A stretch of 64,000 bases of DNA from a virus (taxonomy: Duplodnaviria > Heunggongvirae > Uroviricota > Caudoviricetes), in IMG/VR virus record IMGVR_UViG_3300037189_028117, positions 18,977 to 82,976 of that record. One strand, 5' to 3'. The stretch's first letter is position 1. The number at the start of each line of letters is the position of its first letter. This document shows, in pieces, positions 1 to 64,000 of the stretch. The notes beneath the pieces are model-generated. The model had not been told where the DNA came from, did no database searches, and saw only the letters and a program-made list of their open reading frames with translations. The translations under genes were made by a program, and so were the position numbers.

Positions 1-819
1 TTTGAACCTATGCTTGCTCATAAATGGTCTGATTTGAAAGATTCATTTTCGTTTCCAGTTTATACTCAACCAAAACTTGATGGTATGAGATGTGTAATTT
101 CTAAAAATGGTATGTTTTCTAGAAATGGAAAACCAATTATTTCTGCCCCTCATATCTTTGAATCTGTCAAAAAACTATTTGAAGAAGAACCTAATCTTGT
201 TTTGGATGGAGAATTATATAATCATCAATTAAAACATAACTTTAATAAGATTATATCTTTGGCAAAAAAATCAAAACCAAAACCTGAAGATTTATCTGAA
301 TCAAAAAATCTTATTCAATATTTCATTTACGACTGTTTCTTAAATGAAAAATTTGAAAAAAGATTCAAAAAAATATCAGAGATTTCAAATACTTATAGTG
401 ATTTCGTTAAACTTACAGAAACACATCTTGTTAATTCCAATTCTGAATTGGACATGTTATATGAAAGATGGATGGAAGAAGGTTACGAAGGACAAATGAT
501 AAGAATAAATTCTAAATATGAAAACAAAAGATCAAAGTTTTTAATAAAAAGAAAAGAATTTATTGATGAAGAATTTGAAATAATTGATATTCTTGATGGC
601 AAAGGAAATAGAGAAGGTTTGGCTACAAAAGTTATCTTTAAAAATAAAGACGGTTCAACTTTTGATACTGGAGTTATAGGTAATGATGAATATACTTCAT
701 CTTTATTAAGTAATAAACTTAAATATATTGGTAAAAAAGCTACAGTTGTTTATCAAAACTTAACTCCTGACGGAGCACCTAGGTTTGGTAAAATGAAAAT
801 AATAAGGGACTATGAGTAA
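1..819 (+). CDS. ATP-dependent DNA ligase (5' partial; ORF open to window start)
   Basis: Adenylation motif I KxDGxR seen as 'TQPKLDGMRC'; length/architecture of phage T4/T7-type ligase; frame open from nt 1. Confidence 0.8.
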   Translation, partial: FEPMLAHKWSDLKDSFSFPVYTQPKLDGMRCVISKNGMFSRNGKPIISAPHIFESVKKLFEEEPNLVLDGELYNHQLKHNFNKIISLAKKSKPKPEDLSESKNLIQYFIYDCFLNEKFEKRFKKISEISNTYSDFVKLTETHLVNSNSELDMLYERWMEEGYEGQMIRINSKYENKRSKFLIKRKEFIDEEFEIIDILDGKGNREGLATKVIFKNKDGSTFDTGVIGNDEYTSSLLSNKLKYIGKKATVVYQNLTPDGAPRFGKMKIIRDYE

Positions 820-1282
820 ATTGGTTTCAAAAGCTGCTTGTGTTTTAATTCAAAACAATCATCTTTATCTTGGAGTTTCAAGAAAAAACAATAAAAATGA
901 TTGGGGTTTGCCTGGTGGTAAATCTGAAGGGGAAGAAACTTTAAAATCTACAGCCGTTAGAGAATTATTTGAAGAAACTGGATTGATAATATCTGAAGAT
1001 AATTTAACCGAAATATTTTCCAGACAAGATGAAGAGTTTAATGTTGTTACATATTGTTTAAATATACCTTTTTCAAATTTAAATCAAGAACCAAAACAAT
1101 GCGAAGATGGATTAGTTAATTGGGTAACACAAGAAGATTTAATAGATGGTACATTTGGAATTTATAACAAATTATTATTTGAAAAAATATATAAACAAAG
1201 ACTTCATAATATGAAATCAAAATTTGGAGAAGATTATGTTAATAAGCAAATCTCAGAATATAGAATCGTCTACGAGGATTAA
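812..1282 (+). CDS. NUDIX hydrolase
   Basis: Nudix box 'GGKSEGEETLKSTAVRELFEETGL' (GX5EX7REUXEEXGU); start overlaps ligase stop. Confidence 0.8.
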   Translation: MSKLVSKAACVLIQNNHLYLGVSRKNNKNDWGLPGGKSEGEETLKSTAVRELFEETGLIISEDNLTEIFSRQDEEFNVVTYCLNIPFSNLNQEPKQCEDGLVNWVTQEDLIDGTFGIYNKLLFEKIYKQRLHNMKSKFGEDYVNKQISEYRIVYED

Positions 1283-1526
1283 AATAATATATGAAGGTTT
1301 ATCTTTCGTTTTTAATTCTGAAGATGAGTTAAGATTATGGGAAACAAAATTAAAATCAAATGATTTCTATATTGTTATAGAGGATGATGTTTGGGTTGAC
1401 TTAGAAGATATTGTAATTGAAAACACAATACCTTATAATGACAAACCTATTTGTCCTTATTGTAAAGTTGGACCTTCTTTGGAAGATGAAATTTGCCCCG
1501 TTTGCGAATCAAAAATAAATATATGA
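1224..1526 (+). CDS. hypothetical small protein with C-terminal zinc ribbon
   Basis: 'CPYCKV...CPVCESK' CxxC-x15-CxxC; start uncertain (overlaps Nudix 3' end). Confidence 0.35.
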   Translation: MEKIMLISKSQNIESSTRIKIIYEGLSFVFNSEDELRLWETKLKSNDFYIVIEDDVWVDLEDIVIENTIPYNDKPICPYCKVGPSLEDEICPVCESKINI

Positions 1527-2332
1527 TAAGTTTACAAGAAAGACAAGAGCATTATGAAGAATCTTATGATTATAAAATCATACCAAATCTTCCTATCGTG
1601 ATAAAATCTTCAATAAGAAATTTTGATGTTGTAACTAAAAATATCAAAAATCCTTATTCAAAAGAATTATATTCAATATTACAAAATTCACTTTTATATA
1701 CTGTAAAAGAAATTGATGGTGCGGTTTTCGCTTATGCTTATAATGGAGAATTTTCCATTGTAATAACAAATGATATTAATTCTAATAAAATATTTTGTAA
1801 AAACAAAATACAAGAAATAAGCTCTACCGTAAGTAGTTTACTTACATCTGCATTTAATAAATATTATTTTGCTTCAGATAACCCACCGGATATAATTGGT
1901 GATGTTATTTTTAAAACAAAATCATTTGCTTTGCCTTCTATAAATGAAACTGTTAATTATTTAATTTTAAAGCAAGGACAATGTAATTATCATAATATTT
2001 CTTATGTTTCATATTTTGAATTAATAAAGCATTTTTCAAAAGACAGAGTTAAAGAAATATTGGAATCAAAATCAACGGATGACAAGATAGATATAATAAA
2101 AGATTATTTAGATTTAGATATTTATGATAAATATGATCAGTTTTTCTTAAATGGATGGTCATGCTATAAGGCTCCACAAATAATCTCTAGTGGAGATCAA
2201 GAAATAACCAAAAAACGTTGGTTGTGTGATCTTGATTTTAATTATTTTGTTGACAATCGAGACGGATTGAGGCATATTCTGATGACCGGACAAGACGTAT
2301 TTGTTCCCGAAAGAGATATTATAAAAAAGTAA
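1493..2332 (+). CDS. Thg1-like (tRNA-His guanylyltransferase fold) protein, probably catalytically altered
   Basis: Colinear resemblance to Thg1 N-terminal half ('IVIKSSIRNF' vs 'VVVRLDGRNF'; 'AVFAYAYNGEFSIV' vs 'VIAYGQSDEYSFV'; 'QGQCNYHNISY' vs 'QADCHINNLYN') but metal-binding Asp positions are Ser/Gly; from memory, not searched. Confidence 0.4.
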   Translation: MPRLRIKNKYMISLQERQEHYEESYDYKIIPNLPIVIKSSIRNFDVVTKNIKNPYSKELYSILQNSLLYTVKEIDGAVFAYAYNGEFSIVITNDINSNKIFCKNKIQEISSTVSSLLTSAFNKYYFASDNPPDIIGDVIFKTKSFALPSINETVNYLILKQGQCNYHNISYVSYFELIKHFSKDRVKEILESKSTDDKIDIIKDYLDLDIYDKYDQFFLNGWSCYKAPQIISSGDQEITKKRWLCDLDFNYFVDNRDGLRHILMTGQDVFVPERDIIKK

Positions 2333-2336
2333 AACT

Positions 2337-2729
2337 ATGAAAAAACACAACTTAGATGTATGTTGGATTCAATATTCAGAAAAAGAATTAGAAGAGAATG
2401 CTAAATTATTCAGCCAAGCAGAGTGGAATTGGATTTCGAGCCGTCAGATTATATCTCAAAGATTTATTGAAAAATATTCAGATAAAATAGATTGGGGTTG
2501 GATTTCTGAACGTCAGAATTTATCTGAAGAATTTATGGAAAAACACCAAAATAAAATTAGTTGGTGTTATATTTCTCGATATCAAAAATTATCAGAAAAG
2601 TTTATAATAAAACATATAGATAAAATTGAGATTGATTGTTTAATTAATAATAGTTATATTTCTAGAAAATTAAAAAAACAAATAAAAAAAGAATATGAAC
2701 AATTAAAGTTATTGAAAGAAATTATATGA
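2337..2729 (+). CDS. 23-aa-repeat family protein (3 repeats)
   Basis: N-cap 'MKKHNLDV..YSEKELEEN', repeats 'ISxRQ.LSE.FIEKYSDKIDW', C-cap '..LKLLKEII'; ATGA overlap with next gene. Confidence 0.7.
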   Translation: MKKHNLDVCWIQYSEKELEENAKLFSQAEWNWISSRQIISQRFIEKYSDKIDWGWISERQNLSEEFMEKHQNKISWCYISRYQKLSEKFIIKHIDKIEIDCLINNSYISRKLKKQIKKEYEQLKLLKEII

Positions 2730-3046
2730 ATGACACTGATATTATTAATAAATATGTAAACTGGACAAGATTATCATGCGATGATTCTTTATCGGAAGAA
2801 TTTATCGAAAAATATCAAGATAAACTTAATTGGATGAACATATCTCAATATCAAAAATTATCAGAAAAATTTATTGAAAAACATTCAGATATAATTGATT
2901 GGGAACTTATTTCTGAATTTCAAGATTTATCCGAAGAATTTATAAAAAAACACTTAGATAAAATTGATATTTATTATTTAATGGACAATAGAAATATTCC
3001 AGAATATATTAAAAAAGAAATTGAAAATTTAAAAGAAATTATATGA
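2726..3046 (+). CDS. 23-aa-repeat family protein (3 repeats, divergent N-cap)
   Basis: 'LSEEFIEKYQDKLNW / LSEKFIEKHSDIIDW / LSEEFIKKHLDKIDI', ends 'NLKEII', ATGA junction. Confidence 0.7.
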   Translation: MNDTDIINKYVNWTRLSCDDSLSEEFIEKYQDKLNWMNISQYQKLSEKFIEKHSDIIDWELISEFQDLSEEFIKKHLDKIDIYYLMDNRNIPEYIKKEIENLKEII

Positions 3047-3352
3047 AAAAACATAATTTATTTTTAATATACAAGAAATACCCTGAAGAAGAATTAGAGG
3101 GAAATATTAACTTGTTTAATGAACAGGATTGGAATTATATTTCTTATTATCAAGATTTATCTGAAGATTTTATAGAGAAGCATTTAGATGAAGTTGATTG
3201 GGATAATATTTCTTTTAACCAAAAGTTATCAGAATCATTTATAAAAAAACATATTAATAAAATTAACTTTACTTTATTAATGAGAAATAAAAAAATTCTT
3301 TAAATTTGAAAGATAAAATTAAAAAAGAAATTGAATTATTGAAAGAAATTAT
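3043..3352 (+). pseudogene. 23-aa-repeat family member interrupted by a frameshift in an A7 run (ORF as called ends 3303; family C-cap '...KIKKEIELLKEII' continues in -1 frame to 3352)
   Basis: N-cap 'MKKHNLFLIYKKYPEEELEGNINLF', 2 repeats, stop after 'MRNKKIL'; downstream frame encodes 'NSLNLKDKIKKEIELLKEII*' with ATGA into next gene. Confidence 0.5.
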
Positions 3353-3790
3353 ATGAATCATAATTTAGATTTAGTAAACAAAACATATTCTGAAAAAACA
3401 TTAGAAAAATACATAGAATACTTTAATGATGAAGATTGGGAAGATATTTCTTATTGTCAAGATTTATCGGAATCATTTATTGAAAAATATTTTGATAAAG
3501 TTGATTGGTATTATATTTCTGGATATCAAATATTATCTGAAAAATTCATAGAAAAACATTTAGATAAACTTGATTGGGAATACATTTATAGCAACCAAAG
3601 GTTATCAGAATCTTTCATAGAAAGAAATTTGTATAAAGTTAATTGGATTGAAATATCTTGCTATCAAAAATTATCCGAAAAATTTGTTAAAAAACACTTA
3701 AATAAATTAGACGTTAAACAACTAATGTATAATGATAAAATTTCTAATAAAATAAAAAAAGAAATCTCAAAATTAATTGAAATCATATAG
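3353..3790 (+). CDS. 23-aa-repeat family protein (4 repeats)
   Basis: 'MNHNLDL..YSEKTLEKYIEYF', four 'xYQxLSExFIEKxxDKxxW' units, ends 'LIEII' (TAG stop). Confidence 0.7.
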   Translation: MNHNLDLVNKTYSEKTLEKYIEYFNDEDWEDISYCQDLSESFIEKYFDKVDWYYISGYQILSEKFIEKHLDKLDWEYIYSNQRLSESFIERNLYKVNWIEISCYQKLSEKFVKKHLNKLDVKQLMYNDKISNKIKKEISKLIEII

Positions 3791-3996
3791 CTCAAACGAT
3801 TATCTTTAAACCAAGAAAAAACTCAAAAAAAGATCATTTAGAAGTTGACTTCCTCGACCAACGTGCTAAAACCAGAGGGTCGAAACGGAGACGGAACAAC
3901 ACCAACCCCGTTCAAAAAAACTTACATCAAACTTAACAACTTAACACTTATTATAATTTATAAACAAAAACACACAACAATAATGGAGAATAATTA

Positions 3997-5310
3997 ATGC
4001 TAACTGACGTACATACAATTAATCAATCTAAGTTTAAGGAACTTCTCAAGGTTCATATTCAATGTGAAGAAAATCTTCTCGTTATCGGTCCTTCTGGCGG
4101 TGGAAAAACCGTAATTGCAAAATCTGTTGCTGACCAACTTGGTTGCGACTTGGTTTATGTAAACCTTGCGGTCATGGAAAGAACTGACTTTCAGGGTTTC
4201 CCAGTATTAGCTGATGATAAGCAATCAGTTGATTATGCAACGCCAACCTTCCTTTGCTTTACGGATACCGCTGCTTCTCAAGAAATTTCAAAGCTTGAAC
4301 GTAACCGTTCTGCCCTTGATGAAAGCAAGGATAAGAAAGCAATTGCAGCTCTTGATGCTAGAATCAAGACTCTTAAGAATCAGGAAGAGGAGCAAAAGCT
4401 TATTAACCTCTACAATTCTGGAATTAGAACTCCAGACTTGGAAGCAAAGGTTAAGGCTGCTCTTGAAGAAAGAAAGAAGTCTCGTCCAATTGTTTTCCTT
4501 TTCGACGAAGTTGATAAGGCTGCAACGGAAACAAACCAGACTCTTCTTGAACTTCTTCAGTTCAAGTCTATCAACGGTCGTCCACTCAATGTAAAGGCTT
4601 GTATTCTTACAGCTAACTTACCAGATGAGCATGCTCATTCTAACCAAATCAGCCATGCAATTTCAAAGCGTTGTTCAACTTATCGTTTAGATATTGAATT
4701 TGATATTTGGCGTGACTGGGCATTTAAGAACGATGTTCACACCCATATTATTCAGTTCTTATCTTCGCATGATAAGCTTCTGTATCAGCCAGCACCAGAT
4801 GGTGACGCAACGGCTTATGCTCTTCCTTCTCCTCGTACATGGGTATCTGCAAGTGATAAACTTAAGACGCTCGATGCAATGAATGTTCCTGATAAGGATA
4901 GTCTTATGACTGCAATTATTGCTGGTAACGTTGGAGAAACAGCAGCGATTAAGTTTGCAAGTTGGTATGAACATTACCGTAAGTGGGACAGCGCAATTGA
5001 AGATCTTGTAGAAAAGGGTAAGGCCCCAGATTTATCAAAGGCTGGAGCACAAGAAGTTCTTATCGTTGCAATTGCAGCTTGTAGCAAGGTTTACACTGAG
5101 CTTAAGCCAAACAATGACGCTCGTATCAAGAAGGTTGTAAAGAATGTTTACAAGTGGCTTGGTACTCAATCAAAGGATGTTCAACACGGAGCTATCCGAA
5201 TTTCATTCGGTGGAGATTTCCATACTGCATACCAATATGGTTTCTCTAAGATTGAGGAATCAATGAATATCTTCAATGATCTAAAGAAGGATTTCGAAAA
5301 GTACAAGTAA
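3997..5310 (+). CDS. MoxR-like AAA+ ATPase
   Basis: Walker A 'VIGPSGGGKTV', Walker B 'IVFLFDEVDKA'; strong RBS; gene pair with downstream VWA protein; locally higher GC than surroundings. Confidence 0.8.
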   Translation: MLTDVHTINQSKFKELLKVHIQCEENLLVIGPSGGGKTVIAKSVADQLGCDLVYVNLAVMERTDFQGFPVLADDKQSVDYATPTFLCFTDTAASQEISKLERNRSALDESKDKKAIAALDARIKTLKNQEEEQKLINLYNSGIRTPDLEAKVKAALEERKKSRPIVFLFDEVDKAATETNQTLLELLQFKSINGRPLNVKACILTANLPDEHAHSNQISHAISKRCSTYRLDIEFDIWRDWAFKNDVHTHIIQFLSSHDKLLYQPAPDGDATAYALPSPRTWVSASDKLKTLDAMNVPDKDSLMTAIIAGNVGETAAIKFASWYEHYRKWDSAIEDLVEKGKAPDLSKAGAQEVLIVAIAACSKVYTELKPNNDARIKKVVKNVYKWLGTQSKDVQHGAIRISFGGDFHTAYQYGFSKIEESMNIFNDLKKDFEKYK

Positions 5311-5326
5311 TTTTCGAAAAAACACA

Positions 5327-5349
5327 GGGGGTAGGTTTTTCCTACCCCC
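5327..5349 (+). other. GC-rich hairpin between MoxR and VWA genes (no U-tract)
   Basis: 'gggggtagg-ttttt-cctaccccc' 9-bp stem; flanked by two copies of palindrome TTTTCGAAAA. Confidence 0.45.
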
Positions 5350-5384
5350 ATTCCCCCAATTCTATATATATTTTAAGAGGTAAA

Positions 5385-6836
5385 ATGGCAAATCTTCTCA
5401 ATGACCCAAAGAACATCGCTTCAGATGATTTCGAAGAACTTAATGAAAAACTAAAAATTGCGCAAATGTTAATTTCGCGCTCACCTGATAAGAAAGGTTT
5501 TCCTTTCGTATATTGTTTTACTGCTCAGAAAGAGCATGTTTTGGAAGAAATTAAAATTCCAATTTTTACAGACGAAAATGGTAATGAAGAATATTTTTAT
5601 ACCGCAGCTACTGACGGTAAGAAATATTATTGGTCACCTCAATTAATTCGTGAAATGACCCCGAGAGCATTAGCTATCATTATGGCTCATGAAACTTACC
5701 ATGTTGTTTTGCAACATTGTATTCCTGCAAGAACCGGAGGAAAATTAAATTCAATCTGGAATATTGCAGTAGATTACGTTGTTAACGGAATGATTGAACA
5801 TGACGTTCGTCAAAGTTGGCCAGGAATGAATACAAATGAAAATTTCCGAGGAAAGGAACATCCTCTTTGGAAAGAAAAGCTTGGAAAGCCTCTTTATTTT
5901 GATGAACTTCTTGACTCCATCAAAGAGCAAACTAAGAAAAAGAAAGCTGAAAGAGCTGCTTCTAAAAATGGAAAAGCTCAGAAGCCACCTAAAGCTCAAA
6001 AGAAAAAGACTCCACCATCAAAAGATGATTTAAGGTTTTATGCCGATTATTCTTTGTATGGTAAATCTGCCGAAGAGATTTATGACCAAATCATCAAGGC
6101 TATGGAAGATCTTACCAATGAAGAAATGCAAGAAGCTCTTGAAGGCATGGGTATATCTATGGACGAACATATGGAACATGGTTTGTCAAAGGGTCAATTG
6201 TTTAAAGAAATCCTCGATGCTGCAAGAAATGCAAAAAAGCTTGCTGGAACCGTACCTGGATCAATTGAAGATCAAATTCTAAAGCTTCAAGAACCAAAAC
6301 TATCTGCTTTTGATATTATCAGAAATGTTATTAGCAAAAGAAGAGATGAAAAAGGTAGAATCAATGATTGGTCAAGATTTAAGAGAAGAGGATTATCTCT
6401 CGGTCTTTATCAACCAAAGAAAAAGGATGATTACATTCGTTGGTGCGCATTCCTAGATACGTCTGGGTCTATGAGTCAAGATGACCTTACATATGCCGTA
6501 AGTCAGCTAAAATGTTTGGATGGTCGTTCGGAAGGGATTGTTATTCCTAATGATGCCCAACCTTACTGGGATAAAGCAACTGACATTAAAAGAGTTGGTG
6601 ACTTACAAAGAACAAAGATTGTTGGTCGTGGCGGAACGGTATTCAAGCAAATCTTTGATGAATTTCCTAAGAAAATGAAAAAGCCAATTGATGTATTAAT
6701 TATTCTAACCGACGGTGGAATTTTTGATATGCCAGAATTAAAGAGACCAAATGTTAAGGTTGTTTGGATTTTAACAAACGATATGAAGGGATTTAACCCA
6801 CCTTTCGGTGAAGTTGCTCCCCTCAGAACATACTAA
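5385..6836 (+). CDS. VWA-domain protein with N-terminal zincin-like (HEXXH) domain, MoxR partner
   Basis: 'MAHETYHVVLQH' HEXXH; MIDAS 'FLDTSGSMS'; classic AAA(MoxR)+VWA operon; RBS 'aagagg'. Confidence 0.75.
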   Translation: MANLLNDPKNIASDDFEELNEKLKIAQMLISRSPDKKGFPFVYCFTAQKEHVLEEIKIPIFTDENGNEEYFYTAATDGKKYYWSPQLIREMTPRALAIIMAHETYHVVLQHCIPARTGGKLNSIWNIAVDYVVNGMIEHDVRQSWPGMNTNENFRGKEHPLWKEKLGKPLYFDELLDSIKEQTKKKKAERAASKNGKAQKPPKAQKKKTPPSKDDLRFYADYSLYGKSAEEIYDQIIKAMEDLTNEEMQEALEGMGISMDEHMEHGLSKGQLFKEILDAARNAKKLAGTVPGSIEDQILKLQEPKLSAFDIIRNVISKRRDEKGRINDWSRFKRRGLSLGLYQPKKKDDYIRWCAFLDTSGSMSQDDLTYAVSQLKCLDGRSEGIVIPNDAQPYWDKATDIKRVGDLQRTKIVGRGGTVFKQIFDEFPKKMKKPIDVLIILTDGGIFDMPELKRPNVKVVWILTNDMKGFNPPFGEVAPLRTY

Positions 6837-6851
6837 AAAGGAAAAATAAAT

Positions 6852-7082
6852 ATGTATGCGATTGATGTGTATTTAAACAGTGGTAAAAAGGTAGAAGCTC
6901 TTCTTTGGAGTTGGAAACCAAAAGAAGGATATTTTGAAGCTTTAGTTGAATCAACTGGAGCAATAAAGAAATATCAATTAAGAGAAGTTAGAGGAGGTAA
7001 ATTCTATTCGGATAGAATCCGTGAAGTATCTACCTCGGAAGATTTCCTTGAAAAAGCAAAAAGAGATGGTTTCGAAGGTTAA
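6852..7082 (+). CDS. hypothetical protein (76 aa)
   Basis: ORF with AT-biased codon use consistent with neighbours; no recognisable motif. Confidence 0.35.
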   Translation: MYAIDVYLNSGKKVEALLWSWKPKEGYFEALVESTGAIKKYQLREVRGGKFYSDRIREVSTSEDFLEKAKRDGFEG

Positions 7083-7305
7083 GCATTTCGAAGAGTTGTG
7101 GGAAGAAGCGGAATCTTTATCCTTTATGGATGAAGATTCCGTTTTCATTTCTATAATTGATGAAATCAATAATTTAAAAAAAAATCCTCAAAATATGGGT
7201 AAAGTTTTGCTATTATTGAGCTTTATATCAAAAAAATATAATATTGATGTTTATGATTTGTTGAAAAAAGAAATTGATCAAATTAAAATTGACAATTGGG
7301 AATGA
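7021..7305 (+). CDS. hypothetical protein (94 aa)
   Basis: ORF abutting repeat-family cluster; overlaps previous ORF, start uncertain. Confidence 0.3.
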   Translation: MKYLPRKISLKKQKEMVSKVKHFEELWEEAESLSFMDEDSVFISIIDEINNLKKNPQNMGKVLLLLSFISKKYNIDVYDLLKKEIDQIKIDNWE

Positions 7306-7692
7306 ATGCTTATGGGGCATAATTTGAAGTTAAAAACACAAAAATATTCTGAAAAAGAATTGGAAAATGATATTAATTTATTTGATGAACAGGATTGGGT
7401 TTATATTTTTAAATATCAAAATCTATCTGAATGGTTTATTGAAAAACACTATGATAAAATTGATTGGAGTGAGATTTCTTGGTCCAAAAAATTATCTGAA
7501 GAATTTATTGAAAAATATTCAGATAAAGTTGATTGGTATTATATTTCTGGATATCAAAAATTATCTGAAAAATTTATAAAAAAACATATAGATAAAATTG
7601 ATATTGATTGGTTAATGGAAAATAACAAAATTTCTGAAAAATTAAAAAATAAAATTAAAAAAGAAATTAATTTATTGAAAGAAATTATATGA
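7306..7692 (+). CDS. 23-aa-repeat family protein (3 repeats)
   Basis: 'KYSEKELENDINLFDEQDW', repeats, 'INLLKEII', ATGA junction. Confidence 0.7.
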   Translation: MLMGHNLKLKTQKYSEKELENDINLFDEQDWVYIFKYQNLSEWFIEKHYDKIDWSEISWSKKLSEEFIEKYSDKVDWYYISGYQKLSEKFIKKHIDKIDIDWLMENNKISEKLKNKIKKEINLLKEII

Positions 7693-8060
7693 AAAGACAT
7701 AATTTAGATTTAGGTAGAATAAAATATTCTGAAAAAGAATTAGAAAAAAATATTAAATTATTTGATTCAATTGATTGGTATAATATTTCTAAAAATCAAA
7801 AATTATCTGAAGAATTTATAGATAAATATTCAAAGATAGTTAGCTGGAGAGATATTTCTTGTTGTCAATATTTATCAGAAGAATTTATGGAAAAACACCA
7901 AAATAAAATTAGTTGGTGTTATATTTCTTGCTGCCAAAAATTATCTGAAAAATTTATAACAAAACATATAGATAAAATTGATTTTGAAGGGTTAATGGAA
8001 AATAAATATATTTCTCATAAAATTAAAGAAGAAATTAAAATATTGAAAGAAATTATATGA
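7689..8060 (+). CDS. 23-aa-repeat family protein (3 repeats)
   Basis: 'MKRHNLDL..KYSEKELEKNIKLF', Cys-containing repeat variants 'CCQYLSEEFMEKHQNKISW', 'KILKEII'. Confidence 0.7.
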   Translation: MKRHNLDLGRIKYSEKELEKNIKLFDSIDWYNISKNQKLSEEFIDKYSKIVSWRDISCCQYLSEEFMEKHQNKISWCYISCCQKLSEKFITKHIDKIDFEGLMENKYISHKIKEEIKILKEII

Positions 8061-8356
8061 AACATAATTTAGATTTAAGTAATACAAAATATTCAGAAGA
8101 AACGTTAGAAAAATATATTAATTCATTTTCTGGATGGGATTGGTATTATATTTCTTACTGTCAAGTTTTATCTGAAAAGTTTATAGAAAAACATTCGGAT
8201 AAATTAAATTGGTATGAAATTTCTTTTTATCAAAAATTATCCGAAGAATTTATGAAAAAACATATTGATAAAATTGATATTGGTTGTTTAACGGAGAACA
8301 AAAATATTTCTGAAAAAATCAAACAAGAAATTCAAACTTTGAAAGAAATAATTTAA
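8057..8356 (+). CDS. 23-aa-repeat family protein (2 repeats)
   Basis: 'MKHNLDLSNTKYSEETLEKYINSF', 'IQTLKEII'. Confidence 0.7.
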   Translation: MKHNLDLSNTKYSEETLEKYINSFSGWDWYYISYCQVLSEKFIEKHSDKLNWYEISFYQKLSEEFMKKHIDKIDIGCLTENKNISEKIKQEIQTLKEII

Positions 8357-8880
8357 GACATAGCTTGTTTTATTAGATACACAGAGGTTTCAAAATCATT
8401 AATTTGGCTCATTAACATATCGTCCAAACCTAATGACATTTCTCCAACAGCTTTAATTCGGTTGTAAACATCCTCCGCCATAATTATTAAATCTTGTTCA
8501 ACATCCAAAGAGTTTTTGAAAAAATTCTCAAAATGATACTTGCATAAGTTATTCATTTCAGGCAATTGATCTTCAATTACCAAAGAATCATTACCATATA
8601 AACCTATTATTTTTTCCGCAACGGAATCAATTTTATCACCAGCTTTTTCATAAATCTTTTGGAACATTTTATGATTCCCATAAAAATTTGGACCTTTACA
8701 TTTCCAATGAGAATGTTGATGAACAATATAAGAAACTCTAAGTAAAGCTAAATATTTATTTAATAAGTCTGGTCCAATAGAATCTTTTTTTTCTATTTTA
8801 GAAGAATCTGATGAATCATTTGCTAATTTAATTCTTCCAGATTTAATATCATCGTATATTTCTATTGGGTTTTTAACCAT
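8353..8880 (-). CDS. dps: Dps-like ferritin (DNA protection during starvation protein)
   Basis: 'LLRVSYIVHQHSHWKCKGPNFYGNHKMFQKIYEKAGDKIDSVAEKIIGLYG' matches Dps ferroxidase-site helix pair (HW.VKG..F...H..F...Y); SD 'gagga' upstream on minus strand; only minus-strand gene. Confidence 0.8.
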   Translation of the reverse strand: MVKNPIEIYDDIKSGRIKLANDSSDSSKIEKKDSIGPDLLNKYLALLRVSYIVHQHSHWKCKGPNFYGNHKMFQKIYEKAGDKIDSVAEKIIGLYGNDSLVIEDQLPEMNNLCKYHFENFFKNSLDVEQDLIIMAEDVYNRIKAVGEMSLGLDDMLMSQINDFETSVYLIKQAMS

Positions 8881-8930
8881 AAATCCTCAAATATAATGCA
8901 ACTTTATGCATTTCACTGAAAGGCAATAAT

Positions 8931-9650
8931 ATGAATATAATAAATGTTCCAAAAGGAACTCAAATACTCTTTGTTGGAGATATACACGAACACGATGATC
9001 AATTCTTTTCTTTAATGGAAAATTGGAAACCTTCTCTTGAAAGATGGGTCGTATCCCTGGGAGACGTGTGCGACAAGGGCAAGGGAGATGGAGCTTTCGA
9101 AAAGGTGTCTCATTTTTTGCAGGACGGCCACAGGCAGGGATGGGCAAGAGCAATCAAGGGAAACCACGAGCTGAAGCGTCTAAAAAATAGAAGACACAAT
9201 CTGAAAGATTATGACTTGTGGTGGAAAGAAAGACAAATTTCACTTTCATTTCAATTTTACAATTCAAATATTATAACTTGTGTTCATGCAGGAATTCCAC
9301 CCAAACTATCAAGCGATGATTTGAAAAAAAATCTTGATGTTTGTTATGTCAGAGACGTTGACGACCAAGGAATCATTCCATTAATTTGGAAACATGATGA
9401 AATAAATCCAAAGTTGGTCAAGGCTCGCGAAGGTGGGATTTCTTGGCATGAAATTTATGATGGACGTTTTGGTTATGTTATTTCCGGACATAATGCTCAA
9501 ACAGATGGCATTCCAAAGTTTTTTAATTATTCCTGCAATATAGATACAGGAGTATATGAAACTGGAATTTTAACTGGTCAAATTATTGATGAAAATGGAA
9601 AACTAGGAGAAACCTTACAAATTAAAGGTGAAGTTTTTAGAAGTAAATAA
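8931..9650 (+). CDS. calcineurin-like metallophosphoesterase (PPP family)
   Basis: 'LFVGDIHEHDD', 'SLGDVCDKG', 'GNHE' metallophosphatase motifs; contains a GC3-rich patch 9048-9182. Confidence 0.75.
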   Translation: MNIINVPKGTQILFVGDIHEHDDQFFSLMENWKPSLERWVVSLGDVCDKGKGDGAFEKVSHFLQDGHRQGWARAIKGNHELKRLKNRRHNLKDYDLWWKERQISLSFQFYNSNIITCVHAGIPPKLSSDDLKKNLDVCYVRDVDDQGIIPLIWKHDEINPKLVKAREGGISWHEIYDGRFGYVISGHNAQTDGIPKFFNYSCNIDTGVYETGILTGQIIDENGKLGETLQIKGEVFRSK

Positions 9651-9657
9651 GTTTTAA

Positions 9658-9770
9658 AAACTAAGTAAATATTATTTACTAAGTAAATATTACCTATAAT
9701 CTTGATTATAGGTAAATTTATTTACTAAGTAATATTTACTTAGTAAATAATATATATTATTTACTAACAA
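9658..9770. promoter_or_regulatory. array of 4-5 dyad-symmetric sites (ATTTAC-TAA-GTAAAT) plus 20-bp palindrome, candidate operator/iteron region
   Basis: direct copies at 9658-9674 and 9675-9692, perfect 13+3+13 palindrome 9720-9748, partial copy 9759-9769; hairpin 'cctataatcttgattatagg' 9693-9712. Confidence 0.6.
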
Positions 9771-9777
9771 AATATTA

Positions 9778-9804
9778 CGAAGTAATATTTTACTTCGTTT
9801 TTTG
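9778..9804 (+). terminator. intrinsic terminator
   Basis: 'cgaagtaa-tatt-ttacttcg' 8-bp stem + 'ttttttg'. Confidence 0.6.
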
Positions 9805-9807
9805 ATT

Positions 9808-9835
9808 TTGCAATTATTACAATATATGTTATAAT
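9808..9835 (+). promoter_or_regulatory. sigma70-like promoter with extended -10 (TTGCAA-16-TGtTATAAT), near-leaderless for ORF at 9843
   Basis: -35 9808-9813, -10 9830-9835 preceded by TG; ATG at 9843. Confidence 0.5.
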
Positions 9836-9842
9836 ATAATAA

Positions 9843-10199
9843 ATGGAAGATAAGTTAAATTTACCAGAATTAAATCCAAATTTATTCTCTTATTTAGAAG
9901 AAATAAAATTTAACAATCCAGTTAAATTAACAAATCAAGAAGAATTGCTTTTTAAATTAAAAGCTCACATTGATTTGCCTATGAATTTAATAGTCTTCAT
10001 TATAGAAGAATTTTTAAATGAAGCAAAATCGGCACTTATAATAGGAGATTCGATTGACATGAGGCCGATAGGTATGCTATACACGGACAAAGACTCTGAG
10101 ATTTCAAGGTTGGTCAAGTTAAAAAGACATAAAAATTTAAAACGTAGAATTATATATGGAAAAAAACATAAATATGAACATTTCAGAAGTTCCAAGTGA
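9843..10199 (+). CDS. hypothetical protein (118 aa)
   Basis: first ORF after promoter/operator region. Confidence 0.45.
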   Translation: MEDKLNLPELNPNLFSYLEEIKFNNPVKLTNQEELLFKLKAHIDLPMNLIVFIIEEFLNEAKSALIIGDSIDMRPIGMLYTDKDSEISRLVKLKRHKNLKRRIIYGKKHKYEHFRSSK

Positions 10200-10572
10200 A
10201 AGTTTAATTAATTATATTTCAAATTATCAAGTTACAAAAATAAATAAAGAATTATCTAAAAATTGTATGATTGAACTCTTAAGAAGAAGATCTGAAGGAG
10301 AAGATTTGGATTTTGAAAAATTAATTTCTGATAAAGTAAATTTATTAAAGTCTGTTGGTAAAGGTTATGTGGTAAAAATTGATCCTAGATTTGATTTAAA
10401 TAAATCTGTTGAAAAGATATATAATATATCTCCATGTATGATTTTTAATAGAACAGAAAATTTAATCCATGTTGGAATTCCAATTGATGAAAAAATTAAA
10501 CAAATATGTTCTTTAGAAGAATCAATTATGTTTGAAAGCGATAAAAACTACTTACATTTAAGTTTAGAGTAA
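10156..10572 (+). CDS. hypothetical protein (138 aa)
   Basis: ORF; start uncertain (overlap with previous). Confidence 0.4.
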   Translation: MEKNINMNISEVPSESLINYISNYQVTKINKELSKNCMIELLRRRSEGEDLDFEKLISDKVNLLKSVGKGYVVKIDPRFDLNKSVEKIYNISPCMIFNRTENLIHVGIPIDEKIKQICSLEESIMFESDKNYLHLSLE

Positions 10573-10575
10573 ATT

Positions 10576-11001
10576 ATGAATCATTTAGAATATATAATAT
10601 CAAATTACGATGAAGAAATAACTAGAATGGGTAATGGTGAAGGTTTTTCTAGTGATTATAATTTGGTATTTCAAGGTTTATCTATTGAAGATTTAATATA
10701 CCTGAAAGAAAAATTAAATCCTGATCCGTCTATTTGGTCTTGGTTTATACCATATGATAAATTGGAAAAAATATTTCCCAATTGTAAAAAATGTATTATA
10801 CATTATAAAAAATTGGGTTATAGACAAAAACAAACTTGGTCAATAGAAATTTATGATTATAAAAATTTAGTTACTTTCTATGATGATCGTGAAAATTCAG
10901 ATGTGATTGATTTACAATATGCGGATATTATAAAAATATTTAATGATAATGACATAGAAAAAGATATTAAAGAATATTTCCTTTTAAAGGACATTATATG
11001 A
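10576..11001 (+). CDS. hypothetical protein ending 'LLKDII', ATGA-coupled
   Basis: shares C-terminal motif and junction with repeat family but lacks repeats. Confidence 0.45.
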   Translation: MNHLEYIISNYDEEITRMGNGEGFSSDYNLVFQGLSIEDLIYLKEKLNPDPSIWSWFIPYDKLEKIFPNCKKCIIHYKKLGYRQKQTWSIEIYDYKNLVTFYDDRENSDVIDLQYADIIKIFNDNDIEKDIKEYFLLKDII

Positions 11002-11351
11002 AATATATTGTTGTTTCAATTTTTATACCCGAATCTGGAGATAAATCTATTTATATTGCAACAAAAATTAATAGTAAAGAATTAATTGAAGAACCAATAT
11101 TTGATTGGGAAAACCTTGAATTTATAAAACAAATCTTTAATATAAAATTGATAATTAAAAATAATAAAGTAGATATAAATGAATTTATTAAAATTCATAA
11201 TTTCATCTTTTTAGAAGAAGATTTGTGCAGAATCTGTAACAAAACAAGAATATTTATTCCTTTAAAAGATTCATTTTCTTCAATTGAAGATTTTGAATCA
11301 TATGTTAAAAATGAAATTGATAAATTTGAATTATTTAAGGAAATTATATGA
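10998..11351 (+). CDS. hypothetical protein ending 'LFKEII', ATGA-coupled
   Basis: as above. Confidence 0.45.
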   Translation: MKYIVVSIFIPESGDKSIYIATKINSKELIEEPIFDWENLEFIKQIFNIKLIIKNNKVDINEFIKIHNFIFLEEDLCRICNKTRIFIPLKDSFSSIEDFESYVKNEIDKFELFKEII

Positions 11352-11938
11352 ATAAAGATAAACTATTTTTAAAAACTAAAAGGTATCCACAAAAAGAATT
11401 AGAAAAATATATTAATCTTTTTAATTCAAAAGATTGGAATAACATTTCTAAATATCAATATTTGTCAGAAAAATTTATTGAAAAACATTCAGATAAAATT
11501 AATTGGAAATTAATTTCTGCTCATCAAACTTTATCCGAAAAATTTATAGAAAAACATTACAATAAAGTTGATTGGGTTTATATTTCTCGTTGTCAAAAAT
11601 TAACAGAATTTCTTATAGAAAAACATTCAAATAAAATATCTTGGGGTTTTATTTCTTATTATCAAACTTTATCAGAATCATTTATTGAAAAATATCAGGA
11701 TAAACTTCATTGGTATTGGATTTCTTGGGCCCAAAGTTTATCTGAAGATTTTATTGAAAAACATTCAGATAAAATCTATTGGGATTGTATATCTCGATAT
11801 CAAAACTTATCTAAAGAATTTATAAAAAAACACGTTAATAAAATTAATTTTTATTATTTAAAATATAATAAAAACATTTCGAAAGAATTAAGATTAAAAA
11901 TTAAAAAAGAAATTGAATTATTGAAAGAAATTATATGA
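11348..11938 (+). CDS. 23-aa-repeat family protein (6 repeats)
   Basis: six consecutive 'SxYQxLSExFIEKHSDKIxWxxI' units; 'IELLKEII'. Confidence 0.75.
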   Translation: MNKDKLFLKTKRYPQKELEKYINLFNSKDWNNISKYQYLSEKFIEKHSDKINWKLISAHQTLSEKFIEKHYNKVDWVYISRCQKLTEFLIEKHSNKISWGFISYYQTLSESFIEKYQDKLHWYWISWAQSLSEDFIEKHSDKIYWDCISRYQNLSKEFIKKHVNKINFYYLKYNKNISKELRLKIKKEIELLKEII

Positions 11939-12144
11939 AGTCAAAATTAGTATTTTTTATAATTGCACCAGAAATTTCAATAGAATCTGCAGCTTTAGCT
12001 TTTAAAGAGAAATATTCTGAGTTCTTTAAAACTCATAATTTTTTAAAATCATTAGAGCATAACTATTTTAGTTATAACGGTGATTCTTGCGAAGAAATGA
12101 TTGAAGAATATAAGAAATATTTGTTGTTACAGGAAATAATATGA
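11935..12144 (+). CDS. hypothetical small protein ending 'LLQEII'
   Basis: ATGA-coupled small ORF. Confidence 0.4.
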   Translation: MKSKLVFFIIAPEISIESAALAFKEKYSEFFKTHNFLKSLEHNYFSYNGDSCEEMIEEYKKYLLLQEII

Positions 12145-12329
12145 CTAACATTTTAAAAATATCAAAGTTTTTAATAAAAGAAAATATAAAATTTTTCACA
12201 ATAGGATATAAAGAAAATTATTTTGTTGTTTTCTATATATTCGGAAATAGAGATGAAAACTCAATTTTTGAGTTTGAAGATATTAAGTATAAATTTAGAA
12301 AGGTTAATTACCCACATTATGAAAATTGA
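12141..12329 (+). CDS. hypothetical small protein
   Basis: ATGA overlap (ATGAAAATTGA) with RNA ligase start. Confidence 0.35.
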   Translation: MTNILKISKFLIKENIKFFTIGYKENYFVVFYIFGNRDENSIFEFEDIKYKFRKVNYPHYEN

Positions 12330-13398
12330 TATATCAAAATACAACCTTGAAGATTTCAGAATATTAGAGACTAATATTGCTGGAGAAAAGTGTTATTTAA
12401 TTAATCCAAATCATATAAACACAAAATGGACAAAAGAAAATTTAATTTTCCGTTCATCTATGTGGAATTCGAATTGGGAATCAATATCTCTTTCGTTCAA
12501 AAAGTTTTTTAATTGGGAAGAACAAACAGAGATGATACCAAAGCCTAATTCATTAAAAGAAGCGAAGTGCATTGAAAAAATTGATGGTTCTACTCTAATT
12601 ATTTCAAAATACAAGGGTGAATTAATTATTCGCACAAGAGGAACTACTTCCGCTTATAATTTAGAAAATGGTAATGAAATTGATTTTCTAAAACAAAAAT
12701 ATCCAAATTGTTTTAATTTTACAAATGAAAATCAAACTTATATTTATGAATGGGTTTCTCCTGTAAATAAAATTGTAATAAATTATGGTAATGATCCTGA
12801 TATTTATTTAACTGCCGTTATCAATCATTCGGATTATAGCATGGTTAAACAATCTGAATTAGATAAAATTGCTTTAACTTTGGGTGTTAAAAGACCAAAG
12901 GTATTTTCTTTTAAATCAATTGATGACATGGTATACTTGATTGATAACTTAAAAGGTCAAGAGGGTATCTGTGTTTATTTTAAAAACGAACAAGAAATAA
13001 AAAAAGTAAAATCTGCTTGGTATCTAACTTTGCATAGGATGAAAACTGAACTTGGTTCCTTTGAAAGGGTTGTAGATTTATATTTTGTAATAAATAAGCC
13101 GGATTATAATACATACTACCAATATGTAGTTGATAATTTTGATTATGAGCTTGCAGAATCTTGTAAATCTCATATTTCAAGAATATGTGATGGAATGAAG
13201 GAAGTTAACAAAATAGTGAAAGCGATGAAAGAAAAAGCTGATGAAGTAAGAGGCTTGACAAGAAAGGAAGCTGCCGCTATAATTCTTTCTGATTACGGAG
13301 TTACAAACCGTTCTGGAATGGTATTTTCTTTATTAGATAATAAACCTTTACAGGATAAAGATTATAAAAGATTATTATTTCAAGTAACCAAAATGTAA
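12319..13398 (+). CDS. RNA ligase, T4 Rnl1-like
   Basis: motif I 'EKIDGSTLIISKYKGELIIRTRG' (T4 Rnl1 '[23 protein letters not shown]'); 'YEWVSPVNKIVINY', 'KVKSAWYLTLH' colinear with Rnl1; start taken at 'MKIDISKY'. Confidence 0.75.
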   Translation: MKIDISKYNLEDFRILETNIAGEKCYLINPNHINTKWTKENLIFRSSMWNSNWESISLSFKKFFNWEEQTEMIPKPNSLKEAKCIEKIDGSTLIISKYKGELIIRTRGTTSAYNLENGNEIDFLKQKYPNCFNFTNENQTYIYEWVSPVNKIVINYGNDPDIYLTAVINHSDYSMVKQSELDKIALTLGVKRPKVFSFKSIDDMVYLIDNLKGQEGICVYFKNEQEIKKVKSAWYLTLHRMKTELGSFERVVDLYFVINKPDYNTYYQYVVDNFDYELAESCKSHISRICDGMKEVNKIVKAMKEKADEVRGLTRKEAAAIILSDYGVTNRSGMVFSLLDNKPLQDKDYKRLLFQVTKM

Positions 13399-13399
13399 T

Positions 13400-13669
13400 A
13401 TGGAACAATTTTTTGGATATGTTGGTGCTCTATTTTTGGCAGTCAGTGGTATTCCGCAGGCTATAAAATCAATTATAGATGGTCATTCTAGAGGAGTTTC
13501 TCATGGAACCGTTTGGTTATGGTTTTGGGGAGAAGTTTTTATGACCATATATGTTCTATCAACATATTCAAATGATTATAAGTTGTTGGTTAATTATATA
13601 TTAAATTGTATAATTATTTCTATTGTTTTGAAATATAAATACTTTGAAAGAAAAAAGAATGACAAATAA
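13400..13669 (+). CDS. PQ-loop / SemiSWEET-like 3-TM membrane protein
   Basis: 89 aa, three hydrophobic helices, 'SGIPQAIKSI' PQ motif in TM1. Confidence 0.55.
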   Translation: MEQFFGYVGALFLAVSGIPQAIKSIIDGHSRGVSHGTVWLWFWGEVFMTIYVLSTYSNDYKLLVNYILNCIIISIVLKYKYFERKKNDK

Positions 13670-14156
13670 AAGCTCGTATTCATTAACAAAACAGCAAGAA
13701 GATGCAATACTGGAAATGTATCGTGTAGGTTTACATGATATGTTAAGAGTACGCTTAGATGATAATTTATATGAACTATCTTTCTTGGAAAGGCTTGTTT
13801 CATGTGCTTCTACAGTTTTGAATTCTTATATGTGGGGATGTATTTCAAACAATGAAAATTTAAGTTTAGACTTTATAAAATCTAATATTGATAATATAGA
13901 ATTATATGATTTAACATGCTTTGCAAATTTTTCTGAAAAGGAAATAGAAGAAATTTTAGAAATTTGTTATAAAAAACGACGTGATTATTTTGTGGCTTCT
14001 AATATTTGTAATCAAGCAAAAATGTCAAAAGAATTTATAATAAAAAATTATGAAAAGCTTAATGTAAGAGAAAATTTTCATTGGATACGTTGCAATGAAA
14101 ATATACCCGAAGATGTTAGAGAAGAATTGGAATGTTTGGAGGATATAATTAAATGA
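13644..14156 (+). CDS. hypothetical protein (170 aa), possibly very divergent repeat-family relative
   Basis: ends 'ELECLEDIIK'; weak 'NENLSLDFIKSNIDNIELYDL' repeat-like segments. Confidence 0.4.
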   Translation: MKEKRMTNKSSYSLTKQQEDAILEMYRVGLHDMLRVRLDDNLYELSFLERLVSCASTVLNSYMWGCISNNENLSLDFIKSNIDNIELYDLTCFANFSEKEIEEILEICYKKRRDYFVASNICNQAKMSKEFIIKNYEKLNVRENFHWIRCNENIPEDVREELECLEDIIK

Positions 14157-14491
14157 TACTAGTTTTAGTGGTTTTTTTATATTTTATAATTACATTAATT
14201 AGGTTTAATTTTAATACAAAAGATAGATGCGAAATAGTTATGTGTGATGATGGTAGTTATGCCATAAAATGGTATAATTTTCCACATATTAAATATCAAT
14301 ATAGGCATTTTTGGAAAAAAGTTTATAATACAGAAATGGAGGCTGTAGAAGGAATGTTGTTTGAGTCTCATCTTAAAATGATGGAAAAAGAAAGAGAATT
14401 AATAAAAATGGAAAAACAAAAACAATTTAAAAATAAGACTTTTTCAAAAGAAGAAATTGAAAATTTATTAACTACAAAAGATATAATATGA
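14153..14491 (+). CDS. hypothetical protein with N-terminal TM helix, ends 'LLTTKDII'
   Basis: ATGA-coupled. Confidence 0.4.
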   Translation: MILVLVVFLYFIITLIRFNFNTKDRCEIVMCDDGSYAIKWYNFPHIKYQYRHFWKKVYNTEMEAVEGMLFESHLKMMEKERELIKMEKQKQFKNKTFSKEEIENLLTTKDII

Positions 14492-14976
14492 TTCATAAAA
14501 ATTTAAAAAAAGAATTAATAAAGACAATATTTGGAACAATGGGGATAAGTTTCCCGCCAAATTTTGGTTTATCTGGAATTTCTACAAATGATTATATAAA
14601 CGATTATATTTCAATTACATATGAAGATTCCGATTTGTATAAATATCCAATTTATTGTGGAGAGACTTATGAATCAAAGTTAAGATTAAGGTTTATGTTT
14701 ATTGATTTATTTGATGAAAAAAATAAATTTCATGAATTTTATGGAATATATGTTTTGGATGATGGTTTAAAAAATTATAAGTTAATAAAATTAACATCTG
14801 ACGAAGATTTCAATTATTTATCATTTGACTCAAATAAATGGAGAGAATTTTCTTTGTTTGAAATGTTAAATTCATGTTCTACATTTGTAAGGATGATGGA
14901 TATTGGTTATACATGGAAGCCATGTAAAGAATTTGATGATCTAAAAGATAAACTTTTAGAATTCTTGGATAATTAA
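14488..14976 (+). CDS. hypothetical protein (162 aa)
   Basis: ORF. Confidence 0.4.
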   Translation: MIHKNLKKELIKTIFGTMGISFPPNFGLSGISTNDYINDYISITYEDSDLYKYPIYCGETYESKLRLRFMFIDLFDEKNKFHEFYGIYVLDDGLKNYKLIKLTSDEDFNYLSFDSNKWREFSLFEMLNSCSTFVRMMDIGYTWKPCKEFDDLKDKLLEFLDN

Positions 14977-14989
14977 AGAAAGGGTTGAT

Positions 14990-15484
14990 ATGGAAGAAAA
15001 AATTGATTTTTGCGAAAAATTTGTTTCAGATTGTATTAAATCAGGAATAACAAAACCTAATGATATTTGTGATTTAGCTCTCAAAAAGATAGAAGAGATA
15101 GATTTAGAAATAGAAAAAGCTAAAATTCTAAGATTGGAGAGAGATAAGTATCAATCTGTTTTGAGAAACTTTAATCATAAATCTATAAAAACAAGAGGTA
15201 GAAAACAAAATCCAACAATTGTCAATTTTGATGCTGATTCTGATATGGAAGAGTATGAAACTCTCATTGTTGATATTATTACACAATTTACTGATGTTAA
15301 TAATATGACCGTGGTTGACTTGGCCGGCCGAGTGGGGTATGGTGCTGGGACTGACCCCACCCCTTTATATACGGCGTTGAAGTGGCTTCAAGCTAAAAAT
15401 ATACTCTTTAGAGAGGTGGATAGGTCACTTTCTCGTGGCAGTAATTGGGATAATAGATTTAATTTTATAAAGAAAGAAGGCTGA
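14990..15484 (+). CDS. hypothetical protein (164 aa)
   Basis: RBS 'aaagggttgat'; contains GC3-rich patch 15306-15395. Confidence 0.45.
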   Translation: MEEKIDFCEKFVSDCIKSGITKPNDICDLALKKIEEIDLEIEKAKILRLERDKYQSVLRNFNHKSIKTRGRKQNPTIVNFDADSDMEEYETLIVDIITQFTDVNNMTVVDLAGRVGYGAGTDPTPLYTALKWLQAKNILFREVDRSLSRGSNWDNRFNFIKKEG

Positions 15485-15486
15485 TT

Positions 15487-16155
15487 ATGCGTTTTAAACA
15501 AGAAGATTTTTTTAACAATTTGGATTCTTTTCTTGAAGAAGTAAAGGTTAAAGAGAGTAAGAAAAAGAAAAAAACCTACAAAGGTACAATTAATGGTTTT
15601 GTAGGTAATTACGATTTTCTTTCAAATTTATTTTGTAGACCACAAACATCAATAATTTATTTTAATACCGTAAATGAAAAAGGTCAAGAAATGTTGACTT
15701 CAGTTATGGAAACTGCACCAACTCTAGAGCATCTATTTCAGATGTCTAAAACAATCAATCGTGAACAACAATTAAAGATTAAAGAAGCTCATACACCACT
15801 TCAAGCAAGAAGGTTAGGTTCAAAAGTGGATTTAATTAGTAATTGGGATGAGAAAAGGGTTCCAGTAATGAAGTCATTATTGGAGGATAAATTTTCTCAA
15901 CACTTTGATTTGAGATTAAAGCTTCTTGTAACTAATGGTTTTAAACTTGTAAATGAATCTCCATTAAACGAACCATTTTGGGCAACAAAAAATGGAAATG
16001 GAGAAAATATGTTGGGAAAACTTTTAGAAGAAGTTAGGAGTAGAATAATTAGAGATAGTGGTTCTCCAAAAGAAATTTTGCAAGCTTATTTGTCAAGGGA
16101 TGGTCTTGGTTTTATTTGCGATTGGTTTGAGGAAAATAAAATGAAAATTGTATGA
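15487..16155 (+). CDS. NADAR (YbiA-like, DUF1768) domain protein
   Basis: 'GNYDFLSNLF', 'EHLFQ', 'ARRLGSK', 'LKLLVTNGFKLVNESPLNEPFWATKNGNGENMLGKLLEEVRSRI' match the NADAR signature (LSNF...EHYFQ...ARK.GR...L.TG...L.E.S..D..WG.G.G.N.LG..LM..R). Confidence 0.7.
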   Translation: MRFKQEDFFNNLDSFLEEVKVKESKKKKKTYKGTINGFVGNYDFLSNLFCRPQTSIIYFNTVNEKGQEMLTSVMETAPTLEHLFQMSKTINREQQLKIKEAHTPLQARRLGSKVDLISNWDEKRVPVMKSLLEDKFSQHFDLRLKLLVTNGFKLVNESPLNEPFWATKNGNGENMLGKLLEEVRSRIIRDSGSPKEILQAYLSRDGLGFICDWFEENKMKIV

Positions 16156-16598
16156 AACATAATTTACATTTACAATCTAAAAAATATTCTGAAAAAGAAT
16201 TGGAAGATAATATTGGTTTATTTGATGAATATGATTGGCATGCAATTTGTTATGCACAGATTTTATCTGAAAAATTTATAGAAAAACACTCAGATAAAAT
16301 TAACTGGAATATTATAAGTTATTGCCAATTTTTATCCGAAAGGTTTATAGAAAAACATTGGAATAAAGTTGATTGGAAAACCATTGCAATTAAACAAGAA
16401 TTATCCGAAAAATTTATTGAAAAACACATGCTTCATATGGATAAAATTACTTGGAATTTTATTTCTAGATACCAAAAGCTATCAGAAGAATTCATTAAAA
16501 AACATATAAATAAACTTGAATTAAATAATTTATTTAATAATAAAAAAGTTTCAGAAGAAACCAAAAATGAAATAAAATTATTAAAAGAAGTTATATGA
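16152..16598 (+). CDS. 23-aa-repeat family protein (4 repeats)
   Basis: 'MKHNLHLQSKKYSEKELEDNIGLFDEYDW', 'EIKLLKEVI'. Confidence 0.7.
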   Translation: MKHNLHLQSKKYSEKELEDNIGLFDEYDWHAICYAQILSEKFIEKHSDKINWNIISYCQFLSERFIEKHWNKVDWKTIAIKQELSEKFIEKHMLHMDKITWNFISRYQKLSEEFIKKHINKLELNNLFNNKKVSEETKNEIKLLKEVI

Positions 16599-16893
16599 AA
16601 AGATACAATTTAAATATAATTAAATATAGTGAAAATTATTTACAACATAATTTTCATTCATTTGATTCAGTTGATTGGAGTTTAATATCTTCTTATCAGG
16701 TTTTATCGGAAGAATTTATTGAAAAAAAATTCACATAAAGTTAGTTGGAATGATATTTCTGCTAGTCAAAAATTGTCAGAAAAATTTATCAAAAAACATT
16801 TTAAATTACTTGATATAGATAGTTTGCTTTTAAATAAAAATATAAGTAAGAAAACAAAAGGGAAAATTCTATTATTAAAAGAAATAATATAAT
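16598..16893 (+). pseudogene. 23-aa-repeat family member split by frameshift in an A8 run (~16733)
   Basis: 'MKRYNLNIIKYSENYLQHNFHSFDSVDWSLISSYQVLSEEFIEKKFT*' then other frame 'KFTHKVSWNDISASQKLSEKFIKKHFKLLDIDSLLLNKNISKKTKGKILLLKEII*'. Confidence 0.55.
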
Positions 16894-17072
16894 GTACTCT
16901 ATACTATGTGAACTACTTTCACCTAAAAGTGAAGTCTTCCTATCTTTATTGAATAAAAAATATGATTTTTTGATTCAATAATCAAGGCTTTATATTCGGG
17001 CAGTTCCTGCCCTATTAACTTTATATTTTTTGTTGCATTGATATCCTTGTCATTAAGATATAGAATATATTG

Positions 17073-17102
17073 TTGACAAAACCTCACAAAAAGTAATATA
17101 AC
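17073..17102 (+). promoter_or_regulatory. candidate promoter TTGACA-18-TATAAC in 350-bp non-coding region with several hairpins
   Basis: -35 17073-17078; region 16894-17260 lacks ATG-initiated ORFs, has inverted repeats (tattgaat..attcaata; gggcag-ttc-ctgccc; cccttgcc-taaa-ggcaaggg). Confidence 0.35.
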
Positions 17103-17425
17103 AATAGGTACGAAAAATGTAAAAGAAAATTGTAAAAATTGTCAATTCATCCCTTGCCTAAAGGCAAGGGTCTTCTTGACTTTTTATATAAAAACGTTGA
17201 TGGGAAAAGAAAATATGTATCTTATCTTAAAGATTTTGATTTGTGGCCTTCATATGTAGGTGTCATGTTTACTGAAGATATAAATGATTCATATATTTTT
17301 GAAGCAGAAATGTTAAATTTTACATATATGGTAATTGATAATTATGATGATATAATTGAAGTCAAATTTAACACAAAAAAAGAACTGGATGATTTTATAA
17401 CTTTAGAAAATATTATTTAAAAATT

Positions 17426-17749
17426 ATGAAATATATCATATTAAATGCCAATATTAAATCTGATACAGTATATTTAGAGAAATGTAACTTTTTTCCAAAA
17501 AAAGTTTTTATTTCATCATTATTCTTATCAAATAATTGCTTACTATCCAAGTTAGATGTAGAAAGTTTATATAATGCATTATATAGGGTTGCAGGCGTAC
17601 GTTCGCACATGTATTCAAAAAATGGAATTACATATGTTAATTCAATGACTAAAAAAGTAACATATTCTTTTATTGTTTTTAAAGGAAAAAATATAAAAAC
17701 AATAAAAAATAATATAAAAAATTATCTTTTATTAAAGGATATTTTATGA
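17426..17749 (+). CDS. hypothetical protein ending 'LLKDIL'
   Basis: ATGA-coupled ORF. Confidence 0.4.
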   Translation: MKYIILNANIKSDTVYLEKCNFFPKKVFISSLFLSNNCLLSKLDVESLYNALYRVAGVRSHMYSKNGITYVNSMTKKVTYSFIVFKGKNIKTIKNNIKNYLLLKDIL

Positions 17750-18159
17750 AAAAATTTGATTTTTATAACAAAAAATATAAACAGAAATATATTGAAAAAA
17801 GATTATTATATCTTTCAAAAGAGGATTTCTACCCTCTTTTCTATTATCAAGGACTTAAACCAAGTTTTTTTATAGAAAATAAAGATTACTTATTATCTGT
17901 GGTAGATAAGAATTTTTTTTATAGTGGTTTGCTTAGATCTGGTGAATCCGAATTAATACCAGAAACTTTTCTAAATGAAAATTGGAAAGATATATTAGAA
18001 TATACACCTATAGCAAGTAGGTCTCTTATTATTCTTGATGAAGATTTTTTTATGAATCATATTCATGATTTTGATATGTACAATATATTAAAGTATAATT
18101 TTTCTATTTCAGAAAAAACAAAGAATGATATAAAAGATATTATTGAAATAATATGTTAA
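17746..18159 (+). CDS. degenerate repeat-family-like protein
   Basis: 'KKYKQKYIEKRLLYLSKEDFYPLFYYQGLKPSFFIENKDY', C-term 'ISEKTKNDIKDIIEII'. Confidence 0.45.
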   Translation: MKKFDFYNKKYKQKYIEKRLLYLSKEDFYPLFYYQGLKPSFFIENKDYLLSVVDKNFFYSGLLRSGESELIPETFLNENWKDILEYTPIASRSLIILDEDFFMNHIHDFDMYNILKYNFSISEKTKNDIKDIIEIIC

Positions 18160-18476
18160 ATAGAAATAAATCTAGATTTAGAAATAATATATCTAAAAAC
18201 ATAGTTAAAAAATCTGGTAGAGTTTTAACTAAACATAAGGTAGAAGAAGTTATTGCTTTGTTTTTAGAATTTATGTTATTAGATTTAATTGATTATAAAA
18301 TTGTATCTATAGAAAATTTTGGGTCTTTTTCTAGAGGTTTTAAGAAAATTAAGGACAAATATAGTATTGACTTTAAATTTCATCCATCGTATAACTTGAT
18401 GAAGAACTCTATAAAAAGAAGAGCTATAATGAGAAAACCAAAAAAGAAAGGTAAAATATATGGAAGAAGTAATTAA
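18153..18476 (+). CDS. HU/IHF-like DNA-binding protein (tentative)
   Basis: ~100 aa, 'VEEVIALFLEFMLLDLIDYKIVSIENFGSFS' resembles HU 'VDAVFDSITEALRKGDKVQLIGFGNFE' arm region, Lys/Arg-rich C-tail. Confidence 0.5.
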   Translation: MLNRNKSRFRNNISKNIVKKSGRVLTKHKVEEVIALFLEFMLLDLIDYKIVSIENFGSFSRGFKKIKDKYSIDFKFHPSYNLMKNSIKRRAIMRKPKKKGKIYGRSN

Positions 18477-18951
18477 ACGTAAGCGTGGAAGAAAAAAGAT
18501 AAGTGAGGGTGGAAAATCTTCTCAAAGAGAAATATATTGTTCTTGCGCTGCAATTGTTAATGGAAAATTAGTTTTTGAACAAATGAAGTCTGACTTGTCA
18601 AATATTTCTTCAAATGATGAAATTGTAAAAGAGTTAACTAAAAAATTTGAATTAAAATATAATGTTACACCGCAGATATCAAACCCTTGGCTTATAAGAG
18701 TTGGTGCATTTAATAAATCTTCCTTAAGAGATAAAACTGAGGAGCCTACAGTAGATATCAATTTTGATGAAATTGAGTTTTCTACAGAGGAGCCAATTCA
18801 AGCAACTTATAAAGATTGGAAAGTTTCCGCTCAAAAAATCTTAAATGAAGAAGATTGTTACTTTATAAGCTATAAACATCACTTAACTGATCAAAATAAA
18901 ACAAAACCACAAAGTAAAATTGTTAAATTAAATAGTTTACAGTTTTCTTAA
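18460..18951 (+). CDS. hypothetical protein (163 aa)
   Basis: ORF. Confidence 0.4.
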   Translation: MEEVIKRKRGRKKISEGGKSSQREIYCSCAAIVNGKLVFEQMKSDLSNISSNDEIVKELTKKFELKYNVTPQISNPWLIRVGAFNKSSLRDKTEEPTVDINFDEIEFSTEEPIQATYKDWKVSAQKILNEEDCYFISYKHHLTDQNKTKPQSKIVKLNSLQFS

Positions 18952-18962
18952 TATTTTAACAT

Positions 18963-19313
18963 ATGAAAATGAACAAAAAACATTTAGAAAAATTCAAGAT
19001 ACATTTTAATGAATGTATATCGAAAATTGATTCTGATATCAAAAAAGAGATTGAAATCGATATTTCTGGCGATGAAGTTGATGAAGCTTCAGGGGATTCT
19101 ATTGCAAAGGTAATGAAACAGCTTTCTGAAAGAAATCTTAGAAAAAAGAAATCTATCGAGAGCGCTCTTCTAAAAATAGAAGATGGTACATTTGGGGAAT
19201 GCGAAGAATGTGGATGCCAAATTGGAGAAAAACGTTTATTAGCAATACCAGATGCAAAACATTGCATTAATTGTGCAGAAGATTTAGAACATATCGCAAA
19301 GCAATTTGCTTAA
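18963..19313 (+). CDS. DksA/TraR-family C4 zinc-finger protein
   Basis: coiled-coil N-term then 'CEECGCQIGEKRLLAIPDAKHCINCAEDLE'. Confidence 0.75.
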   Translation: MKMNKKHLEKFKIHFNECISKIDSDIKKEIEIDISGDEVDEASGDSIAKVMKQLSERNLRKKKSIESALLKIEDGTFGECEECGCQIGEKRLLAIPDAKHCINCAEDLEHIAKQFA

Positions 19314-19327
19314 GAAAGGAATAAAAT

Positions 19328-19948
19328 ATGTCTCCATATATATATGAAAAAACAAAAGACGGAGAAATGATGTATGATGTTTTTTCAAGGTTGGTGAAGG
19401 ATAGAATAGTTTTCTTGTCCGGGGAAGTTAATACAGATATAGCTACAACAATATCCGCAACTCTTCTTTGGCTAGATAATCAAGACCATGATAAAGAAAT
19501 ATCTCTTTATTTAAATTCTCCTGGAGGTCTAGTACATTCTGGTTTATTTACTATAATTGATACTATGAATTATATTAAAGCTCCAGTTAAAACTGTATGT
19601 ATAGGTGAAGCTTATAGTGCAGCCGCTTTAATTCTTTCAAATGGAACAAAGGGTAGAAGGTTAGCTTTTGAAAATTCTAATATAATGATCCATGATATAC
19701 AAGCCGGAACAATAGGTTCTTTTACAAACATGGAAAAAGATATTAAAAGATTTAAGCATACAAATGATCGCTTGATGAATATTTTATCAAAAAATACAGG
19801 AAAAACAATATCCGAAATAAAAGAACAATCGAAAGAAGATTCTTATTTTACAGCAAAAGAAGCTTTGAAATTTGGTTTAATAGATAAAATTGTAAAATCA
19901 AATTCTTCTTTTAATCCAAAAGAAATAGATGATGAATTTAATATTTAA
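19328..19948 (+). CDS. clpP: ATP-dependent Clp protease proteolytic subunit ClpP
   Basis: 'LYLNSPGGLVHSG', 'CIGEAYSAAALIL' (Ser), 'IMIHD' (His), 'NDRLMNIL' (Asp); RBS 'aaggaataaaatATG'. Confidence 0.85.
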   Translation: MSPYIYEKTKDGEMMYDVFSRLVKDRIVFLSGEVNTDIATTISATLLWLDNQDHDKEISLYLNSPGGLVHSGLFTIIDTMNYIKAPVKTVCIGEAYSAAALILSNGTKGRRLAFENSNIMIHDIQAGTIGSFTNMEKDIKRFKHTNDRLMNILSKNTGKTISEIKEQSKEDSYFTAKEALKFGLIDKIVKSNSSFNPKEIDDEFNI

Positions 19949-19954
19949 TAGATT

Positions 19955-19980
19955 AAAGGGGGTTATGCCCCTTTTTCTAT
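19955..19980 (+). terminator. intrinsic terminator after clpP
   Basis: 'aaagggg-gttatg-ccccttt' + T-run. Confidence 0.6.
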
Positions 19981-19994
19981 TTTAGGGAGGAAAA

Positions 19995-20318
19995 TTGAGT
20001 TATTTAGATTCAAAATTAATTTTAAGAGAAAATTCAAAAAAATGCTCTTTGTGCAAAGTTGGTAATTTAAAATGTATAAAGAAAAACTTTGCATTCAGTT
20101 CAGTTAAATCAAAATTAATTATCGGTGGAAAAGTTTGGTCACGTCCATTAATTAAAAAATATAAATACATTGATGATTATTCAACCAGAAGCGCTCATGG
20201 TGTGAGAAGACCACATACGAATGTTCCTGTGTATTCTATGTATTTTTACTGCTCTTCTTGTGGAAATGTTCAAAGTTATGAAACTTTAGCTTCAGATCTA
20301 AGAGTAATCGACTCATAG
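19995..20318 (+). CDS. hypothetical Cys-rich protein, TTG start with strong SD 'agggagg'
   Basis: 'CSLCKVGNLKC...YCSSCGNV' possible zinc ribbon. Confidence 0.45.
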   Translation: MSYLDSKLILRENSKKCSLCKVGNLKCIKKNFAFSSVKSKLIIGGKVWSRPLIKKYKYIDDYSTRSAHGVRRPHTNVPVYSMYFYCSSCGNVQSYETLASDLRVIDS

Positions 20319-20320
20319 TT

Positions 20321-21694
20321 TTGCATATATTCATGGATAAAAAAGCTGATTCTAAAGATCCTTTGCAACAAAACCTTAGAAATTCTAAGAAAGAATGGAA
20401 TAAAGAGATGAGTGTATTGATCGCTCAGCTTATAGCTATGAAACAAGCCATAAACGGAAGGGGTAATGCAAAAGCTGGATTACCACCTTCTGATATAAAA
20501 AATCCATTTCCAAATGAGGTAGAATCTTATTTAGATAATATCATTAGTAATTTTAATTCAGTTTATTCTGATGCAAAATCCATAATTGATCAACAAGCTC
20601 ATTATTCAGAGAATAGAAGAAAACCAATACAAGCTTTTTATAATTATAAAATAAAAAAGACCGCAAGTAATCCTTTTACCAGAATGATTTCATATCTTTG
20701 GAAATCTCCATTTTCTGATGACGTCTTTAAACAAAAAACAAGATTATTAAGTTTAACAGCCGATTTTGAAAAGACAGTTAATGAAATTGAAGTTATTTTG
20801 ACTTCCGGTAGATCTGATGCAATAGCTCAATCTTTCTATAATTATATGGGTTTTGTTAAAGGAATGAAAACAATTTTTCATCCAAGGTTAAATGACTTAA
20901 TTTCAAAACAACTTAAATTATCCGTTTTAACTAAAAATATAAAAGAAAAAGATGATGAAGATGAACCAATTACTAATTTTGAGCAAGAAGCTATAAATGA
21001 TGAAAATATAAAATATTATATTTCGGATATAAATGATTATATTGATGAAATACATTATATTATATTTGTGGCTAAAAAGTATTTAGAAGAAGGTAAAATA
21101 AATACAACAAAAGAATATTTAAATGATCTAAAATATAAAGCTACAAATTTATTAAATGAAACAAACGAATATGATTTGAATGAAAAACTTATAGAAATTG
21201 TAGAAGAATTATCCAAAGTTTTTAATTTAGAAGCTGATAAATTATCAGAATTATACTACTCTGTATCAAAATTAAATAAACAAGCTTCTTTAAAATTTGC
21301 CAGAAAGAATATCCATAGAGCTTTAAATAGGTTAAAATTAAATATTTTACCAAATGAAGAAGAAAGATCTAGATTAGATACAGCCAATTCTTTAAATAAA
21401 CTATATGGGTTATTACAAGAACTTATGGATTTATTACAATCCAAAGAATCTTCTTTACAAGATATTTTAATAAAAGTTTCAGAAATATATCTAAACATAT
21501 CAAAAACATCCACTCTTTTTAGTTATTTAGGTGATTTATTTAATTTTTCAATTAAAAAAGAAAAACTTCAACATAACAAAGTAAAACATCCAATAATTTC
21601 AGAGACTTATATTAATTTCTTAAAAAATACAGCAACAAAAGAATTTGATGGTTTAGCAGCAAATATGGTTGAAAAAATTCAGGAGTTATCGTGA
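20321..21694 (+). CDS. hypothetical protein (457 aa), coiled-coil rich
   Basis: long ORF, no recognisable catalytic motif. Confidence 0.5.
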   Translation: MHIFMDKKADSKDPLQQNLRNSKKEWNKEMSVLIAQLIAMKQAINGRGNAKAGLPPSDIKNPFPNEVESYLDNIISNFNSVYSDAKSIIDQQAHYSENRRKPIQAFYNYKIKKTASNPFTRMISYLWKSPFSDDVFKQKTRLLSLTADFEKTVNEIEVILTSGRSDAIAQSFYNYMGFVKGMKTIFHPRLNDLISKQLKLSVLTKNIKEKDDEDEPITNFEQEAINDENIKYYISDINDYIDEIHYIIFVAKKYLEEGKINTTKEYLNDLKYKATNLLNETNEYDLNEKLIEIVEELSKVFNLEADKLSELYYSVSKLNKQASLKFARKNIHRALNRLKLNILPNEEERSRLDTANSLNKLYGLLQELMDLLQSKESSLQDILIKVSEIYLNISKTSTLFSYLGDLFNFSIKKEKLQHNKVKHPIISETYINFLKNTATKEFDGLAANMVEKIQELS

Positions 21695-22080
21695 ATTATG
21701 TAATCTTAAAAGATAAAATAATAAATACGGTACCAGCAATTACTGAAGATGAGCATATGACTGGATTGATGTTTAAAGATTCTGTTCCTGATTCAATGTC
21801 ATTTTTATTTACAAAAGCTTCAATAAATAAATTTTGGATGCACAATACAAAAATACCATTAGATATATTATTTTGCAATAATAACAAAATAATCGATATA
21901 TGTAGTGGAGTTCCTTACTCCAAAGAATATATTGGTCCAAATTTATATTCAAATTTGGTGGTGGAATTGCCTAAAGGATATTGTGAAAAAAACCAAATTA
22001 GAATTGGAGATAATGTTCGGGTCAAGTTGTCAATAAGCAAGCTTGCCGATTTTTTTGAAATTAAGTTGAAGAGGGCTTGA
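21691..22080 (+). CDS. DUF192 family protein
   Basis: 'TGLMFKDS...SMSFLF...FWMHNTKIPLDILF...VVELPKGY..IRIGDNV' fits the DUF192/COG1430 pattern. Confidence 0.6.
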   Translation: MNYVILKDKIINTVPAITEDEHMTGLMFKDSVPDSMSFLFTKASINKFWMHNTKIPLDILFCNNNKIIDICSGVPYSKEYIGPNLYSNLVVELPKGYCEKNQIRIGDNVRVKLSISKLADFFEIKLKRA

Positions 22081-22152
22081 CGCACCCGAAACATTATGTT
22101 ACAGTGAAGGCATTACACCGGACGGTCGGCCAGTCTGGAGAAAGCTTATTTA

Positions 22153-23157
22153 ATGGAAGACATTTTAAAATATAAAATGAATAAAGTTTTAACAAGTTTA
22201 AAACTGAATGCAAAATGTGTTCACGCAGAACAAAATAGACACTTAGCTTTTTTTGATCTTCAATTGGATAACTCAACAAGAGTTAGAAAGATTGAAATGT
22301 TCAATAGAGAGATTAGTCTTGGTTTAAAATCAAAAACTCAACCTATTATTCAAACCCTTTCAGATAAGGGAGTGGTGAGGGTTAAAGTTGCCATGGGTGA
22401 CTCCAAGGTTCTCCCCCTAGACCACCTACTCTCCAAAAATGTGATGCCTTCTGGCATTCTACCAACCCTCCTCGGAGAGACGGACACAGGAACACCATTA
22501 TGGATGGATATGTCAAAAAATCCACATTTATTAATTGCTGGAACTACTGGGTCTGGTAAATCAACCTTACTTCATGTAATTATAGAAAATCTTATAAATA
22601 GAGATGATACATTTCTTTATTTAATTGATCCAAAACAAGGAGTTGAGTTTGGTTTATATGAAAAATATAAAAATACAAAAGTTATATGCGAGTACAATGA
22701 TGTTCTTAAAAACTTGCAAGATTTAAAGAATTTGATGGAAAAAAGATTTTTAAAACTAAAACAATTAGGATTAAAATCAATTGAAGAAAACCCTTTTGTA
22801 TTCAATAAGTACATTGTAATAATTGATGAGGTTTCGGATATTATGTTAAATGATTCTTCTAGAAAGAATCCTAACAAAAATATGTTTGAAACATTACTTG
22901 TTGCTTTGGCTCAAAAAGCAAGAGCTGCTGGTATTTACTTAGTCTGTGCAACGCAAAGACCATCAGTTGATGTATTAACTGGTTTAATCAAGGCAAACTT
23001 CCCAGCAAGAATATCATGTAAGGTTAATTCTGCTGTAGATTCAAAGGTTATTTTAGATTCTGTTGGAGCAGAATCTCTATTAGGTAGAGGTGATGCAATC
23101 TTAAGTAATGTTACAAATGGTAACATTAGATTTCAATCAGCTTTTGTTAAAAGATAA
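22153..23157 (+). CDS. FtsK/SpoIIIE-family DNA-translocase-like ATPase
   Basis: Walker A 'LLIAGTTGSGKSTLL', Walker B 'YIVIIDEVSD', signature 'LVCATQRPSVDV'. Confidence 0.75.
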   Translation: MEDILKYKMNKVLTSLKLNAKCVHAEQNRHLAFFDLQLDNSTRVRKIEMFNREISLGLKSKTQPIIQTLSDKGVVRVKVAMGDSKVLPLDHLLSKNVMPSGILPTLLGETDTGTPLWMDMSKNPHLLIAGTTGSGKSTLLHVIIENLINRDDTFLYLIDPKQGVEFGLYEKYKNTKVICEYNDVLKNLQDLKNLMEKRFLKLKQLGLKSIEENPFVFNKYIVIIDEVSDIMLNDSSRKNPNKNMFETLLVALAQKARAAGIYLVCATQRPSVDVLTGLIKANFPARISCKVNSAVDSKVILDSVGAESLLGRGDAILSNVTNGNIRFQSAFVKR

Positions 23158-23165
23158 GAGGTTAA

Positions 23166-24581
23166 ATGGATATAGATAAAATAATTAAAGATAATATAGA
23201 TAAAATAGATGAGGACTTTATAAAGTCCAATTTAATAGATTTTTTTATAGAATCAGAAATTAAATATATAAGAAAAGAAGCCAGAAATTGCTATGGTGAT
23301 AATGATGTTGGATTACAATCATTTATAGAATCATTAAAAAATGAAATATTTACATCCTGTAAAAGTTTTATATTGACAAACGAATTTTGGAAAACAAGAA
23401 GCATAATACCTTTTATAAAGAAAGTTATTTCAAGACATTCACAGAATATTTCTAAAAGAGGAGTGGCGCATAAGGTGTATCTTATTTGCCCAGCTTGTAG
23501 ATTTTATGGGAAAAAAGGAGATGATTCATTTTTAAAATCTAAAAATGGAACTTGTTATTGTGAAAAATGCAAAGAGGAAATTTCAAAAATAGAAGATGAA
23601 ATTAAATTAAATAATAACTTTAAATTAAATATAAATAAAAAATTAAGATCTGTATTTGTTGAGCATTCAAGAAAAGGATATCAATGTCCAGATTGCAAAA
23701 GTTTTATTCCAGCTTCTTCAAAACATGAAGATAATTTAGTTTGTCCTTACCCAAATTGTTTCTTTGTTGGCAAAGAAAATGATTTAAAAATAATGAATCA
23801 TCCTTTGATTAGCTTGAAAGTCTCTAATATTTCTCTTGACCAAGATGTTAGCAAAGATGGTTTTAGAAAAATAACATTAGAAAATTTTATTTCTTCTCAA
23901 GAAACGGAAGGTTTTATTCTTGATGAAATAATAGATGATAAAATTAATTTATTAAATGAAATAATAGACGCACAAATATCTTTTATCAAAAGAACAGAGG
24001 ATAAATCAACAACATTAATTAAAATTATGATGTTTGATGCCTTTAAGAAAATATTGGAAAAAGATCCGCAAGATATGATTTCTTATTTATTTTTTGGAAA
24101 AAAACAAATAGGAAACCCAATTCAAGCAAGAATATTCCAAGAATTTTCAAGAAACATTGAATCCATGTTACCTTTTGAAATAACAAAAGCTGGTAAAAAG
24201 ATTCAAATAAATGATTTGTTAGATGAAAACATTTCTTTATTTGATGGTTTAAGCGAGTTTTCGGCAGAAGTTAAAGAGAATGGTATTATACCAAATAAAA
24301 CAAAAGAAATATATATTGGAGGTAATAATTTTAAAAATTACGGGCCTTGTTTTATTGGTTATTTAAAAGATGTAATAGATGAAGAAACTGGAAATTCTCT
24401 AATGAATTTAGTGACGGATTATAGTTTTTCTAAAATAAAATCAAAAATAGCATCTGGGAAAAAAGTAAAGGTAATTCATTATAGAATACCTTCCCATTAT
24501 GAAATGGGAACTCTTGTAACATTACAAAAAACAAGAAAAAAGATTACAGAAAACATAAACAAAAAAGAGAAAAATATATGA
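23166..24581 (+). CDS. hypothetical multi-zinc-ribbon protein (471 aa)
   Basis: 'CPACRFYG...CYCEKCKEE', 'CPDCKSF...CPYPNCFF'. Confidence 0.5.
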   Translation: MDIDKIIKDNIDKIDEDFIKSNLIDFFIESEIKYIRKEARNCYGDNDVGLQSFIESLKNEIFTSCKSFILTNEFWKTRSIIPFIKKVISRHSQNISKRGVAHKVYLICPACRFYGKKGDDSFLKSKNGTCYCEKCKEEISKIEDEIKLNNNFKLNINKKLRSVFVEHSRKGYQCPDCKSFIPASSKHEDNLVCPYPNCFFVGKENDLKIMNHPLISLKVSNISLDQDVSKDGFRKITLENFISSQETEGFILDEIIDDKINLLNEIIDAQISFIKRTEDKSTTLIKIMMFDAFKKILEKDPQDMISYLFFGKKQIGNPIQARIFQEFSRNIESMLPFEITKAGKKIQINDLLDENISLFDGLSEFSAEVKENGIIPNKTKEIYIGGNNFKNYGPCFIGYLKDVIDEETGNSLMNLVTDYSFSKIKSKIASGKKVKVIHYRIPSHYEMGTLVTLQKTRKKITENINKKEKNI

Positions 24582-25378
24582 GATTATTTTTAATTAGACA
24601 CGCAGAAAGTACAGCCAACACATTAAATGATGGCCAAAAAAGAGATTTGCCAGATCATTTAGTTCCTCTAACTGATAGAGGTATAGAACAAGCAAGGGAA
24701 TGTGGTAAATTTCTAAACTCCTATTTAGAGAAAAACAAACCTAATATTAATTTAAGTTTTACTGGAAATCCACAAGTAAGCAAAGCCGTTGAAGGTGTAC
24801 TTGGTCAGATTGGTGGAATTTTAAATGATAAAAATTTAGGAAAAGGTTTTAATGAAAATTTACAATCATTAAATAAAATGAAAATTTGGACTTCCCCATA
24901 TGTTAGAGCAAGAGATACTGCTTCAATTATAAGAACAAATTGTTTTGATAAAATAAAAGAAGTGGAGGAAAATCTTTTGCTTACCGAGCAACAATTTGGT
25001 TTATTTGATAACTTATCAAATAAGCAAAGAAAAGAAATGTACCCAAATGAATGGGAACAATATAATAATATTAAGAAGTTTAATGGGGAATTTTGGGCAA
25101 GATATCCTTATGGGGAATCCATGTATGATGTGTCGATAAGGGTTGAGAAGTTTTTTTCAATCTTAAAAAGTGAGAGCTTGACATCTTACAGTGGAGATGT
25201 TATAGTGGTTTGTCATGGAAACGTTATAAAAGCGTTTGCCAATCTTTGGGCAAAAAAGAAATTCGAATATATTGATGAAGAAAAGACAACGGGAAATTGT
25301 TCTATTCGTTTATTTGAAGATAATATTGACAAAGGTTTGATTTTTGGTGGTTTTAAGTATGGAGAAAAAGTTATATAG
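24578..25378 (+). CDS. histidine phosphatase (phosphoglycerate mutase-like) family protein
   Basis: 'LIRHAESTAN' RHG-type catalytic motif, later 'VCHGNVIKAF'. Confidence 0.7.
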   Translation: MRLFLIRHAESTANTLNDGQKRDLPDHLVPLTDRGIEQARECGKFLNSYLEKNKPNINLSFTGNPQVSKAVEGVLGQIGGILNDKNLGKGFNENLQSLNKMKIWTSPYVRARDTASIIRTNCFDKIKEVEENLLLTEQQFGLFDNLSNKQRKEMYPNEWEQYNNIKKFNGEFWARYPYGESMYDVSIRVEKFFSILKSESLTSYSGDVIVVCHGNVIKAFANLWAKKKFEYIDEEKTTGNCSIRLFEDNIDKGLIFGGFKYGEKVI

Positions 25379-25679
25379 CTAACAAAACAATACCAATAAT
25401 ACCTAATATGAGCGAATATGATATCTTAAAAAGACTTAATCTTAATTTGCTTGCAATTAAAGCAAGGCCAAAAATGTATGGAATAAACACATGTTCATAA
25501 GTTCAATTGTTTATTTCTGCATTTTTAGCAGGAGCCCAATATTATTCGCCAAATGAATTTGGCCATTACTTAGCAAAAGTAACTAAAAATGGAAATACTG
25601 CAGTTGATGATTTATCATTGGATAAAACAATTGATTATGCTTTGTTTTGTATTAATAATATTACTGTAGGAGACTTAAA

Positions 25680-26069
25680 GTGAAAGAACCGCAAAAACCA
25701 ATTGAACCAAGAAAACCACAAGAGTTTTTTGAAAAAACAGAAACAGTACATACATTATATTCTAGTGATTCTTTATCAAAAGAAGATATTTTAAATATTA
25801 ATTTCACATATCTTTATTCAGAATATAATGGTTATGAAGGCTCTTACGATGTAAAATTTATAAAAGTTATCAAAGTCAAAAATAAAAATTATAAAAAAGA
25901 ATATGAAAAATATATAAAAGAAAAAAATAAATTTGATTTATTAATGATTAAATATGAAAAAGAAATGATCGAATACAACAAATATCTTGAGCAAGAAAAA
26001 GATAAATTAAACGAAGAAAAAGAAAGAAAACTTTTTCTTAAACTAAAAAAGAAATTTGAAGGAAAATAA
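25680..26069 (+). CDS. hypothetical Lys/Glu-rich protein (GTG start)
   Basis: ORF. Confidence 0.35.
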   Translation: MKEPQKPIEPRKPQEFFEKTETVHTLYSSDSLSKEDILNINFTYLYSEYNGYEGSYDVKFIKVIKVKNKNYKKEYEKYIKEKNKFDLLMIKYEKEMIEYNKYLEQEKDKLNEEKERKLFLKLKKKFEGK

Positions 26070-26081
26070 AAAGTAAAAACA

Positions 26082-26465
26082 ATGAAAAAGACTCAATTAA
26101 ATTTTATTAAAATGGCTATAACAAAATTTGCCAACGAAGTTTACGGTAACACTTTATCTGATGGCGATACAGATTTAGATATCGCTGATGAAATAGTTTC
26201 AAGATTATCCAAATATTTTGATAAATCAAAAGTACCAGAATTATCAGATTCTGATTATCAAATATATTTACAGACGAGAACTTGTGATATGGAGGATTCC
26301 TATTTCTTAGGAATAGAAGAAAACAATAATTATTCTGAAAAAGAAAGAAAATTAAAAGAGAAAGAATTAAAAAGCTTAAATACATTTATAAATAAATTTT
26401 TCCCTAAAAAGCCTGAAAGGAAAATACTTTCCGCACCAAAAGCAAAGAAAGTTTTGAAAAAATGA
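26082..26465 (+). CDS. hypothetical protein (127 aa)
   Basis: ORF, ATGA to next. Confidence 0.4.
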   Translation: MKKTQLNFIKMAITKFANEVYGNTLSDGDTDLDIADEIVSRLSKYFDKSKVPELSDSDYQIYLQTRTCDMEDSYFLGIEENNNYSEKERKLKEKELKSLNTFINKFFPKKPERKILSAPKAKKVLKK

Positions 26466-26728
26466 AATTTTCAGATTTTGTTGAAGATGGCAAAGAACAT
26501 TTTATTTTATATAAATTTGATGGAATTGGATATGATTTTTTACACTCCTATTATAAATTAAGTAATATAATCATTAAGACCGGTTCTTACATGAATATTG
26601 AAGAGGCTTATATAGATTTGCCATATAATGATGGGGAATTGAAAGATTATAAAAAAATATTCTTTAAATCAAAGAAAGAACTAATTGACGAGTTTAATAA
26701 TTTAAAAATATTAAAAGAAATTATATGA
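26462..26728 (+). CDS. hypothetical protein ending 'LKILKEII'
   Basis: shared junction/C-tail, no repeats. Confidence 0.4.
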   Translation: MKFSDFVEDGKEHFILYKFDGIGYDFLHSYYKLSNIIIKTGSYMNIEEAYIDLPYNDGELKDYKKIFFKSKKELIDEFNNLKILKEII

Positions 26729-27258
26729 AAAAGCAAAAAGTTAAAAAAATTTTATCAAAAGAGCAAGAAGAGAATATATTAAATATTCTCTCAAATAATT
26801 TTTCAAATGGAGATCATTTTGATTTCTCTTTTAATTTTAAAAATTACAATTATTCAGAAGAGTTTATAGAAAAAGCTATTCCTTATTTAGACTCGAAAAC
26901 ACTAGGAAGTATTATTACTAATGATAATTGCAAGTATATATTTTTGTTATCTGAAAATTCTATTAAAAAAATTTTAAAATACAAATATGTTTGTTTACAG
27001 TTTTCATACTATGCAAATAGAATATTTAAAAAAAGACTCTTCTCTGAAGATTTTTTGCAAAGTTATATAAACAAATTTACTCGTAAGAATAGTTATTATT
27101 TTTCAAATAATATTTCTTTAATTTCTATATATCAAAATATGTCTGAAGATTTTATTATTAAAAATATAAAAATTTTAAATGTTGAATTCTTGATAAGAAA
27201 CAAAAATATAACAAAAGATGTAAAAAATAAAATTATTTCATTAAGAGAAATTATATGA
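26725..27258 (+). CDS. degenerate repeat-family-like protein (177 aa)
   Basis: 'NMSEDFIIKNIKILNVEFLIRNKNITKDVKNKIISLREII'. Confidence 0.5.
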   Translation: MKKQKVKKILSKEQEENILNILSNNFSNGDHFDFSFNFKNYNYSEEFIEKAIPYLDSKTLGSIITNDNCKYIFLLSENSIKKILKYKYVCLQFSYYANRIFKKRLFSEDFLQSYINKFTRKNSYYFSNNISLISIYQNMSEDFIIKNIKILNVEFLIRNKNITKDVKNKIISLREII

Positions 27259-27776
27259 AAAAACATAATTTGGATTTAAAATATAATAGATATTCAGAGC
27301 AAGAATTAAAAGATAAAATTCACTTATTTGATTTAAATGATTGGGATAATGTTTCTGAGCATCAAAATCTATCTAAAATTTTTATCAGAAAACATTCAGA
27401 CAAACTTTGTTGGGGTTGCATTTCTTACTTTCAAGAATTATCAGAAAAACTTATAGAAAAATATTCGGAAAAAGTTAATTGGCATTCGATTTCTTCTGAA
27501 CAAAAATTATCAGAAGAATTTATTGAAAAATACTCAGATAAAGTTGATTGGATTAATATTTCTTATTGTCAAAAATTATCTGAAAAATTTATAGATAAAT
27601 ACTCAAATAAACTTGATTGGTATTCTATTTCTGCTAGTCAAAAATTATCAGAAGAGTTTATAAAAAAATATATAAATAAAATTAATATTGGTTTTTTAAT
27701 GGAAAACCCAAACATTTCTGAAAAATTAAAAAAGAAAATAAAAAAAGAAATTAAATTATTAAAAGAAATCATATGA
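27255..27776 (+). CDS. 23-aa-repeat family protein (5 repeats)
   Basis: canonical caps and repeats. Confidence 0.75.
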   Translation: MKKHNLDLKYNRYSEQELKDKIHLFDLNDWDNVSEHQNLSKIFIRKHSDKLCWGCISYFQELSEKLIEKYSEKVNWHSISSEQKLSEEFIEKYSDKVDWINISYCQKLSEKFIDKYSNKLDWYSISASQKLSEEFIKKYINKINIGFLMENPNISEKLKKKIKKEIKLLKEII

Positions 27777-28156
27777 AAAAACATAATTTAGATTTATTAA
27801 GTAAAATATATTCCGAAGAAGAATTGGAAGAAAACATTATGTTATTTAAAAAACTTGATTGGCATACAATTTGTTATGCGCAGGTTTTGTCTGAAAATTT
27901 TATTGAAAAATACTCTGATAAAATTTATTGGGAATTGATTTCTGAATGTCAAAATTTATCCGAAGAATTTATTGAAAAACATTCAGATAAAGTTGACTGG
28001 GATTATATTGCTATAGAGCAAGTTTTATCAGAAAAATTTATAAGAAAACATATAGATAAAATTGATATTAATTATTTAATGGAAAACTATCATATAGATG
28101 AGAATGTAAAATCTAAAATTAAATTAGAAGTCGATTTATTAAAAGAAATTATATAA
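27773..28156 (+). CDS. 23-aa-repeat family protein (3 repeats)
   Basis: canonical caps, 'VDLLKEII'. Confidence 0.7.
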   Translation: MKKHNLDLLSKIYSEEELEENIMLFKKLDWHTICYAQVLSENFIEKYSDKIYWELISECQNLSEEFIEKHSDKVDWDYIAIEQVLSEKFIRKHIDKIDINYLMENYHIDENVKSKIKLEVDLLKEII

Positions 28157-28418
28157 ATAAAAACAATTATAAAAAGATTAAAATTAATAACGGTAAAGAA
28201 TATTATATTCTTTTTTCTAAAAGAAAAAAAGATCCAATTTTAAGCGTGCGGCCAATAATAAAATATTTCCCAGAAATAGAGTTTGAATATGAATGTGATA
28301 TAAAAACTCTTATGAGTGAAATTTTCGATTTTGATTATTCTTATTATTTGGAAGATATTTCAAATGAAGAATATGAATTAATATTGTTAAAAAAATTATA
28401 AATTAAGAAAGACAAAAA

Positions 28419-29312
28419 ATGGCATCAGTAATAGATAGGGTTTTTAGATTTAATTTAGCTTCTCCTCCACCTTGGTTGAGAACAAATGTTCATTACGAAG
28501 TTGTTATGGGATCTACCGCTTATGGTGTATCTTCTGATAATTCTGATATGGACATTTATGGATTTTGTATTCCTCCTAAAGAATATATATTCCCTCATTT
28601 ATCCGGTTACATCAATGGTTTTGGTAAAAAACCTCCAAATTTTGAAGTTTGGACAGAACATCATATAAAAGACAAAGATAAAAACAAAGAATACGATTTT
28701 TCTATTTATGGAATTGTTAAATTTTTTCAATTGTGTATGGACAATAACCCAAACATGATTGATTCTCTTTTTGTTCCACAAAACTGCGTTCTTCATCAAA
28801 CCAGAGTCGCTACAATGATTAGAGATAATAGAAAAATATTTCTTCATAAGGGATGCTATCATAAATTTAAAGGTTACTCATTTAGTCAATTACATAAAGC
28901 TGAAATTAAAAATCCACAAGAAGGTTCAAAAAGATATGAAGATATAAAAAATCATGGTTATGATTCAAAATTCTTGTACCACGTTGTTAGACTTTTAGAT
29001 GAATGTGAGCAAATTCTTACATTAGGTGACCTTGATTTACAGAGGTCGAAAGAGTATCTTAAGGCCATCCGTAGAGGAGAAGTTTCCGAAGAAGATGTAA
29101 AATCTTATTTTAACGAAAAAGAAAAATATTTAAACAAATGTTACGAAGAATCAAAGCTTCCTTATTCTCCAGATGAGGATAAAATAAAAACTCTTCTTTT
29201 GAATTGCTTGGAGGACCATTATGGTTCTTTGGAAAAAGCTTATTTTGATCCTGGCAAAGCTGAAAAGGCTTTGATGGAAATAAAGCAAATAATTGAAAGA
29301 AATGTAAAATGA
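28419..29312 (+). CDS. Pol-beta-superfamily nucleotidyltransferase-fold protein
   Basis: 'GSTAYGVSSDNSDMDIYGF' = GS-x9-DxD NTase motif. Confidence 0.55.
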   Translation: MASVIDRVFRFNLASPPPWLRTNVHYEVVMGSTAYGVSSDNSDMDIYGFCIPPKEYIFPHLSGYINGFGKKPPNFEVWTEHHIKDKDKNKEYDFSIYGIVKFFQLCMDNNPNMIDSLFVPQNCVLHQTRVATMIRDNRKIFLHKGCYHKFKGYSFSQLHKAEIKNPQEGSKRYEDIKNHGYDSKFLYHVVRLLDECEQILTLGDLDLQRSKEYLKAIRRGEVSEEDVKSYFNEKEKYLNKCYEESKLPYSPDEDKIKTLLLNCLEDHYGSLEKAYFDPGKAEKALMEIKQIIERNVK

Positions 29313-29677
29313 ATTTAATGAACAAAAAATATTCTGAAAAAGAATTGGAAGTGAATATTGATTCATTTAATGATATTGATTGGATGAACGTTTGTGAATT
29401 TCAGAATTTATCTGAAGAATTTATGGAAAAATATTATAATAAGTTGAATTGGCTTTATGTTTCTAAATGTCAAAAATTATCTGAAAATTTTATAGAAAAA
29501 TATTCAGATGAATTATATTGGGATTTGATTTCTCAATATCAAAAATTATCAGAGTTTTTTATTAAAAAACATATAAATAAAATTAGTTTTTATGATCTTA
29601 TGTTAAATAAAAACATTTCAAAACATTTGAAAGAAGAAATAAAAGAAGAATTAGAGTTGTTGAAAGAAGTTATATGA
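29309..29677 (+). CDS. 23-aa-repeat family protein (3 repeats)
   Basis: 'KKYSEKELEVNIDSFNDIDW', 'LELLKEVI'. Confidence 0.7.
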   Translation: MNLMNKKYSEKELEVNIDSFNDIDWMNVCEFQNLSEEFMEKYYNKLNWLYVSKCQKLSENFIEKYSDELYWDLISQYQKLSEFFIKKHINKISFYDLMLNKNISKHLKEEIKEELELLKEVI

Positions 29678-29973
29678 AACATAATTTAGATTTAGTGTAT
29701 AAAAAATATACCGAAGAAGAATTAGAAAATAACATTCATTTATTTGAATTCAATGATTTTCGTAGAATTTATACATATCAAAAATTATCAGAAAAGTTTA
29801 TAGAAAAACATTCAACTAATGTTGATTGGGGATATATTTCTCATTATCAATATTTATCTGAAGAATTTATAAAAAAACATATAAATAAAATTAGTATTTA
29901 TTATTTAATGATGAACAAAAAAATCTCTAAGAACATCAAACAAGAAATAAAAACATTAAAGTATATAATATGA
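29674..29973 (+). CDS. 23-aa-repeat family protein (2 repeats)
   Basis: 'MKHNLDLVYKKYTEEELENNIHLF', 'IKTLKYII'. Confidence 0.7.
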   Translation: MKHNLDLVYKKYTEEELENNIHLFEFNDFRRIYTYQKLSEKFIEKHSTNVDWGYISHYQYLSEEFIKKHINKISIYYLMMNKKISKNIKQEIKTLKYII

Positions 29974-30269
29974 AAAAACATAATTTAGATTTATTTAAGA
30001 AATGTTCTGAAAAAGAATTAGAAAAAAACATTGATTTATTTAATCAAATTGAGTGGAATATTATTTCTTATTCTCAAAAATTATCAGAGTCATTTATAGA
30101 AAAATATTCACATAAACTTGATTGGGGATGGATTTCAATTTATCAAGAATTATCTGAAAAATTTATAATGAAACATCTTGATAAGATTAGTGTTTTTTGG
30201 TTAATGGAAAATAAAAAAATCTCTAATAATATTAAAAAAGAAATAAAAACATTAAAAGATATAATATAA
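29970..30269 (+). CDS. 23-aa-repeat family protein (2 repeats)
   Basis: 'MKKHNLDLFKKCSEKELEKNIDLF', 'IKTLKDII'. Confidence 0.7.
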   Translation: MKKHNLDLFKKCSEKELEKNIDLFNQIEWNIISYSQKLSESFIEKYSHKLDWGWISIYQELSEKFIMKHLDKISVFWLMENKKISNNIKKEIKTLKDII

Positions 30270-30373
30270 TGACAAAGCAAGAAAAGATATATAAACTATG
30301 TTTAAAGTTCATAAAAGAAAATAAAATTGGTTGCTCGGAAACTATTTTTCAAACCGACATGGTTTCTGAATAG
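30269..30373 (+). CDS. possible 34-aa micro-ORF (TAATG overlap)
   Basis: 'MTKQEKIYKLCLKFIKENKIGCSETIFQTDMVSE*'. Confidence 0.25.
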   Translation: MTKQEKIYKLCLKFIKENKIGCSETIFQTDMVSE

Positions 30374-30433
30374 GCATTACCTTTTATTGAAGAAATTTGT
30401 CAAATTGTTGGTTACGATAGGAGCGAAAGTTAA

Positions 30434-30997
30434 ATGGAAAGTTTTTTTCAATGGTATAATTTAATTTACTATGCAAGTTTGTTTGTTGGCATAATTCTTT
30501 CTTCATTGTCAGCTTTGGATGTTGACTTGGATATGGATGATGTTCCAAGCTCATTTTTCCAAGCGTTTGGAATTGGGAAAATACCAATAATGATAACAAT
30601 TGTCATCATTTGTTTGGTTTTTGGCTTTTTCGGAAATGTTTTTAATTATGTTTTTAGTATAAACTCTTTATCAACTTCATTTGATTATATTAAAGTTTTT
30701 TTATTATCTTTTATAACTTCAATAATTTTTCATTCTTTTACTGCTTATTTGTTTAATAATATTTTCAAAGACAAGCCAAATAAAGAAAATAAAATAATTG
30801 GTTCAAATGGAGTATTGAGAACGAAAGTTTCAAAAGAAAATAAAAAAGGATTGGCTAATTTTTACGTCAATGGAGATGTTTTTCAACATCATGTATATTT
30901 TGAAGATCTTGATGTGGATTTAATTCCATTGACAGATATAACCGCGGTTGGTTACAATGAAGAAACCAAAGAATATTTGGTAGAAAGAAAGGTATAA
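30434..30997 (+). CDS. NfeD-like membrane protein (flotillin partner)
   Basis: N-terminal TM helices, soluble C-terminal beta domain, SD 'aggag', immediately upstream of SPFH gene. Confidence 0.55.
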   Translation: MESFFQWYNLIYYASLFVGIILSSLSALDVDLDMDDVPSSFFQAFGIGKIPIMITIVIICLVFGFFGNVFNYVFSINSLSTSFDYIKVFLLSFITSIIFHSFTAYLFNNIFKDKPNKENKIIGSNGVLRTKVSKENKKGLANFYVNGDVFQHHVYFEDLDVDLIPLTDITAVGYNEETKEYLVERKV

Positions 30998-31090
30998 TGT
31001 TATTTTTAAATTATTTAGTTTTGGGTGTATTTTCATCCATATTGTTTGTGTATTTTGTTAATAAGTTTTTAAAGAAAGGTAAAATGTAAT

Positions 31091-32932
31091 ATGAATATTT
31101 TTTTAGTAGTTTTAAGTTTAATTATGTTATTTTCACAAGTTCTTCTTGGTCTTGTTGGGATAACTTTAAGTCCAGTATCTAATATGATAATTTCTGGATT
31201 AGCCATTTTAGTTTTAATGGCAGTAACTTCAATTTTGGTAGTTACTAAACTATACGTAAGAGCAAAGCCGAATGCTGCCTTTGTAAGAACCGGTATGGGT
31301 GGCCTTAAGGTTGTAAAAGATGGTGGTGCATTAGTAATTCCAATTCTTCATCAAATTGTTTGGGTTAACCTAGAAACAATTAGACTAGAAGTCAACCGCT
31401 CAGGTAAAGATGCACTTATAGTAAAGGACATGCGCGCAGACATACAGGCAGAATTCTTCGTAAGAGTTCAACCAGACGAATCCTCTATTCAATCCGCAGC
31501 AAGATCTCTTGGAGATAAGAAAGATGCCACAAATTCAATTGCAGCTCTTTTGATTGATAAGCTTGTCTCTGCCTTACGTACGGCAGCAGCAGTTAAAACA
31601 TTGGCTCAACTAAACTCAGAAAGAGAAGAATTCGTAAAAGAAGTTACAAATCAAATTAAAGAAGATTTGGCTCATAACGGGTTTACGTTAGAAACGGTTA
31701 CAATTTCGGCACTTGACCAAACTGATGTTATTCATTTTAAAGCAACAAATACTTTTGATGCTCAAGGCTTGGCAAATATTGCCCAAATTACAGAATCAAA
31801 TTTAACCAAAAAGAATGAAGCGGAGAATCTAAATAAGAAAGCTCGTAAGGAACAGGATGTAAAAACTGCTCTTTCTGTTTTTGATTTAGAGAAAACTCAA
31901 GCTGAAGCTGCGGCAAAACAAAAAACTGAAATTGCAATTGTTACAGCTGAACAAGAAAAGCAAGCAAAAGAAAAAGTAATTGAAGCTGAAAGATCTGTAG
32001 ATTTAGCTAACGTTGAAAGAATGAAAACAATTGAAATTGCAAAACGTGAACAAGAAAAGGCTGCAGAAATCGCAGCTAAAGAAAAAGAACGTTCGATTGT
32101 TGATGCTGAAAAGTTGGTTGAAGTCGCTAAACGTTTGCAACAAGAAGCAATTGCTCAAGCTGAAGCTAAGAAAGCATTAGAAGAAGCAAAACAAGCTCAA
32201 GCGGAAGCTTCTAGAGCTGAAGAAAGACAAAAAATTCTAACAGTAGAAGAAGTTGCAAAGGCAAATCGTGATAAGACCGTAAATGTTACAAAAGCAGAAG
32301 CGGAAGCTCAACAAAACCTTGTTACAGCACAAAAACAAGCAGACGCAGATGCTTATAAAATTACAGCTCAAGCTGAGGCAAGAAAAGCATCAGCCGATGC
32401 TGACGCAGAAGCAATTAAAAAGAAGGCAGAAGCAGAAGCCGAAGCCGTAAAAAGAAAAGCTGAAGCAGACGCTTTCGCAAAGACAAATATGGCACAAGCA
32501 GAACGTTCTCAGTTGTTAGCTCTTGCAGAAGGTACAAAAGCTCAACAAATGGTTCCAGTGGAAGTTGCAGAAAAGCAAGTTGCCGTTGATAAATCAAGAG
32601 TTGAAGATGTTCTTAAACCAGAACTTGAGGCTCGTGAAAAGAGCGGTAAGGTTGCTCAAGAATTTGAGATTGAACAAATGAAAATAAAATATAATGCAGA
32701 AATAAGCGTTGCTTATGCTCAAGCATTAGGTTCAATGGCTGGTAAGTTTGAAGCAACACTATATGGAACTCCCGAGCAAGCTGCTGATATGTTTAGCAAG
32801 TTTGGTAAAGGGTTTGGTTTAGCTCAAACTTTAGAGGGTATGATTGATGGTTCTGGAGAAGGAACCAGAAATCTAATTCAAAAAGCTGGTGAGGCTGTTG
32901 AATCATTGCTACCTAAAAAAGAAGAAAAATAA
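31091..32932 (+). CDS. SPFH/band-7 flotillin-like protein (YqiK/FloA type)
   Basis: N-terminal TM, SPFH domain, long Ala/Glu-rich 'AEAEA' coiled coil. Confidence 0.8.
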   Translation: MNIFLVVLSLIMLFSQVLLGLVGITLSPVSNMIISGLAILVLMAVTSILVVTKLYVRAKPNAAFVRTGMGGLKVVKDGGALVIPILHQIVWVNLETIRLEVNRSGKDALIVKDMRADIQAEFFVRVQPDESSIQSAARSLGDKKDATNSIAALLIDKLVSALRTAAAVKTLAQLNSEREEFVKEVTNQIKEDLAHNGFTLETVTISALDQTDVIHFKATNTFDAQGLANIAQITESNLTKKNEAENLNKKARKEQDVKTALSVFDLEKTQAEAAAKQKTEIAIVTAEQEKQAKEKVIEAERSVDLANVERMKTIEIAKREQEKAAEIAAKEKERSIVDAEKLVEVAKRLQQEAIAQAEAKKALEEAKQAQAEASRAEERQKILTVEEVAKANRDKTVNVTKAEAEAQQNLVTAQKQADADAYKITAQAEARKASADADAEAIKKKAEAEAEAVKRKAEADAFAKTNMAQAERSQLLALAEGTKAQQMVPVEVAEKQVAVDKSRVEDVLKPELEAREKSGKVAQEFEIEQMKIKYNAEISVAYAQALGSMAGKFEATLYGTPEQAADMFSKFGKGFGLAQTLEGMIDGSGEGTRNLIQKAGEAVESLLPKKEEK

Positions 32933-32960
32933 GATTGACTAAACGGTCATCCTCATGGTA

Positions 32961-32998
32961 AAAGGAGGAGAGGTTAATTCCTCTCCTCCTTTTTATTT
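32961..32998 (+). terminator. strong intrinsic terminator after flotillin gene
   Basis: 'aaaggaggagagg-ttaatt-cctctcctccttt' + 'ttttatttg'. Confidence 0.8.
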
Positions 32999-33001
32999 GA
33001 T

Positions 33002-33382
33002 ATGAAACATAATTTAGATTTAATAAATAATAATTCTTCCGAAGAAGAATTAGAAAAATATATACACTTATTTGAATCGCTTGATTGGATATATATTTCT
33101 GCGTATCAAAAATTATCTGAAGAATTTATAGAAAATCATTCAGATGATGTTCGTTGGGATAAAATTTCTAAATACCAAATTTTATCAGAAAATTTTATTG
33201 AAAAATATTCAGATAAGCTTAGGTGGGATTATATTTCTTATTATCAAAAATTATCCGAAGAATTTATAAAAAAACATATCAATAAAATTGATGTTGAAGA
33301 GTTAATAGAAAACAATAAAATTTCTAAAAAGTTAAAAGAAAAAATTGAAAAAGAAATTAATTTATTGAAAGAAATTATATGA
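33002..33382 (+). CDS. 23-aa-repeat family protein (3 repeats)
   Basis: canonical caps. Confidence 0.7.
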   Translation: MKHNLDLINNNSSEEELEKYIHLFESLDWIYISAYQKLSEEFIENHSDDVRWDKISKYQILSENFIEKYSDKLRWDYISYYQKLSEEFIKKHINKIDVEELIENNKISKKLKEKIEKEINLLKEII

Positions 33383-33815
33383 AACATAATTTAAGTCTAA
33401 GTGATAAAAAATATTCGGAAAAAATTTTAGAAAAAAATATTAAATTATTTACGGAATGGGATTGGTTTTTCATTTCAAGATATCAAAATTTATCAGAACA
33501 ATTTACAGAAAAAAATGTAGATAAACTTCATTGGGGTTGCATTTCTTGCTTTAAAAAATTATCTGAATGTTTTTTATAAAATATTCAGATAAATTAAATT
33601 GGAACTTGATTTCTAGATATCAAAAGTTATCAGAAAATTTTATAAAAAAACATTCAGATAAAGTTAATTGGTATGAAATTTCTTATTATCAAAAATTATC
33701 CGGTAAATTTATAAAAAGAAATGTTAATAAAATTAATTTTACTTTGCTTATGATGAATAAAAACATTTCAGATGGAATAAAAAATGAAATACTGACTTTG
33801 AAAGAAATTATATGA
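33379..33815 (+). pseudogene. 23-aa-repeat family member split by frameshift in a T6 run (~33573); called as two ORFs 33379-33579 and 33567-33815
   Basis: '...CFKKLSECFL*' then other frame 'FIKYSDKLNWNLISRYQKLSE...'; one extra T would restore 'LSECFFIKYSDKLNW'. Confidence 0.55.
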
Positions 33816-34057
33816 AAAAACATAATTTAAATTTGGCCAGGAATAAATATTCAGAAAAAGAATTAGAAGATAATATTAACTTTTTTGATCTAATAGATTG
33901 GGGAGATATTGCTTATCATCAAGAATTATCCGAAGAATTTATAAAAAAACATATTAATAAAATTAGTATTTTTTTATTAATGAGAAACAAGAAAATTTCT
34001 AAAAAATTAAAAGAAAAAATTGAAAAAGAAATTAATTTATTGAAAGAAATTATATAA
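33812..34057 (+). CDS. 23-aa-repeat family protein (1 repeat)
   Basis: caps with single repeat. Confidence 0.65.
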   Translation: MKKHNLNLARNKYSEKELEDNINFFDLIDWGDIAYHQELSEEFIKKHINKISIFLLMRNKKISKKLKEKIEKEINLLKEII

Positions 34058-34350
34058 TGCTAAATGAATATATTTTAATTTACATACCAAATAAAAACAA
34101 TGAATTTTTTGATTTTTTTATTTCTTATGATAAAAATTATCAAAATAATGATGATCTTGGAAAATATTTCAAAAAATTTGAACCAAATACAATAGATATT
34201 GAATTGTTTTTAACAGAAATTGATAATGATTATTTATTTAAATTAAATAATAAAGTTAAAGAAGATGGTTTTTATTGTTATTTGAAATATAAGAAAAAAA
34301 CAATAAAACAAGATATAAAAAATTTGTTAACGATTAAGGATATTATATAA
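34057..34350 (+). CDS. hypothetical protein ending 'LLTIKDII'
   Basis: shared C-tail only. Confidence 0.4.
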   Translation: MLNEYILIYIPNKNNEFFDFFISYDKNYQNNDDLGKYFKKFEPNTIDIELFLTEIDNDYLFKLNNKVKEDGFYCYLKYKKKTIKQDIKNLLTIKDII

Positions 34351-34361
34351 AGGAAAATCGA

Positions 34362-35411
34362 ATGATAAAAAACACAATAGGAATACCAAAAGAAATAAAA
34401 AAATTTGAATTTAGAGTTGGAGCAACTCCAACTTGTGTAAAAGCTTACAAGAAAATTTGCGAATATGTTTTCGTTGAAGCTGGAGCTGGTATAGGTTCCG
34501 GCTTTTCTGACGATGAATATGCTGAAGCTGGAGCAACAATTGTATCCACAGCAAAAGAAGCTTGGAATGCTGAAATGGTTATAAAAGTAAAAGAACCTCA
34601 ACCTTCTGAATTTCAATATTTTGAAAAAGGTAAATTTCTTTATACTTACCTTCATTTAGCAGCTTTCCCAGATTTAACAGAAGCTTTGGTTCGCTCTGAG
34701 ATGAATTGCGTTGGATATGAAACAATCTCAGAAAACAATTCTTTAGTTTGTCTAGAACCAATGTCCATCATTGCTGGCAAGCTGGCTGCTCAGAAGGGGT
34801 CCGAGTACCTCCTAGCGCCACACGGTAGGGGCATTTTAATGGGGGGTCTTCCTGGAATTCCTCCAGCCAATGTAACCATTGTTGGTGGTGGTTCAGTCGG
34901 AACGGCCGCTGCAAGAGTATCTATTGGCATGGGAGCAAACGTTACCATACTTGATATTTCTCAAAAAAGATTATATGAATTAGAAAATATATTTGGAAAT
35001 TCAGTTAATTTATTATTATCAAATGATAAAAATATAAAATCAACATTAGTAAATACTGATCTTTTAATTGGTGCAGTTCTTATTCCTGGTAAAAAAGCTC
35101 CAAAATTATTTAATTCAATTTTACTTAATTTAATGAAAAGAAATTCTGTATTTGTTGATGTTGCCATAGATCAAGGTGGTTGTTCAGATACATCTGTGCC
35201 TACTACACATGATAATCCTATATATTATAAAGATAATATTTTGCATTATTGTGTAGCAAATATGCCTTCTGTATCAGCTAGAACATCAACTTTAGCCTTA
35301 ACTAATTCAACTTTAAAATATGGTTTAGATTTATTTTTAAATAAAGATAGAAAATGCGAAATAGATAAAGGTTGGCAAATTAATAAAAACGGAATGATAA
35401 TATCAATGTGA
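34362..35411 (+). CDS. ald: L-alanine dehydrogenase
   Basis: near-colinear with bacterial Ald: 'IGIPKEIKKFEFRV', 'AGAGIGSGF', 'AEMVIKVKEP', 'YTYLHLAA', 'VTIVGGGSVGTAAAR', 'VDVAIDQGG', 'HYCVANMP'; SD 'aaaggaaaatcg'. Confidence 0.85.
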   Translation: MIKNTIGIPKEIKKFEFRVGATPTCVKAYKKICEYVFVEAGAGIGSGFSDDEYAEAGATIVSTAKEAWNAEMVIKVKEPQPSEFQYFEKGKFLYTYLHLAAFPDLTEALVRSEMNCVGYETISENNSLVCLEPMSIIAGKLAAQKGSEYLLAPHGRGILMGGLPGIPPANVTIVGGGSVGTAAARVSIGMGANVTILDISQKRLYELENIFGNSVNLLLSNDKNIKSTLVNTDLLIGAVLIPGKKAPKLFNSILLNLMKRNSVFVDVAIDQGGCSDTSVPTTHDNPIYYKDNILHYCVANMPSVSARTSTLALTNSTLKYGLDLFLNKDRKCEIDKGWQINKNGMIISM

Positions 35412-35442
35412 AATTTTCACATCACTTGATATATATAAAAGT

Positions 35443-36273
35443 ATGTCTAAATGGCGACCAGCATCAGAATGTACATATGTAATTGGTGATATTCATGGTT
35501 ATAATGAACCTTTGAATTTAATATTAAAAAGAATATTGCCTTTAAGAAAAAATGATAAAATAATATTCTTAGGAGATTATGTTGATAGGGGGCCAGATTC
35601 CGCTGGAGTAATTGATACAATAATTTCTTTAAAAGAAGAATATGGAGATCAAATTATAGCTTTAATGGGTAATCATGAGTGGTTGTTTATGGCTTCCATG
35701 GGTAAGTTAAATAATAAAGTATACTATGATGACCCTTTACAAATTTGGTTTTCAAATGGAGCATATAATACTTTGTGGTCTTATGTAAGATCAAAGGGTG
35801 TATCAGAAAATGATATGCGACAAATGCCATTAGATAGATTTAATAATATAATTCCACAAAAACATTTTGATTTTTTAACTAATTTACCATATTTTTATGA
35901 AACAAATGATTATATATTTGTTCATGCAGGTTGTGATCCATATGAAAATATAAGTCTTCAAAATGAAAATGATTTAATTTGGGACAGATCCTTATTTAAT
36001 AAGGTGCTTTCATTAATAGCAAATGACAAAGAGGTTGATTTTCCAAAAACAATTGTAACTGGACATAATAGTCGAGGACCAGTTATTACAAGTAAGTTCA
36101 TGATGATAGATTGTAGCTCTTCAAAGAGAATAATGTGTCTAGAATTGAATTCTATGGAAGCATTTTTTGCTGAACCAGGAAATAAAAGACTAGTAAAATG
36201 TGATGTGCAGGAATCAAATAAAAAAGATTTAGGCATAAATAATATAAAACAAGCTGTATTTAAAAGATGTTAA
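35443..36273 (+). CDS. PPP-family Ser/Thr phosphatase / ApaH-like metallophosphoesterase
   Basis: 'VIGDIHGY', 'LGDYVDRGPDS', 'GNHE'. Confidence 0.75.
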   Translation: MSKWRPASECTYVIGDIHGYNEPLNLILKRILPLRKNDKIIFLGDYVDRGPDSAGVIDTIISLKEEYGDQIIALMGNHEWLFMASMGKLNNKVYYDDPLQIWFSNGAYNTLWSYVRSKGVSENDMRQMPLDRFNNIIPQKHFDFLTNLPYFYETNDYIFVHAGCDPYENISLQNENDLIWDRSLFNKVLSLIANDKEVDFPKTIVTGHNSRGPVITSKFMMIDCSSSKRIMCLELNSMEAFFAEPGNKRLVKCDVQESNKKDLGINNIKQAVFKRC

Positions 36274-38189
36274 AAAAAGAAAAAACTCTTATCATTGTAG
36301 AATCTCCAGGTAAAGTTAAAAAAATCCAAGAGTATCTTGGAAATAACTATCTTGTTACAGCATCTTATGGACATATAAGAGATTTGGATCATAGCGGACC
36401 CATGAATATGGGTGTAAATTTGCAAACATTTACTCCAACATATAAAATCATAGAAAATAAACGTGATAAAGTTTCTGCGATAATACATTTAGCTTCTTCT
36501 GTAAAAGAAATTTATTTAGCAACCGACCCTGATAGAGAAGGTGAAGCTATTGCTTGGCATTTGTATTTTTGTTTAGAGTCGGTTGGTTGCCCAATAAAAA
36601 GAGTAAAGTTTAACGAAATTACAAAAAAAGCTATACAGAAAGCTGTAAAGAATGCTCACGACTTAGATTATAAATTATTCGAATCACAACAATCAAGAAG
36701 AGTAATTGATAGAGTTGTTGGCTTTATGTCATCAGATTACTTAAGAAAGTATTATAATAAGAATTATTCTGCTGGAAGAGTGCAATCTGTTGCTGCTAAA
36801 TTAATTGTCGATCGAGAATCAGAAATTTCAAATTTTATTCCGGAAGAATATTGGAATGTTTCTGTTATTTTGCAAAAAAATAAAAAACAATTTGAGGCAA
36901 AATTAAATCAAAAACCAAAGAATAAAAAAGATGCAGTTGCAATCCAAACAAAATTAAATGGGGCAACTTTATCTGTTAAAAATATAAAATCCGAAAAGAA
37001 TTTTAGACAACCAAATCCACCATTTATTACTTCTTCATTACAACAATATTGCTCTCAAAAACTTAATGTAAAAGTTGGAGAAATAATGAAGCAAGCTCAA
37101 TCTTTATATGAAGCAGGTTTAATTACTTATATGAGAACTGATTCTACAAGATGTTCTGATGAATCAATAATATCGGCTAGAGAAGAAATAAAAAATTTAG
37201 GATTTAATGTACCAGTTAAATCAAATAATTTTTCAAAAGGAAAAGCTTCCCAAGACGCTCACGAAGCAATTCGTCCAACAAACCCTAATGTTAAACCAAA
37301 TGATGCATTTATAAGTGATGATATAAAAGACTTATATAATTTAATTTGGGAAAGATTCATTGCTTCTCAAATGGAACCGGCAGAGATAGATTCTACAATT
37401 ATAAATTTTAACTATAATGGAATAGAATTGAAGTCCATAGGTAAAACCATAAAAAACAAAGGTTGGTTAGGGTTTATAAAAGAAAATGAAGAATTAGAAG
37501 AACTTCCAAATATATCTGAAAAAGATTCTTTTGTTGTTTTAGATGTTAAATTGGAACAGAAATTTACACAACCACCAAGTAGATATACAGAAGCTTCTCT
37601 TGTAAAAGAACTAGAAAAACGTGGCATTGGAAGACCTTCCACATATGCATCAATTACAGAAACAGTTAAAGATAGAGGTTATGTTGGATTGGATGGAAAA
37701 AGCTATAAGCCAACCAGTGTAGGAATTGATATTATAAATAATTTATATAATAAATTTTCTTTTATGAAATATGATTATACTTCTAAGATAGAAGAAAAAC
37801 TTGATGATATTTCCGAAGGAAAATATAATTATAATGATATGATGGAAGAATTCTTTAAAGAATTTAGAGTAGAATATCGAGAAGCTACAAAAGATCCAGA
37901 CACTCATACTGAATATGAGTGTTACTTATGCGAATCACCTATGGTTTTGAAAAAAGGTAAATTTGGAGATTTCTTAGCTTGTAGCGATATGCCTTTTTGC
38001 AAAGCAACAATTGGTGTAAATATAGTTCATGGAATACCTATTCCAAATAATATAGTTGATAAAAACCCTTATATGGATTATAAATGTAAAAAATGCAATG
38101 ATTTTATGTATTTAGTTTATTTTGGAAAAATTAAAAGAGTCCATTGTATGGATGAAAGTTGTGGCGGATCATATATAATAGAAAGGTAA
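36267..38189 (+). CDS. topA: DNA topoisomerase I (type IA)
   Basis: TOPRIM 'LIIVESPGKVKKI', 'DPDREGEAI', catalytic Tyr context 'GLITYMRTDS', C-terminal Cys4 zinc ribbons. Confidence 0.9.
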   Translation: MLKKEKTLIIVESPGKVKKIQEYLGNNYLVTASYGHIRDLDHSGPMNMGVNLQTFTPTYKIIENKRDKVSAIIHLASSVKEIYLATDPDREGEAIAWHLYFCLESVGCPIKRVKFNEITKKAIQKAVKNAHDLDYKLFESQQSRRVIDRVVGFMSSDYLRKYYNKNYSAGRVQSVAAKLIVDRESEISNFIPEEYWNVSVILQKNKKQFEAKLNQKPKNKKDAVAIQTKLNGATLSVKNIKSEKNFRQPNPPFITSSLQQYCSQKLNVKVGEIMKQAQSLYEAGLITYMRTDSTRCSDESIISAREEIKNLGFNVPVKSNNFSKGKASQDAHEAIRPTNPNVKPNDAFISDDIKDLYNLIWERFIASQMEPAEIDSTIINFNYNGIELKSIGKTIKNKGWLGFIKENEELEELPNISEKDSFVVLDVKLEQKFTQPPSRYTEASLVKELEKRGIGRPSTYASITETVKDRGYVGLDGKSYKPTSVGIDIINNLYNKFSFMKYDYTSKIEEKLDDISEGKYNYNDMMEEFFKEFRVEYREATKDPDTHTEYECYLCESPMVLKKGKFGDFLACSDMPFCKATIGVNIVHGIPIPNNIVDKNPYMDYKCKKCNDFMYLVYFGKIKRVHCMDESCGGSYIIER

Positions 38190-38199
38190 AATATAAATA

Positions 38200-39501
38200 A
38201 TGACAACATTAACAGAACTAGACATTGAGAAACAAGAAGATTTATCTAAAAAAAGACTTAAGTCATTTACCCCGAAATATTCAAACTTAAATGATAGACC
38301 TGAATCAAATTTAATAGATTTAATGAATTGGGTTCAAAATACATTTAAAACTGAATTGAAAGATTCAAAACATTTAAGTAATGTCATTCACAATAAAATT
38401 GTAATTGATGGACCATTCGTTCAATTTTGCGAAGAAAATGAAATAAAAATAGAATGTTTATATAAAGATTCTTTTGCTTCTTGGAAGTCCGAAAATAACT
38501 TTGAAAGTTTCACATTTCAAGGTGTTTTTAAAATTTCAAAAGGAAATCTTGAATTTATACAATCTTCCTTATTTCATAAGGGCAATCAAAACGAAGATGA
38601 AGTTTCATATTTTATAGTTGTAAGCGATGATAAATTTCATCAATATACAAAATTAAGAAATGATTATGATAGTTGGTTAATTGCAAGAGACCGTGAAAAT
38701 CTTGAAATCCAAGTCATTGGAGGAGAGCCAATTCCATATGAAAGGAACCTTTCTTGGGATGATCTTTTCATGGAAGAATCTTTGAAAAAAGAAATAAAAG
38801 GTACGGTTGAAGGTTTTCTTAATGCAGAATCTCTTTATAAAGAACGTGGTATTCCATGGAAAAGAGGTGTTTTGTTTTTCGGGGAGCCAGGAAATGGAAA
38901 AACATCTGCAATAAGAACGATTATATCAGAATATAATTTTAAGCCAGTTACAGTTCAAAATAGCGCATCCACTAATGATGATACCATTACTGAAGCTTTT
39001 GTTTATGCAGAACAACAGGGGCCTTCATTATTATATTTTGAAGATCTAGATAGTTTGTTGCAACAAAATATTAGCTTAAGTCATTTTTTGAATTTAATGG
39101 ACGGCGTTGCATCTAAACAAGGAATTTTCATAATTGCTACAGCTAATGAACCAGGAATATTAAAGCAATCTATAACAGACAGACCTTCTAGATTTGATCG
39201 TAAATGGGAATTTAAATTACCAGATGAAAAGAGTTCTTTAGATTATTTAAAGAAGTGGTTTGGAACACAAATTAAAGAAGAATCTTTGAAAAAAGTTGCC
39301 GAAAAAACTGTAAAATATAAATTTTCTTTTTCATATTTGAAAGAATTATATATAACTGCGGCATATTCTGCAATTTCAAATAATAGAAAAACACCAAATA
39401 ATAAAGATTTATCAATTGCCTTGAAGCAATTGGTAGGAGATAAAACAAGAGCGCAAGATGGGTTTTATACAAATACAAGTGAGGAAATAGGAATAAGATG
39501 A
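38200..39501 (+). CDS. AAA family ATPase
   Basis: Walker A 'GEPGNGKTS', Walker B 'LLYFEDLD', sensor 'ATANEP'. Confidence 0.75.
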   Translation: MTTLTELDIEKQEDLSKKRLKSFTPKYSNLNDRPESNLIDLMNWVQNTFKTELKDSKHLSNVIHNKIVIDGPFVQFCEENEIKIECLYKDSFASWKSENNFESFTFQGVFKISKGNLEFIQSSLFHKGNQNEDEVSYFIVVSDDKFHQYTKLRNDYDSWLIARDRENLEIQVIGGEPIPYERNLSWDDLFMEESLKKEIKGTVEGFLNAESLYKERGIPWKRGVLFFGEPGNGKTSAIRTIISEYNFKPVTVQNSASTNDDTITEAFVYAEQQGPSLLYFEDLDSLLQQNISLSHFLNLMDGVASKQGIFIIATANEPGILKQSITDRPSRFDRKWEFKLPDEKSSLDYLKKWFGTQIKEESLKKVAEKTVKYKFSFSYLKELYITAAYSAISNNRKTPNNKDLSIALKQLVGDKTRAQDGFYTNTSEEIGIR

Positions 39502-39755
39502 GTAAAGCAACCAAAATACCAGCAACATTAGATCAAATGAGAAAGTTTTCGGCAATTGAAGCAAAACCAGCTTCTGATTCAAGAGAAGATTTTGAATATG
39601 CTTTGAGAATTTTTAAATCAATAGTTCAAAAGGAAAGAATTTTATCTCTTTATAAAGAAAAACAAAGATATGAAAAACCTTCCGTTAAAAAAAGAAGAAA
39701 GAAAATCGAAGCTTTGCAAAGAGCTAAAGAAGAAAAGGTAAAAGATGGAGAGTGA
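39498..39755 (+). CDS. rpsU: ribosomal protein bS21 homolog (with ~30-aa N-terminal extension)
   Basis: 'EDFEYALRIFKSIVQKERILSLYKEKQRYEKPSVKKRRKK' vs E. coli S21 '[40 protein letters not shown]'. Confidence 0.7.
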   Translation: MSKATKIPATLDQMRKFSAIEAKPASDSREDFEYALRIFKSIVQKERILSLYKEKQRYEKPSVKKRRKKIEALQRAKEEKVKDGE

Positions 39756-40137
39756 TAAAAAGGATTTGGTGGATCAAAAAAGGTCAAACCAAATCCCTTT
39801 TTCTGGATATAATACGGAAGTTTTATTTTCAGAAAGAGAGATTGACCCTAATGAAGAATCTTTTGAGGTAGATCAAATAACTGAACCACCTCCTCCAATA
39901 CCAGATTTTGTTGAGGAATTAACGGAAGAATCTAGCGAAGAAGATGATTTTTTATCTTTAAAATCTTTAAGTGATGGAATGTACTGTTTATTTTACGAAG
40001 ATCAACTGGTATTAAATGGAACAAAAGATAAGATAAAAAATTACTTATCAGAAGTAATATTAAATGATGTTCCCGTTGAATCATTTTCCGTTTTGAAAAA
40101 GGTAACTTTGAAAGTTGGTATTTCATTGGATGAATAA
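39745..40137 (+). CDS. hypothetical acidic protein
   Basis: ORF. Confidence 0.4.
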   Translation: MESDKKDLVDQKRSNQIPFSGYNTEVLFSEREIDPNEESFEVDQITEPPPPIPDFVEELTEESSEEDDFLSLKSLSDGMYCLFYEDQLVLNGTKDKIKNYLSEVILNDVPVESFSVLKKVTLKVGISLDE

Positions 40138-40793
40138 TGTCAAAAAAAATATCTGAAATAATAATTGAGTTGAATGATAAAACTGATAAAATTTTACAAA
40201 ATCTTGTAAATCAAGATTTATTGTTAAAAACAATCGTTAAAAGGTTGAATTCAATTTCATTATTATTAAACAATGACAAAATATCAAATAATATTTCAAA
40301 CGAAATATCTCAATTAACAGAAGAAATAAAATCAATACCATCAATTTTAACTACATCCACACACACGTACGTGGATGAAAAATCAAATGAAATTGAAGTA
40401 AAAGAAACAATACAAACCGACCCTAACCTTATTAGGGTTCCAGGAATGAAAGAAGGTATATTTCTTCATAAAGATACTGGAATTGTTCATAAAAAAACAA
40501 TTAGGGGTCAGCAATATGCTGTTCCCGTTCAACAAAAACTTTTGTATTCAGATGGAACTCCAATAACGATGGCAAATGTAGAATTATTGTCAGAAGAAAC
40601 TGGATCTTTAGTTTCTGTAAAAAAATTAAAAACAAATGCGACTGGAAAATGGACAACAAATATTCAACCAGGATCTTATGTTGTCAAAGTTTTTAAAAAC
40701 AAAAATCATAATAGAGAAGAAGTTAGGCATTTAGCGGATATAGTTGTTCCCGAAGATAAGTCAGGAACCCAATTACAGGATTTAATAATATGA
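40137..40793 (+). CDS. hypothetical coiled-coil protein
   Basis: ORF. Confidence 0.4.
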   Translation: MSKKISEIIIELNDKTDKILQNLVNQDLLLKTIVKRLNSISLLLNNDKISNNISNEISQLTEEIKSIPSILTTSTHTYVDEKSNEIEVKETIQTDPNLIRVPGMKEGIFLHKDTGIVHKKTIRGQQYAVPVQQKLLYSDGTPITMANVELLSEETGSLVSVKKLKTNATGKWTTNIQPGSYVVKVFKNKNHNREEVRHLADIVVPEDKSGTQLQDLII

Positions 40794-41185
40794 AAATATA
40801 TTTAGCTTCATATAAGGAAACTAATAATCATGGCTTTGGTAGGAAAATTTCTGTTGCTGAATCTAAACCTCCAGAATTAGATATAAAATTTATATATAAA
40901 GATTTTGTACCATCAAATGAAATAATAAATAATTATTATTTAAACAAAAATAAAAACCAAGATTTGGCAGCAAAAGCTTTTGAATTAGAGTTTTCTAAAC
41001 AATTAGATGAATTTAAAGGAAAATTATTAAAATTTTGCGAAAATAATAACAAAGAACCGAAAGAAGTTCTTCCTTTTAAAGATGGAGATACTTTATTGTC
41101 TTGGGAAAGGTTTGGTTATTCTAATTATAGAAAACCTATATCTAACCTTTTAGAATCTTTGGGTTATGAGGTGATTTTAAAATGA
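40790..41185 (+). CDS. hypothetical protein
   Basis: ORF. Confidence 0.4.
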   Translation: MKIYLASYKETNNHGFGRKISVAESKPPELDIKFIYKDFVPSNEIINNYYLNKNKNQDLAAKAFELEFSKQLDEFKGKLLKFCENNNKEPKEVLPFKDGDTLLSWERFGYSNYRKPISNLLESLGYEVILK

Positions 41186-41616
41186 GAAAAAACCCATGGA
41201 TAAAAAGAAAAGCAAAAATATTATATGGTGATTTGAATAAAAAAATAGAATCTGATGAAGAATATAGTAAACACTCTGATATTTTAAATAAAAAATCATT
41301 GGAGGCTGATGAGCTTGTTAATGATATTAATTTAATTAATGAAAAATTTATAAAAATTTCAGAAAAATTAAAAACAAAATCACCAGATCTTTTAATAGAA
41401 GCTTTGCCAATAGAAAATACAAAAGATTTTTATGATATAGAATATCATGGTAAATTAACAAAACCAACATATTCTGATTTTTCAGAATTAATAAAAACAG
41501 CCAAGGTTTTAGATAAAATATCGGTTCAAGTTGAAAAAACAGAGGAAGAAGAAAGAATCCTTAAAATTGAGCAATTAATATTAAAAATAAACAAAATATT
41601 AGAAATTAATAATTAA
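41182..41616 (+). CDS. hypothetical protein
   Basis: ORF. Confidence 0.4.
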   Translation: MRKNPWIKRKAKILYGDLNKKIESDEEYSKHSDILNKKSLEADELVNDINLINEKFIKISEKLKTKSPDLLIEALPIENTKDFYDIEYHGKLTKPTYSDFSELIKTAKVLDKISVQVEKTEEEERILKIEQLILKINKILEINN

Positions 41617-41629
41617 TTAGCATAAGTAT

Positions 41630-42067
41630 GTGATTAAAGAAGCTGAAAAACACTTTATAGATGCTTTGTTTATATTAGCTTCTGCTGGACCAAATGTTAT
41701 AATTGAGCCAGTAGAACCTATGGTACAAAAAGCTGTAGACATTTTAAAAAGAATGAATTCAAATTATTTTGATGGCATTAGTAAAATTAAAGCTAATTAT
41801 GGATCAAATGCATTTGGTTTTGTTGAATCTGGTAAAGATAAAGATCCAACAATACTGAATATTAATTTAAATAAATTAAAAGGTTTAACTGACCCTATTG
41901 AGATTTTATATCAAACAATAGTTACAATTGCTCATGAAGCAGCTCACGCCAAATCTTTTGATGAAAAATCTGGATTTGTTGGCGGAGAGTCGGTCGCAGA
42001 AGCTGAAGAAAGAAAAGTTGAACAATGGTTAAAAGCAAATATAAAACTTTTGCAGGATAATGTTTAA
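41630..42067 (+). CDS. small HEXXH (zincin-like) protein
   Basis: 'TIAHEAAHAKSF'. Confidence 0.4.
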   Translation: MIKEAEKHFIDALFILASAGPNVIIEPVEPMVQKAVDILKRMNSNYFDGISKIKANYGSNAFGFVESGKDKDPTILNINLNKLKGLTDPIEILYQTIVTIAHEAAHAKSFDEKSGFVGGESVAEAEERKVEQWLKANIKLLQDNV

Positions 42068-42433
42068 ATGTTTGAAAATATAGAACAATTATCAAAAATC
42101 TTTTATAAAGAAGCTCAAATTAAATCCATATTAATGGATAAAGATTTATTTGTTTTATTAAATGATATGATTTTTGGAACAAAACATAAATCAGAAATGA
42201 TATCAATTTTAATAAAAAATGATATTTTTCCAAAAAAAGTAAATGATAATATATATTTACTGTTTAAAACAAATGGTGTTATTTATAGAAATGTAATTTT
42301 AGACTCTTATGGTGGATATTTTATTAGATATAAAGATCCAATAGAAGTAAAAAAGCTTTATGATTCTTTGGAATTCAAAAATTTTGTTAACAACCAGGAA
42401 GCTTATGCATTATGGTCAGATAGAGTGGAATAA
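42068..42433 (+). CDS. hypothetical protein
   Basis: ORF. Confidence 0.4.
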   Translation: MFENIEQLSKIFYKEAQIKSILMDKDLFVLLNDMIFGTKHKSEMISILIKNDIFPKKVNDNIYLLFKTNGVIYRNVILDSYGGYFIRYKDPIEVKKLYDSLEFKNFVNNQEAYALWSDRVE

Positions 42434-42767
42434 CAGGGAAGATGACCCTCAGTTTAAAGAATGGTCTTTGGAAGTTAAAAAAAGAGATAATTTTACTTGT
42501 CAAATTTGTGGGATTAGAGGTGTTTACCTTGAGAGTCATCATTTAAATTCGTGGGATTGGTGCATAAAAGAAAGGTATGACATTGACAATGGCGTTAGTC
42601 TGTGCAAAGCTTGTCATCATGACAGATTTCATAAACAATATGGCTATGGCAAAAATACAAAATTTCAATATTTTGAATTCAAAAAATTAGTTGCCCTGTT
42701 CAAAACAGTAATAAAAAAAGAGATAGAGAGTTACGGCTTGAAAGTGAACAATAATAGTGATGACTGA
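42405..42767 (+). CDS. HNH endonuclease
   Basis: 'CQICG...ESHHLNSWDWC...CKACHHDRFH'. Confidence 0.7.
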   Translation: MHYGQIEWNNREDDPQFKEWSLEVKKRDNFTCQICGIRGVYLESHHLNSWDWCIKERYDIDNGVSLCKACHHDRFHKQYGYGKNTKFQYFEFKKLVALFKTVIKKEIESYGLKVNNNSDD

Positions 42768-43548
42768 TATACAAGAAATATTTAACACAATCAAAGAGCA
42801 AGAAAATTCAAAAAAGAAAATTATTGCATCAACTTCAAATAAAGTTGAAAATTTTACTTCAATTGAAGAAAAAGAAGAGAATATAAAAGTTTTCATGAAA
42901 AACATGAAAAATGATTTATTTAAAATCTTTGATGGATCAAATGGTGAAATTCAAATAGATCCATTTGATAATATTTCTTTTGTTATGGAAATTCAAGAAG
43001 ATTCAGTTCTTTCAAAAGAACACATGGAAATCACAAGATTAAGAGGTCATAAATATACAAACCTTGATGCAATTGATGGGGAAGCTGCTTTTGTATATTT
43101 AATGAACCCAATTCTTGAACACCTAAAGTTTAGTACCAGATTTTTATTGGATGGAAGATCATATAAAAATATGGGTGATAATGGAGATTTTAAATTTGGA
43201 TCTAAAAGATTAGACATAAAAACAAGACAAGTTAGATCTTCTAATTTTAGATCTAAAACAAATTTACTTATAAACGAAAGTACAATAAGTAAAAAGTTTA
43301 ATTATTATGGTCTAGTTCATAGAGAAGGAGATTCCTCTTTAGAAGGAAAACAAAGACGTTGTACATTTGTCGGAACTGCCACGCATGAAAAAGTTGTAGA
43401 AAATCCACCATTTATTATAGGTAATGGTGATGGAAGGAAAGATTTGGGTAAGAAATATGAAGTAAAAATAGATGAGTTAGATTCTCTATCTATTTTAATA
43501 GCTGATGTTTGTTTAGAATTATTCTACCGTGGGGGTAATAATCCATGA
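42757..43548 (+). CDS. hypothetical protein (263 aa)
   Basis: ORF. Confidence 0.45.
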   Translation: MMTDIQEIFNTIKEQENSKKKIIASTSNKVENFTSIEEKEENIKVFMKNMKNDLFKIFDGSNGEIQIDPFDNISFVMEIQEDSVLSKEHMEITRLRGHKYTNLDAIDGEAAFVYLMNPILEHLKFSTRFLLDGRSYKNMGDNGDFKFGSKRLDIKTRQVRSSNFRSKTNLLINESTISKKFNYYGLVHREGDSSLEGKQRRCTFVGTATHEKVVENPPFIIGNGDGRKDLGKKYEVKIDELDSLSILIADVCLELFYRGGNNP

Positions 43549-43823
43549 ATGAATATGATTTCGTAAATTTTTTAAATAATTTATTATTAATTGATGAAAA
43601 AGCTATTAGTAATTTGTTCTTACATAAAACAATAACTAATAATCAATTTGCTGATTTCGAAAATGTTTTTGTATTAGAAGATGAAAATAAAGATTGTCAT
43701 TGTTCAATTTTAGGAATTATAAATGGTTATTTAAAAAAGAATGGTTCAAAATCTATGATTACAGCTGTTTCTGCGGATGATTTGGTTATATATTTTGAAT
43801 TATCAAGTATAGATGAATTATAA
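43545..43823 (+). CDS. hypothetical protein
   Basis: ORF. Confidence 0.4.
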   Translation: MNEYDFVNFLNNLLLIDEKAISNLFLHKTITNNQFADFENVFVLEDENKDCHCSILGIINGYLKKNGSKSMITAVSADDLVIYFELSSIDEL

Positions 43824-43834
43824 GATATATTAAT

Positions 43835-44800
43835 ATGGATTGGAAAGCAAAAATTTTAATTATATTAGGTGTAGTTTTAGTTATAGCATCTTTAGGATTT
43901 ATAATAAAATACCAAAGAGATATTATAAATAAGCAATCAATTATTGAAAGTTCTTTAGTTGAGCAAAAGGAACTTGCAAATGGAATTTTGAGATCTCAAG
44001 GGTCTTATATTCTAAAAAAAGATTTAGATAATTATGCCAAATCACAAAATGTAGATTTAAAACCAATTAAAGAAGATTTAGAAAAAATAAAATCAGAAAT
44101 AAAAGGCATAAATACAATTAGGGTTATAACAAATGGTGTTAAATCAGATAATTTACCATCTGATTCTGTGATAAAAATACCGAATAATGTAAACATTACA
44201 GAAGATAAATTTAATTATTTAAAGACAACTCAAATAAAAGATATAAATGAAATATCTTCTGAACAAAAAATACCATTTGGTAAAGTTGGATTCTCTGCTT
44301 GGAAAGAAAAGCCTTGGTCAGAAGAATTGTATAAAAGAGAGTATTTTGTAACAAACACAATTTCTATAGATGAAGATGGAAGAAGTAATGTTTATAATAA
44401 GTTTTCTGTGAAGGTTGATGATAAATTTTATGATTTAAAAATAAATAAAGCTGATTATGTTGACGTTTTCCCGGAAGCAAAATTTCGCTTTTCTCCAAGG
44501 TTATATGCTGGTTTCAATGGCGGTGCTTATTTAAATCAAATTGCAGGTGAAGCTTCACCAAATTTAAAACTTTACCTATTTTCTTCAGGAAAAACAAAAG
44601 TAGATCCTAATTGGATATTTTTAGGTTTAGGTGGTGGGTATGGTGTTGTTGGGCAAAGTTTCTTGTTTAACATATCTCCTGTTGGTTATAATGTAGGGCA
44701 CCATTTACCTTTTGTAAACAACATTTTTGTTGAACCATCATTTGCTATTGATATAAATGGTAATTATGCCGTATTGGCTGGATTAGCATTTGGTTTATAA
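43835..44800 (+). CDS. membrane-anchored hypothetical protein, Gly/aromatic-rich C-terminal beta-like region
   Basis: N-terminal TM 'ILIILGVVLVIASLGFII'. Confidence 0.45.
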   Translation: MDWKAKILIILGVVLVIASLGFIIKYQRDIINKQSIIESSLVEQKELANGILRSQGSYILKKDLDNYAKSQNVDLKPIKEDLEKIKSEIKGINTIRVITNGVKSDNLPSDSVIKIPNNVNITEDKFNYLKTTQIKDINEISSEQKIPFGKVGFSAWKEKPWSEELYKREYFVTNTISIDEDGRSNVYNKFSVKVDDKFYDLKINKADYVDVFPEAKFRFSPRLYAGFNGGAYLNQIAGEASPNLKLYLFSSGKTKVDPNWIFLGLGGGYGVVGQSFLFNISPVGYNVGHHLPFVNNIFVEPSFAIDINGNYAVLAGLAFGL

Positions 44801-44817
44801 ATTATATAATTTTTTAA

Positions 44818-44846
44818 TTGAAAATGATATATAAGATAGAGATAAT
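44818..44846 (+). promoter_or_regulatory. promoter for infC (TTGAAA-17-GATAAT)
   Basis: -35 44818-44823, -10 44841-44846, SD 'taggag' 44855-44860. Confidence 0.5.
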
Positions 44847-44870
44847 TAATTAAATAGGAGAATAATAAGA

Positions 44871-45413
44871 TTGCAAAACTTTAAGAATAAAAGACCAAAT
44901 AAAATATATATACCTTATAATGATAGAATTAAAGCAACTCACGTTAGATGCATAGATTCTTCAAATGAAAATATAGGTGTCTTACCTATAATGGAAGCTA
45001 TAGATAAAGCTTTCTCTGAAGATTTAGATTTAGTTCAAATTTCTGAAGGAAAGGATGGTATACCAGTTTGTAAAATAACTGATTTTGGAAAGTTTAAATT
45101 TGAATTTCAAAAGAAACAAAAAGAGACTGCTAAGAAACAAAGAGAAGCAATTATCAAAGTAAAAGAAATAAAATTAAGACCTTCTACAGAAGATAATGAT
45201 TTAAAAATAAAAGCAGAAAAAGCTAATGAATTTATAAATGATGGTGATAAAGTAAAAATATTTATAGTATTTAGAGGAAGAGAAATGGCTCATAAAGAGT
45301 TGGGTTACGAAACTTTAAATAAATTTTTAAGTTTTATACCGGAGAAAAATGTTTATAATCAATCTTTTCAAGGGAAAATTCTATCAACAATGATAGAGAA
45401 GAAAGCAAAATGA
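44871..45413 (+). CDS. infC: translation initiation factor IF-3 (TTG start)
   Basis: 'IPVCKITDFGKFKFEFQKK..KKQ...IKVKEIKLRPSTEDNDLKIK...DGDKVKIFIVFRGREMAH' colinear with bacterial IF-3. Confidence 0.85.
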   Translation: MQNFKNKRPNKIYIPYNDRIKATHVRCIDSSNENIGVLPIMEAIDKAFSEDLDLVQISEGKDGIPVCKITDFGKFKFEFQKKQKETAKKQREAIIKVKEIKLRPSTEDNDLKIKAEKANEFINDGDKVKIFIVFRGREMAHKELGYETLNKFLSFIPEKNVYNQSFQGKILSTMIEKKAK

Positions 45414-45922
45414 TAATTACAGATATAGATAAGCTTTCGGTTTTATCAGAAGATGTAAGTCCGGAAGAAGCTCTTACTATAATTGACTTATTAGAAAAAG
45501 AATTAGAAAATTCTGCAAAGCAAGGTAGTCCAGGCATTGGATTAGCTGCGCCACAAATAGGTATAAATAAAAAGGTAGCTATAGTTAGAGTTGGTGACAA
45601 TAAAATAAATCTTGTTAATTCTAAAATAGTAGAAAAAATAATACCTTTCGAATTTGATGGTGAAGGATGTCTTTCATTCCCTGGAATGATTAAAAAAACT
45701 AAAAGGTACAAAGAAATAGTTGTAGAGAACGAAATTTATCCACACAAGTTTATTGCAACTGATTTGTTGGCAGTTGTAATTCAACACGAAATTGGTCATT
45801 GGAATAACGAACTTTTGCCTTATATAGAAGATCTTAATCCAAAAGTAAAACAGAAATTACGACCGAATGATCTATGTAATTGTGGTAGTGGTAAAAAATA
45901 TAAAAAATGTTGTGGAGCATAA
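45410..45922 (+). CDS. def: peptide deformylase with C-terminal SEC-C zinc motif
   Basis: PDF motifs 'GIGLAAPQIG', 'EGCLSFPG', 'QHEIGH'; C-terminus 'CNCGSGKKYKKCCG' = SecA-type SEC-C. Confidence 0.8.
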   Translation: MIITDIDKLSVLSEDVSPEEALTIIDLLEKELENSAKQGSPGIGLAAPQIGINKKVAIVRVGDNKINLVNSKIVEKIIPFEFDGEGCLSFPGMIKKTKRYKEIVVENEIYPHKFIATDLLAVVIQHEIGHWNNELLPYIEDLNPKVKQKLRPNDLCNCGSGKKYKKCCGA

Positions 45923-45924
45923 AT

Positions 45925-46128
45925 ATGAATGAAGAAGATGACAAAAAACTTAATAAAGACCAGATGTTAATGGTTGCTTTGATTAAAATTTCAGTGCTTG
46001 AAAAACTATTAATAGAATCTAATATAATTAGTGAAGAGGCTTATTCTAAGGCAATTAATGAATTTAGTGAAAAATTCAAATTGATTTTAGAAAGTTCGAT
46101 TCGAGAAAAGGTTTCTTCAAAACAATGA
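45925..46128 (+). CDS. hypothetical small protein
   Basis: ORF starting 'MNEEDD'. Confidence 0.35.
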   Translation: MNEEDDKKLNKDQMLMVALIKISVLEKLLIESNIISEEAYSKAINEFSEKFKLILESSIREKVSSKQ

Positions 46129-46134
46129 GGATAT

Positions 46135-46437
46135 ATGGAAAATTACAAAACAGATATTAATTTGAGTGAGGGAAAATTGGTTTTAAAATTTAATGCCGTA
46201 TGGTGCGGTGTTTGTAAATCTATGGAACCATTTATGGATAAAATGAATCAGGAATTTCCTGATATAAAAATTTACAATGTAGATATAGATGATTATCCAG
46301 AATTAACTCAAAAATTTTCTGTAAAAATGTTACCAACTCTTGTTTATTTGGAAAATGGTAATGAAACAAATAGAACAAATGGTAAAATTTTAATTAGTGC
46401 TTTGAGAAAAGCATTTAGAGATTTGCAAGAAAAATAA
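46135..46437 (+). CDS. thioredoxin
   Basis: 'VLKFNAVWCGVCK', 'MLPTLVYLENG'. Confidence 0.75.
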   Translation: MENYKTDINLSEGKLVLKFNAVWCGVCKSMEPFMDKMNQEFPDIKIYNVDIDDYPELTQKFSVKMLPTLVYLENGNETNRTNGKILISALRKAFRDLQEK

Positions 46438-46448
46438 AAGGATAAAGT

Positions 46449-46751
46449 ATGAGTCAGAAAGAAACAGACAAGCCAGTTCAAGAAAAAAGAAAATCAAAAG
46501 CAGAAATGATATGGGATAAAGTAAGCACAGTTTCGTTGGAATTGTTTTCTTTACCAAACCAATTAGTTAGTAAACATTTTGAAGTGGTATCTACTTCTGG
46601 AGATACAGTTTACTTAAAAAGTAAGACTTCAGCAGCATTTCCAGCTTTAGATGAAGCTTTAAATAGAACTTTTCCAAATAAATTTGAAGTTACTTTAAAT
46701 GGAGAAGGTTATATTTCTGTAAAAGAAAAAGAAACTGATTTTACATTGTAA
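46449..46751 (+). CDS. hypothetical protein
   Basis: ORF. Confidence 0.4.
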   Translation: MSQKETDKPVQEKRKSKAEMIWDKVSTVSLELFSLPNQLVSKHFEVVSTSGDTVYLKSKTSAAFPALDEALNRTFPNKFEVTLNGEGYISVKEKETDFTL

Positions 46752-47192
46752 GTGGAAAATAAAGAAAGCCCAGAATTATTATTAGTTTTAGGATGCTTTG
46801 GTTTAATAGAAGAGGGTTTTACACATTGTTCTTCATGTGAAAACAAAATTCTAAAAATAAACCAAAGTATCCAAAATTATTCTAATTTAATAGAATACTT
46901 AGATTCTTGTAGATTGTTTGATAAACCATTATATGATATGAATGGAGTTAAAAACGTCATTCAAAATATACATGTTAAATTTAATTTAAATAACTTCAAA
47001 AAACTTTGGCATCAAAAAGAAATAGATAATTATGAAAAATTCATTTCTTCTCATAAAAGATGCGGTCTTTATTTAAAATTAATTCTAGAAGAAACTCAAA
47101 TAAAACAAGAAACAACTGAAGTTCTTGAAAATATTCAAAATAATGAAGAAAATGTAATATTTATACCAAATAATAAAAGGAAAAAATGGTAA
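46752..47192 (+). CDS. hypothetical protein
   Basis: ORF. Confidence 0.4.
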   Translation: MENKESPELLLVLGCFGLIEEGFTHCSSCENKILKINQSIQNYSNLIEYLDSCRLFDKPLYDMNGVKNVIQNIHVKFNLNNFKKLWHQKEIDNYEKFISSHKRCGLYLKLILEETQIKQETTEVLENIQNNEENVIFIPNNKRKKW

Positions 47193-47602
47193 CGGTTAAA
47201 AGATTATCTGACGGAGAAATCGTTAATAAAAACAACGATTTAGACATTAAAAATTTTTTAGATGAAGATTCATTTAAGATTTTGTCAAAAGATTTGAATA
47301 AAAACATAAATTCTTTCTTAGTAAAGAATTTTCCTGGTTTCGATAATATGTATTATAAAACGGTTTCAAGCGAAATTTTGTCAATTTTTCAACTAGAATT
47401 TGATGATAAAATACAAAATTTATTAAATTTAATAAATGAAAATAAAAAATTACAAGATAACATGAAAACATTTAAGGAAGAGGCAGCGGTTTTAAACCCT
47501 GAAGACTCTTGTTTTGAAATACAAACGGTGTCTATTAATTCAGTTGATTATCTTGGAAATCCCGTTGATATCAACGATAGGTTTAAGCTTGGCAAAATTT
47601 AG
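47186..47602 (+). CDS. hypothetical protein
   Basis: ORF. Confidence 0.4.
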   Translation: MVTVKRLSDGEIVNKNNDLDIKNFLDEDSFKILSKDLNKNINSFLVKNFPGFDNMYYKTVSSEILSIFQLEFDDKIQNLLNLINENKKLQDNMKTFKEEAAVLNPEDSCFEIQTVSINSVDYLGNPVDINDRFKLGKI

Positions 47603-47780
47603 CGCATAATTTTGTATTTTTACATGGATCTTTCCAAAAGAAAAAGAATTTTAAGATATATTTTGTTAAATAAATTATTAAATAAAAAAACAAATATATC
47701 AAATAATTCTGCGAGGCCAGAATATATGAGTCCAGCAGATAGAAGTTCTTATAATTATGGTTATATGACATCTGCAGAAA

Positions 47781-48200
47781 TTGGTGCTGGAGAACCTAAC
47801 ATTTGGTGAAAATATGAGAACAATTAGCAAAAATCAATATGAGAGAATGATAGTTCAAGCTGAAGAAGCTGATTCTTTAGGTTTAACTAAAATTTCAGAA
47901 AATTTAACTAAACAAATAGAAAAAAACTCTATAAGAGAAGATGTAGAATCGTATACTTATGCATCTGAAGATTACATGAAAGACGTTGAAGAAAATTTAT
48001 GGAATATAATTGTTAGAACAGCTGATTTTCATGGTGTTTCAATAAATGCAGAAAATTCACAAAAGCTTGTTGAATATTTTTCTGAAAAAATATCAGAATC
48101 AATAAGAAAAGAATTAAAAGTAAAAACATCAATTGGTTCTTATGAACCAAAATTACCTGGCGAAGATGGTAATTTTACTTTGTTAGAAATAGAGGGTTAA
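47781..48200 (+). CDS. hypothetical protein
   Basis: ORF. Confidence 0.4.
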   Translation: MVLENLTFGENMRTISKNQYERMIVQAEEADSLGLTKISENLTKQIEKNSIREDVESYTYASEDYMKDVEENLWNIIVRTADFHGVSINAENSQKLVEYFSEKISESIRKELKVKTSIGSYEPKLPGEDGNFTLLEIEG

Positions 48201-48201
48201 T

Positions 48202-48651
48202 ATGGAAACCGAGAAAGTTAATTATAATGCATTTTTGGAAGAAACTGCAGAAGTTTCGAAAGTCAATCCCAATTTAAAAATTGGAAATCAAAAAAGTATG
48301 TTTAATAAAGAAAAAGAACCAACTCAGAATGATTTTGAGTCGGCAGTTTCTGATTATAAACATAATCATTTAAATATAATGAATAAAGTTAGTGAGCTTG
48401 GTGTTAAGTTTAAAAACTTCATTAATGATAAAACTTTAAAACAAAACAAAAGTCAAGCAAAAATTAACGAAGAAAAGTTAGTAATAAAAGAATTATCTGA
48501 TATTGCTGTATTATTAAATTCAGATCAAAATCAACCAGAAGGTATAGGTTCTGTTGGAATTTCTGTTTTGTTAATGCAATTAATTTTATTACAAAGAGAT
48601 AAAATTAATGAGCTTGAACATATTATAGAAAATAATTTGAAAGGAAGTTGA
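48202..48651 (+). CDS. hypothetical protein
   Basis: ORF. Confidence 0.4.
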   Translation: METEKVNYNAFLEETAEVSKVNPNLKIGNQKSMFNKEKEPTQNDFESAVSDYKHNHLNIMNKVSELGVKFKNFINDKTLKQNKSQAKINEEKLVIKELSDIAVLLNSDQNQPEGIGSVGISVLLMQLILLQRDKINELEHIIENNLKGS

Positions 48652-48848
48652 TGCTCAAAAATAGGACTCATTTTTCAGAAGAAGATATTTTAAAGCTCTT
48701 AACTGACGAGAAAGAGGATTATAATGAGTACATTAGGCTATGTACCAAGTACAAGATACAACCAGATCCAGTAGCGACAGCGAATTTTCTTTCGAAACAA
48801 GAAGTTCTGATGAAGATTTTGGATGGGAAATTGAACCAGATACAGTAA
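48648..48848 (+). CDS. hypothetical small protein (may be N-terminal part of primase-like gene via frameshift)
   Basis: two frames co-open over ~100 nt with next ORF. Confidence 0.3.
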   Translation: MMLKNRTHFSEEDILKLLTDEKEDYNEYIRLCTKYKIQPDPVATANFLSKQEVLMKILDGKLNQIQ

Positions 48849-49414
48849 AAATTACTAACAAAGAAGTTAGTGCTTTAAATCAATCTATTTCAATTTTAGA
48901 TTTTTTAAATTCATTTGGTGTAAAATGTGAAGAATTTTATTCTCCAAGCGGTTGGAGTCATAAAGCTTTATGTCCATTCCCAGATCACAAAGAAAGAACA
49001 CCTTCTTTTCATATAAATCCAGAAGAGAATAGATTTTGGTGTTTTGGTTGCCATAGAGGTGGTGGACCAGTTAATTTCCTTGCGTTTTACAAAAACATAA
49101 ACATTTATGAAGCAGCAGATGAGCTTTTGAAAAATTCAAATTTTGATTTTTCTGACATTATAGTAAATAAATCAATCTCAGAAGAGGTATTATATAACGA
49201 AATACTTCCTTTTTCTGAAAAGATAAATTATATGTTCAAAATATTTAAAGATGAAAAATCTTTTAAATTTATAAATAATATTTGTTATAGTTTGGATATC
49301 TTTCTTGAAAAGAATATATCTAAAAAATCTCTTAATTTAGATGATATAAAAGCTAGAGTTAGCATCTTAATAGAAAAGTTAAATAAATATGAGCAAGACA
49401 TTAATAATAGGTGA
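48740..49414 (+). CDS. DnaG-type primase zinc-binding (CHC2) domain protein
   Basis: 'CPFPDHKERTPSFHINPEENRFWCFGCHRGG'. Confidence 0.6.
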   Translation: MYQVQDTTRSSSDSEFSFETRSSDEDFGWEIEPDTVKITNKEVSALNQSISILDFLNSFGVKCEEFYSPSGWSHKALCPFPDHKERTPSFHINPEENRFWCFGCHRGGGPVNFLAFYKNINIYEAADELLKNSNFDFSDIIVNKSISEEVLYNEILPFSEKINYMFKIFKDEKSFKFINNICYSLDIFLEKNISKKSLNLDDIKARVSILIEKLNKYEQDINNR

Positions 49415-50564
49415 TTTACACTTAGGAAAAGGTATATCTATTGGAAAATCTGGTTCTGGATTAAACTCTAGAATTATAGATCAATTAAATATACTAAATT
49501 GGATTTTAGAAACAGCTATAGAAAAAAATGTTTCCAGATTTATATTTACTGGAGATTTTTTTGAAGAATTAAAACCAGATCATAATTTAGTTGTTCAATT
49601 TATAAATTGGCTCAGATCATGCTCTGATTATAATATAGAAATGCATTTAATTGCCGGAAATCATGATCTAAAAAGAGTTGGCACAAGATATAGCTCATCT
49701 CTTGATATGATAGAATCATCAAATATTCACAATTGTTTTGTTCATAATAATATTTATACAATAAATTGTAATAAAGCTTCTTTCACATTAATTCCATTTA
49801 GAGATAAAAGAAGCTTATTATGTTCTTCTATTGAAGAAGCAATAGATAAGCTAAAGGGTTTGATTTCATATGAAAATTTATTTTCTGAAAAGAAAATAAT
49901 TGTTGGACATTTAGCTATAGAAAAATCCTTTTATACAGATGAAGTAGATGATGTTTCTAATGAATTAATGTTACCCGTTAGCTTTTTTGATGGATGGGAT
50001 TATGTTTGGATGGGTCATGTTCATAGTCCACAAATAATGAATAAATCAAATCCACTAGTAGAACATGTCGGAAGTATGGATTTATCTGATTTTGGAGAGA
50101 CTAAACATAAAAAAATATTAATATTATACGATTCAGAAGTTGATTCGATTGAAAGAATTAATATACCAACAAGACCATTGGTTAGATTAAAATTTGAAAT
50201 AGATAAGGATTTTGATCCAACAGAATTTCTTCTAAATGAAATTGATGCTGCTCAATATGATGGAGGTTTAAAAAACTCTATAGTGAAACTGGAAGTTAAA
50301 ATACTTAATCCTGATGCAAAATCAATAAATAGAGATTTAATTTTAAATAAATTAAAAGAATTTGGAGTATTTCATGTTTCTTCTTTTTCTGAATCAAAAG
50401 CAATAACTGTTGTTCCTACAAACAAACTTCTAGTAACTGATAATGCGATTAACTCTAGAGATGCTGTAAAGCTCATTTCAGAGGTTTTAGAGCATGAGTC
50501 AGAGGAGGACAAGTTAGATTTTATAAACGCTTGTAATTCAATAATTGAAGAGGAAAAAATATGA
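49389..50564 (+). CDS. sbcD: SbcD/Mre11-like nuclease
   Basis: 'LIIGDLHLG', 'TGDFFE', 'IAGNHD', 'GHVH'. Confidence 0.8.
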   Translation: MSKTLIIGDLHLGKGISIGKSGSGLNSRIIDQLNILNWILETAIEKNVSRFIFTGDFFEELKPDHNLVVQFINWLRSCSDYNIEMHLIAGNHDLKRVGTRYSSSLDMIESSNIHNCFVHNNIYTINCNKASFTLIPFRDKRSLLCSSIEEAIDKLKGLISYENLFSEKKIIVGHLAIEKSFYTDEVDDVSNELMLPVSFFDGWDYVWMGHVHSPQIMNKSNPLVEHVGSMDLSDFGETKHKKILILYDSEVDSIERINIPTRPLVRLKFEIDKDFDPTEFLLNEIDAAQYDGGLKNSIVKLEVKILNPDAKSINRDLILNKLKEFGVFHVSSFSESKAITVVPTNKLLVTDNAINSRDAVKLISEVLEHESEEDKLDFINACNSIIEEEKI

Positions 50565-52723
50565 AGTTTGAACCGCTATATTTAGAAATAGAAAATTTTA
50601 TGAATCATTCTTTTAGCAAGATAGATTTTAATGATTTTAATTCTTGTTTAATTGTTGGAAAAGATAATGACAATTCCAGAAAATCAAACGGTGTAGGAAA
50701 ATCTACTATATATCACGCAATAGTGTTTGTTTTATTTAATGAAGTTCCAACAAAAACAATTGATAAAATAGTTAGAGAAGGGCAGAGTAAATGCCGTGTT
50801 TCTTTTGAGTTTTTGGTTGATGACCAGAAATACAAAATAACAAGAAAAAGAAGTAATGCTTCTAATAAAATGGAAGTTTTACTTGATAAATGGAATGGCT
50901 CATGGGTACAAGAAGATAATAGAACCAAATCTGATACAGAAAAAGATATTAAATCATTATTAAAAATAAATTATGAATCTTTTAAAAATTCAGTTTTATT
51001 TTCTCAAGGTGGATTTTCAGATTTATCTGAAGGAACAAATGCTCAAAAAATAAAAGTTTTAAAAGAACCATTAGATCTTTCAATTTATTCTAAATATGAA
51101 AAAAATGCAAAGAAAAAACTCTCATCAATAGAGATGGAGTATAATACAAATAATGAATTAATTAAATCTTTAGGTGATCCTTTAAAAGATATTGAATATT
51201 GCAATGTTTCTTTAAAAGAACTTTCGGATAAATTAAAGATATATAATGAAAATTTTATTCTTTTGAAAGAAAAAATAAATCTAAAAAGAGAAAAAATAAA
51301 CGAATTAAATAAATTATTAAATTCCGATGATGCCAAAAATTCCGAACAAATAATTCAAATATCAAATAATATTAATTCTTTATTAAAAGATTCAAATGAT
51401 TTAAATGATAAAATATCAAAGTTTAATATTAAAATTAAAGATTTAAAAGAAAAAGAAAATACATTTAATTTAAATTTAAAAAACGAAAAAGATAATCTTA
51501 AAAAATTAGAATCAGAAAAATTCCCAACAGAAAATGAATTGAATGAAAAAATAAAAGAATTATCAGAATCAGAAGTTCGTGGACACAAATATATTGCATC
51601 TTTGGAATCTAAAATAGAACATTATAGCAAACCTTTGCCAAAAGGATCTAGTTGTGAACATTGTTTTAATGAGTTGGATGATAATTATAGAGAAAAGATA
51701 TCAAAGACTCATCAAGAAAAACTAGCAGATGTAAAAATAGAACTTCAAAAATCAAAAATTAAGTTAGAAAACTTAATTGAAAAAAAGGAATTTTATTTAA
51801 ATAAAATAAAAGAATTGGCAAAAAATCAATTTGCAATTAAAACGAGCAAATCTTCAATTGCAAATATTGAATTGAATATAAAAAATAATAACGATCTAAT
51901 TATAGATATAGAAAAATCTATAAAAGAATCAAATGATAATAATTTAATAATTTTAAAGAAAGTTGATGATCTTAAGGAAAAAGAATCTTTCTTAAAAGAA
52001 AAAATATCGTCATTTGATTCAAAATCAATTAATGATGATATTATTCTCTTAAATAAAGAAATCGAAAAATCGACACAAGAAGAATCTTCTTTATTTAAAG
52101 AAATAAATTTAACAAATTCTCTTATAGGTCAAAACCAATCTAAATTAGATATGAGGTCTAAAGACTTAGAGAAACTTAATGAAATTTTAAATAAAAATGA
52201 ATCTGTAAGAAGAAATCTTAATATTTACAATAAGGTTGTAAAAGCATTCTCTTCTTCAGGAATACCTACATTGATAATTCATACCATTTTAGATGATCTT
52301 CAATTTGAGGCAAATAATATTCTTCAAGAAATTAGACCAGAGTTAGAAATACAATTTCTAATTCAAAAAGATGACAAAGAAATTCTTGATATTGTTTATA
52401 AGCTTAACGGGAAAGAAAGAGACTATAAACAATTATCTGGAGGACAAAGGACTTATATATCTTTCGCTTTAAAATTGGGATTATCCGTTATAATACAAAA
52501 GAGAATGGGAATAAATTATAAATTTCTTGCCTTAGATGAAGTTGATCAAGCTTTGGATGAAGATGGAAAAGATTCTTACGTTGAAATAATTAAGAAATTT
52601 CAAGATAAATATAAAATATTGGTAATTACACATGACGCAAGATTGCAAAGTAAGTTTCCATATATATTAAGTGTAGATAACGATAAGGATAATGGAGCAA
52701 CAATAAACGTAATAAAGGATTAA
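50561..52723 (+). CDS. sbcC: SbcC/Rad50-like ATPase
   Basis: Walker A 'NGVGKSTI', long coiled coil with central 'CEHC' zinc hook, signature 'LSGGQRTYISFAL', Walker B 'LALDEVDQALD'. Confidence 0.85.
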   Translation: MKFEPLYLEIENFMNHSFSKIDFNDFNSCLIVGKDNDNSRKSNGVGKSTIYHAIVFVLFNEVPTKTIDKIVREGQSKCRVSFEFLVDDQKYKITRKRSNASNKMEVLLDKWNGSWVQEDNRTKSDTEKDIKSLLKINYESFKNSVLFSQGGFSDLSEGTNAQKIKVLKEPLDLSIYSKYEKNAKKKLSSIEMEYNTNNELIKSLGDPLKDIEYCNVSLKELSDKLKIYNENFILLKEKINLKREKINELNKLLNSDDAKNSEQIIQISNNINSLLKDSNDLNDKISKFNIKIKDLKEKENTFNLNLKNEKDNLKKLESEKFPTENELNEKIKELSESEVRGHKYIASLESKIEHYSKPLPKGSSCEHCFNELDDNYREKISKTHQEKLADVKIELQKSKIKLENLIEKKEFYLNKIKELAKNQFAIKTSKSSIANIELNIKNNNDLIIDIEKSIKESNDNNLIILKKVDDLKEKESFLKEKISSFDSKSINDDIILLNKEIEKSTQEESSLFKEINLTNSLIGQNQSKLDMRSKDLEKLNEILNKNESVRRNLNIYNKVVKAFSSSGIPTLIIHTILDDLQFEANNILQEIRPELEIQFLIQKDDKEILDIVYKLNGKERDYKQLSGGQRTYISFALKLGLSVIIQKRMGINYKFLALDEVDQALDEDGKDSYVEIIKKFQDKYKILVITHDARLQSKFPYILSVDNDKDNGATINVIKD

Positions 52724-52724
52724 A

Positions 52725-53234
52725 ATGACAAAAGAACAAAATACAAATAATCAAATTTACAATAGTCCTACTGGTGATAGTTGGGATAAGGCAGCAGAAG
52801 ATTATTGGAATCTTATAAGCACTACCTCTACTGTTATAAATACTACCTCTACTTTATCAAACACAAATTCTACTGCGCCAATATGGGTCTATCCACCACA
52901 AACTCCAACCTATGTACCTATGAGTATAGGTACATCAGCAACTTCTGCTTATGTTCACCAAGCTCAATCTAAAATAAATTTAAATAATTGCTTCTTATTA
53001 AGAAAAGTTGGTGCTGGAAAATGGAAATGTTTTCAAGCTATACATTATACTGGTTATGATGTTCATTTTTTAGATGATGGAAAGATTAGCGTTTCTGGTC
53101 TTAATAAAAAAAATATAGTAGTCAATAAAGAAACAATTAATAAAGCAAAAGAAAAAGGAATAGAAATAATAGATTCTTGGCCTGAAGAATTATTGACTGA
53201 GGATGAAGAAAATATTAAGGATATTATAGAATAA
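52725..53234 (+). CDS. hypothetical Thr/Ser-rich protein
   Basis: ORF. Confidence 0.4.
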   Translation: MTKEQNTNNQIYNSPTGDSWDKAAEDYWNLISTTSTVINTTSTLSNTNSTAPIWVYPPQTPTYVPMSIGTSATSAYVHQAQSKINLNNCFLLRKVGAGKWKCFQAIHYTGYDVHFLDDGKISVSGLNKKNIVVNKETINKAKEKGIEIIDSWPEELLTEDEENIKDIIE

Positions 53235-53254
53235 TAATAATTTCGTATATTTGC

Positions 53255-53551
53255 ATGGTATCTAAGGACATAATTGATAGTTATGTAAAAAATTTTAAAA
53301 AAAAAGGAGAGTTTCTTTTTTTTGAATATATTTTTAAATTAGGTATATCAAATATACAGAAAATACCAAATATTGATACAGAATTCTTAGATATTGCAGA
53401 ATATTTTTTTTCTCTTTACAGAACTACTGGAAATAATAACTATTTTTTAATAGGTAGATGCTTTAGAAGGGCAGCTCATAGATTAAATAGATTTCTAATA
53501 AAAAACCATAAAAAAGAAAAAAATCTGCGCTTTTTAAGGCTTATTAAGTGA
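53255..53551 (+). CDS. hypothetical protein
   Basis: ORF. Confidence 0.35.
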   Translation: MVSKDIIDSYVKNFKKKGEFLFFEYIFKLGISNIQKIPNIDTEFLDIAEYFFSLYRTTGNNNYFLIGRCFRRAAHRLNRFLIKNHKKEKNLRFLRLIK

Positions 53552-53552
53552 C

Positions 53553-54527
53553 ATGCCTGTTTTAACAATTACTATTTCGGAAGATCCAATTCAAATCATA
53601 TCAGGAATACCAAGAAGTATATCTGTTGAAACAAATTTACCTTCAACCGTTTTCTACACTTTAGATGGTTCAGATCCAACTGTTGATTCAGATATATTAA
53701 TTGGATCATTAACTTTACCAACAAATTATCCATCAATTTTATTAAAATTGTTTGCTACAAATGGCGTTGATGATTCTGGAATAATTGAAATAGAATATAA
53801 AACCTCTTGGATAGGTGATAAAAGGCCAAGAGATAAAGTTATATCTGATGATAGCGGTTGTTCCAGTGGTTGCGTTGAACCATTCACTTCCTCCTACACA
53901 GGTCCAACAGCACAATATGGAAACATGGCCGGTGTTGTTGTGGACTCGGCCGGAACCGAAGGTATACCTAACGGTTACAGGGATGGATATGTAGTATCGG
54001 AAACTGATAAGCCATATCATAGATGGAATTATGATATAGTTTATGATACAACAAACTCTATAGGTTTAAGCGGTCCTTTTATTGGTAACTTGCCAGCGAA
54101 AGTTACTTATTATAAACCTCCAACTTATAATAAATCAAATAAAGTTAATAGTTTATTATTTAATCCAAAAGCAATGGTTATCGTGCAAGATGGTAGACAA
54201 GAAAATGAAGATCCAAATGTAACTTTTTTAAATAGAAATTATTTCTCACTAAAGCCTTCGAGAGATGATTTTAGTGACTATACAACACCAGCGAACGACG
54301 GAAATCCATTAAAGGGTTCTTTTATTAAATCTTTTTATAATCAAAAAGAAAACACTTATACATTTTATTATAGAGATTTTGCAACGGATAGATGGATAAT
54401 ATCAATTGAACCTGCCTCAAAAATAAAAACAAATCCAAAACCTGTTTTGAAAGATTTTATTGCCCCAGTTTCTTTTGCTAATAAAAAAGTTTTCCAATGG
54501 GTTCCATTTCATAGAAGATACATTTAA
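53553..54527 (+). CDS. hypothetical beta-rich protein (324 aa)
   Basis: ORF; contains GC3-rich patch 53853-53985. Confidence 0.45.
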   Translation: MPVLTITISEDPIQIISGIPRSISVETNLPSTVFYTLDGSDPTVDSDILIGSLTLPTNYPSILLKLFATNGVDDSGIIEIEYKTSWIGDKRPRDKVISDDSGCSSGCVEPFTSSYTGPTAQYGNMAGVVVDSAGTEGIPNGYRDGYVVSETDKPYHRWNYDIVYDTTNSIGLSGPFIGNLPAKVTYYKPPTYNKSNKVNSLLFNPKAMVIVQDGRQENEDPNVTFLNRNYFSLKPSRDDFSDYTTPANDGNPLKGSFIKSFYNQKENTYTFYYRDFATDRWIISIEPASKIKTNPKPVLKDFIAPVSFANKKVFQWVPFHRRYI

Positions 54528-54566
54528 TTCTCTATTTAGAATAGAGTTGTTATAGAGAAAGATATA

Positions 54567-55472
54567 ATGTCAGTTTTAAAAGGAAAGTTTTTGAAAGTTT
54601 TGCCAGAGAATTATTCTCAACATTTTAAACTTTCTGTATCTAAAATTAAAACATTTGAGTCATGTAAGGCTAAGTTTTATTTTTCATATATAAAATATAT
54701 TCAAAAGAAAGAATGGGAATTCCAAATATTTGGATCATTTTTACATGAAGTTTTAGAAAGATTTGAGGAGTTCATAAAAAACGGTGATTCTTCTGAAGAA
54801 AATGTAATTATGAAAAAAGCTTTCAATAATGCTTGGAAAGCTGTACCGTTTAAAAACGGTGAAAAGTTTACAAAATGGTCAGAAAAAGTTTCCGTAGAAC
54901 AGAAGAAAGAATGTTTAACTATATTAAACAGCTACCTATCTTTAAGAAAATCTTTGAAAGAAAATGGTAATGTATCTAAAACACTGGATACAGAAAAGAA
55001 GTTTAATATTTTATTGCAAGAAAATTTATTAATAAATGGTTTTATAGATTTGTTACAAGAAGATAGTGATGGTATTTTACATGTAATTGATTATAAATCA
55101 AGTTCACATACAAAATATTTAAAGAAAGATAAGTTTCAATTACAAACATATGCTTATGCTCTTTTTCTTGAAAACCCAGAATTACAAAAAATAAGAGGTT
55201 CTTATGTTATGTTAAAACATAATTTTGAAAAAATAACATTTGAATTTACAAGAGATCAAATTATGAAATGTGAGAAAGAATTCATAAAATATTATGAACA
55301 AATGCAAGAAGAAAAGCTTTATAGACCTGAACCTGGACCCCTTTGCAAATATTGTGACGCTTTAGATTTATGTGAAGAAGGGCAAAAAAGAGTTGAGGAA
55401 GACAAGCAACGAGAAGAGAAAAAAAAGGATTACTCAATACAAAACATTGTAGTTGGTGAAAGGGAATGGTAA
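54567..55472 (+). CDS. PD-(D/E)XK nuclease with 4-Cys cluster (Cas4/AddB-like)
   Basis: 'GFIDLL', 'ILHVIDYKSS' (D...E/D-x-K), Cys at 'ESCKAKFYF' and 'CKYCDALDLCEE'. Confidence 0.65.
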   Translation: MSVLKGKFLKVLPENYSQHFKLSVSKIKTFESCKAKFYFSYIKYIQKKEWEFQIFGSFLHEVLERFEEFIKNGDSSEENVIMKKAFNNAWKAVPFKNGEKFTKWSEKVSVEQKKECLTILNSYLSLRKSLKENGNVSKTLDTEKKFNILLQENLLINGFIDLLQEDSDGILHVIDYKSSSHTKYLKKDKFQLQTYAYALFLENPELQKIRGSYVMLKHNFEKITFEFTRDQIMKCEKEFIKYYEQMQEEKLYRPEPGPLCKYCDALDLCEEGQKRVEEDKQREEKKKDYSIQNIVVGEREW

Positions 55473-55473
55473 A

Positions 55474-56670
55474 ATGATTTCAGTACAAGATATAGAATAT
55501 TGCAAAGTTAAAGTTAATTACAAGGCTGATTTAGAAAAGATCAATTCAGTAAAAAATGATATTATTAAAAATTTTAGAAACATGAAAGTGCCAGGATTTA
55601 GAACTGGCAAAGCATCTGATCAAGCGGTTTTTTATCATTACAAATCGGAAATAAATAACGCTGTCAAAAATGAATTGATAAGTCAATCAAATGACGATAT
55701 TTTATTTGAAACTAAAATAAGACCAATAGGGCAACCACAAATCAAAAGTGTATTTTTTGATGGTAAAATATTCGAGTGTGAAATTGTCTATTCAAAAAAA
55801 CCAGATTTTGAATTAAAACAATATAAAGAACTTGAGGTTGTAGATCCACATATGGATTCTTCTGTAGAAGAAATTACAGAAAGCACAATTCAAGAATTAA
55901 GAAACCAATTTTCAGAAGTTAGAGCTTATGCCGATGAAGACTTTATACAAGATGGAGATAAAGTGACCTTATCATATAAGTTTGAGGATGGTACAGAAGA
56001 AGAAGGTACTTTATATACTGTTGGATCAAACGGGTTTCCTGGTTTCGACCAAAATATATATGGCATGTCTCCCGGAGACGAAAGAGATTTTCAAATTGAA
56101 TTAAATGGTAAAGTCCAAAAATGCCATGTTCAATTTCATATGGGTATGAAAAAATCTCCAGCTGAGCTAAATGATTCTTTGGCAATAAAAGTTGGTCTAC
56201 AAAATATAGATGAACTTTATGTTAATGTAAAGGCAATGTCTGAGCAACAATTTAAAGCACAAAAAGATGCAAAGATTGCAGATCAAATTATTAAAATCTT
56301 ATGTGATTCACATGAAATTGTATCTCCAGAATGGATTGTTGAGCTAGAAGCGCAACAATTAACATTAAAAGAAGGTCAAAAGTTTAGCGAACTTGATGAT
56401 AATGTAAAAAAACATTATTTAGAAAAAGCTGAAAAAAATGTTAAATTGGCATTTATTTTAGATTCTATTCAAATGGAAGAACCAGAATCTAAAATTTCAG
56501 AAAACGAAGCTCTTCAATTAATTCACCAAAACCTAACCCAAAGAGGTATTAAAGCGCAAGAATGGATGGAGAACGCTGCAAAAAATGGAATGTTGCAAGG
56601 TGTTCTAACAAAATTCAGAAATGATTTTACCATTCAATGGTTGGTGGATAATTGTAAAAAGATTTCCTAA
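55474..56670 (+). CDS. tig: trigger factor-like chaperone
   Basis: N-domain 'MKVPGFRTGKASDQAV' (TF 'GFRKGKVP'), PPIase-like 'FPGFDQNIYGMSPGDERDF' (TF 'IPGFEDGIKGHKAGEEF'); start taken at 'MISVQD'. Confidence 0.7.
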   Translation: MISVQDIEYCKVKVNYKADLEKINSVKNDIIKNFRNMKVPGFRTGKASDQAVFYHYKSEINNAVKNELISQSNDDILFETKIRPIGQPQIKSVFFDGKIFECEIVYSKKPDFELKQYKELEVVDPHMDSSVEEITESTIQELRNQFSEVRAYADEDFIQDGDKVTLSYKFEDGTEEEGTLYTVGSNGFPGFDQNIYGMSPGDERDFQIELNGKVQKCHVQFHMGMKKSPAELNDSLAIKVGLQNIDELYVNVKAMSEQQFKAQKDAKIADQIIKILCDSHEIVSPEWIVELEAQQLTLKEGQKFSELDDNVKKHYLEKAEKNVKLAFILDSIQMEEPESKISENEALQLIHQNLTQRGIKAQEWMENAAKNGMLQGVLTKFRNDFTIQWLVDNCKKIS

Positions 56671-56692
56671 TGGAAAAGAAAGGTAATTAGAA

Positions 56693-56998
56693 ATGAGAAA
56701 GCAAAAAAATGATAGTGGTGACTCTAAATTAGATGGCATCCCTAAGAAAATACAAAAAATTCTAGCAGATGATTTAGAATGGCTAGAAAAAGCACAACAG
56801 TTTAGCAAACAAGATATTGATAAAGAAATTGTAATTTGTAACGAAGTTATAGTTGATTTAGCAAAGGATATGGATGCTGATCAACATTTAAATGAAATAA
56901 AAGAACAAAAGAAAGAAGCCGAAGCTGTTTATAAGTCTGGTTTAAAGATTAATAACGCTAGAGTTGCTTACTTAGTTGCTCTAAAAAGATCAATGTAA
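56693..56998 (+). CDS. hypothetical protein
   Basis: ORF. Confidence 0.4.
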   Translation: MRKQKNDSGDSKLDGIPKKIQKILADDLEWLEKAQQFSKQDIDKEIVICNEVIVDLAKDMDADQHLNEIKEQKKEAEAVYKSGLKINNARVAYLVALKRSM

Positions 56999-57002
56999 AT
57001 TA

Positions 57003-57030
57003 ATGGCGGGAGGAAACTCCCGCCATTTTT
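57003..57030 (+). terminator. intrinsic terminator with GAAA tetraloop
   Basis: 'atggcgggag-gaaa-ctcccgccat' + 'ttttt'. Confidence 0.75.
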
Positions 57031-57040
57031 AAATAAACGC

Positions 57041-57385
57041 ATGAAAAACATACCATGTAGAATAAAAACACATTCATCAAATAAGAGTGAAAACTTCTTT
57101 GATTTTTATTCTTTTGTTTATGATATTTCTTTTGTCAGAGAAAACATTGATAAAATGAAACCTTATGATTGGTATATGATAAGTCACACTCACGAGTTAG
57201 ATATGGATTTCATTCAAACTTATGAAGACAAACTAGTTCTTGATGCTTTGTGTAGATTTCAAAATTTAAGCGAAGAATTTATAAGAAAAAATATATCATT
57301 AATAAATATTAATGATCTTAAAGTAAATAAGAATATTGATGAAAAAATAATTGAAGAAATTAAATTATTAAAAGATATTATATAG
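57041..57385 (+). CDS. 23-aa-repeat family protein (1 repeat, divergent N-term)
   Basis: 'CRFQNLSEEFIRKNISLININDLKVNKNIDEKIIEEIKLLKDII'. Confidence 0.6.
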   Translation: MKNIPCRIKTHSSNKSENFFDFYSFVYDISFVRENIDKMKPYDWYMISHTHELDMDFIQTYEDKLVLDALCRFQNLSEEFIRKNISLININDLKVNKNIDEKIIEEIKLLKDII

Positions 57386-57408
57386 CATTAATTATAAGAT
57401 ATTAAAAT

Positions 57409-57690
57409 ATGGTACAAAGAAAAACTGTAAAATCTTGCTGTGGTAAAGCTTCCGTCACTTTAGTTCTAACTAAACCTGCTAGAATAAGTCATGTTGAGTT
57501 ATTTAAACAAAATGGATTTCAAATTCCAGATGTTTATGTTAAAGCGGGAATTCTTTATGCAAAAAAAAATGGCTTGATTGCAACAGCCACTTTTGGTATA
57601 TGTACCGTCAACGTCCGCTGCTCAGGACCCAACTGTGATTCTTTAATTAATGAATTAGAAAAAGTATTTTCAATTATAGAAAACGAATAA
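57409..57690 (+). CDS. hypothetical protein
   Basis: ORF with GC-rich patch 57578-57645. Confidence 0.4.
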   Translation: MVQRKTVKSCCGKASVTLVLTKPARISHVELFKQNGFQIPDVYVKAGILYAKKNGLIATATFGICTVNVRCSGPNCDSLINELEKVFSIIENE

Positions 57691-57706
57691 TTTTAGAAAG
57701 AAAAAT

Positions 57707-60700
57707 ATGTCAGAAAGTTACCAAAAAATAGGTTATGTTTCACTACATAACCATACAACATTTTCTATATCCGATAGTTTAATATCTCCAAAAGATTTAA
57801 TTAAAAGAACTGCTGAATTAGGCCAAAAGGCAGTTGCTGTCACGGATCACGGATCTTTGGCTGGTCTTTGGGATGCTTTTCAAGAAGCAAAGAAAACCAA
57901 AGTAAAACTAATTCCAGGAATAGAAATGTATTTCATGGATGATCTCAACTCTGATACGGAGAGAATGAGGCATTTAATTTTGCTTTCTAAAAATGAAGTT
58001 GGTTACCGTAATTTGCTTTTATTAACTGCAGAATCTTTTGATAATAAAAAAATCGTTCATAAAAAAGTCGTACCAAGAGCTACATGGGAAACTTTAGAAA
58101 AATATAAAGAAGGTTTGATTTGTTCAACAGCTTGCGCAAATGGCATTCTTGGTTCATTAATTAATGAAAAGAAATATGACGAAGCTTTCAAAACAGCTGA
58201 AAGATTAAAAAGTATATTTGGTGATGATTTTGCGATTGAATTGCAAGCTCATGCTTTAAAAAGAAAAGCTACATCTTACTCTGGAGAAATTGATCAAGTT
58301 TCCACAAATAAAAGATTAAGAGAAATTGCCGAAAAACTTGATGTAAAATGTATTGTTACAACAAACGCACATTATGTTCACCCCGAACAACATGAAGCTC
58401 ATGATGTTTTGTTAGCTATAGCTTCTGGTCAACCAATTAATTCAGGCCAAAGGCTTAAATATGAAAATGTACCTCTACACATAAGAGATGAAGAAGATAT
58501 TTTCACAAAACTTTCAAGAATAACTTATGACAAAGAGTTTTCAAAAAAATGCATTGAAAACTCAAAATACTTTGCTGATAAATGTGAATTTCCAGAATGG
58601 ATTGATCCTAAATATTCAAATCCATCCGGAAAAGAACTTCCACACTTTCCAGTTAAAGACCAGGAAGATTATTCTGAATTTTTAGAATGGAATAAAGAAA
58701 ATCAAATAGAAGGAAAACAAGAAGATCACATGTATCTTAGATATAGATGTGAAATTGGTCTTAAAAAGAAAGTTCCTGAAGAAAAACACCAAATATACAA
58801 AGAAAGATTAGAATCTGAACTTTACGTATTAGAACATCACGATTTCTCATCATACATGTTAATCGTTATGGATTTTCTTGAATATGCAAGAAAAAATAAT
58901 ATGTCTGTTGGCGTTGGTCGTGGATCTGCTGGCGGAGTTTTAACTTGTTATTTGGTAGACATTCATATTTCAGACCCAATCAAATATGGTTTAATATTTG
59001 AAAGATTTCATAACATAGAAAAAGCTTCATTTCCCGATTTAGATTGTGACGTAGCTTCAGAATCTAAAGAGGCTGTTGAAAACTATTTAATTAAAAAATA
59101 TGGCAAAGATAACGTAGCAAATGTTTCCAATATTTCATCTTTAACTCCAAAAGTTTACATGAGATCAATTGCTAGAACATTTGTTTATGGAGGAGATAGA
59201 AAAACTGCAGTTTCAATAGGTACAAATCTTGCTGATGCTGTTCCGGCAGATCTTAAAGAAGCTCCAATAGATGATATTATCTCTTTGCCATTAATTTCGG
59301 AATATGTAAAGCCAAAAGAAGAAGGTGGGGCTGGGTATACTGAAGTAAGTAAATACGCTAAAGATTTAAGCAAGCAATATGCAGCTTGGTCAACTCATGC
59401 TGCTGGTTTGGTTATAGGTAAAAGGCCATTAAAAGGACTTGTTCCTTTAAGGAAGGATAAAGATAATAATATAGCTTTAGAATTTGAAAAAGAAAGAGCT
59501 GAAGCAAATGGTCTTGTAAAAATGGATATTCTTGGGTTATCAACTCTTGATGTTATTGACGAAACAAGAAGATTAATTAAATCTTTAGGAAAAGAAGTTC
59601 CAAAACCAATTTCTGAATTTGACTATGATGTTTATGATAAAAAAACATACGATTTGATTTCTGAAGGAAGAACTCTTTGCGTTTTTCAATTGGGAACCTC
59701 AGCTGGAACAATAGAGTTATGTAAAAGAATTAAACCAAAATCTATAGAAGATATTGCTGTAATAAATAGTTTGGCTAGACCTTCAGCTAGAGATTTTAGA
59801 GATACATTTATAAAAACAAGAGATGGTGAGTTGGAGATAAAGTTGCTACATCCTCTATTGGCAAATGCTTTGAATCCAACTTATGGTTTTCCTATTTATG
59901 AAGAAAGCTTGATGTTTATTACAAAAGACGTTGCAAATTTCAGTCTTCTTGATTCTGATAGATGTAGAAAAATAACAAAAGCAAAGGGTAAGGATAAGTC
60001 AAAATTAGAGGCTTTGAAAAAAGATTTTATTGACGGTGCGGCTAAAAATGGTGTTTCCGAAGAAAAAGCAAAAGAAATATTTGCTTTCATTGAGGGTTAT
60101 AGCGCATATGGATTTAATAAATCTCACGCAATTTTCTATTCTTACCTTGGGTTTTATACAGCTTATTTAAAAGCAAATTATCCTTTAGAATATTTAGTTT
60201 CGTGTTTAAAACACGAAGTCAATTCTAATGCAAAAATTGCAGAAGATAATATTGCAAAAATAAAAGAAGAAATTAGAGCAATGAAGGTTAAAATTGTTCC
60301 ACCTGATATTAATACATCAGATACTTCTTATAAAATAATTGACAGCAATACATTGATGACAGGTTTAGATGCAATAAAATTTATGGGCAAAGATGCAATG
60401 CCAGAGATTTTATCAAAAAGACCATTTTCTTCATTTGAAGATTTCTTAACTAGAATTGATGGGTCAAAGGTTCGTGCTCCAGCCATTCAAGCCCTTGCTG
60501 CTGCTGGATGTTTAGATTCCTTAGGAGTTTCGAGGAAAATGATTTTCTTGTATGCCTCTGATTATAAGAAAAAACTGGGAGCATTCCTTAAAAAGAAAGA
60601 AAAGTCTCCAAATAAATATACAGAATTTAATTATCCATGGCCTGAAGAGCCAGATTGGACAATTCCAGAAAAATGCGCTTTGGAAACTTTTTATATCGGA

Positions 60701-61306
60701 GAATATTTAGCTGGTGATAGAATTGCTGCGTATAATGGTTTCTTTATGAGGGGTTCTATGGCATTTTCTCATTTAGAGAAATTATTACCAAGACCACCAG
60801 AGAGTTTCTCGGAATCCGATTTAAAAAAGTATAATAAAAAAGTAAATCTATTACAAGGTGAAGTTAAGTCAATTTTTGAATTTAAAGTAAAGAAAGAAGA
60901 TTCAAAAATGAGAGGTCAATTAATGGCCAAGATAGCCATAGAAGATATTTATGGTTCTCAAATTGTTTTGACTTGTTTTCCGGATGGATGGGAAAATTTA
61001 AAAAAGAAATGTCTTAAAATGTCCGGTGGAAAGCAAAAATTTGATGTAGGTTGCGGTATTTACTTTAATGGCAATCTTAGTTGGTATAATGGGGAATTGG
61101 GTATAACTTATGAGGATGTGGTAAAACTTTGTTCTCCACCTCAATTGCCTGCGGATTTAAAGGCAAAGAAAATAAATATGAGAGATAAATCTTTAAAAGA
61201 AGAAACGGTTGTTTTTGATGAAGATGATCGAAATATTCTTCTGGAAGATATTGAACAAGAATTAATTGAAATGGGAAACTCTGGGTTTGAAGATGAAGAT
61301 CTTTAA
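57707..61306 (+). CDS. dnaE: DNA polymerase III alpha subunit (DnaE-type, PHP domain)
   Basis: PHP 'YVSLHNHTTFSISDS', 'AVTDHGSL', polymerase core colinear with DnaE, 1199 aa. Confidence 0.9.
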   Translation: MSESYQKIGYVSLHNHTTFSISDSLISPKDLIKRTAELGQKAVAVTDHGSLAGLWDAFQEAKKTKVKLIPGIEMYFMDDLNSDTERMRHLILLSKNEVGYRNLLLLTAESFDNKKIVHKKVVPRATWETLEKYKEGLICSTACANGILGSLINEKKYDEAFKTAERLKSIFGDDFAIELQAHALKRKATSYSGEIDQVSTNKRLREIAEKLDVKCIVTTNAHYVHPEQHEAHDVLLAIASGQPINSGQRLKYENVPLHIRDEEDIFTKLSRITYDKEFSKKCIENSKYFADKCEFPEWIDPKYSNPSGKELPHFPVKDQEDYSEFLEWNKENQIEGKQEDHMYLRYRCEIGLKKKVPEEKHQIYKERLESELYVLEHHDFSSYMLIVMDFLEYARKNNMSVGVGRGSAGGVLTCYLVDIHISDPIKYGLIFERFHNIEKASFPDLDCDVASESKEAVENYLIKKYGKDNVANVSNISSLTPKVYMRSIARTFVYGGDRKTAVSIGTNLADAVPADLKEAPIDDIISLPLISEYVKPKEEGGAGYTEVSKYAKDLSKQYAAWSTHAAGLVIGKRPLKGLVPLRKDKDNNIALEFEKERAEANGLVKMDILGLSTLDVIDETRRLIKSLGKEVPKPISEFDYDVYDKKTYDLISEGRTLCVFQLGTSAGTIELCKRIKPKSIEDIAVINSLARPSARDFRDTFIKTRDGELEIKLLHPLLANALNPTYGFPIYEESLMFITKDVANFSLLDSDRCRKITKAKGKDKSKLEALKKDFIDGAAKNGVSEEKAKEIFAFIEGYSAYGFNKSHAIFYSYLGFYTAYLKANYPLEYLVSCLKHEVNSNAKIAEDNIAKIKEEIRAMKVKIVPPDINTSDTSYKIIDSNTLMTGLDAIKFMGKDAMPEILSKRPFSSFEDFLTRIDGSKVRAPAIQALAAAGCLDSLGVSRKMIFLYASDYKKKLGAFLKKKEKSPNKYTEFNYPWPEEPDWTIPEKCALETFYIGEYLAGDRIAAYNGFFMRGSMAFSHLEKLLPRPPESFSESDLKKYNKKVNLLQGEVKSIFEFKVKKEDSKMRGQLMAKIAIEDIYGSQIVLTCFPDGWENLKKKCLKMSGGKQKFDVGCGIYFNGNLSWYNGELGITYEDVVKLCSPPQLPADLKAKKINMRDKSLKEETVVFDEDDRNILLEDIEQELIEMGNSGFEDEDL

Positions 61307-61763
61307 AAAACTTATAAAATATATACGTAAATCTAAATTAGATTTAATTGATAAAAAATACTCCGAAGAAGAGTTAGAAAAACATGCTGATTCATTTAAT
61401 GAATTGGATTGGTATTATATTTCTAAATATCAAAGTTTATCAGAATCATTTATAAAAAAATATTCACATAAATTTTGGTGGGGTGATATTTCTGCTTATC
61501 AAAGTTTATCCGAAAAATTTATTGAAAAATACTCAGATAAAGTTAATTGGACTTACATATCTAGATATCAAGAGTTATCTGAAACATTTGTAGAAAAATA
61601 TTTAGATAAAGTTAATTGGATTCACATTTCTTATTCTCAAAAATTATCCGAGCCATTTATAAAAAAATATTTTAATAAAATTGATGTTGATTGTTTAATG
61701 AATAATAAATATATCTCAAAAGAATTCAAAAATGAAATAAAAACATTAAAAGAAATAATATGA
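61293..61763 (+). CDS. 23-aa-repeat family protein (4 repeats)
   Basis: start overlaps dnaE 3' end; caps and repeats canonical. Confidence 0.7.
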   Translation: MKIFKKLIKYIRKSKLDLIDKKYSEEELEKHADSFNELDWYYISKYQSLSESFIKKYSHKFWWGDISAYQSLSEKFIEKYSDKVNWTYISRYQELSETFVEKYLDKVNWIHISYSQKLSEPFIKKYFNKIDVDCLMNNKYISKEFKNEIKTLKEII

Positions 61764-62062
61764 AAAAACATAATTTGCATTTGATGTATAAAAAGTATTC
61801 AGAAAAAGATTTGGAATATAATTGTCATTTATTTAATAATGATGATTGGTATCGTATTTCTTATTATCAAAATTTATCTGAAAAATTCATAGAAAAATAT
61901 TTAGATAAATTAGATTGGAAATGGATATCTAGATTTCAAAAACTATCAGAAGAATTTATCAAAAAACACGTAAATAAAATTGATATTGATTTTTTAATGA
62001 AAAACAATGATATTTCAGAAAAAACAAAAAAAGAAATAGAAACATTAAAAGAGATTATATGA
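61760..62062 (+). CDS. 23-aa-repeat family protein (2 repeats)
   Basis: canonical. Confidence 0.7.
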   Translation: MKKHNLHLMYKKYSEKDLEYNCHLFNNDDWYRISYYQNLSEKFIEKYLDKLDWKWISRFQKLSEEFIKKHVNKIDIDFLMKNNDISEKTKKEIETLKEII

Positions 62063-62499
62063 ATGAACAGAATGTAGACTTACATAATAAAAGATATTCT
62101 GAAGAAGAATTAGAAAATAATATTAATTTATTTGATCTTGATCATTGGTATATTTTATGTTATAGACAAAAACTATCCGAAAACTTTATAGAAAAATATT
62201 CAGATAAAATTCATTGGGAGGAAATTTCTTGGGCCCAAGATTTGTCAGAGTCATTTATTGAAAAATATTCAAATAAAGTTAAATGGTTTGAAATTAGCAT
62301 ATATCAGGAATTATCAGAACAATTTATAGAAAAACATTCAGATAAAGTTAATTGGAATGAAATTTCAAGATGCCAAAAGCTATCTGAAGGATTTATTAAA
62401 AAACATATAAATAAAATAAAAATATCTTCTTTAATAGATAATGAAAATATTTCAGAAAAAACTAAAGAAGAAATAAAAACATTGAAAGAAATTATATGA
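62059..62499 (+). CDS. 23-aa-repeat family protein (4 repeats)
   Basis: canonical. Confidence 0.7.
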   Translation: MNEQNVDLHNKRYSEEELENNINLFDLDHWYILCYRQKLSENFIEKYSDKIHWEEISWAQDLSESFIEKYSNKVKWFEISIYQELSEQFIEKHSDKVNWNEISRCQKLSEGFIKKHINKIKISSLIDNENISEKTKEEIKTLKEII

Positions 62500-62789
62500 A
62501 ATATTTTGTAATCATATTATTTAATGAGACTTGGGATTATGATATATCACTGGCAACAAAAAATCATAGCGACATAAATTGCGATTTTGTGTCAGAAGAA
62601 AACGTAGATGCTTTAACGTTTGAATATTTCGAAGCAAAAAATTTATATCATTATTGGAAGGATTGTGATGTAGAAAAAATCGTTCTTGATGTTTATTTGG
62701 TTGAAGCAAATAAAGATAATAAAGTAAAACAAATATTAAAAATAAAAGAAGAAATTGAAGAAATAAAAACGTTGAAAGAAATTATATGA
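62496..62789 (+). CDS. hypothetical protein ending 'IKTLKEII' (non-repeat cassette inside family cluster)
   Basis: junction and tail shared, body unrelated. Confidence 0.45.
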   Translation: MKYFVIILFNETWDYDISLATKNHSDINCDFVSEENVDALTFEYFEAKNLYHYWKDCDVEKIVLDVYLVEANKDNKVKQILKIKEEIEEIKTLKEII

Positions 62790-63100
62790 AAAAACATAAT
62801 TTAGATTTAATACGAAAAAAATATTCGGAAAAAGAATTGGAAGAATATATTAAATTCTTTAGTGATTATGATTTGGAGGTAATTTCTTATACTCAAAATT
62901 TATCCGAAGAATTCATTGAGAAATATTCAGATAAAGTTGATTGGTATTATATTTCTTCTCGACAAAATTTATCTGAAGAATTTATAAGAAAACATATAAA
63001 TAAAATTCATATTAGTTGGTTGATGAATAATAATTTTATTTCTAGAAAATTAAAAAATAAAATTAAAAAAGAAATAAAAACATTGAAAGAAATTATATGA
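62786..63100 (+). CDS. 23-aa-repeat family protein (2 repeats)
   Basis: canonical. Confidence 0.7.
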   Translation: MKKHNLDLIRKKYSEKELEEYIKFFSDYDLEVISYTQNLSEEFIEKYSDKVDWYYISSRQNLSEEFIRKHINKIHISWLMNNNFISRKLKNKIKKEIKTLKEII

Positions 63101-63465
63101 AACATAACTTAGATTTAAAATTTGAAATATATTCTGAAAAAGAATTAGAAAATAATATGCATTTATTTGATTTATATGATTGGGACTGCATTTGTAGGTA
63201 TCAGATGTTATCTGAAAGATTTATAGAAAAATATTCAGATGAAGTTAGTTGGGGTTTAATTTGTTTTTATCAAAATTTATCTGAAAAATTTATAGAAAAA
63301 TATTCAGATAAAGTTGATTGGTATTATATTTCTTATTCTCAAAAGTTATCTGAAAATTTTATAGAGAAACACATAAATGAAATTAATATTAATAAGTTAA
63401 TGCAAAACAAAAATATTTCAAAACAAATAATAGAAGAACTAAAAACTTTAAAAGATATAATATAG
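63097..63465 (+). CDS. 23-aa-repeat family protein (3 repeats)
   Basis: canonical, 'LKTLKDII' TAG stop. Confidence 0.7.
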   Translation: MKHNLDLKFEIYSEKELENNMHLFDLYDWDCICRYQMLSERFIEKYSDEVSWGLICFYQNLSEKFIEKYSDKVDWYYISYSQKLSENFIEKHINEININKLMQNKNISKQIIEELKTLKDII

Positions 63466-63467
63466 AA

Positions 63468-63905
63468 ATGATTTATACTAATGAAAATATTTTATATTCA
63501 AATTACCAATATATAGCCCATCAATGCAACTGCGTTTCGAAAAACTCTGCAGGTTTGGCCAAATCGATATTTGAAAAATATACTTACTCAAATATTTACC
63601 AAAATAGAGAAAAGAACGATTCTCCCGGAAATATAATAATTTCAGGAAATGGCGATGATCAAAGATATATAATTAATATGCTTTCTCAATTTTATCCAGG
63701 AACGCCAAAGTATGAAACATATGAACAAAGATTAGGTTGGTTTAAATCCTGTATACTTAAAATATCCGAAAGTAAAAATATTAACCAAATAGCTTTTCCG
63801 TTTAATATTGGTTGCGGTTTGGCCGGAGGAAAATGGGAAGATTATGAAAATTTAATATCTTTTCTTGATAATTATTGCGAAGTTTTCATATGCAAAATTC
63901 AATGA
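63468..63905 (+). CDS. TARG1/OARD1-like macro domain protein
   Basis: 'IAHQCNCVSKNSAGLAKSIFEKY' vs TARG1 '[23 protein letters not shown]'; 'FPFNIGCGLAGGKWEDYENL' vs 'MPRIGCGLDRLQWENV'. Confidence 0.6.
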   Translation: MIYTNENILYSNYQYIAHQCNCVSKNSAGLAKSIFEKYTYSNIYQNREKNDSPGNIIISGNGDDQRYIINMLSQFYPGTPKYETYEQRLGWFKSCILKISESKNINQIAFPFNIGCGLAGGKWEDYENLISFLDNYCEVFICKIQ

Positions 63906-63918
63906 TATATATCCGTTT

Positions 63919-64000
63919 ATGAAGTGTAGCAACTGCGGAGTTATAATTCCACCAGAATGGAAAAAAGTTATAGAAAAAAACACATGCCCAAATTGTGACA
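63919..64000 (+). CDS. zinc-ribbon protein, 3' partial at window end
   Basis: 'MKCSNCGVIIPPEWKKVIEKNTCPNCD'. Confidence 0.3.
   Translation, partial: MKCSNCGVIIPPEWKKVIEKNTCPNCD

Follow-up and report, generated by a model that had tools for sequence, protein, structure and literature searches.

What keeps a 38-bp string nearly constant between neighbouring small genes, and why does the peptide that it encodes also terminate genes with unrelated bodies? Both questions arise from the window (the whole stretch of 64,000 nt analysed here), an AT-rich fragment of a large phage. According to the preliminary description, adjacent members of a gene family meet at a junction, TTGAAAGAAATTATATGAAAAAACATAATTTAGATTTA, that encodes LKEII and a stop and then, through an ATGA overlap, the MKKHNLDL start of the next protein. 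This junction is real: we find six matches in the window at up to three mismatches, all on the plus strand (at 3029, 7675, 27241, 27759, 33798 and 62772), and none over 100 shuffles of the sequence. The copy at 62772..62809 (+) is exact; one frame gives LKEII and the stop, the -1 frame gives MKKHNLDL, and the other five copies carry one to three mismatches. The 15-nt combination of tail and ATGA, AARGAWATTATATGA, has 25 matches at up to one mismatch, again all on the plus strand, where 0.46 would be expected. An LKEII-like tail ends 31 ORFs of the window, and the conserved C-terminal segment exceeds LKEII, forming an amphipathic helix of 9-17 residues. The ATGA overlap itself is general in this genome rather than specific to the family (77 of 187 gene ends); it closes 55 of the 81 tail ORFs.

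A tandem family of tryptophan repeat genes

Most genes with the tail are paralogous members of the tryptophan repeat gene family of phages (TRGF; PHROG 3532). Three members match the phrog_3532 profile (E = 1.4e-46, 5.7e-58 and 2e-18), and tblastn returned gp045 of Bacillus phage BpSp, a 'tryptophan repeat gene family protein' (52.8% identity, 2e-30); Listeria phage LPJP1 and Bacillus phage G both have many TRGF copies. The architecture comprises an N-cap (MK(K)HNLDL…), one to six repeats of 23 aa and a long C-terminal capping helix (…EIxxLKEII); 74 Q.LSE.FI.K cores are spread across 35 TRGF genes, and TRF reports a period of 69 nt in 5.6 copies for the gene at 11348-11938. An AlphaFold model of one member (pLDDT 93.6) is an all-alpha solenoid whose C-terminal helix spans residues 87-103, tail included.

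Sequence comparison indicates that this C-cap helix is ancestral to the TRGF and present in other phages, where relatives end in residues other than LKEII (…EINKLRHV or …IDKLKSI in LPJP1, …ELETLYKLYVV in BpSp). The 23-aa W…IS..Q.LSE.FIEK repeat, the many, often tandem paralogues and a capping helix with equal hydrophobic spacing all recur in the TRGF as described from jumbo phages and other large DNA viruses (annotated in the Bacillus phages BpSp and G), a family without an assigned function. What sets the present genes apart is their arrangement: they are short, follow one another head to tail through ATGA overlaps without any spacer, and have their …LKEII end in common with non-family ORFs, whereas the genes of BpSp and LPJP1 are separated by 10-150 nt, possess their own AGGAGG/AAAGGA sites, close with other last residues and do not use ATGA.

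All arrays lie on the plus strand. The first, 2337..3790, consists of four TRGF genes (2337-2729, 2726-3046, 3043-3356 and 3353-3790); a 1-nt deletion near 3296 disrupts the third, and the last ends LIEII-TAG. Three ATGA-joined TRGF genes occupy 7306..8356 (7306-7692, 7689-8060 and 8057-8356); the last ends LKEII-TAA and has no gene downstream on the same strand. In the fully ATGA-coupled array at 10576..12144, a non-repeat gene (10576-11001, LLKDII) and a non-repeat ORFan (10998-11351, LFKEII) precede a TRGF gene (11348-11938) and a further non-repeat gene (11935-12144, LLQEII). Two ATGA-coupled non-repeat tail ORFs follow at 13659..14491 (13659-14156, LEDIIK; 14153-14491, TTKDII), then a TRGF gene (16152-16598, LKEVI) with a truncated TRGF remnant (16595-16738) at 16152..16738, and non-repeat tail ORFs at 17265..18159 (17265-17420, TLENII-TAA; 17426-17749, LLKDIL; 17746-18159, DIIEIIC). 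The array at 26462..28156 opens with a non-repeat gene (26462-26728, ILKEII) and continues with a divergent TRGF member (26725-27258, SLREII) and two TRGF genes (27255-27776 and 27773-28156).

Three TRGF genes make up 29309..30269 (29309-29677, 29674-29973 and 29970-30269). The first overlaps by ATGA with an RlaP-family gene (28419-29312), whose own end is …IERNVK; that gene also holds TTGAAAGAAAT in a different reading frame. At 33002..34350, TRGF genes (33002-33382, 33379-33815 and 33812-34057), the second frameshifted relative to strain L018, are followed by a non-repeat gene (34057-34350, TIKDII-TAA). A 169-aa ORF at 52725..53234 ends …ENIKDIIE-TAA, a tail variant with one extra residue, and an isolated divergent TRGF gene at 57041..57385 ends LKDII-TAG without an overlapping start. 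The last array, 61293..63465, contains TRGF genes at 61293-61763, 61760-62062 and 62059-62499, a non-repeat cassette at 62496-62789 (TLKEII) and TRGF genes at 62786-63100 and 63097-63465; its tails are homogenised locally to EIKTLKEII.

The tail on genes outside the family

Eight ORFs had been singled out as unrelated genes bearing the tail (starts at 10576, 10998, 11935, 14153, 17426, 26462, 34057 and 62496), and all of them exist with the tails given above. They fall outside the TRGF, and none has a PHROG or Pfam match. With the tail removed, their bodies are BLAST singletons, and neither BLAST nor the Pfam and PHROG profiles relate them significantly to the TRGF or to one another; the 26462 body alone shows marginal similarity (E~0.04) to TRGF C-terminal halves. 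Further variants in the window are the LEDIIK, LENII, DIIEIIC and KDIIE ends at 13659-14156, 17265-17420, 17746-18159 and 52725-53234. The tail also reaches far beyond what had been noted: over four contigs of the phage, [ED]II(x) closes 42 of the 108 non-repeat ORFs that are small (expected 0.27, P~4e-80), as against 0 of 36 large proteins. These non-family tails have a longer register of their own, with E at -12 and hydrophobic residues at -15, -11 and -8, unlike that of the TRGF, so that plain capture from family neighbours accounts only for cases like 62496. In 18 of 46 (39%), an extra residue follows II, which displaces KEII by 3 nt from the ATG and leaves the peptide unchanged.

A putative coupled, dual-coding boundary

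Is it the DNA of the junction or the protein that is conserved? Synonymous conservation above that of the gene bodies, the comparison proposed in the preliminary description, was not found; start and RBS wobbles excepted, the junction matches background codon usage. In the caps, homozygosity at synonymous positions is as high as expected (Ile at -12, -8 and -2, 0.43-0.46 versus 0.45; N-cap Ser, 0.28 versus 0.29), and the repeat core shows no difference in this respect. The near-invariance over 38 bp thus results from amino-acid conservation of the caps combined with very AT-biased codon usage, the end of one C-cap abutting the next N-cap through the ATA-TGA / ATG-A overlap. Exceptions in the TRGF are ATA at -1 (34/35) and TTG at -5 (18/35, where TTG constitutes 24% of TTG+TTA in the background); Lys-4 of non-family tails is AAG in 9 of 15 (18% in the background), and ATA is the last codon in 46 of 48 coupled tails. 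The deviating positions (last Ile ATA, Leu-5 TTG, Lys-4 AAG) are precisely those that build the start codon and GAAAG/AAGGA.

Independent starts in this genome display a G peak at -12…-8 and enrichment there of AAAGG (9x), AAGGA (7x) and GAAAG (6x), an RBS motif that is defined from these starts themselves and is weak relative to canonical GGAGG. Within the tails, G occurs at -8 (82%), -12 (44%) and -9 (22%), so that GAAAG/AAGGA is formed, and wobble G's are enriched where these motifs result (TTG-AAA-G / AAG-GA, -12…-8). Junction windows have a predicted mean MFE of -3.2 kcal/mol, compared with -7.0 for internal coding windows, and a GC content of 15%, the RBS region forming a structure-free, AT-only window. 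Termination-reinitiation coupling at ATGA pairs generally involves an SD located within the first of the two genes (Huber et al. 2019, PMC6728339). The system described there has in common with ours the stop/start overlap of 4 nt, low RNA structure and, inside the upstream ORF, a purine-rich motif that resembles an RBS and precedes the start by 8-12 nt; unlike there, the constraint here takes the form of a recurrent C-terminal peptide in dozens of genes of one genome.

Three roles had been put forward for the junction, namely a portable recombination module, a termination-reinitiation coupling signal and a selected C-terminal tag. On sequence statistics, the overlap, the ATA bias, the wobble G's and the minimal RNA structure make the coupling signal the best-supported of the three, and we think it reasonably probable that the junction is a dual-coding, putatively translationally coupled gene boundary in tandem arrays of small accessory genes. 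A ribosome stopping at UGA would re-initiate, or a fresh 30S subunit would bind, at the overlapping AUG, assisted by the embedded RBS within its unstructured surroundings. Two constraints would then act on the last five codons, which would have to encode the hydrophobic tip of an amphipathic helix (φ-K-E/D-I-I) and at the same time supply RBS, spacer and start, and dozens of genes would share …LKEII because these codons are both the C-terminal helix tip and the start signals of the next gene. Non-family ORFs might have acquired such ends either by capture or homogenisation from neighbours via short-homology recombination, for example at 62496-62789, whose tail is 32/33 identical to that of its neighbour, or because ORFs retained in an operon-like array were selected to keep the downstream gene expressed. 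The tail also occurs on a dNMP kinase of a related strain, which ends five residues past its Pfam profile with …VYEII-ATGA and is followed by a TRGF gene. The number of genes per array would change by ordinary unequal recombination, for which the tail would be one of several usable conserved family boxes.

Against this coupled boundary, bases 1 and 2 of the penultimate codon are A in 94% and T in 100% of tails, versus 55% and 43% at independent starts; Ile-Ile is thus not accounted for by RBS needs. Non-tail ATGA junctions have varied K/E/I/V last residues. At least 11 ORFs carry the tail without a coupled downstream start (for example those ending at 3790, 8356, 28156, 30269 and 57385), and the wobble-G bias in uncoupled tails is lower, but not significantly so. 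Why many small genes of unrelated sequence carry this tail is explained only in part.

Shared peptide, shared descent or shared DNA

Codon periodicity, with positions 1 and 2 fixed and the wobble free, shows selection acting on the predicted peptide. One interpretation, which we consider rather unlikely, is that the tail serves as a portable C-terminal tag, an amphipathic helix φ-K-(E/D)-I-I bound by one common partner, with the RBS overlap being secondary; candidate partners would be an unfoldase/ClpP (timed degradation), a capsid-packaging/ejection route, a host hub or the repeat proteins themselves. Besides the codon pattern, such a tag could explain the restriction to small proteins, the ORF bodies that are unrelated in every sequence test and the retention of the tail at array ends lacking a coupled start, and nearby genes encode AAA ATPases and a genuine Clp protease (8.6e-58). 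However, the tail of the TRGF is part of a confidently modelled capping helix that is older than this lineage, the extra residue after II in 39% of non-family tails argues against a carboxylate-anchored motif, and no observation connects the tail with the ClpP encoded at 19328, to which the preliminary description had drawn attention. ssrA-type ClpXP degradation tags likewise are short C-terminal motifs with a non-polar end, and here, too, the phage genome carries a Clp protease gene; unlike them, the motif has no LAA-like sequence, is helical and tolerates an extra terminal residue. To our knowledge, it resembles no known degron such as LAA. There is perhaps one chance in several that this portable helix is a shared recognition signal on about half of the small accessory proteins, whose carriers include many ORFans besides two or more classes of unrelated structure, with its codons doubling as the RBS of the next gene. 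If true, the signal could direct timed Clp proteolysis, packaging/ejection, or docking to one host or phage hub, and would reveal a 'tag plus coupling' grammar by which gene cassettes are plugged in throughout the genome.

Alternatively, all small tail ORFs may stem from one hyper-divergent superfamily or ancestral 3' module whose bodies diverged or were replaced, the C-terminal helix being the slowest-evolving remnant without a special shared function. This appears distinctly unlikely. The non-family tails do keep their own ~15-residue register (E at 50% at -12, I at 47% at -11, hydrophobic residues at 70-98% at -15, -11, -8 and -5), a similar M-x-x-Y-φ-φ-φ strand opens many tail ORFs, the few detectable paralogue pairs resemble each other most in the tail, and a low-confidence model of 34057 suggests a beta-alpha-beta pattern with a terminal helix. 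Yet body-to-body alignment z-scores are no higher between tail ORFs than between tail and non-tail ORFs, Zn-ribbon-like Cys pairs occur in several bodies and are absent from others, and synonymous sites of the tails bear no trace of recent common ancestry. Descent would also leave unexplained why the structurally different TRGF has the same last five residues only in this lineage.

Could the junction DNA instead be selected for the swapping, insertion and deletion of cassettes between phages, like the PeSLs of T4-type hyperplastic regions, which are intergenic and combine a strong sigma-70 promoter with a terminator stem-loop (Arbiol et al. 2010, PMC2839356; Comeau et al. 2014, PMC4122927)? 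As with PeSL cassettes, short repeated motifs surround small ORFan genes in variable regions, one strain indel has its end-points in the repeats, and bordering core genes are contiguous in the relatives L008 and L009; the array at 26462..28156 is wholly absent from these syntenic relatives. Of the gain and loss of cassettes at junctions that had been predicted, one of two strain indels is an example: in strain L016, an additional complete TRGF gene precedes the macro-domain gene at 63468, and both ends of this indel fall within tails. The other is not, as strain L018 has one unit fewer at 33002..34350 through a 227-nt indel with break-points in the FIKKHINKI box, about 90 nt upstream of the tails, and its mosaic patches likewise use other boxes. 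A 36-nt direct repeat with one mismatch, GAAGAAATAAAAAC(A/G)TTGAAAGAAATTATATGAAA, lies on either side of the cassette 62496-62789 (left 62463..62502, right 62753-62792, +). Still, junction identity (78-86%) does not exceed that of other conserved boxes (79-86%), and the ~15 nt that non-family tails share at 80% identity are too little for efficient homologous exchange. The junction does read TTGAAA-N17-CATAAT, a 10/12 match to a sigma-70 promoter, but given its position a transcript would begin within the next gene, past its ATG, and promoter-like sites are not enriched (57 found versus 55 +/- 6.7 expected, 26-35 kb); neither folding nor a site scan revealed a stem-loop or terminator-like site at the junctions. 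Unlike a PeSL, moreover, the junction is coding on both sides. Junction conservation no higher than the amino acids dictate was one of the outcomes that, for the preliminary description, would speak against its reading, and with synonymous sites at background this is largely what we find. The junction is thus very unlikely to be a dedicated, PeSL-like recombination element.

Most of the pattern is ordinary tandem-paralogue biology. Conserved protein caps and AT-biased codons, together with a start signal that overlaps them, are enough to produce a near-invariant DNA string, and annotators should not label such strings as mobile or regulatory elements. In this phage lineage, the tail is a cheap marker of accessory-gene islands. 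The residual puzzle is why over 40 ORFans that are otherwise unrelated have one C-terminal helix in common. If it has a functional answer, this would be a new way in which large phages organise, co-regulate or co-target fast-evolving early/accessory proteins, and a single peptide would offer a handle on dozens of function-unassigned proteins together.

Family genes abutting cap to cap

The main carriers of the LKEII-like C-terminal tail belong to the tryptophan repeat gene family (PHROG 3532, matched with E-values down to 6e-58). This paralogous family comprises ~23 intact and 3 broken ORFs in the window, with an N-terminus of the form MK(K)HNLDLxxKKYSEKELE, 1 to 6 copies of a 23-aa repeat, W..IS..Q.LSE.FIEKxxDKv (69-nt period), and the C-terminus KHINKIDxxxLMxNxxISxxxKxxIxxEIxxLKEII. 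A tblastn search links members to Bacillus phage vB_BpuM-BpSp proteins that bear the annotation 'tryptophan repeat gene family protein'; dozens of copies occur in Bacillus phage G and in Listeria phage LPJP1, and the paper describing phage G gives the family function as unknown (PMC12484599). The ~38-bp junction, where LKEII-stop passes into MKKHNLDL via an ATGA overlap, is thus the cap-to-cap abutment of neighbouring family genes. The 38-mer has 6 matches with ≤3 mismatches (none in 100 dinucleotide-preserving shuffles) and the 15-mer AARGAWATTATATGA (K-E/D-I-I-stop plus ATGA overlap) 25 with ≤1 mismatch, against 0.46 expected, all on the plus strand, which carries nearly all transcription in the window. 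LKEII-like tails close 31 window ORFs.

A 104-aa member, modelled in AlphaFold from 14 same-length homologues, is predicted to form an all-alpha solenoid (pLDDT 93.6) whose last element, a 17-residue helix (87-103), includes the tail; Foldseek returned no significant match in the PDB, and hence no solved structure alike. Family proteins of LPJP1 and BpSp end in an amphipathic helix of the same spacing as in the window (…EINKLRHV, …IDKLKSI, …ELETLYKLYVV), and the capping helix is therefore ancestral to the family. In those phages, however, spacers with their own AGGAGG/AAAGGA sites separate the genes, whereas in the window lineage the genes are fused through ATGA; both this fusion and the precise …KEII ending are specific to this lineage.

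Three family genes are broken. In 3043-3356 a single T is deleted near 3296, the normal ending …NLKDKIKKEIELLKEII going on in another frame; 33379-33815 lacks 1 nt that is present in strain L018, whose copy is intact (150 aa); and 16595-16738 is a truncated remnant. Pseudogenisation, assembly errors or programmed shifts could explain all three. In L014, the 3′ end of one family gene is overlapped by an IS605-type OrfB/TnpB gene on the minus strand (8598-10041). That family gene lacks the tail and ends …DQKYHFLMQ, while the intact version on another contig (P0134) ends …STIMDII; the family gene was probably interrupted by an IS element. Antisense ORFs of 44–48 aa span family junctions on the minus strand (7554-7700, 27132-27266, 27638-27784, 33244-33387, 33689-33823 and 61637-61780), each starting opposite the His codon (CAT) of MKKHN; the most likely explanation is that they are side effects of a conserved sense sequence rich in K, E and I. 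The sole clear minus-strand gene of the window, encoding a ferritin/Dps-like protein of 175 aa (8353-8880), converges on the last gene of array B (7306-8356) with a 4-nt overlap. G+C content is 22–30% throughout, apart from a single segment (3997-6836) of 38.6% (~26% elsewhere), with genes for an AAA/MoxR-like ATPase of 437 aa and a DUF2201 metallopeptidase/VWA-like protein of 483 aa, a pair probably acquired horizontally.

At junctions such as 62786-62806, the upstream frame continues past TGA into (K)-N-I-I and an in-frame TAG (ATA TGA AAA AAC ATA ATT TAG), so a read-through product would again end …II, 4–5 codons later. Use of TGA as a sense codon was ruled out, as every large conserved gene reads intact under table 11, many of them with TGA as the stop. 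Fusion of neighbouring copies by a programmed frameshift was also considered, and no slippery site precedes the stop.

Synonymous sites and the local ribosome-binding motif

The preliminary description expected junction DNA to be more conserved than its protein demands. This holds almost nowhere: synonymous sites show no excess over gene bodies, save for three wobble exceptions. Synonymous-codon homozygosity of conserved cap residues equals the expectation from genome codon usage (0.43–0.46 vs 0.45 for the Ile residues at -12, -8 and -2 from the protein end; 0.28 vs 0.29 for the N-cap Ser), and the repeat core behaves in the same manner. Mean pairwise nucleotide identity is 78–86% in the tail, 79% in the repeat core and 86% in the FIKKHINKI box, another conserved family segment ~90 nt upstream of the tail. 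As for the exceptions, the final Ile codon is ATA in 34 of 35 family tails; Leu-5 is TTG in 18 of 35, TTG making up 24% of TTG+TTA in the background and 4 of 74 in the repeat core; and Lys-4 is AAG in 9 of 15 tails of small ORFs without repeats, against 18% in the background.

These wobble biases match the local RBS motif. Derived from 113 starts without a tail upstream, the motif has a G peak at -12…-8 nt and enriched 5-mers AAAGG (9x), AAGGA (7x) and GAAAG (6x). In tails, G falls at -8 (82%), -12 (44%) and -9 (22%), yielding ttGAAAGaa or aAGGAw, then an AT spacer, then ATG. The string TTGAAAGAAAT also stands ahead of the start at 29309, there in a different reading frame. Predicted folding of 60-nt junction windows (15% G+C) is -3.2 kcal/mol, compared to -7.0 for internal coding windows. 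Translational-coupling sites of the ATGA type with an RBS inside the upstream gene have been surveyed by Huber et al. (PMC6728339), and we infer that wobble choices and low structure together are the signature of such a site. The overlap imposes an ANN codon at residue 2 of the next protein, which in part explains why that protein starts with MK or MN. The wobble-G bias in coupled (40/62) versus terminal (9/19) tails gave no significant difference (p = 0.19), the 'terminal' class being partly contaminated by gene-calling gaps. A promoter reading of TTGAAA-N17-CATAAT was ruled out, this pattern being not enriched and having the start codon within its spacer.

Recombination and strain indels

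Family arrays are located in variable regions. Two syntenic relatives, L008 and L009, keep the core order ClpP, FtsK-like, His-phosphatase, RlaP, metallophosphatase, topoisomerase I and AAA with no family arrays between these genes; in L008, the RlaP gene directly adjoins the metallophosphatase gene. Between core genes, window positions 25378-35443 hold three family arrays together with YqiJ-like, SPFH/band-7 and alanine-dehydrogenase genes, which are absent from the closest relative. A strong hairpin (32960-32993; 14-bp stem, 7 GC pairs, then a T-run) separates the SPFH-domain gene from the array at 33002, whose first gene starts 8 nt past it and has no recognisable RBS.

Strains differ by unit-length indels. 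If cassettes were gained and lost exactly at junctions, as proposed earlier, strain L016 (JGI 3300043444) would conform: it carries one extra complete family gene, lying ahead of the macro-domain gene and after the orthologue of 63097-63465, with both end-points within tails. Strain L018 (ENA ERZ27249305) does not, since its array corresponding to 33002-34057 is one unit shorter through a 227-nt indel with break-points in the FIKKHINKI box; it also has mosaic patches of paralogue-like sequence within otherwise identical genes. The non-family ORF 62496-62789 is flanked on both sides by a 36-nt direct repeat (one mismatch), and its family-type tail, EIKTLKEII, is locally homogenised. In a related strain, a dNMP kinase extends five residues past the Pfam profile to …VYEII-ATGA, with a family gene immediately after. 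On our reading of these cases, tails do participate in unequal recombination, and other genes can pick them up; they are one of several conserved boxes that behave in this way, with nothing to mark them as a dedicated element. The suggested analogy to T4 PeSL cassettes fails: those comprise a promoter, a stem-loop and an intergenic site (PMC2839356, PMC4122927), whereas the junction is not intergenic, lacks a stem-loop and coincides with no excess of promoter-like sites (57 vs 55 expected).

Among phage records, no close genome came up by megablast, blastn or tblastn; with DNA polymerase III alpha as the anchor, viral contigs yielded only relatives of 25–28% identity. In scans of viral, metagenome and genome collections, the junction pattern was either absent or matched singly by chance, without family context; one such match was an ABC-transporter operon ending GEII-ATGA.

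The tail on unrelated small ORFs

The eight ORFs with unrelated bodies noted earlier (starts 10576, 10998, 11935, 14153, 17426, 26462, 34057 and 62496) are present with the endings claimed, and the tail is pervasive well beyond them. Across the window and three loci, [ED]II(x) closes 42 of 108 small non-repeat ORFs, against 0.27 expected (P~4e-80), and 0 of 36 large proteins. Other contigs of the phage, from the same samples (JGI 3300032307 and ENA ERZ28594783), contain long runs of repeat-free ~80–130-aa ORFs with endings including …ILLLKEII, …ITLREII, …LTIKDII, …LLMEII and …SLKDIIS; the exact protein of 62786-63100 is also on a 171,650-bp contig.

Is the tail kept as a peptide? Despite its presumed RBS role, it is. 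At tail junctions, the penultimate codon has A at base 1 (94%) and T at base 2 (100%) with a free wobble (T 66 / A 30), while independent RBS spacers have just 55% A and 43% T at these two positions. Tail-less ATGA junctions have varied endings with K, E, I or V residues, at least 11 ORFs without a coupled downstream start still bear the tail, and 18 of 46 non-family tails tolerate one extra residue, which places the tail 3 nt farther from the ATG. RBS constraints therefore sharpen the ending and do not create …II. Between 34057-34350 and its strain orthologue (L018 2533-2826), there are 8 nucleotide differences, 7 of them amino-acid-changing and none within the last 12 codons; the body is evolving fast or neutrally.

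We favour a reading in which genes would be translationally coupled at the ATGA overlap, tails captured or homogenised through recombination, and the arrangement maintained by selection keeping downstream genes expressed. Coupling does not account for Ile-Ile and a ~12–15-residue helix register on >40 unrelated ORFans, array ends included. The family and non-family registers (hydrophobic at -16, -12, -8, -5 and at -15, -11, -8, -5, the latter with E at -12) agree over -8 to -1. A shared peptide function behind the common tail could account for the pattern, but we regard it as unlikely. Very deep common descent is slightly less probable still. With tails removed, tail ORFs are singletons by BLAST, three pairs excepted, and their alignment z-scores among themselves are no higher than against tail-less ORFs. 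An iterative HMM search started from a pair of non-family paralogues gained no further members. Against databases of 5.8 and 1.8 billion proteins, ORFs 10998-11351 and 34057-34350 proved to be ORFans, the only real matches being self-matches and a single strain orthologue (93%); the AlphaFold model of 34057-34350 is unusable (pLDDT 48). At its core the finding is ordinary, and the residual tail pattern is moderately unusual.

Follow-up and report, generated by a model that had tools for sequence, protein, structure and literature searches.

Why does a phage genome that is otherwise read in one direction keep a single gene head-on against the others, and what would the product of this gene, a Dps-family ferritin, do for the phage? 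The question is raised by a 64,000-nucleotide stretch of DNA (the window) within a viral contig of 171,650 bp. The window encodes a DnaE-like polymerase, SbcCD, RNA ligase 1, an ATP-dependent DNA ligase, a Thg1-like protein, a DUF2201 metallopeptidase/VWA protein and an AAA ATPase, and constitutes a region for replication and RNA repair in the genome of a large phage. It contains no tRNAs and no Rfam families. In addition, megablast of 25 kb of the window against INPHARED (50,697 phage records) returned no match, and the phage is therefore one without a close sequenced isolate. The original prediction interpreted the opposite-strand gene as an independently regulated moron, which had been inserted between a cluster of repeat-family genes and a phosphoesterase gene and was possibly controlled by a PerR/Fur-type operator.

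The opposite-strand gene and its product

The features that define the locus are as follows.

7306..8356, plus strand: three tandem tryptophan-repeat family genes (PHROG 3532)
8353..8356: convergent overlap TTAA of 4 nt, which in the sequence holds both stop codons
8353..8880, minus strand: Dps-family mini-ferritin gene, 175 aa, ATG start
8881..8930: divergent spacer of 50 bp, from the Dps start codon to the phosphoesterase start codon
8884..8888, minus strand: Shine-Dalgarno sequence GAGGA, 3 nt 5′ of the Dps ATG, found by sequence inspection
8931..9650, plus strand: PPP-type metallophosphoesterase gene, 239 aa (Pfam Metallophos, 1.5e-9), the conserved divergent partner of Dps

The layout described in the original prediction was recovered at both ends of the gene. 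The Dps gene and the plus-strand gene at 8057..8356 share positions 8353-8356, and this 4-nt overlap of the stop codons leaves no space for a terminator on either strand. At the other end, the divergent spacer occupies 8881-8930 and the phosphoesterase gene starts at 8931; the end first assigned to the feature, 8930, was that of the Dps ORF (8880) plus this 50-bp spacer. The interval 8357-8880 contains no plus-strand ORF of at least 40 aa, and GAGG-N4-ATG sites like the Shine-Dalgarno sequence of Dps also precede other genes of the window. Our strand census covered about 100 listed ORFs of at least 90 aa in the 64-kb window, among which five others are on the minus strand (18956-19267, 34278-34655, 35958-36236, 45334-45711 and 53742-54020). 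Each of these five is overlapped by a longer or family-supported plus-strand ORF, as at 18963-19313, where a plus-strand ORF encoding a DksA-like zinc finger overlaps the minus-strand ORF 18956-19267, and none of the five has a PHROG match. Dps is the sole family-supported minus-strand gene, in agreement with the claim that it is the only convincing one in 64 kb.

The product of this gene is a true Dps-type mini-ferritin, and its assignment to the Dps/ferritin-like proteins is borne out by family models as well as by sequence and fold matches in the PDB. Pfam Ferritin (PF00210) matched the ORF with an E-value of 2.1e-10 and 41.1 bits, above the curated gathering cut-off of 24.5, the match to Pfam DUF5856 was sub-threshold only, and PHROG 3636 and 858, which are phage Dps-like families, were also matched. 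The NCBIfam Dps equivalog models were reached only below their strict cut-offs (35.9 vs 114 bits), which indicates that the window protein is a member of the Dps family and not an equivalog of E. coli Dps. In a PDB sequence search, the best 60 of 70 matches (E<=1) were all Dps-family proteins or Dps-scaffold fusion constructs, the best being B. anthracis Dlp-2, S. aureus Dps and B. brevis Dps; the names among these best 60 of 70 are Dlp, MrgA, NapA, Dpr and non-heme ferritin. The single-sequence search matched 1jig at 8e-10, and the family profile matched S. aureus Dps (2d5k) at 1.5e-13 over nearly its full length. An AlphaFold2 model of the ORF, built with 31 homologues, has a pLDDT of 91.1 and places helices at residues 36-60, 66-95, 102-112 (BC), 120-144 and 150-174. 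A short helix in the BC loop separates Dps from maxi-ferritins, and the model predicts a four-helix bundle with this short extra helix, as expected of the Dps fold. The best 50 Foldseek matches in the PDB are all Dps, with target-normalised TM scores of 0.59-0.83. Ahead of the bundle, the window protein carries an N-terminal extension of 37 aa with a short helix.

The ferroxidase centre of Dps proteins is composed of two His from one subunit, an Asp and a Glu from the other, and an adjacent Trp. In an ungapped register to 1qgh (query residues 38-103 on chain residues 11-76), residues H58, W59, H70, D85 and E89 of the window protein fall on His31, Trp32, His43, Asp58 and Glu62 of Listeria innocua Dps, which form its inter-subunit ferroxidase site; H31G/H43G mutants of this protein are PDB entries 2bjy and 2bk6. 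None of the five residues varies across 31 aligned homologues, and the window Dps possesses a complete inter-subunit ferroxidase site. In addition, the pore-region motif LGLDDM, in which G151 and D154 are invariant, aligns with D..DM, the acidic start of Dps helix D. The strict conservation of the catalytic iron site argues indirectly for a real ferroxidase function in infection.

The original prediction also proposed that Dps could protect replicating viral DNA from oxidative damage or scavenge iron. In E. coli Dps, DNA binding is mediated by a Lys-rich tail, and the basic Lys/Arg-rich tail of this DNA-binding subclass is absent from the window protein. The window protein is acidic (pI 5.36), its N-terminal 37 residues hold seven Lys/Arg and seven Asp/Glu for a net charge of 0, and the N-terminal tails of the family have net charges of +2 to -5, mostly 0 or negative. 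Because the protein is acidic and its tail carries no net charge, DNA binding by way of a basic tail is improbable. Protection of viral DNA in the sense of binding is thus disfavoured by the pI of 5.4 and the neutral tail, and a role against oxidative and iron damage is the best-supported function.

The same properties bear on the possibility that the Dps-like cage belongs to the virion or associates with DNA. In that case it would be packaged together with the phage genome, or coat it, to protect the DNA within the particle or during entry, and would not serve as a soluble antioxidant of the infected cell. A gene on the opposite strand could be expressed late, PHROG and JGI call the family 'DNA binding', and a distant Dps-like protein of phage G, gp346, has been reported in the viral-particle proteome (PMC12484599). 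The 'DNA-binding' labels are, however, inherited names and not tests, and gp346 is too distant for detection by tblastn. Moreover, the gene is located among replication and RNA-repair genes and not among structural genes, and the acidic protein with its neutral tail, in a family whose tails range from +2 to -5, is unlike the Lys-rich E. coli Dps. Taken together, these observations make a virion role unlikely.

Conservation of the locus and the moron question

A protein search with Dps identified 33 homologues, and the layout around several of them resembles that of the window. On a 90-kb contig (L002), a Dps with 59% identity stands alone opposite to all neighbouring genes and diverges from a Metallophos gene that shares 46% identity with its window counterpart, with DUF2201 and AAA genes on the other side. 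The layout of the window also recurs at L008, where Dps is 42% identical, and at L049, L057 and L079 a minority-strand Dps is likewise divergent from a Metallophos gene. Overlap or abutment at the 3′ end of Dps recurs at L009, L010, L026, L048, L049, L079, L083 and L084, and the spacers between Dps and the phosphoesterase measure 16-76 bp in relatives. An independent sample was obtained by choosing loci via phosphoesterase homologues on long contigs (L083, L084 and L085). In all three, a Dps gene of 149-150 aa is directly upstream of the phosphoesterase; these Dps proteins match the family profile at 1e-57 to 1e-64 (hmmsearch), and their genes are divergent, on the minority strand, separated by a 27-48 bp spacer, and overlap or abut a convergent gene at the 3′ end. 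The variable element beside the Dps-phosphoesterase pair is the tryptophan-repeat genes, for which the corresponding site of L002 has no equivalent. At the DNA level, these genes resemble the 'tryptophan repeat gene family' of Bacillus phage BpSp, a family that is also found in Listeria phage LPJP1 and phage G.

A scan of IMG/VR yielded 73 Dps loci, mostly on contigs of 100-480 kb. For the strand statistics, genes were called by simple ORF calling, loci were dereplicated at 90% identity, and a gene was assigned to the minority strand when at least 70% of its 12 flanking genes were opposite. Dps was on the minority strand in 30 of the 58 dereplicated loci, compared with 10.2% for the other genes of the same loci, and in 26 of 40 when only Dps forms of up to 200 aa were counted. 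The nominal binomial p for this bias is 3e-15, a value inflated by shared ancestry. When Dps proteins were linked at 50% identity, the trait occurred in 5 of 14 clusters, reaching 94% in the largest (36 loci) and never appearing in a cluster of 18 loci. The minority strand is not universal for the Dps family, and the trait is clade-structured. Adjacency to a phosphoesterase was found in only 15 of the 58 dereplicated loci.

The clade to which the window protein belongs is recognised by the signatures HQHSHWKCKG, FYGNHLLF, AEK in place of AER, and LGLDDM, and the window's subgroup by a conserved N-terminal extension of 30-40 aa, KNPxDxYxDMxxGRxKLA. An exhaustive profile search returned 253 clusters (50% identity) at E<=1e-30 and 1,353 clusters, many with extra domains, at E<=1e-10. 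Among 185,579 species-representative genomes of bacteria and archaea, none yielded a relative with the clade signatures. Among cultured phages, no Dps was closer than 27-44% over part of the protein, and the best match in the phage database was an uncultured 485-kb genome at 36%. This large Dps clade appears to be restricted to phages.

An operator for a host repressor had been suggested in the spacer, where the following sequence occurs.

8896..8911: inverted repeat ATGCA-N6-TGCAT, ATGCAACTTTATGCAT, judged a chance feature

As first described, the spacer contains a palindrome; it lies at 8896-8911 and consists of no more than a 5-bp arm, a 6-nt spacer and a 5-bp arm. Its proposed role as a PerR/Fur operator is unsupported. 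With up to one mismatch, ATGCA-N6-TGCAT occurs three times in the window against 2.5 expected, and 49 of 100 shuffles reach three. In eight relatives the spacers (16-76 bp) lack the palindrome and share no motif of any kind, a promoter motif included. The PerR/Fur boxes TTATAATNATTATAA and TGATAATNATTATCA (<=3 mismatches) have no match in 8881-9000, the boxes being the B. subtilis consensus, from which a host operator may differ. Across the window, matches to the two boxes number 73 and 28, against 70 and 27 expected from shuffles. We rejected the palindrome as an operator on the grounds of its chance frequency, its lack of conservation and the absence of a PerR/Fur consensus upstream.

These results bear directly on the explanation that Dps is a recent host-derived moron that came to lie between the repeat genes and the phosphoesterase, where a host PerR/Fur-type repressor would control it through the palindrome. 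Cellular dps genes are commonly regulated by PerR, Fur or OxyR, and an isolated gene on the opposite strand that has start signals of its own would suit such an origin. The place and orientation of the gene are nevertheless kept in relatives down to 42% identity, the family signature is missing from the 185,579 species genomes, and the palindrome offers neither conservation nor a recognisable box. The composition of the gene is likewise native, and no sign of recent acquisition was seen in GC content (27.8% in the Dps gene vs 27.2% in the window) or in synonymous codon usage (rank 47 of 101 window genes). None of the hallmarks of a moron, namely presence/absence polymorphism, foreign composition and a terminator of its own, was found for Dps. 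Since the layout is conserved in relatives on the same strand pattern, an outcome that the original prediction had itself set against its reading, and the gene is in the same place and on the same strand in all syntenic relatives examined, the moron interpretation fails, and we consider it highly improbable. Dps is instead an old, conserved fixture of a lineage of very large phages, and its unusual orientation goes back to an ancestor and has been maintained together with the coupling to a phosphoesterase.

Two further candidates were considered at this locus. An invertible segment was rejected, as no inverted repeats flank Dps. Three short repeats join the 5′ end of the phosphoesterase gene to the interior of Dps and lie above the window background; none of them occurs in eight relatives, and we take them to be chance or window-specific.

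Predicted transcription against the direction of the genome

Because Dps is alone on the opposite strand, it requires its own promoter, and in this respect the independent transcription that had been proposed for the gene holds. The signals in and after the phosphoesterase gene are as follows.

8934..8963, minus strand: candidate sigma-70-like Dps promoter TTGAGT-18-TATATT, in the first codons of the phosphoesterase
9777..9798: terminator-like bidirectional intrinsic hairpin, 3′ of the phosphoesterase
9808-9835: promoter-like sequence TTGCAA-16-TGnTATAAT, which follows the hairpin

We searched for a minus-strand terminator 3′ of Dps (within 7000-8353) and between the convergent genes, and found none. 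Given that the gene faces against a unidirectional genome and has no 3′ terminator, a promoter of its own would lie in the short spacer or within the beginning of the phosphoesterase gene, and Dps would form a monocistronic unit. The candidate at 8934..8963 is located in this region, in a promoter scan that gave 22 sites overall against 22.4 expected in shuffles and hence no enrichment. Elsewhere in the window, genes are accompanied by sigma-70-like promoters and clear intrinsic terminators, and inspection of the window's intergenic regions revealed no motif that links Dps to other genes. The hairpin at 9777..9798 and the promoter-like site behind it mark the end of this transcription block. 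Read-through on the plus strand would be antisense to Dps, and expression of Dps is probably decoupled from, and possibly opposed by, this read-through through antisense or collision control.

Proposed function of the cage, its possible partners and known systems

The explanation that we favour, and consider probable, is that Dps is a native ferroxidase cage, transcribed on its own, which limits iron and peroxide damage during infection. The protein would assemble into the usual 12-subunit cage, and the conservation of its ligands suggests that this cage may oxidise Fe2+ with H2O2 or O2 and store the iron. Iron storage would in turn lower Fenton chemistry in the infected cell during phage DNA replication. 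In lytic infection of Yersinia ruckeri, host dps is induced early, together with catalase and peroxiredoxin, and these genes are among the most induced (PMC7354516). If the proposed function is correct, iron and peroxide management would be a conserved need of large-genome phages, and the locus would provide a natural example of a gene that is kept head-on within a unidirectional genome.

The conserved neighbour of Dps is predicted to be a PPP-like di-metal enzyme, on the basis of its metal motifs and its closest folds. All of the metal motifs are intact (GDxHEH / GDxxDKG / GNHE / H / GH), and the AlphaFold model has a pLDDT of 95.5. Its closest folds are the putative Ap4A hydrolase 2qjc and the lambda Ser/Thr phosphatase 1g5b, followed by the bacterial Pnkp phosphatase domain 4j6o and ApaH 9ojd; a PDB sequence search with the phosphoesterase gave no match. 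Around this gene lie RNA ligase and Thg1-like genes.

In a sister phage group, Dps and a phosphoesterase homologue face the same way within a small cassette on the minority strand; this homologue retains none of the metal ligands, and the cassette also encodes one or two proteins of 110-130 aa. The N- and C-terminal motifs of these small proteins recur as a C-terminal extension of long Dps forms, and this recurrence indicates that the long forms arose by gene fusion with the 110-130-aa partners. Genes for these partners are absent from the window. The lasting linkage to a phosphoesterase or pseudophosphoesterase and the partner fusions hint at a role beyond simple antioxidant defence.

One way to account for the linkage is that Dps and the phosphoesterase form one functional module, in which the cage buffers or delivers Fe/Mn or the two proteins are physical partners, for example within an RNA-repair or signalling set. 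PPP proteins are di-metal enzymes, and the PDB neighbours of the phosphoesterase in the fold search include Fe-PP1 and Mn-PP5. The adjacency survives deep divergence and inversion, being divergent in the window's group and co-oriented in the other, it held in three of three loci sampled from the phosphoesterase side, and it persists even where the phosphoesterase is without any metal ligand. In one group, however, the metal site is gone, which speaks against metal delivery as the link. In addition, most dereplicated loci (all but the 15 of 58) have Dps without an adjacent phosphoesterase, and the adjacency may be inherited synteny, as other flanking families are equally conserved. We regard a single functional module as rather improbable.

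It is tempting to speculate further that the Dps cage, instead of being a stand-alone antioxidant, is the core of a dedicated, separately transcribed multi-protein module in the huge-phage lineage, a phage-specific nanocage with bound partners or cargo, in which convergent or antisense transcription would control expression. This idea draws on the antisense position of Dps, which abuts its neighbours at both ends, on the phosphoesterase linkage that endures through pseudoenzyme decay in a sister group, and on the small partners that some genomes have fused to the Dps C-terminus. We offer it as a tentative and rather unlikely reading.

The Dps assignment is well supported and unsurprising, and current understanding is not overturned by it; only the conserved head-on orientation and the phosphoesterase linkage go beyond routine annotation. 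Dps genes carried by phages are, to our knowledge, known from annotation only and are all uncharacterised. We found no literature on phage-encoded Dps in jumbo phages or on DUF5856. The accessible parts of the phage Dps literature contain no mention that we found of minority-strand Dps placement or of pairing with a PPP-type phosphoesterase. DPS-like genes were described earlier in seven Lactobacillus phages and later in 'Gratiaviridae' and 36 other gut phage genomes, with protection from the toxicity of oxygen and iron as the proposed role (PMC8008677, PMC6669764).

Phage DPS-like genes that have been described before include those of Lactobacillus plantarum myophages, 'Gratiaviridae' and other gut phages, the Clostridium tetani phages phiCT, Cronobacter GAP52 and the Aeromonas LAh phages (PHROG 3636/858; Pfam DUF5856). 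The window gene resembles them in being near DNA-metabolism genes, in matching the same PHROGs and in being read as protection from oxidative stress or iron; it differs in that no cultured phage comes closer than the partial 27-44% given above. Phage G provides a second point of comparison; it is a megaphage and likewise has genes of the tryptophan-repeat family. Its ferritin-like gp346, the protein reported from the virion, is very distant; it matches Pfam Ferritin at 1.6e-13, has a Dps-like HW...H...D..AE motif, and aligns with the window family with 66% probability over 54 columns (hhalign). Unlike the window Dps, gp346 has an N-terminal extension of about 100 aa, is encoded on the strand of most of its neighbours and has no adjacent phosphoesterase.

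Finally, we compared the window protein with the Dps proteins of Firmicutes, namely B. anthracis Dlp-1 and Dlp-2 (1ji5 and 1jig), S. aureus Dps (2d5k), B. subtilis MrgA (2chp) and L. innocua Dps (1qgh). It differs from these in its identity of only ~20% in structural alignment, in its clade-specific signatures, in the N-terminal extension of its subgroup, and in belonging to a clade that is encoded by huge phages and whose signatures were not found in cellular genomes. In common with the Firmicutes proteins, it has the BC-helix fold, the His/His/Asp/Glu and Trp residues in register and the acidic pore motif of helix D, and, like the non-DNA-binding Dps of Listeria and Bacillus, it is acidic and without a basic tail.

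Genes around the phosphoesterase

Three genes form the best-conserved backbone across the relatives, encoding an AAA ATPase, a DUF2201 metallopeptidase/VWA protein and the PPP-type phosphoesterase that lies divergent from Dps, and all three stand out by their high GC content (36-40%, z above 2, against 27% for the window). In codon usage, the phosphoesterase gene ranks second most atypical among 101 window genes. Together with two ligases and a Thg1-like protein, the phosphoesterase probably constitutes a nucleic-acid repair set, to which the related locus L083 adds a NUDIX hydrolase and an Rnl2-like ligase adjoining the phosphoesterase.

Backbone and probable repair genes of the window
10-819, ATP-dependent DNA ligase (repair)
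1493-2332, Thg1-like protein (repair)
3997-5310, AAA ATPase (backbone)
5385-6836, DUF2201 metallopeptidase/VWA protein (backbone)
8931-9650, plus strand, PPP/Pnkp-like phosphoesterase (backbone and repair)
12223-13398, T4 Rnl1-like RNA ligase (repair)

In huge phages of a sister group, Dps has as its neighbour a Metallophos homologue that runs in the same direction (L006:7322-7942, L011:5236-5913, L021:201-806, and loci L040, L042, L043, L052, L059 and L061). None of its metal-binding motifs (GDxH, GDxxD, GNHE and GH) is left, which indicates that this homologue is probably a pseudo-phosphoesterase; its adjacency to Dps has been kept despite this loss.

Short inverted repeats additionally connect the window pair: one of 14 nt at 100%, another of 14 nt at 93% and a third of 12 nt at 92%. 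They pair the 5' end of the phosphoesterase gene (8942-8983, within its first 53 nt) with internal Dps sequence (8438-8669) and follow the same order in both genes when each is read in the sense direction. The pair has three such diagonals; across 236 background chunks the average was 0.22 and no chunk had more than 2, in a test that was post hoc. No such repeats were found in the 8 relatives checked.

Signals for Dps expression

A GAGG(A/C) Shine-Dalgarno sequence precedes Dps in the window (8881-8890) and in the related locus L002, whereas none was found in the Dps start regions inspected in four other relatives (L008:899-915, L049:5970-5985, L079:5939-5970 and L085). These four instead carry a TATAAT-like box within ~5-15 nt of the Dps ATG. 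The combination suggests that the hosts of several relatives are possibly leaderless or Shine-Dalgarno-independent, and the phage lineage may thus span hosts with different translation-initiation habits.

Two GC-rich hairpins could act as bidirectional terminators, since T-runs flank each on both sides:
5311-5384, candidate bidirectional terminator
9777-9798, candidate bidirectional terminator

The first candidate terminator that a minus-strand transcript of Dps would reach is the hairpin near 5330-5360. A transcript ending there would run antisense to the repeat genes and the DUF2201 gene over as much as 3 kb.

Extended and distant Dps forms

Directly 3' of Dps, on the same strand, 22-23 loci encode a family of 110-130-aa proteins (for example, L006:8449-8829 and L006:8839-9177) with the motifs …KIAxxQQxxIxKLAQ… and …IKAQKPELDGKVS…; the window has no member of the family. 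Both motifs recur in longer Dps forms of 274-277 aa (proteins P0029 and P0033), within a C-terminal extension, which indicates a gene fusion.

A distant Dps-like protein is the unannotated gp346 of Bacillus phage G (L082:30161-30880, 239 aa, Pfam Ferritin 1.6e-13), which has an N-terminal extension of ~100 aa and has been reported from the virion proteome (2025 paper, PMC12484599). Within a few genes of gp346 lie a thioredoxin reductase and two metallophosphoesterases.

Tryptophan-repeat genes

Tandem genes of a tryptophan-repeat family surround the Dps-phosphoesterase pair:
7306-8356, tryptophan-repeat genes
11348-11938 (also 10576-12144), tryptophan-repeat genes

The encoded proteins terminate in KEII, KDII or QEII, as do several encoded nearby, and the stop codons of these genes run into the following start as ATGA overlaps. 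When the window was compared gene by gene with L002, no tryptophan-repeat genes were found at the syntenic positions. On this comparison, it is the tryptophan-repeat genes that vary and expand around a conserved Dps-phosphoesterase pair. Genes like these occur in Bacillus phage BpSp, Listeria phage LPJP1 and phage G, as the "tryptophan repeat gene family".

Follow-up and report, generated by a model that had tools for sequence, protein, structure and literature searches.

Lineage-specific, young GC3-rich patches in AT-rich genes of a jumbo-phage-like genome

Why do AT-rich phage genes carry short runs of codons that end in G or C? The window analyzed here (the whole 64,000-nucleotide, or 64-kb, stretch of DNA) is 27% GC and has all genes on the plus strand. 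Its source genome is jumbo-phage-like, the relatives being contigs of 120 to 460 kb. An earlier note had listed six GC3-rich patches in the window, held that amino-acid composition alone could not explain them, and suggested gene conversion with GC-richer homologs at the most conserved segments, embedded elements, or mosaic assembly as possible causes.

GC3 excess and its position in the genes

Local GC peaked at all six listed coordinates, with 90-nt windows reaching 0.44 to 0.58 GC (window mean 0.272, sd 0.074). In the GC3 scan, the expected GC3 of each codon was taken from how the window as a whole encodes the amino acid in question; for the null, synonymous codons were shuffled among identical amino acids in 300 permutations. 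Patch borders and scores (LLR) were obtained from maximal-scoring segments. The top z of 30-codon windows was 7.9, while the maximum in any permutation was 5.4. The patches, with the fraction of permutations that matched the score or the permutation P, are as follows.

9048-9176, plus strand: calcineurin-like phosphoesterase gene (8931-9650); 43 codons, GC3 0.65, LLR 26.1, 0/300, z 7.3
15308-15382, plus strand: gene of a 164-aa hypothetical protein, hyp164 (14990-15484); 25 codons, GC3 0.64, LLR 15.7, 0/300
22366-22485, plus strand: FtsK/SpoIIIE-like ATPase gene (22153-23157); 40 codons, GC3 0.60, LLR 18.6, 0/300
34764-34844, plus strand: patch core in the alanine dehydrogenase (ald) gene (34362-35411); 27 codons, GC3 0.67, LLR 17.4, 0/300
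10050-10118, plus strand: not on the first list, 118-aa ORF (9843-10199); 23 codons, GC3 0.65, LLR 13.2, P = 0.003, z 5.1
7021-7110, plus strand: not on the first list, weaker, 5' end of a 94-aa ORF (7021-7305; start codon uncertain); 30 codons, GC3 0.57, LLR 11.2, P = 0.037, z 5.7
53853-53985, plus strand: fifth listed patch, gene of a 324-aa protein; best segment 53922-53981, GC3 0.55, LLR 8.0, P = 0.62
57578-57645, plus strand: sixth listed patch, 93-aa ORF; 8 of 10 codons in 57604-57633 end in G/C, LLR 9.4, P = 0.21

With amino acids controlled, four of the six listed patches were highly significant (GC3 0.60 to 0.67 versus a background of 0.17), and two further patches outside the first list, 10050-10118 and 7021-7110, were also significant. 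The claims that the patches are GC3-rich and that amino-acid composition is insufficient held for those four. They did not hold for 53853-53985 and 57578-57645, which were within chance and whose high GC largely reflected amino-acid content or a short run, nor for part of the ald peak. The ald patch is shorter than first listed: the segment ends at 34844, G/C-ending codons are found here and there as far as about 34946, and 34845-34945 is GC-rich largely through Gly, Ala and Pro codons.

The phosphoesterase patch spans the GDxxDKG motif to the GNHE motif inside a single domain. The FtsK-like patch falls within a variable linker that separates the FtsK_alpha region (7-79) from the Walker A motif/motor domain (100-212), and the ald patch is at the junction of AlaDh_PNT_N (7-138) and AlaDh_PNT_C (142-335), that is, the N-terminal and NAD-binding domains (all Pfam domains). 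The patches had been said to mark the most conserved segments. This was true of ald, whose patch lies in the best-conserved region of the protein (family conservation 0.80 versus 0.70); the phosphoesterase patch was neutral in this respect (0.68 versus 0.65 elsewhere), and the linker position of the FtsK-like patch contradicts it.

Lineage specificity, inheritance and decay

At the patch codons, the orthologs in the nearest syntenic relative (L014, 33% GC) had GC3 of 0.07 to 0.27 for the FtsK-like patch and 0.20 for the ald patch, and in eleven more distant jumbo-phage relatives the GC3 bumps of the phosphoesterase gene were elsewhere. The patches are lineage-specific. Comparable patches were found in other genes of AT-rich relatives, including one in L013 (z 6.2) and one in the ferritin-like gene of L004 (z 5.1).

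Third positions differed from L014 at 0.52 to 0.55 of sites, with a W->S:S->W ratio of 44:13 in patches and 53:104 in flanks (P = 2e-8). At codon positions 1+2 of the FtsK-like and ald patches the ratio was 21:25 versus 76:158 (P = 0.09), and the S->W drift of patch amino acids was 0.119 per site (0.137 in flanks). G/C-ending codons were enriched throughout the patches. Leu codons went from 74% TTR in the background to 75% CTN in the patches (P = 7e-6), while Arg stayed AGR (AGG) and did not become CGN, the Arg codons typical of GC-rich genomes. The G:C split of S-ending fourfold codons was 21, compared with 24.7 expected from transitions of background A:T usage. The amino acids of the phosphoesterase, hyp164 and ald patches were GC-shifted relative to their own flanks: the GC implied at positions 1+2 was +0.10 versus the family in the phosphoesterase patch (-0.04 in its flanks) and 0.61 versus a family value of 0.43 in the hyp164 patch, the hyp164 family comprising 127 representatives, all full-length matches, with a best non-self identity of 40%. 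Protein divergence was somewhat accelerated inside patches. Since the shift is mainly synonymous, at some 20 sites or more in each patch, it implies either a fixation bias or long filtering by purifying selection against a GC-richer background; a single mutational burst would not produce it. The ald patch has rare residues in common with the phage ortholog at flank-like density (3/61 versus 13/288), and its residues are of the same phage clade as the flanks.

Strain variants were contigs from five other sample/run accessions with 92.6 to 98% nucleotide identity (2 to 7% diverged outside patches). The phosphoesterase patch was 100% identical in Logan contig ERR2848576_27560 and present in a strain from JGI 3300043444 (L016), with 9 of 17 SNPs inside it. 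The ald patch was present in a strain from JGI 3300047554 (L015), the hyp164 patch in strain contigs L017 to L021 from five other accessions, and the 53853 patch, which is GC-rich overall, in strains L022 and L023. These contigs cover neither the FtsK-like patch nor the two unlisted ones; the FtsK-like protein is recorded only as identical copies in JGI, Logan and ENA, without a diverged variant. The patches are heritable. Since the patches at 9048, 15308, 34764 and 53853, three of them significant, recur in diverged strains from other accessions, they are not assembly chimeras, and mosaic assembly was rejected for these four. It is extremely improbable that the patches as a whole come from chance, a chimeric assembly, polishing errors or nothing but amino-acid composition. 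Although chance and composition cover 53853-53985, 57578-57645 and 34845-34945, the four main patches beat all 300 permutations, different accessions of JGI, Logan and ENA carry three of these four as well as 53853-53985, and both the reading frames and their alignments with homologs are unbroken.

Third-position differences between strains were 12/95 in patches (12.6%) versus 85/1596 outside (5.3%; Fisher P = 0.0096), while positions 1+2 differed at 0.8% versus 0.9%. In a simple two-rate model based on these 12 substitutions, neutral decay with genome-wide rates predicted 11.3 differences, and holding GC3 at 0.65 predicted 5.3 (P(X>=12) = 0.009). Per site, G/C third positions were lost about as fast in patches as elsewhere. 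The faster third-position divergence and the fit of the decay model therefore rejected ongoing maintenance and were consistent with AT-biased mutation eroding the patches neutrally. Judging from the GC3 excess still present, the patches are no older than a background pairwise third-position divergence of about 0.29. The patches are young and without constraint.

Possible origins of the patches

This decay bears directly on the proposal that the patches are selected, either as rare-codon clusters slowing ribosomes for co-translational folding or as embedded GC-rich DNA/RNA elements, which we consider improbable. G/C-ending codons are the rare ones at a genome GC3 of 0.17, which makes any such patch a rare-codon cluster by definition; the ald and FtsK-like patches are at Pfam domain junctions, the phage has genes for a trigger-factor-like protein and for ribosomal protein S21, and conserved rare-codon clusters are a known phenomenon (PMC5438181). 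However, the phosphoesterase patch is within one domain, patch positions are not conserved in orthologs, and synonymous sites diverge faster, not slower, between strains, in agreement with neutrality. Folding energies matched dinucleotide shuffles on both strands (z -1.5 to +1.0), without excess RNA structure. Rfam and tRNA searches of the patches gave no match, comparison of the patches found no shared motif or sequence similarity, and ORFs in alternative frames were no longer than the GC-rich stretch itself, none being a convincing overlapping ORF. The structured or antisense RNAs and sequence-specific sites that had been suggested were not supported.

Gene conversion with GC-richer homologs, also suggested previously, proved to be the best-fitting class of explanation, except in its host-allele version. 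Conversion from bacterial alleles at conserved segments is largely refuted and highly improbable. The ald gene is a host-like metabolic gene whose patch falls where conservation is highest, and its nearest non-phage homologs are Firmicutes Ald at about 55% identity. However, no bacterial sequence matched the 61-aa ald patch at more than 61 to 65% identity, whether among the 120 best homologs, in 241 M metagenome records or in 185,579 species genomes, the patch-specific 8-mers QDGHRQGW, KVAMGDSK and AAQKGSEY were without any match, and the patch has rare residues in common with the phage ortholog. The closest phosphoesterase and hyp164 relatives are on the same set of large phage-like contigs, with no bacterial counterpart evident, and the FtsK-like gene is matched by a syntenic phage ortholog in L014.

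A tentative first choice is that the significant patches are young, short (about 70 to 130 bp) recombination tracts from a GC-richer related phage. Homologous (homeologous) recombination or gene conversion would write a tract from a related, unsampled phage with a GC-richer genome into an AT-adapted gene, replacing the resident segment in frame. The tract would bring the donor's codon usage and part of its GC-shifted amino acids, and would then drift back to AT at the ordinary mutational rate of the genome (amelioration). For such an import, similar patches recur in the family, some relatives are richer in GC (the family spans 27% to 43% GC, and local GC3 reaches 0.67), and the phage has genes of its own for recombination (a PD-(D/E)XK/Cas4-like nuclease and an SbcC/Rad50-like protein), together with replication and topology genes (DnaE and topoisomerase I). 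Against it, the amino-acid shift relative to L014 is weak, whereas one would expect a more distinct shift from a donor of about 50% GC; nor was a donor or donor-like sequence found, so that the explanation relies on an unsampled lineage. Patch peptides had no match above 44 to 65% identity among the 120 best homologs that a collection of 5.8 billion proteins gave for two of the genes, and peptide searches of 241 M metagenome records, 185,579 species genomes and IMG/VR did not reveal a donor either (best identities: phosphoesterase 58%, ald 61 to 65%, hyp164 44%). P0067 was the one mild outlier (patch 58% versus flank 42%) and was rejected as a donor at the DNA level. Since the clade is thinly sampled, its nearest relatives sharing 53 to 60% protein identity, donor absence is weak evidence either way. 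No AT-rich (pre-patch) allele of any patch was found among the known strains, and the replacement event was not directly seen.

Alternatively, the patches could have arisen in situ, by an episode of GC-biased gene conversion (gBGC) or at a GC-biased recombination/repair hotspot, which we regard as unlikely. At short-lived hotspots, heteroduplexes formed between co-infecting strains would be repaired again and again in favor of G/C alleles, which would cluster W->S changes, synonymous and some nonsynonymous, until the hotspot died and the tract decayed. The W->S clustering at all synonymous site types, the partly GC-shifted amino acids with somewhat accelerated protein divergence, the transition-like G:C split, the retained AGR codons, the absence of a donor from all collections searched and the similar patches in AT-rich relatives all agree with such an episode, and the flank-like S->W drift of patch amino acids suggests residence in the AT-rich lineage. 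Mammals provide an analogue in episodic gBGC with hotspot turnover at recombination hotspots (PMC12290510). However, the strain comparison rejects ongoing bias, so the episode must have ended at every locus. For GC3 to climb from 0.17 to 0.65 or more in the time that the age bound allows, the local W->S rate would have to be, by a rough estimate, at least several-fold above background, and this at six or more loci. Substitutions could not be polarized because the window sequence is an outgroup to the available strains. A literature search found no report of gBGC hotspots in phages, and we know of no report of episodic gBGC in phages.

Comparison with known systems

Like rare-codon clusters described within coding sequences (PMC5438181), the patches place tens of synonymous rare codons in genes of common codons, two of them near domain junctions. 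Functional clusters, however, are position-conserved and constrained, whereas the phage patches are absent from orthologs and their synonymous sites are neutral or faster. Mammalian gBGC, according to PMC12290510, likewise yields short AT->GC clusters at synonymous and nonsynonymous sites with faster local protein evolution, and the region relaxes when the bias stops. It is tied to eukaryotic meiotic recombination, whereas the phage changes could not be polarized and a one-step import fits at least as well.

Phage intragenic mosaicism through homologous or homeologous recombination, followed by amelioration, offers a further comparison. The amelioration of foreign DNA is a concept of Lawrence and Ochman. 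A review (PMC2993671) reportedly mentions intragenic mosaicism in T4-related phages. The tracts here, at 70 to 130 bp, are much shorter than the genes or modules that are the usual units in such descriptions, and all detected ones are GC-richer than the surrounding genome, the GC3 test being blind to imports from AT-rich relatives. As in that system, however, a lineage-specific segment of foreign composition is in frame in a resident gene of a phage that has its own recombination genes, and it drifts back at a neutral rate.

Extent of the GC3-rich patches

The window has a GC content of 27.2% and a GC3 (G or C at third codon positions) of 0.17, and nearly all of its genes lie on the plus strand. 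The ferritin-like/DUF5856 gene at 8353-8880(-) is the sole clear minus-strand gene. Phage-type replication and recombination genes encode DnaE, topoisomerase I, an SbcC/Rad50-like protein and a PD-(D/E)XK/Cas4-like nuclease. The auxiliary genes encode the ferritin-like protein, ribosomal protein S21 (39498-39755), a trigger-factor-like protein with Trigger_N and Trigger_C (55453-56670) and alanine dehydrogenase (ald, 34362-35411), in which otherwise near-invariant Ald residues are substituted (MSEIAGR to MSIIAGK). Since the viral contigs that carry homologues of the phosphoesterase are 71-459 kb long and have 27-43% GC, the window was taken as a segment of an AT-rich jumbo-phage-like genome. 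Sampling of this lineage is poor; in a collection of 5.8 billion proteins the nearest relatives of the phosphoesterase and Ald were 53% and 60% identical, and the largest recorded contig carrying the window's proteins was 171,650 bp.

An earlier note had listed six short patches in which synonymous third positions switch to G or C, and local GC peaks were present at all six. In the analysis, the expected GC3 of each codon came from how its amino acid is encoded across the window, scored in 30-codon windows, and the null was 300 permutations in which synonymous codons were shuffled among identical amino acids; the same null served a maximal-scoring-segment scan. The 30-codon windows gave z up to 7.9, while the permutation maximum never exceeded 5.4 (n=300). 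In four patches the composition broke abruptly from the flanks beyond amino-acid content, with segment scores (LLR) of 15.7-26.1 that 0/300 permutations reached. The claim that amino-acid content does not explain the GC3 shift thus stood for these four and failed for the patches at 53853-53985 (in a 324-aa protein) and 57578-57645 (in a 93-aa ORF), which were at chance level in the segment scan (P = 0.62 and 0.21). The observation is real for four of the six listed patches and for two unlisted ones.

GC3-rich patches significant in the segment scan
9048-9176, + strand, phosphoesterase gene: 43 codons, GC3 0.65, 0/300 permutations
15308-15382, + strand, hyp164 (164-aa hypothetical protein): 25 codons, GC3 0.64, 0/300 permutations
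22366-22485, + strand, FtsK-like gene: 40 codons, GC3 0.60, 0/300 permutations
34764-34844, + strand, ald: 27 codons, GC3 0.67, 0/300 permutations
10050-10118, + strand, unlisted patch: P = 0.003
7021-7110, + strand, unlisted patch: P = 0.037

Every synonymous site class was shifted in the patches, including the first position of leucine codons: TTR made up 74% of background Leu codons, and CTN made up 75% in patches (P = 7e-6). In the 3' two-thirds of the ald patch as listed, the GC came mostly from Gly, Ala and Pro codons. A periodic spacing of patches, considered from their coordinates, was dropped when the predicted intermediate positions had none.

Two other GC-rich regions were noted. 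The SPFH/Band 7 gene at 31091-32932 (613 aa) has 34-39% GC from its amino-acid composition (GC1 0.57) with normal codon choice (GC3 0.19), which makes it useful as a negative control when GC3 is tested. The two-gene cassette at 3997-6836, a MoxR-like AAA ATPase and a DUF2201/VWA metallopeptidase, has 36-40% GC over both genes and GC3 of 0.32 and 0.26 against 0.17. Because the pair also adjoins the phosphoesterase gene in a relative's contig of 40% GC (L173), it is part of the family core and no obvious recent foreign insert.

The window also contains several clusters of small paralogous genes (about 80-195 aa), a large family built of 69-nt (23-aa) repeats of the type '...W..IS..QkLSEeFIeKH.dKIdW...', with conserved N-termini (MKKHNLDL..YSEKELE) and C-termini (..LLKEII).

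Clusters of the paralogous small-gene family
2337-3790
7306-8356
11348-11938
16152-16900
27255-28156
29309-30282
33002-34350
61266-63465

Since stop and start codons overlap (..ATTATATGAA..), the sequence suggests that these genes are translationally coupled. The one member tested had no Pfam match, and the family is also present in a strain contig (L021). Directly 3' of the phosphoesterase gene, 9634-9785 holds dense AT-rich inverted repeats or palindromes (arms of 31-55 nt, 75-94% complementary), which may be a putative terminator or protein-binding region; another strain contig (L016) carries a partial inverted copy.

Inheritance, decay and distribution of the patches

A Logan contig from run ERR2848576 was 100% identical to the window over 8203-9802, and cluster look-ups found near-identical protein variants on contigs from JGI 3300047554, JGI 3300043444, SRR35181419, SRR35181420 and ERZ27249305. 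The strain contigs were 92.6-98% identical to the window at the DNA level, and the patches in the phosphoesterase gene, hyp164, ald and the 324-aa protein all recurred among them; these patches are therefore inherited and older than the split of these strains. Recurrence in diverged contigs from other accessions speaks against mosaic assembly, one cause that had been proposed. An artefact is exceedingly improbable, and for the main patches it is essentially excluded.

Strain divergence was then measured against the window, with one strain for each of three patches (phosphoesterase, hyp164 and ald), taken at their significant cores. Third positions differed at 12 of 95 sites (12.6%) in patches and at 85 of 1596 (5.3%) outside (Fisher P = 0.0096), while strain divergence at codon positions 1+2 was equal (0.8% vs 0.9%). 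With rates of S-to-W and W-to-S change (S, G or C; W, A or T) taken from the background and a GC3 equilibrium of 0.16, a GC-rich tract out of equilibrium and evolving neutrally was predicted to show 11.3 differences against the 12 observed, as amelioration toward the genome's composition would give. A model in which selection or fixation bias keeps GC3 at 0.65 predicted 5.3 (P(X>=12) = 0.009), so that the test came out against a continuing fixation bias above mutational equilibrium. The neutral fit and the excess third-position divergence indicate that G and C at patch third positions are unprotected and that the patches are decaying. With a small sample and a simple model, the evidence against any function maintained at present is good, though not conclusive. 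Unpolarised counts between strains were 9 W/S vs 10 S/W, the window being the outgroup to the available strains.

The remaining GC3 excess placed the age of the patches between the strain split and about 5.4 strain-split units, the upper bound being a background pairwise third-position divergence of at most 0.29. The nearest syntenic relative (L014, 33% GC) has the window's gene order (FtsK-like, Ald, Metallophos, topoisomerase I, AAA, S21) and differs from it at 0.52-0.55 of third positions. Where it aligns with the FtsK and ald patches, its codons have a GC3 of 0.07-0.27, i.e., the patch is absent, and both the absence and the age bound fit a recent gain. The phosphoesterase genes of eleven relatives further removed showed GC3 bumps at other, non-homologous positions. 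Two AT-rich jumbo-phage relatives carry patches of their own, 35-45 codons each, in other genes: L013 (409 kb contig) at 1975-2082 in a secreted-protein gene (z 6.2) and L004 (435 kb contig) at 1026-1151, minus strand, in a ferritin-like gene (z 5.1). The phenomenon is therefore family-wide, each instance being lineage-specific. Family members reach 43% GC, with local GC3 up to 0.67.

Source of the G and C

Relative to L014, third-position changes in patches ran 44:13 for W-to-S against S-to-W, while those in flanks ran 53:104 (P = 2e-8). The contrast was weaker at positions 1+2 (21:25 vs 76:158; P = 0.09). The amino-acid GC shift against the wider family, patch versus flanks, was +0.10/-0.04 for the phosphoesterase patch, +0.19/-0.04 for the hyp164 patch and +0.03/-0.09 for the ald patch, and patch peptides were slightly more diverged than flanks with conservation accounted for. 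Each patch carries about 20 or more changes, most of them synonymous, which implies one of two histories: prolonged evolution in a GC-richer genome before transfer, or a fixation bias that was sustained in situ. One burst of mutation, or hyperediting of the deaminase type, was rejected, as we infer that it cannot yield so many mostly synonymous changes. A-specific (DGR-like) mutagenesis was likewise rejected: A and T are both depleted in patches, and the targets are unrelated enzymes.

No donor matching a tract far better than its flanks was found; best patch identities were 44-65%, in searches of low power for a poorly sampled clade. Patch identity among the top 120 homologues was at most 58% (phosphoesterase) and 61% (Ald), and blastn against GenBank phages returned no donor. 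The mild-outlier phosphoesterase homologue P0067 was rejected as donor, its 40% GC contig (L173) having no DNA similarity and no GC3 rise in the patch. Among 1.84 billion representatives, the hyp164 family (127 of them) gave full-length matches only (best non-self 40%; patch at most 44%). In IMG/VR, 185,579 species genomes and 241 M metagenome records, concatenated patch peptides found no donor; they matched known relatives and the generic Ald motif IGMGANVT (best 65%), and nothing else. Ald and FtsK, scanned singly against IMG/VR, gave no hits.

The earlier note had also proposed gene conversion by host alleles. Phylogenetic incongruence between tract and flanks was looked for in ald. In the patch stretch, the window is 61.7% identical to L014 and thus further from it than bacterial Alds (mean 66%), in a tract too short for a tree; in the ald flanks the window is slightly closer (58% vs 55%). 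Rare residues common to the window's ald and the phage orthologue occur at the same density in patch and flanks. Given these shared residues and the negative donor searches, with patch identities at or below 65% in all collections, a bacterial-host donor is not supported. Conversion by host alleles is very improbable overall and essentially excluded for the main patches.

Embedded nucleic-acid elements, another suggestion, fared no better. Twelve folds on both strands gave z of -1.5 to +1.0 against dinucleotide shuffles, and scans of the patches with Rfam at gathering thresholds and for tRNA/tmRNA gave no match, which argues against antisense or structured RNA. Packaging or recombination sites, or uptake signals, found no backing in a motif common to the patches: no repeat family links them, pairwise blastn-short similarity was limited to chance-level 9-10-mers, and k-mer sharing equalled that of shuffles. 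Open stretches in alternative and antisense frames are merely co-extensive with the GC-rich run, as in any stop-poor run, and overlapping genes were rejected. So was homing-endonuclease co-conversion, with no HNH, GIY-YIG or LAGLIDADG domain among the Pfam-scanned flanking genes, a subset of the neighbours. A functional rare-codon cluster would be expected to recur in orthologues, but these have no GC3 enrichment at the same codons, and synonymous sites diverge faster inside the patches than outside. Because positional conservation and synonymous constraint are lacking, a selected cluster or element is improbable.

Our leading reading, to which we give somewhat less than an even chance, is that GC-richer related phages supplied the patches by recombination or gene conversion, as short tracts that are still young and are now ameliorating. 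The donor would be a phage of this clade, GC-richer and so far unsampled, and the imported tract would then drift toward the AT-rich composition of the genome. The main rival, an extinct episode of GC-biased conversion or repair in situ, is rather unlikely. It would account for the absent donor, for Arg codons staying AGR in patches and for the AT-type amino-acid drift inside them, but the bias would have to be strong, to have acted at multiple loci and to be over already, and the literature searched contained no report of in-situ hotspots of GC-biased gene conversion in phages.

Comparison with known systems

The patches should not be annotated as assembly errors, hidden RNAs or host-derived segments. 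Because they are easily detected and decay in a way that can be used as a clock, recent exchange in uncultured phages could be dated and counted from them. Construction in situ, if that is what happened, would make the patches the first sign of GC-biased conversion hotspots in a virus. Also unlikely, slightly more so than the single extinct episode, is that AT-rich jumbo phages of the family go through brief local episodes of GC-biased recombination or repair, a viral counterpart of the hotspot episodes of mammalian GC-biased gene conversion. In each such episode, 70-130 bp of a gene would be rewritten toward G/C, at synonymous sites and some nonsynonymous ones, before decay set in, and the patches would be footprints of recently concentrated recombination in the phage population.

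If the patches were imported, as we favor, jumbo phages of very different base composition would recombine over stretches of about 100 bp, smaller than a protein domain, and GC-richer relatives would co-infect the same hosts yet stay unsampled. The patches are probably ordinary phage mosaicism at an unusually fine scale: mosaicism in phages is usually described in units of genes or modules, whereas the tracts here, about 100 bp, are far smaller.
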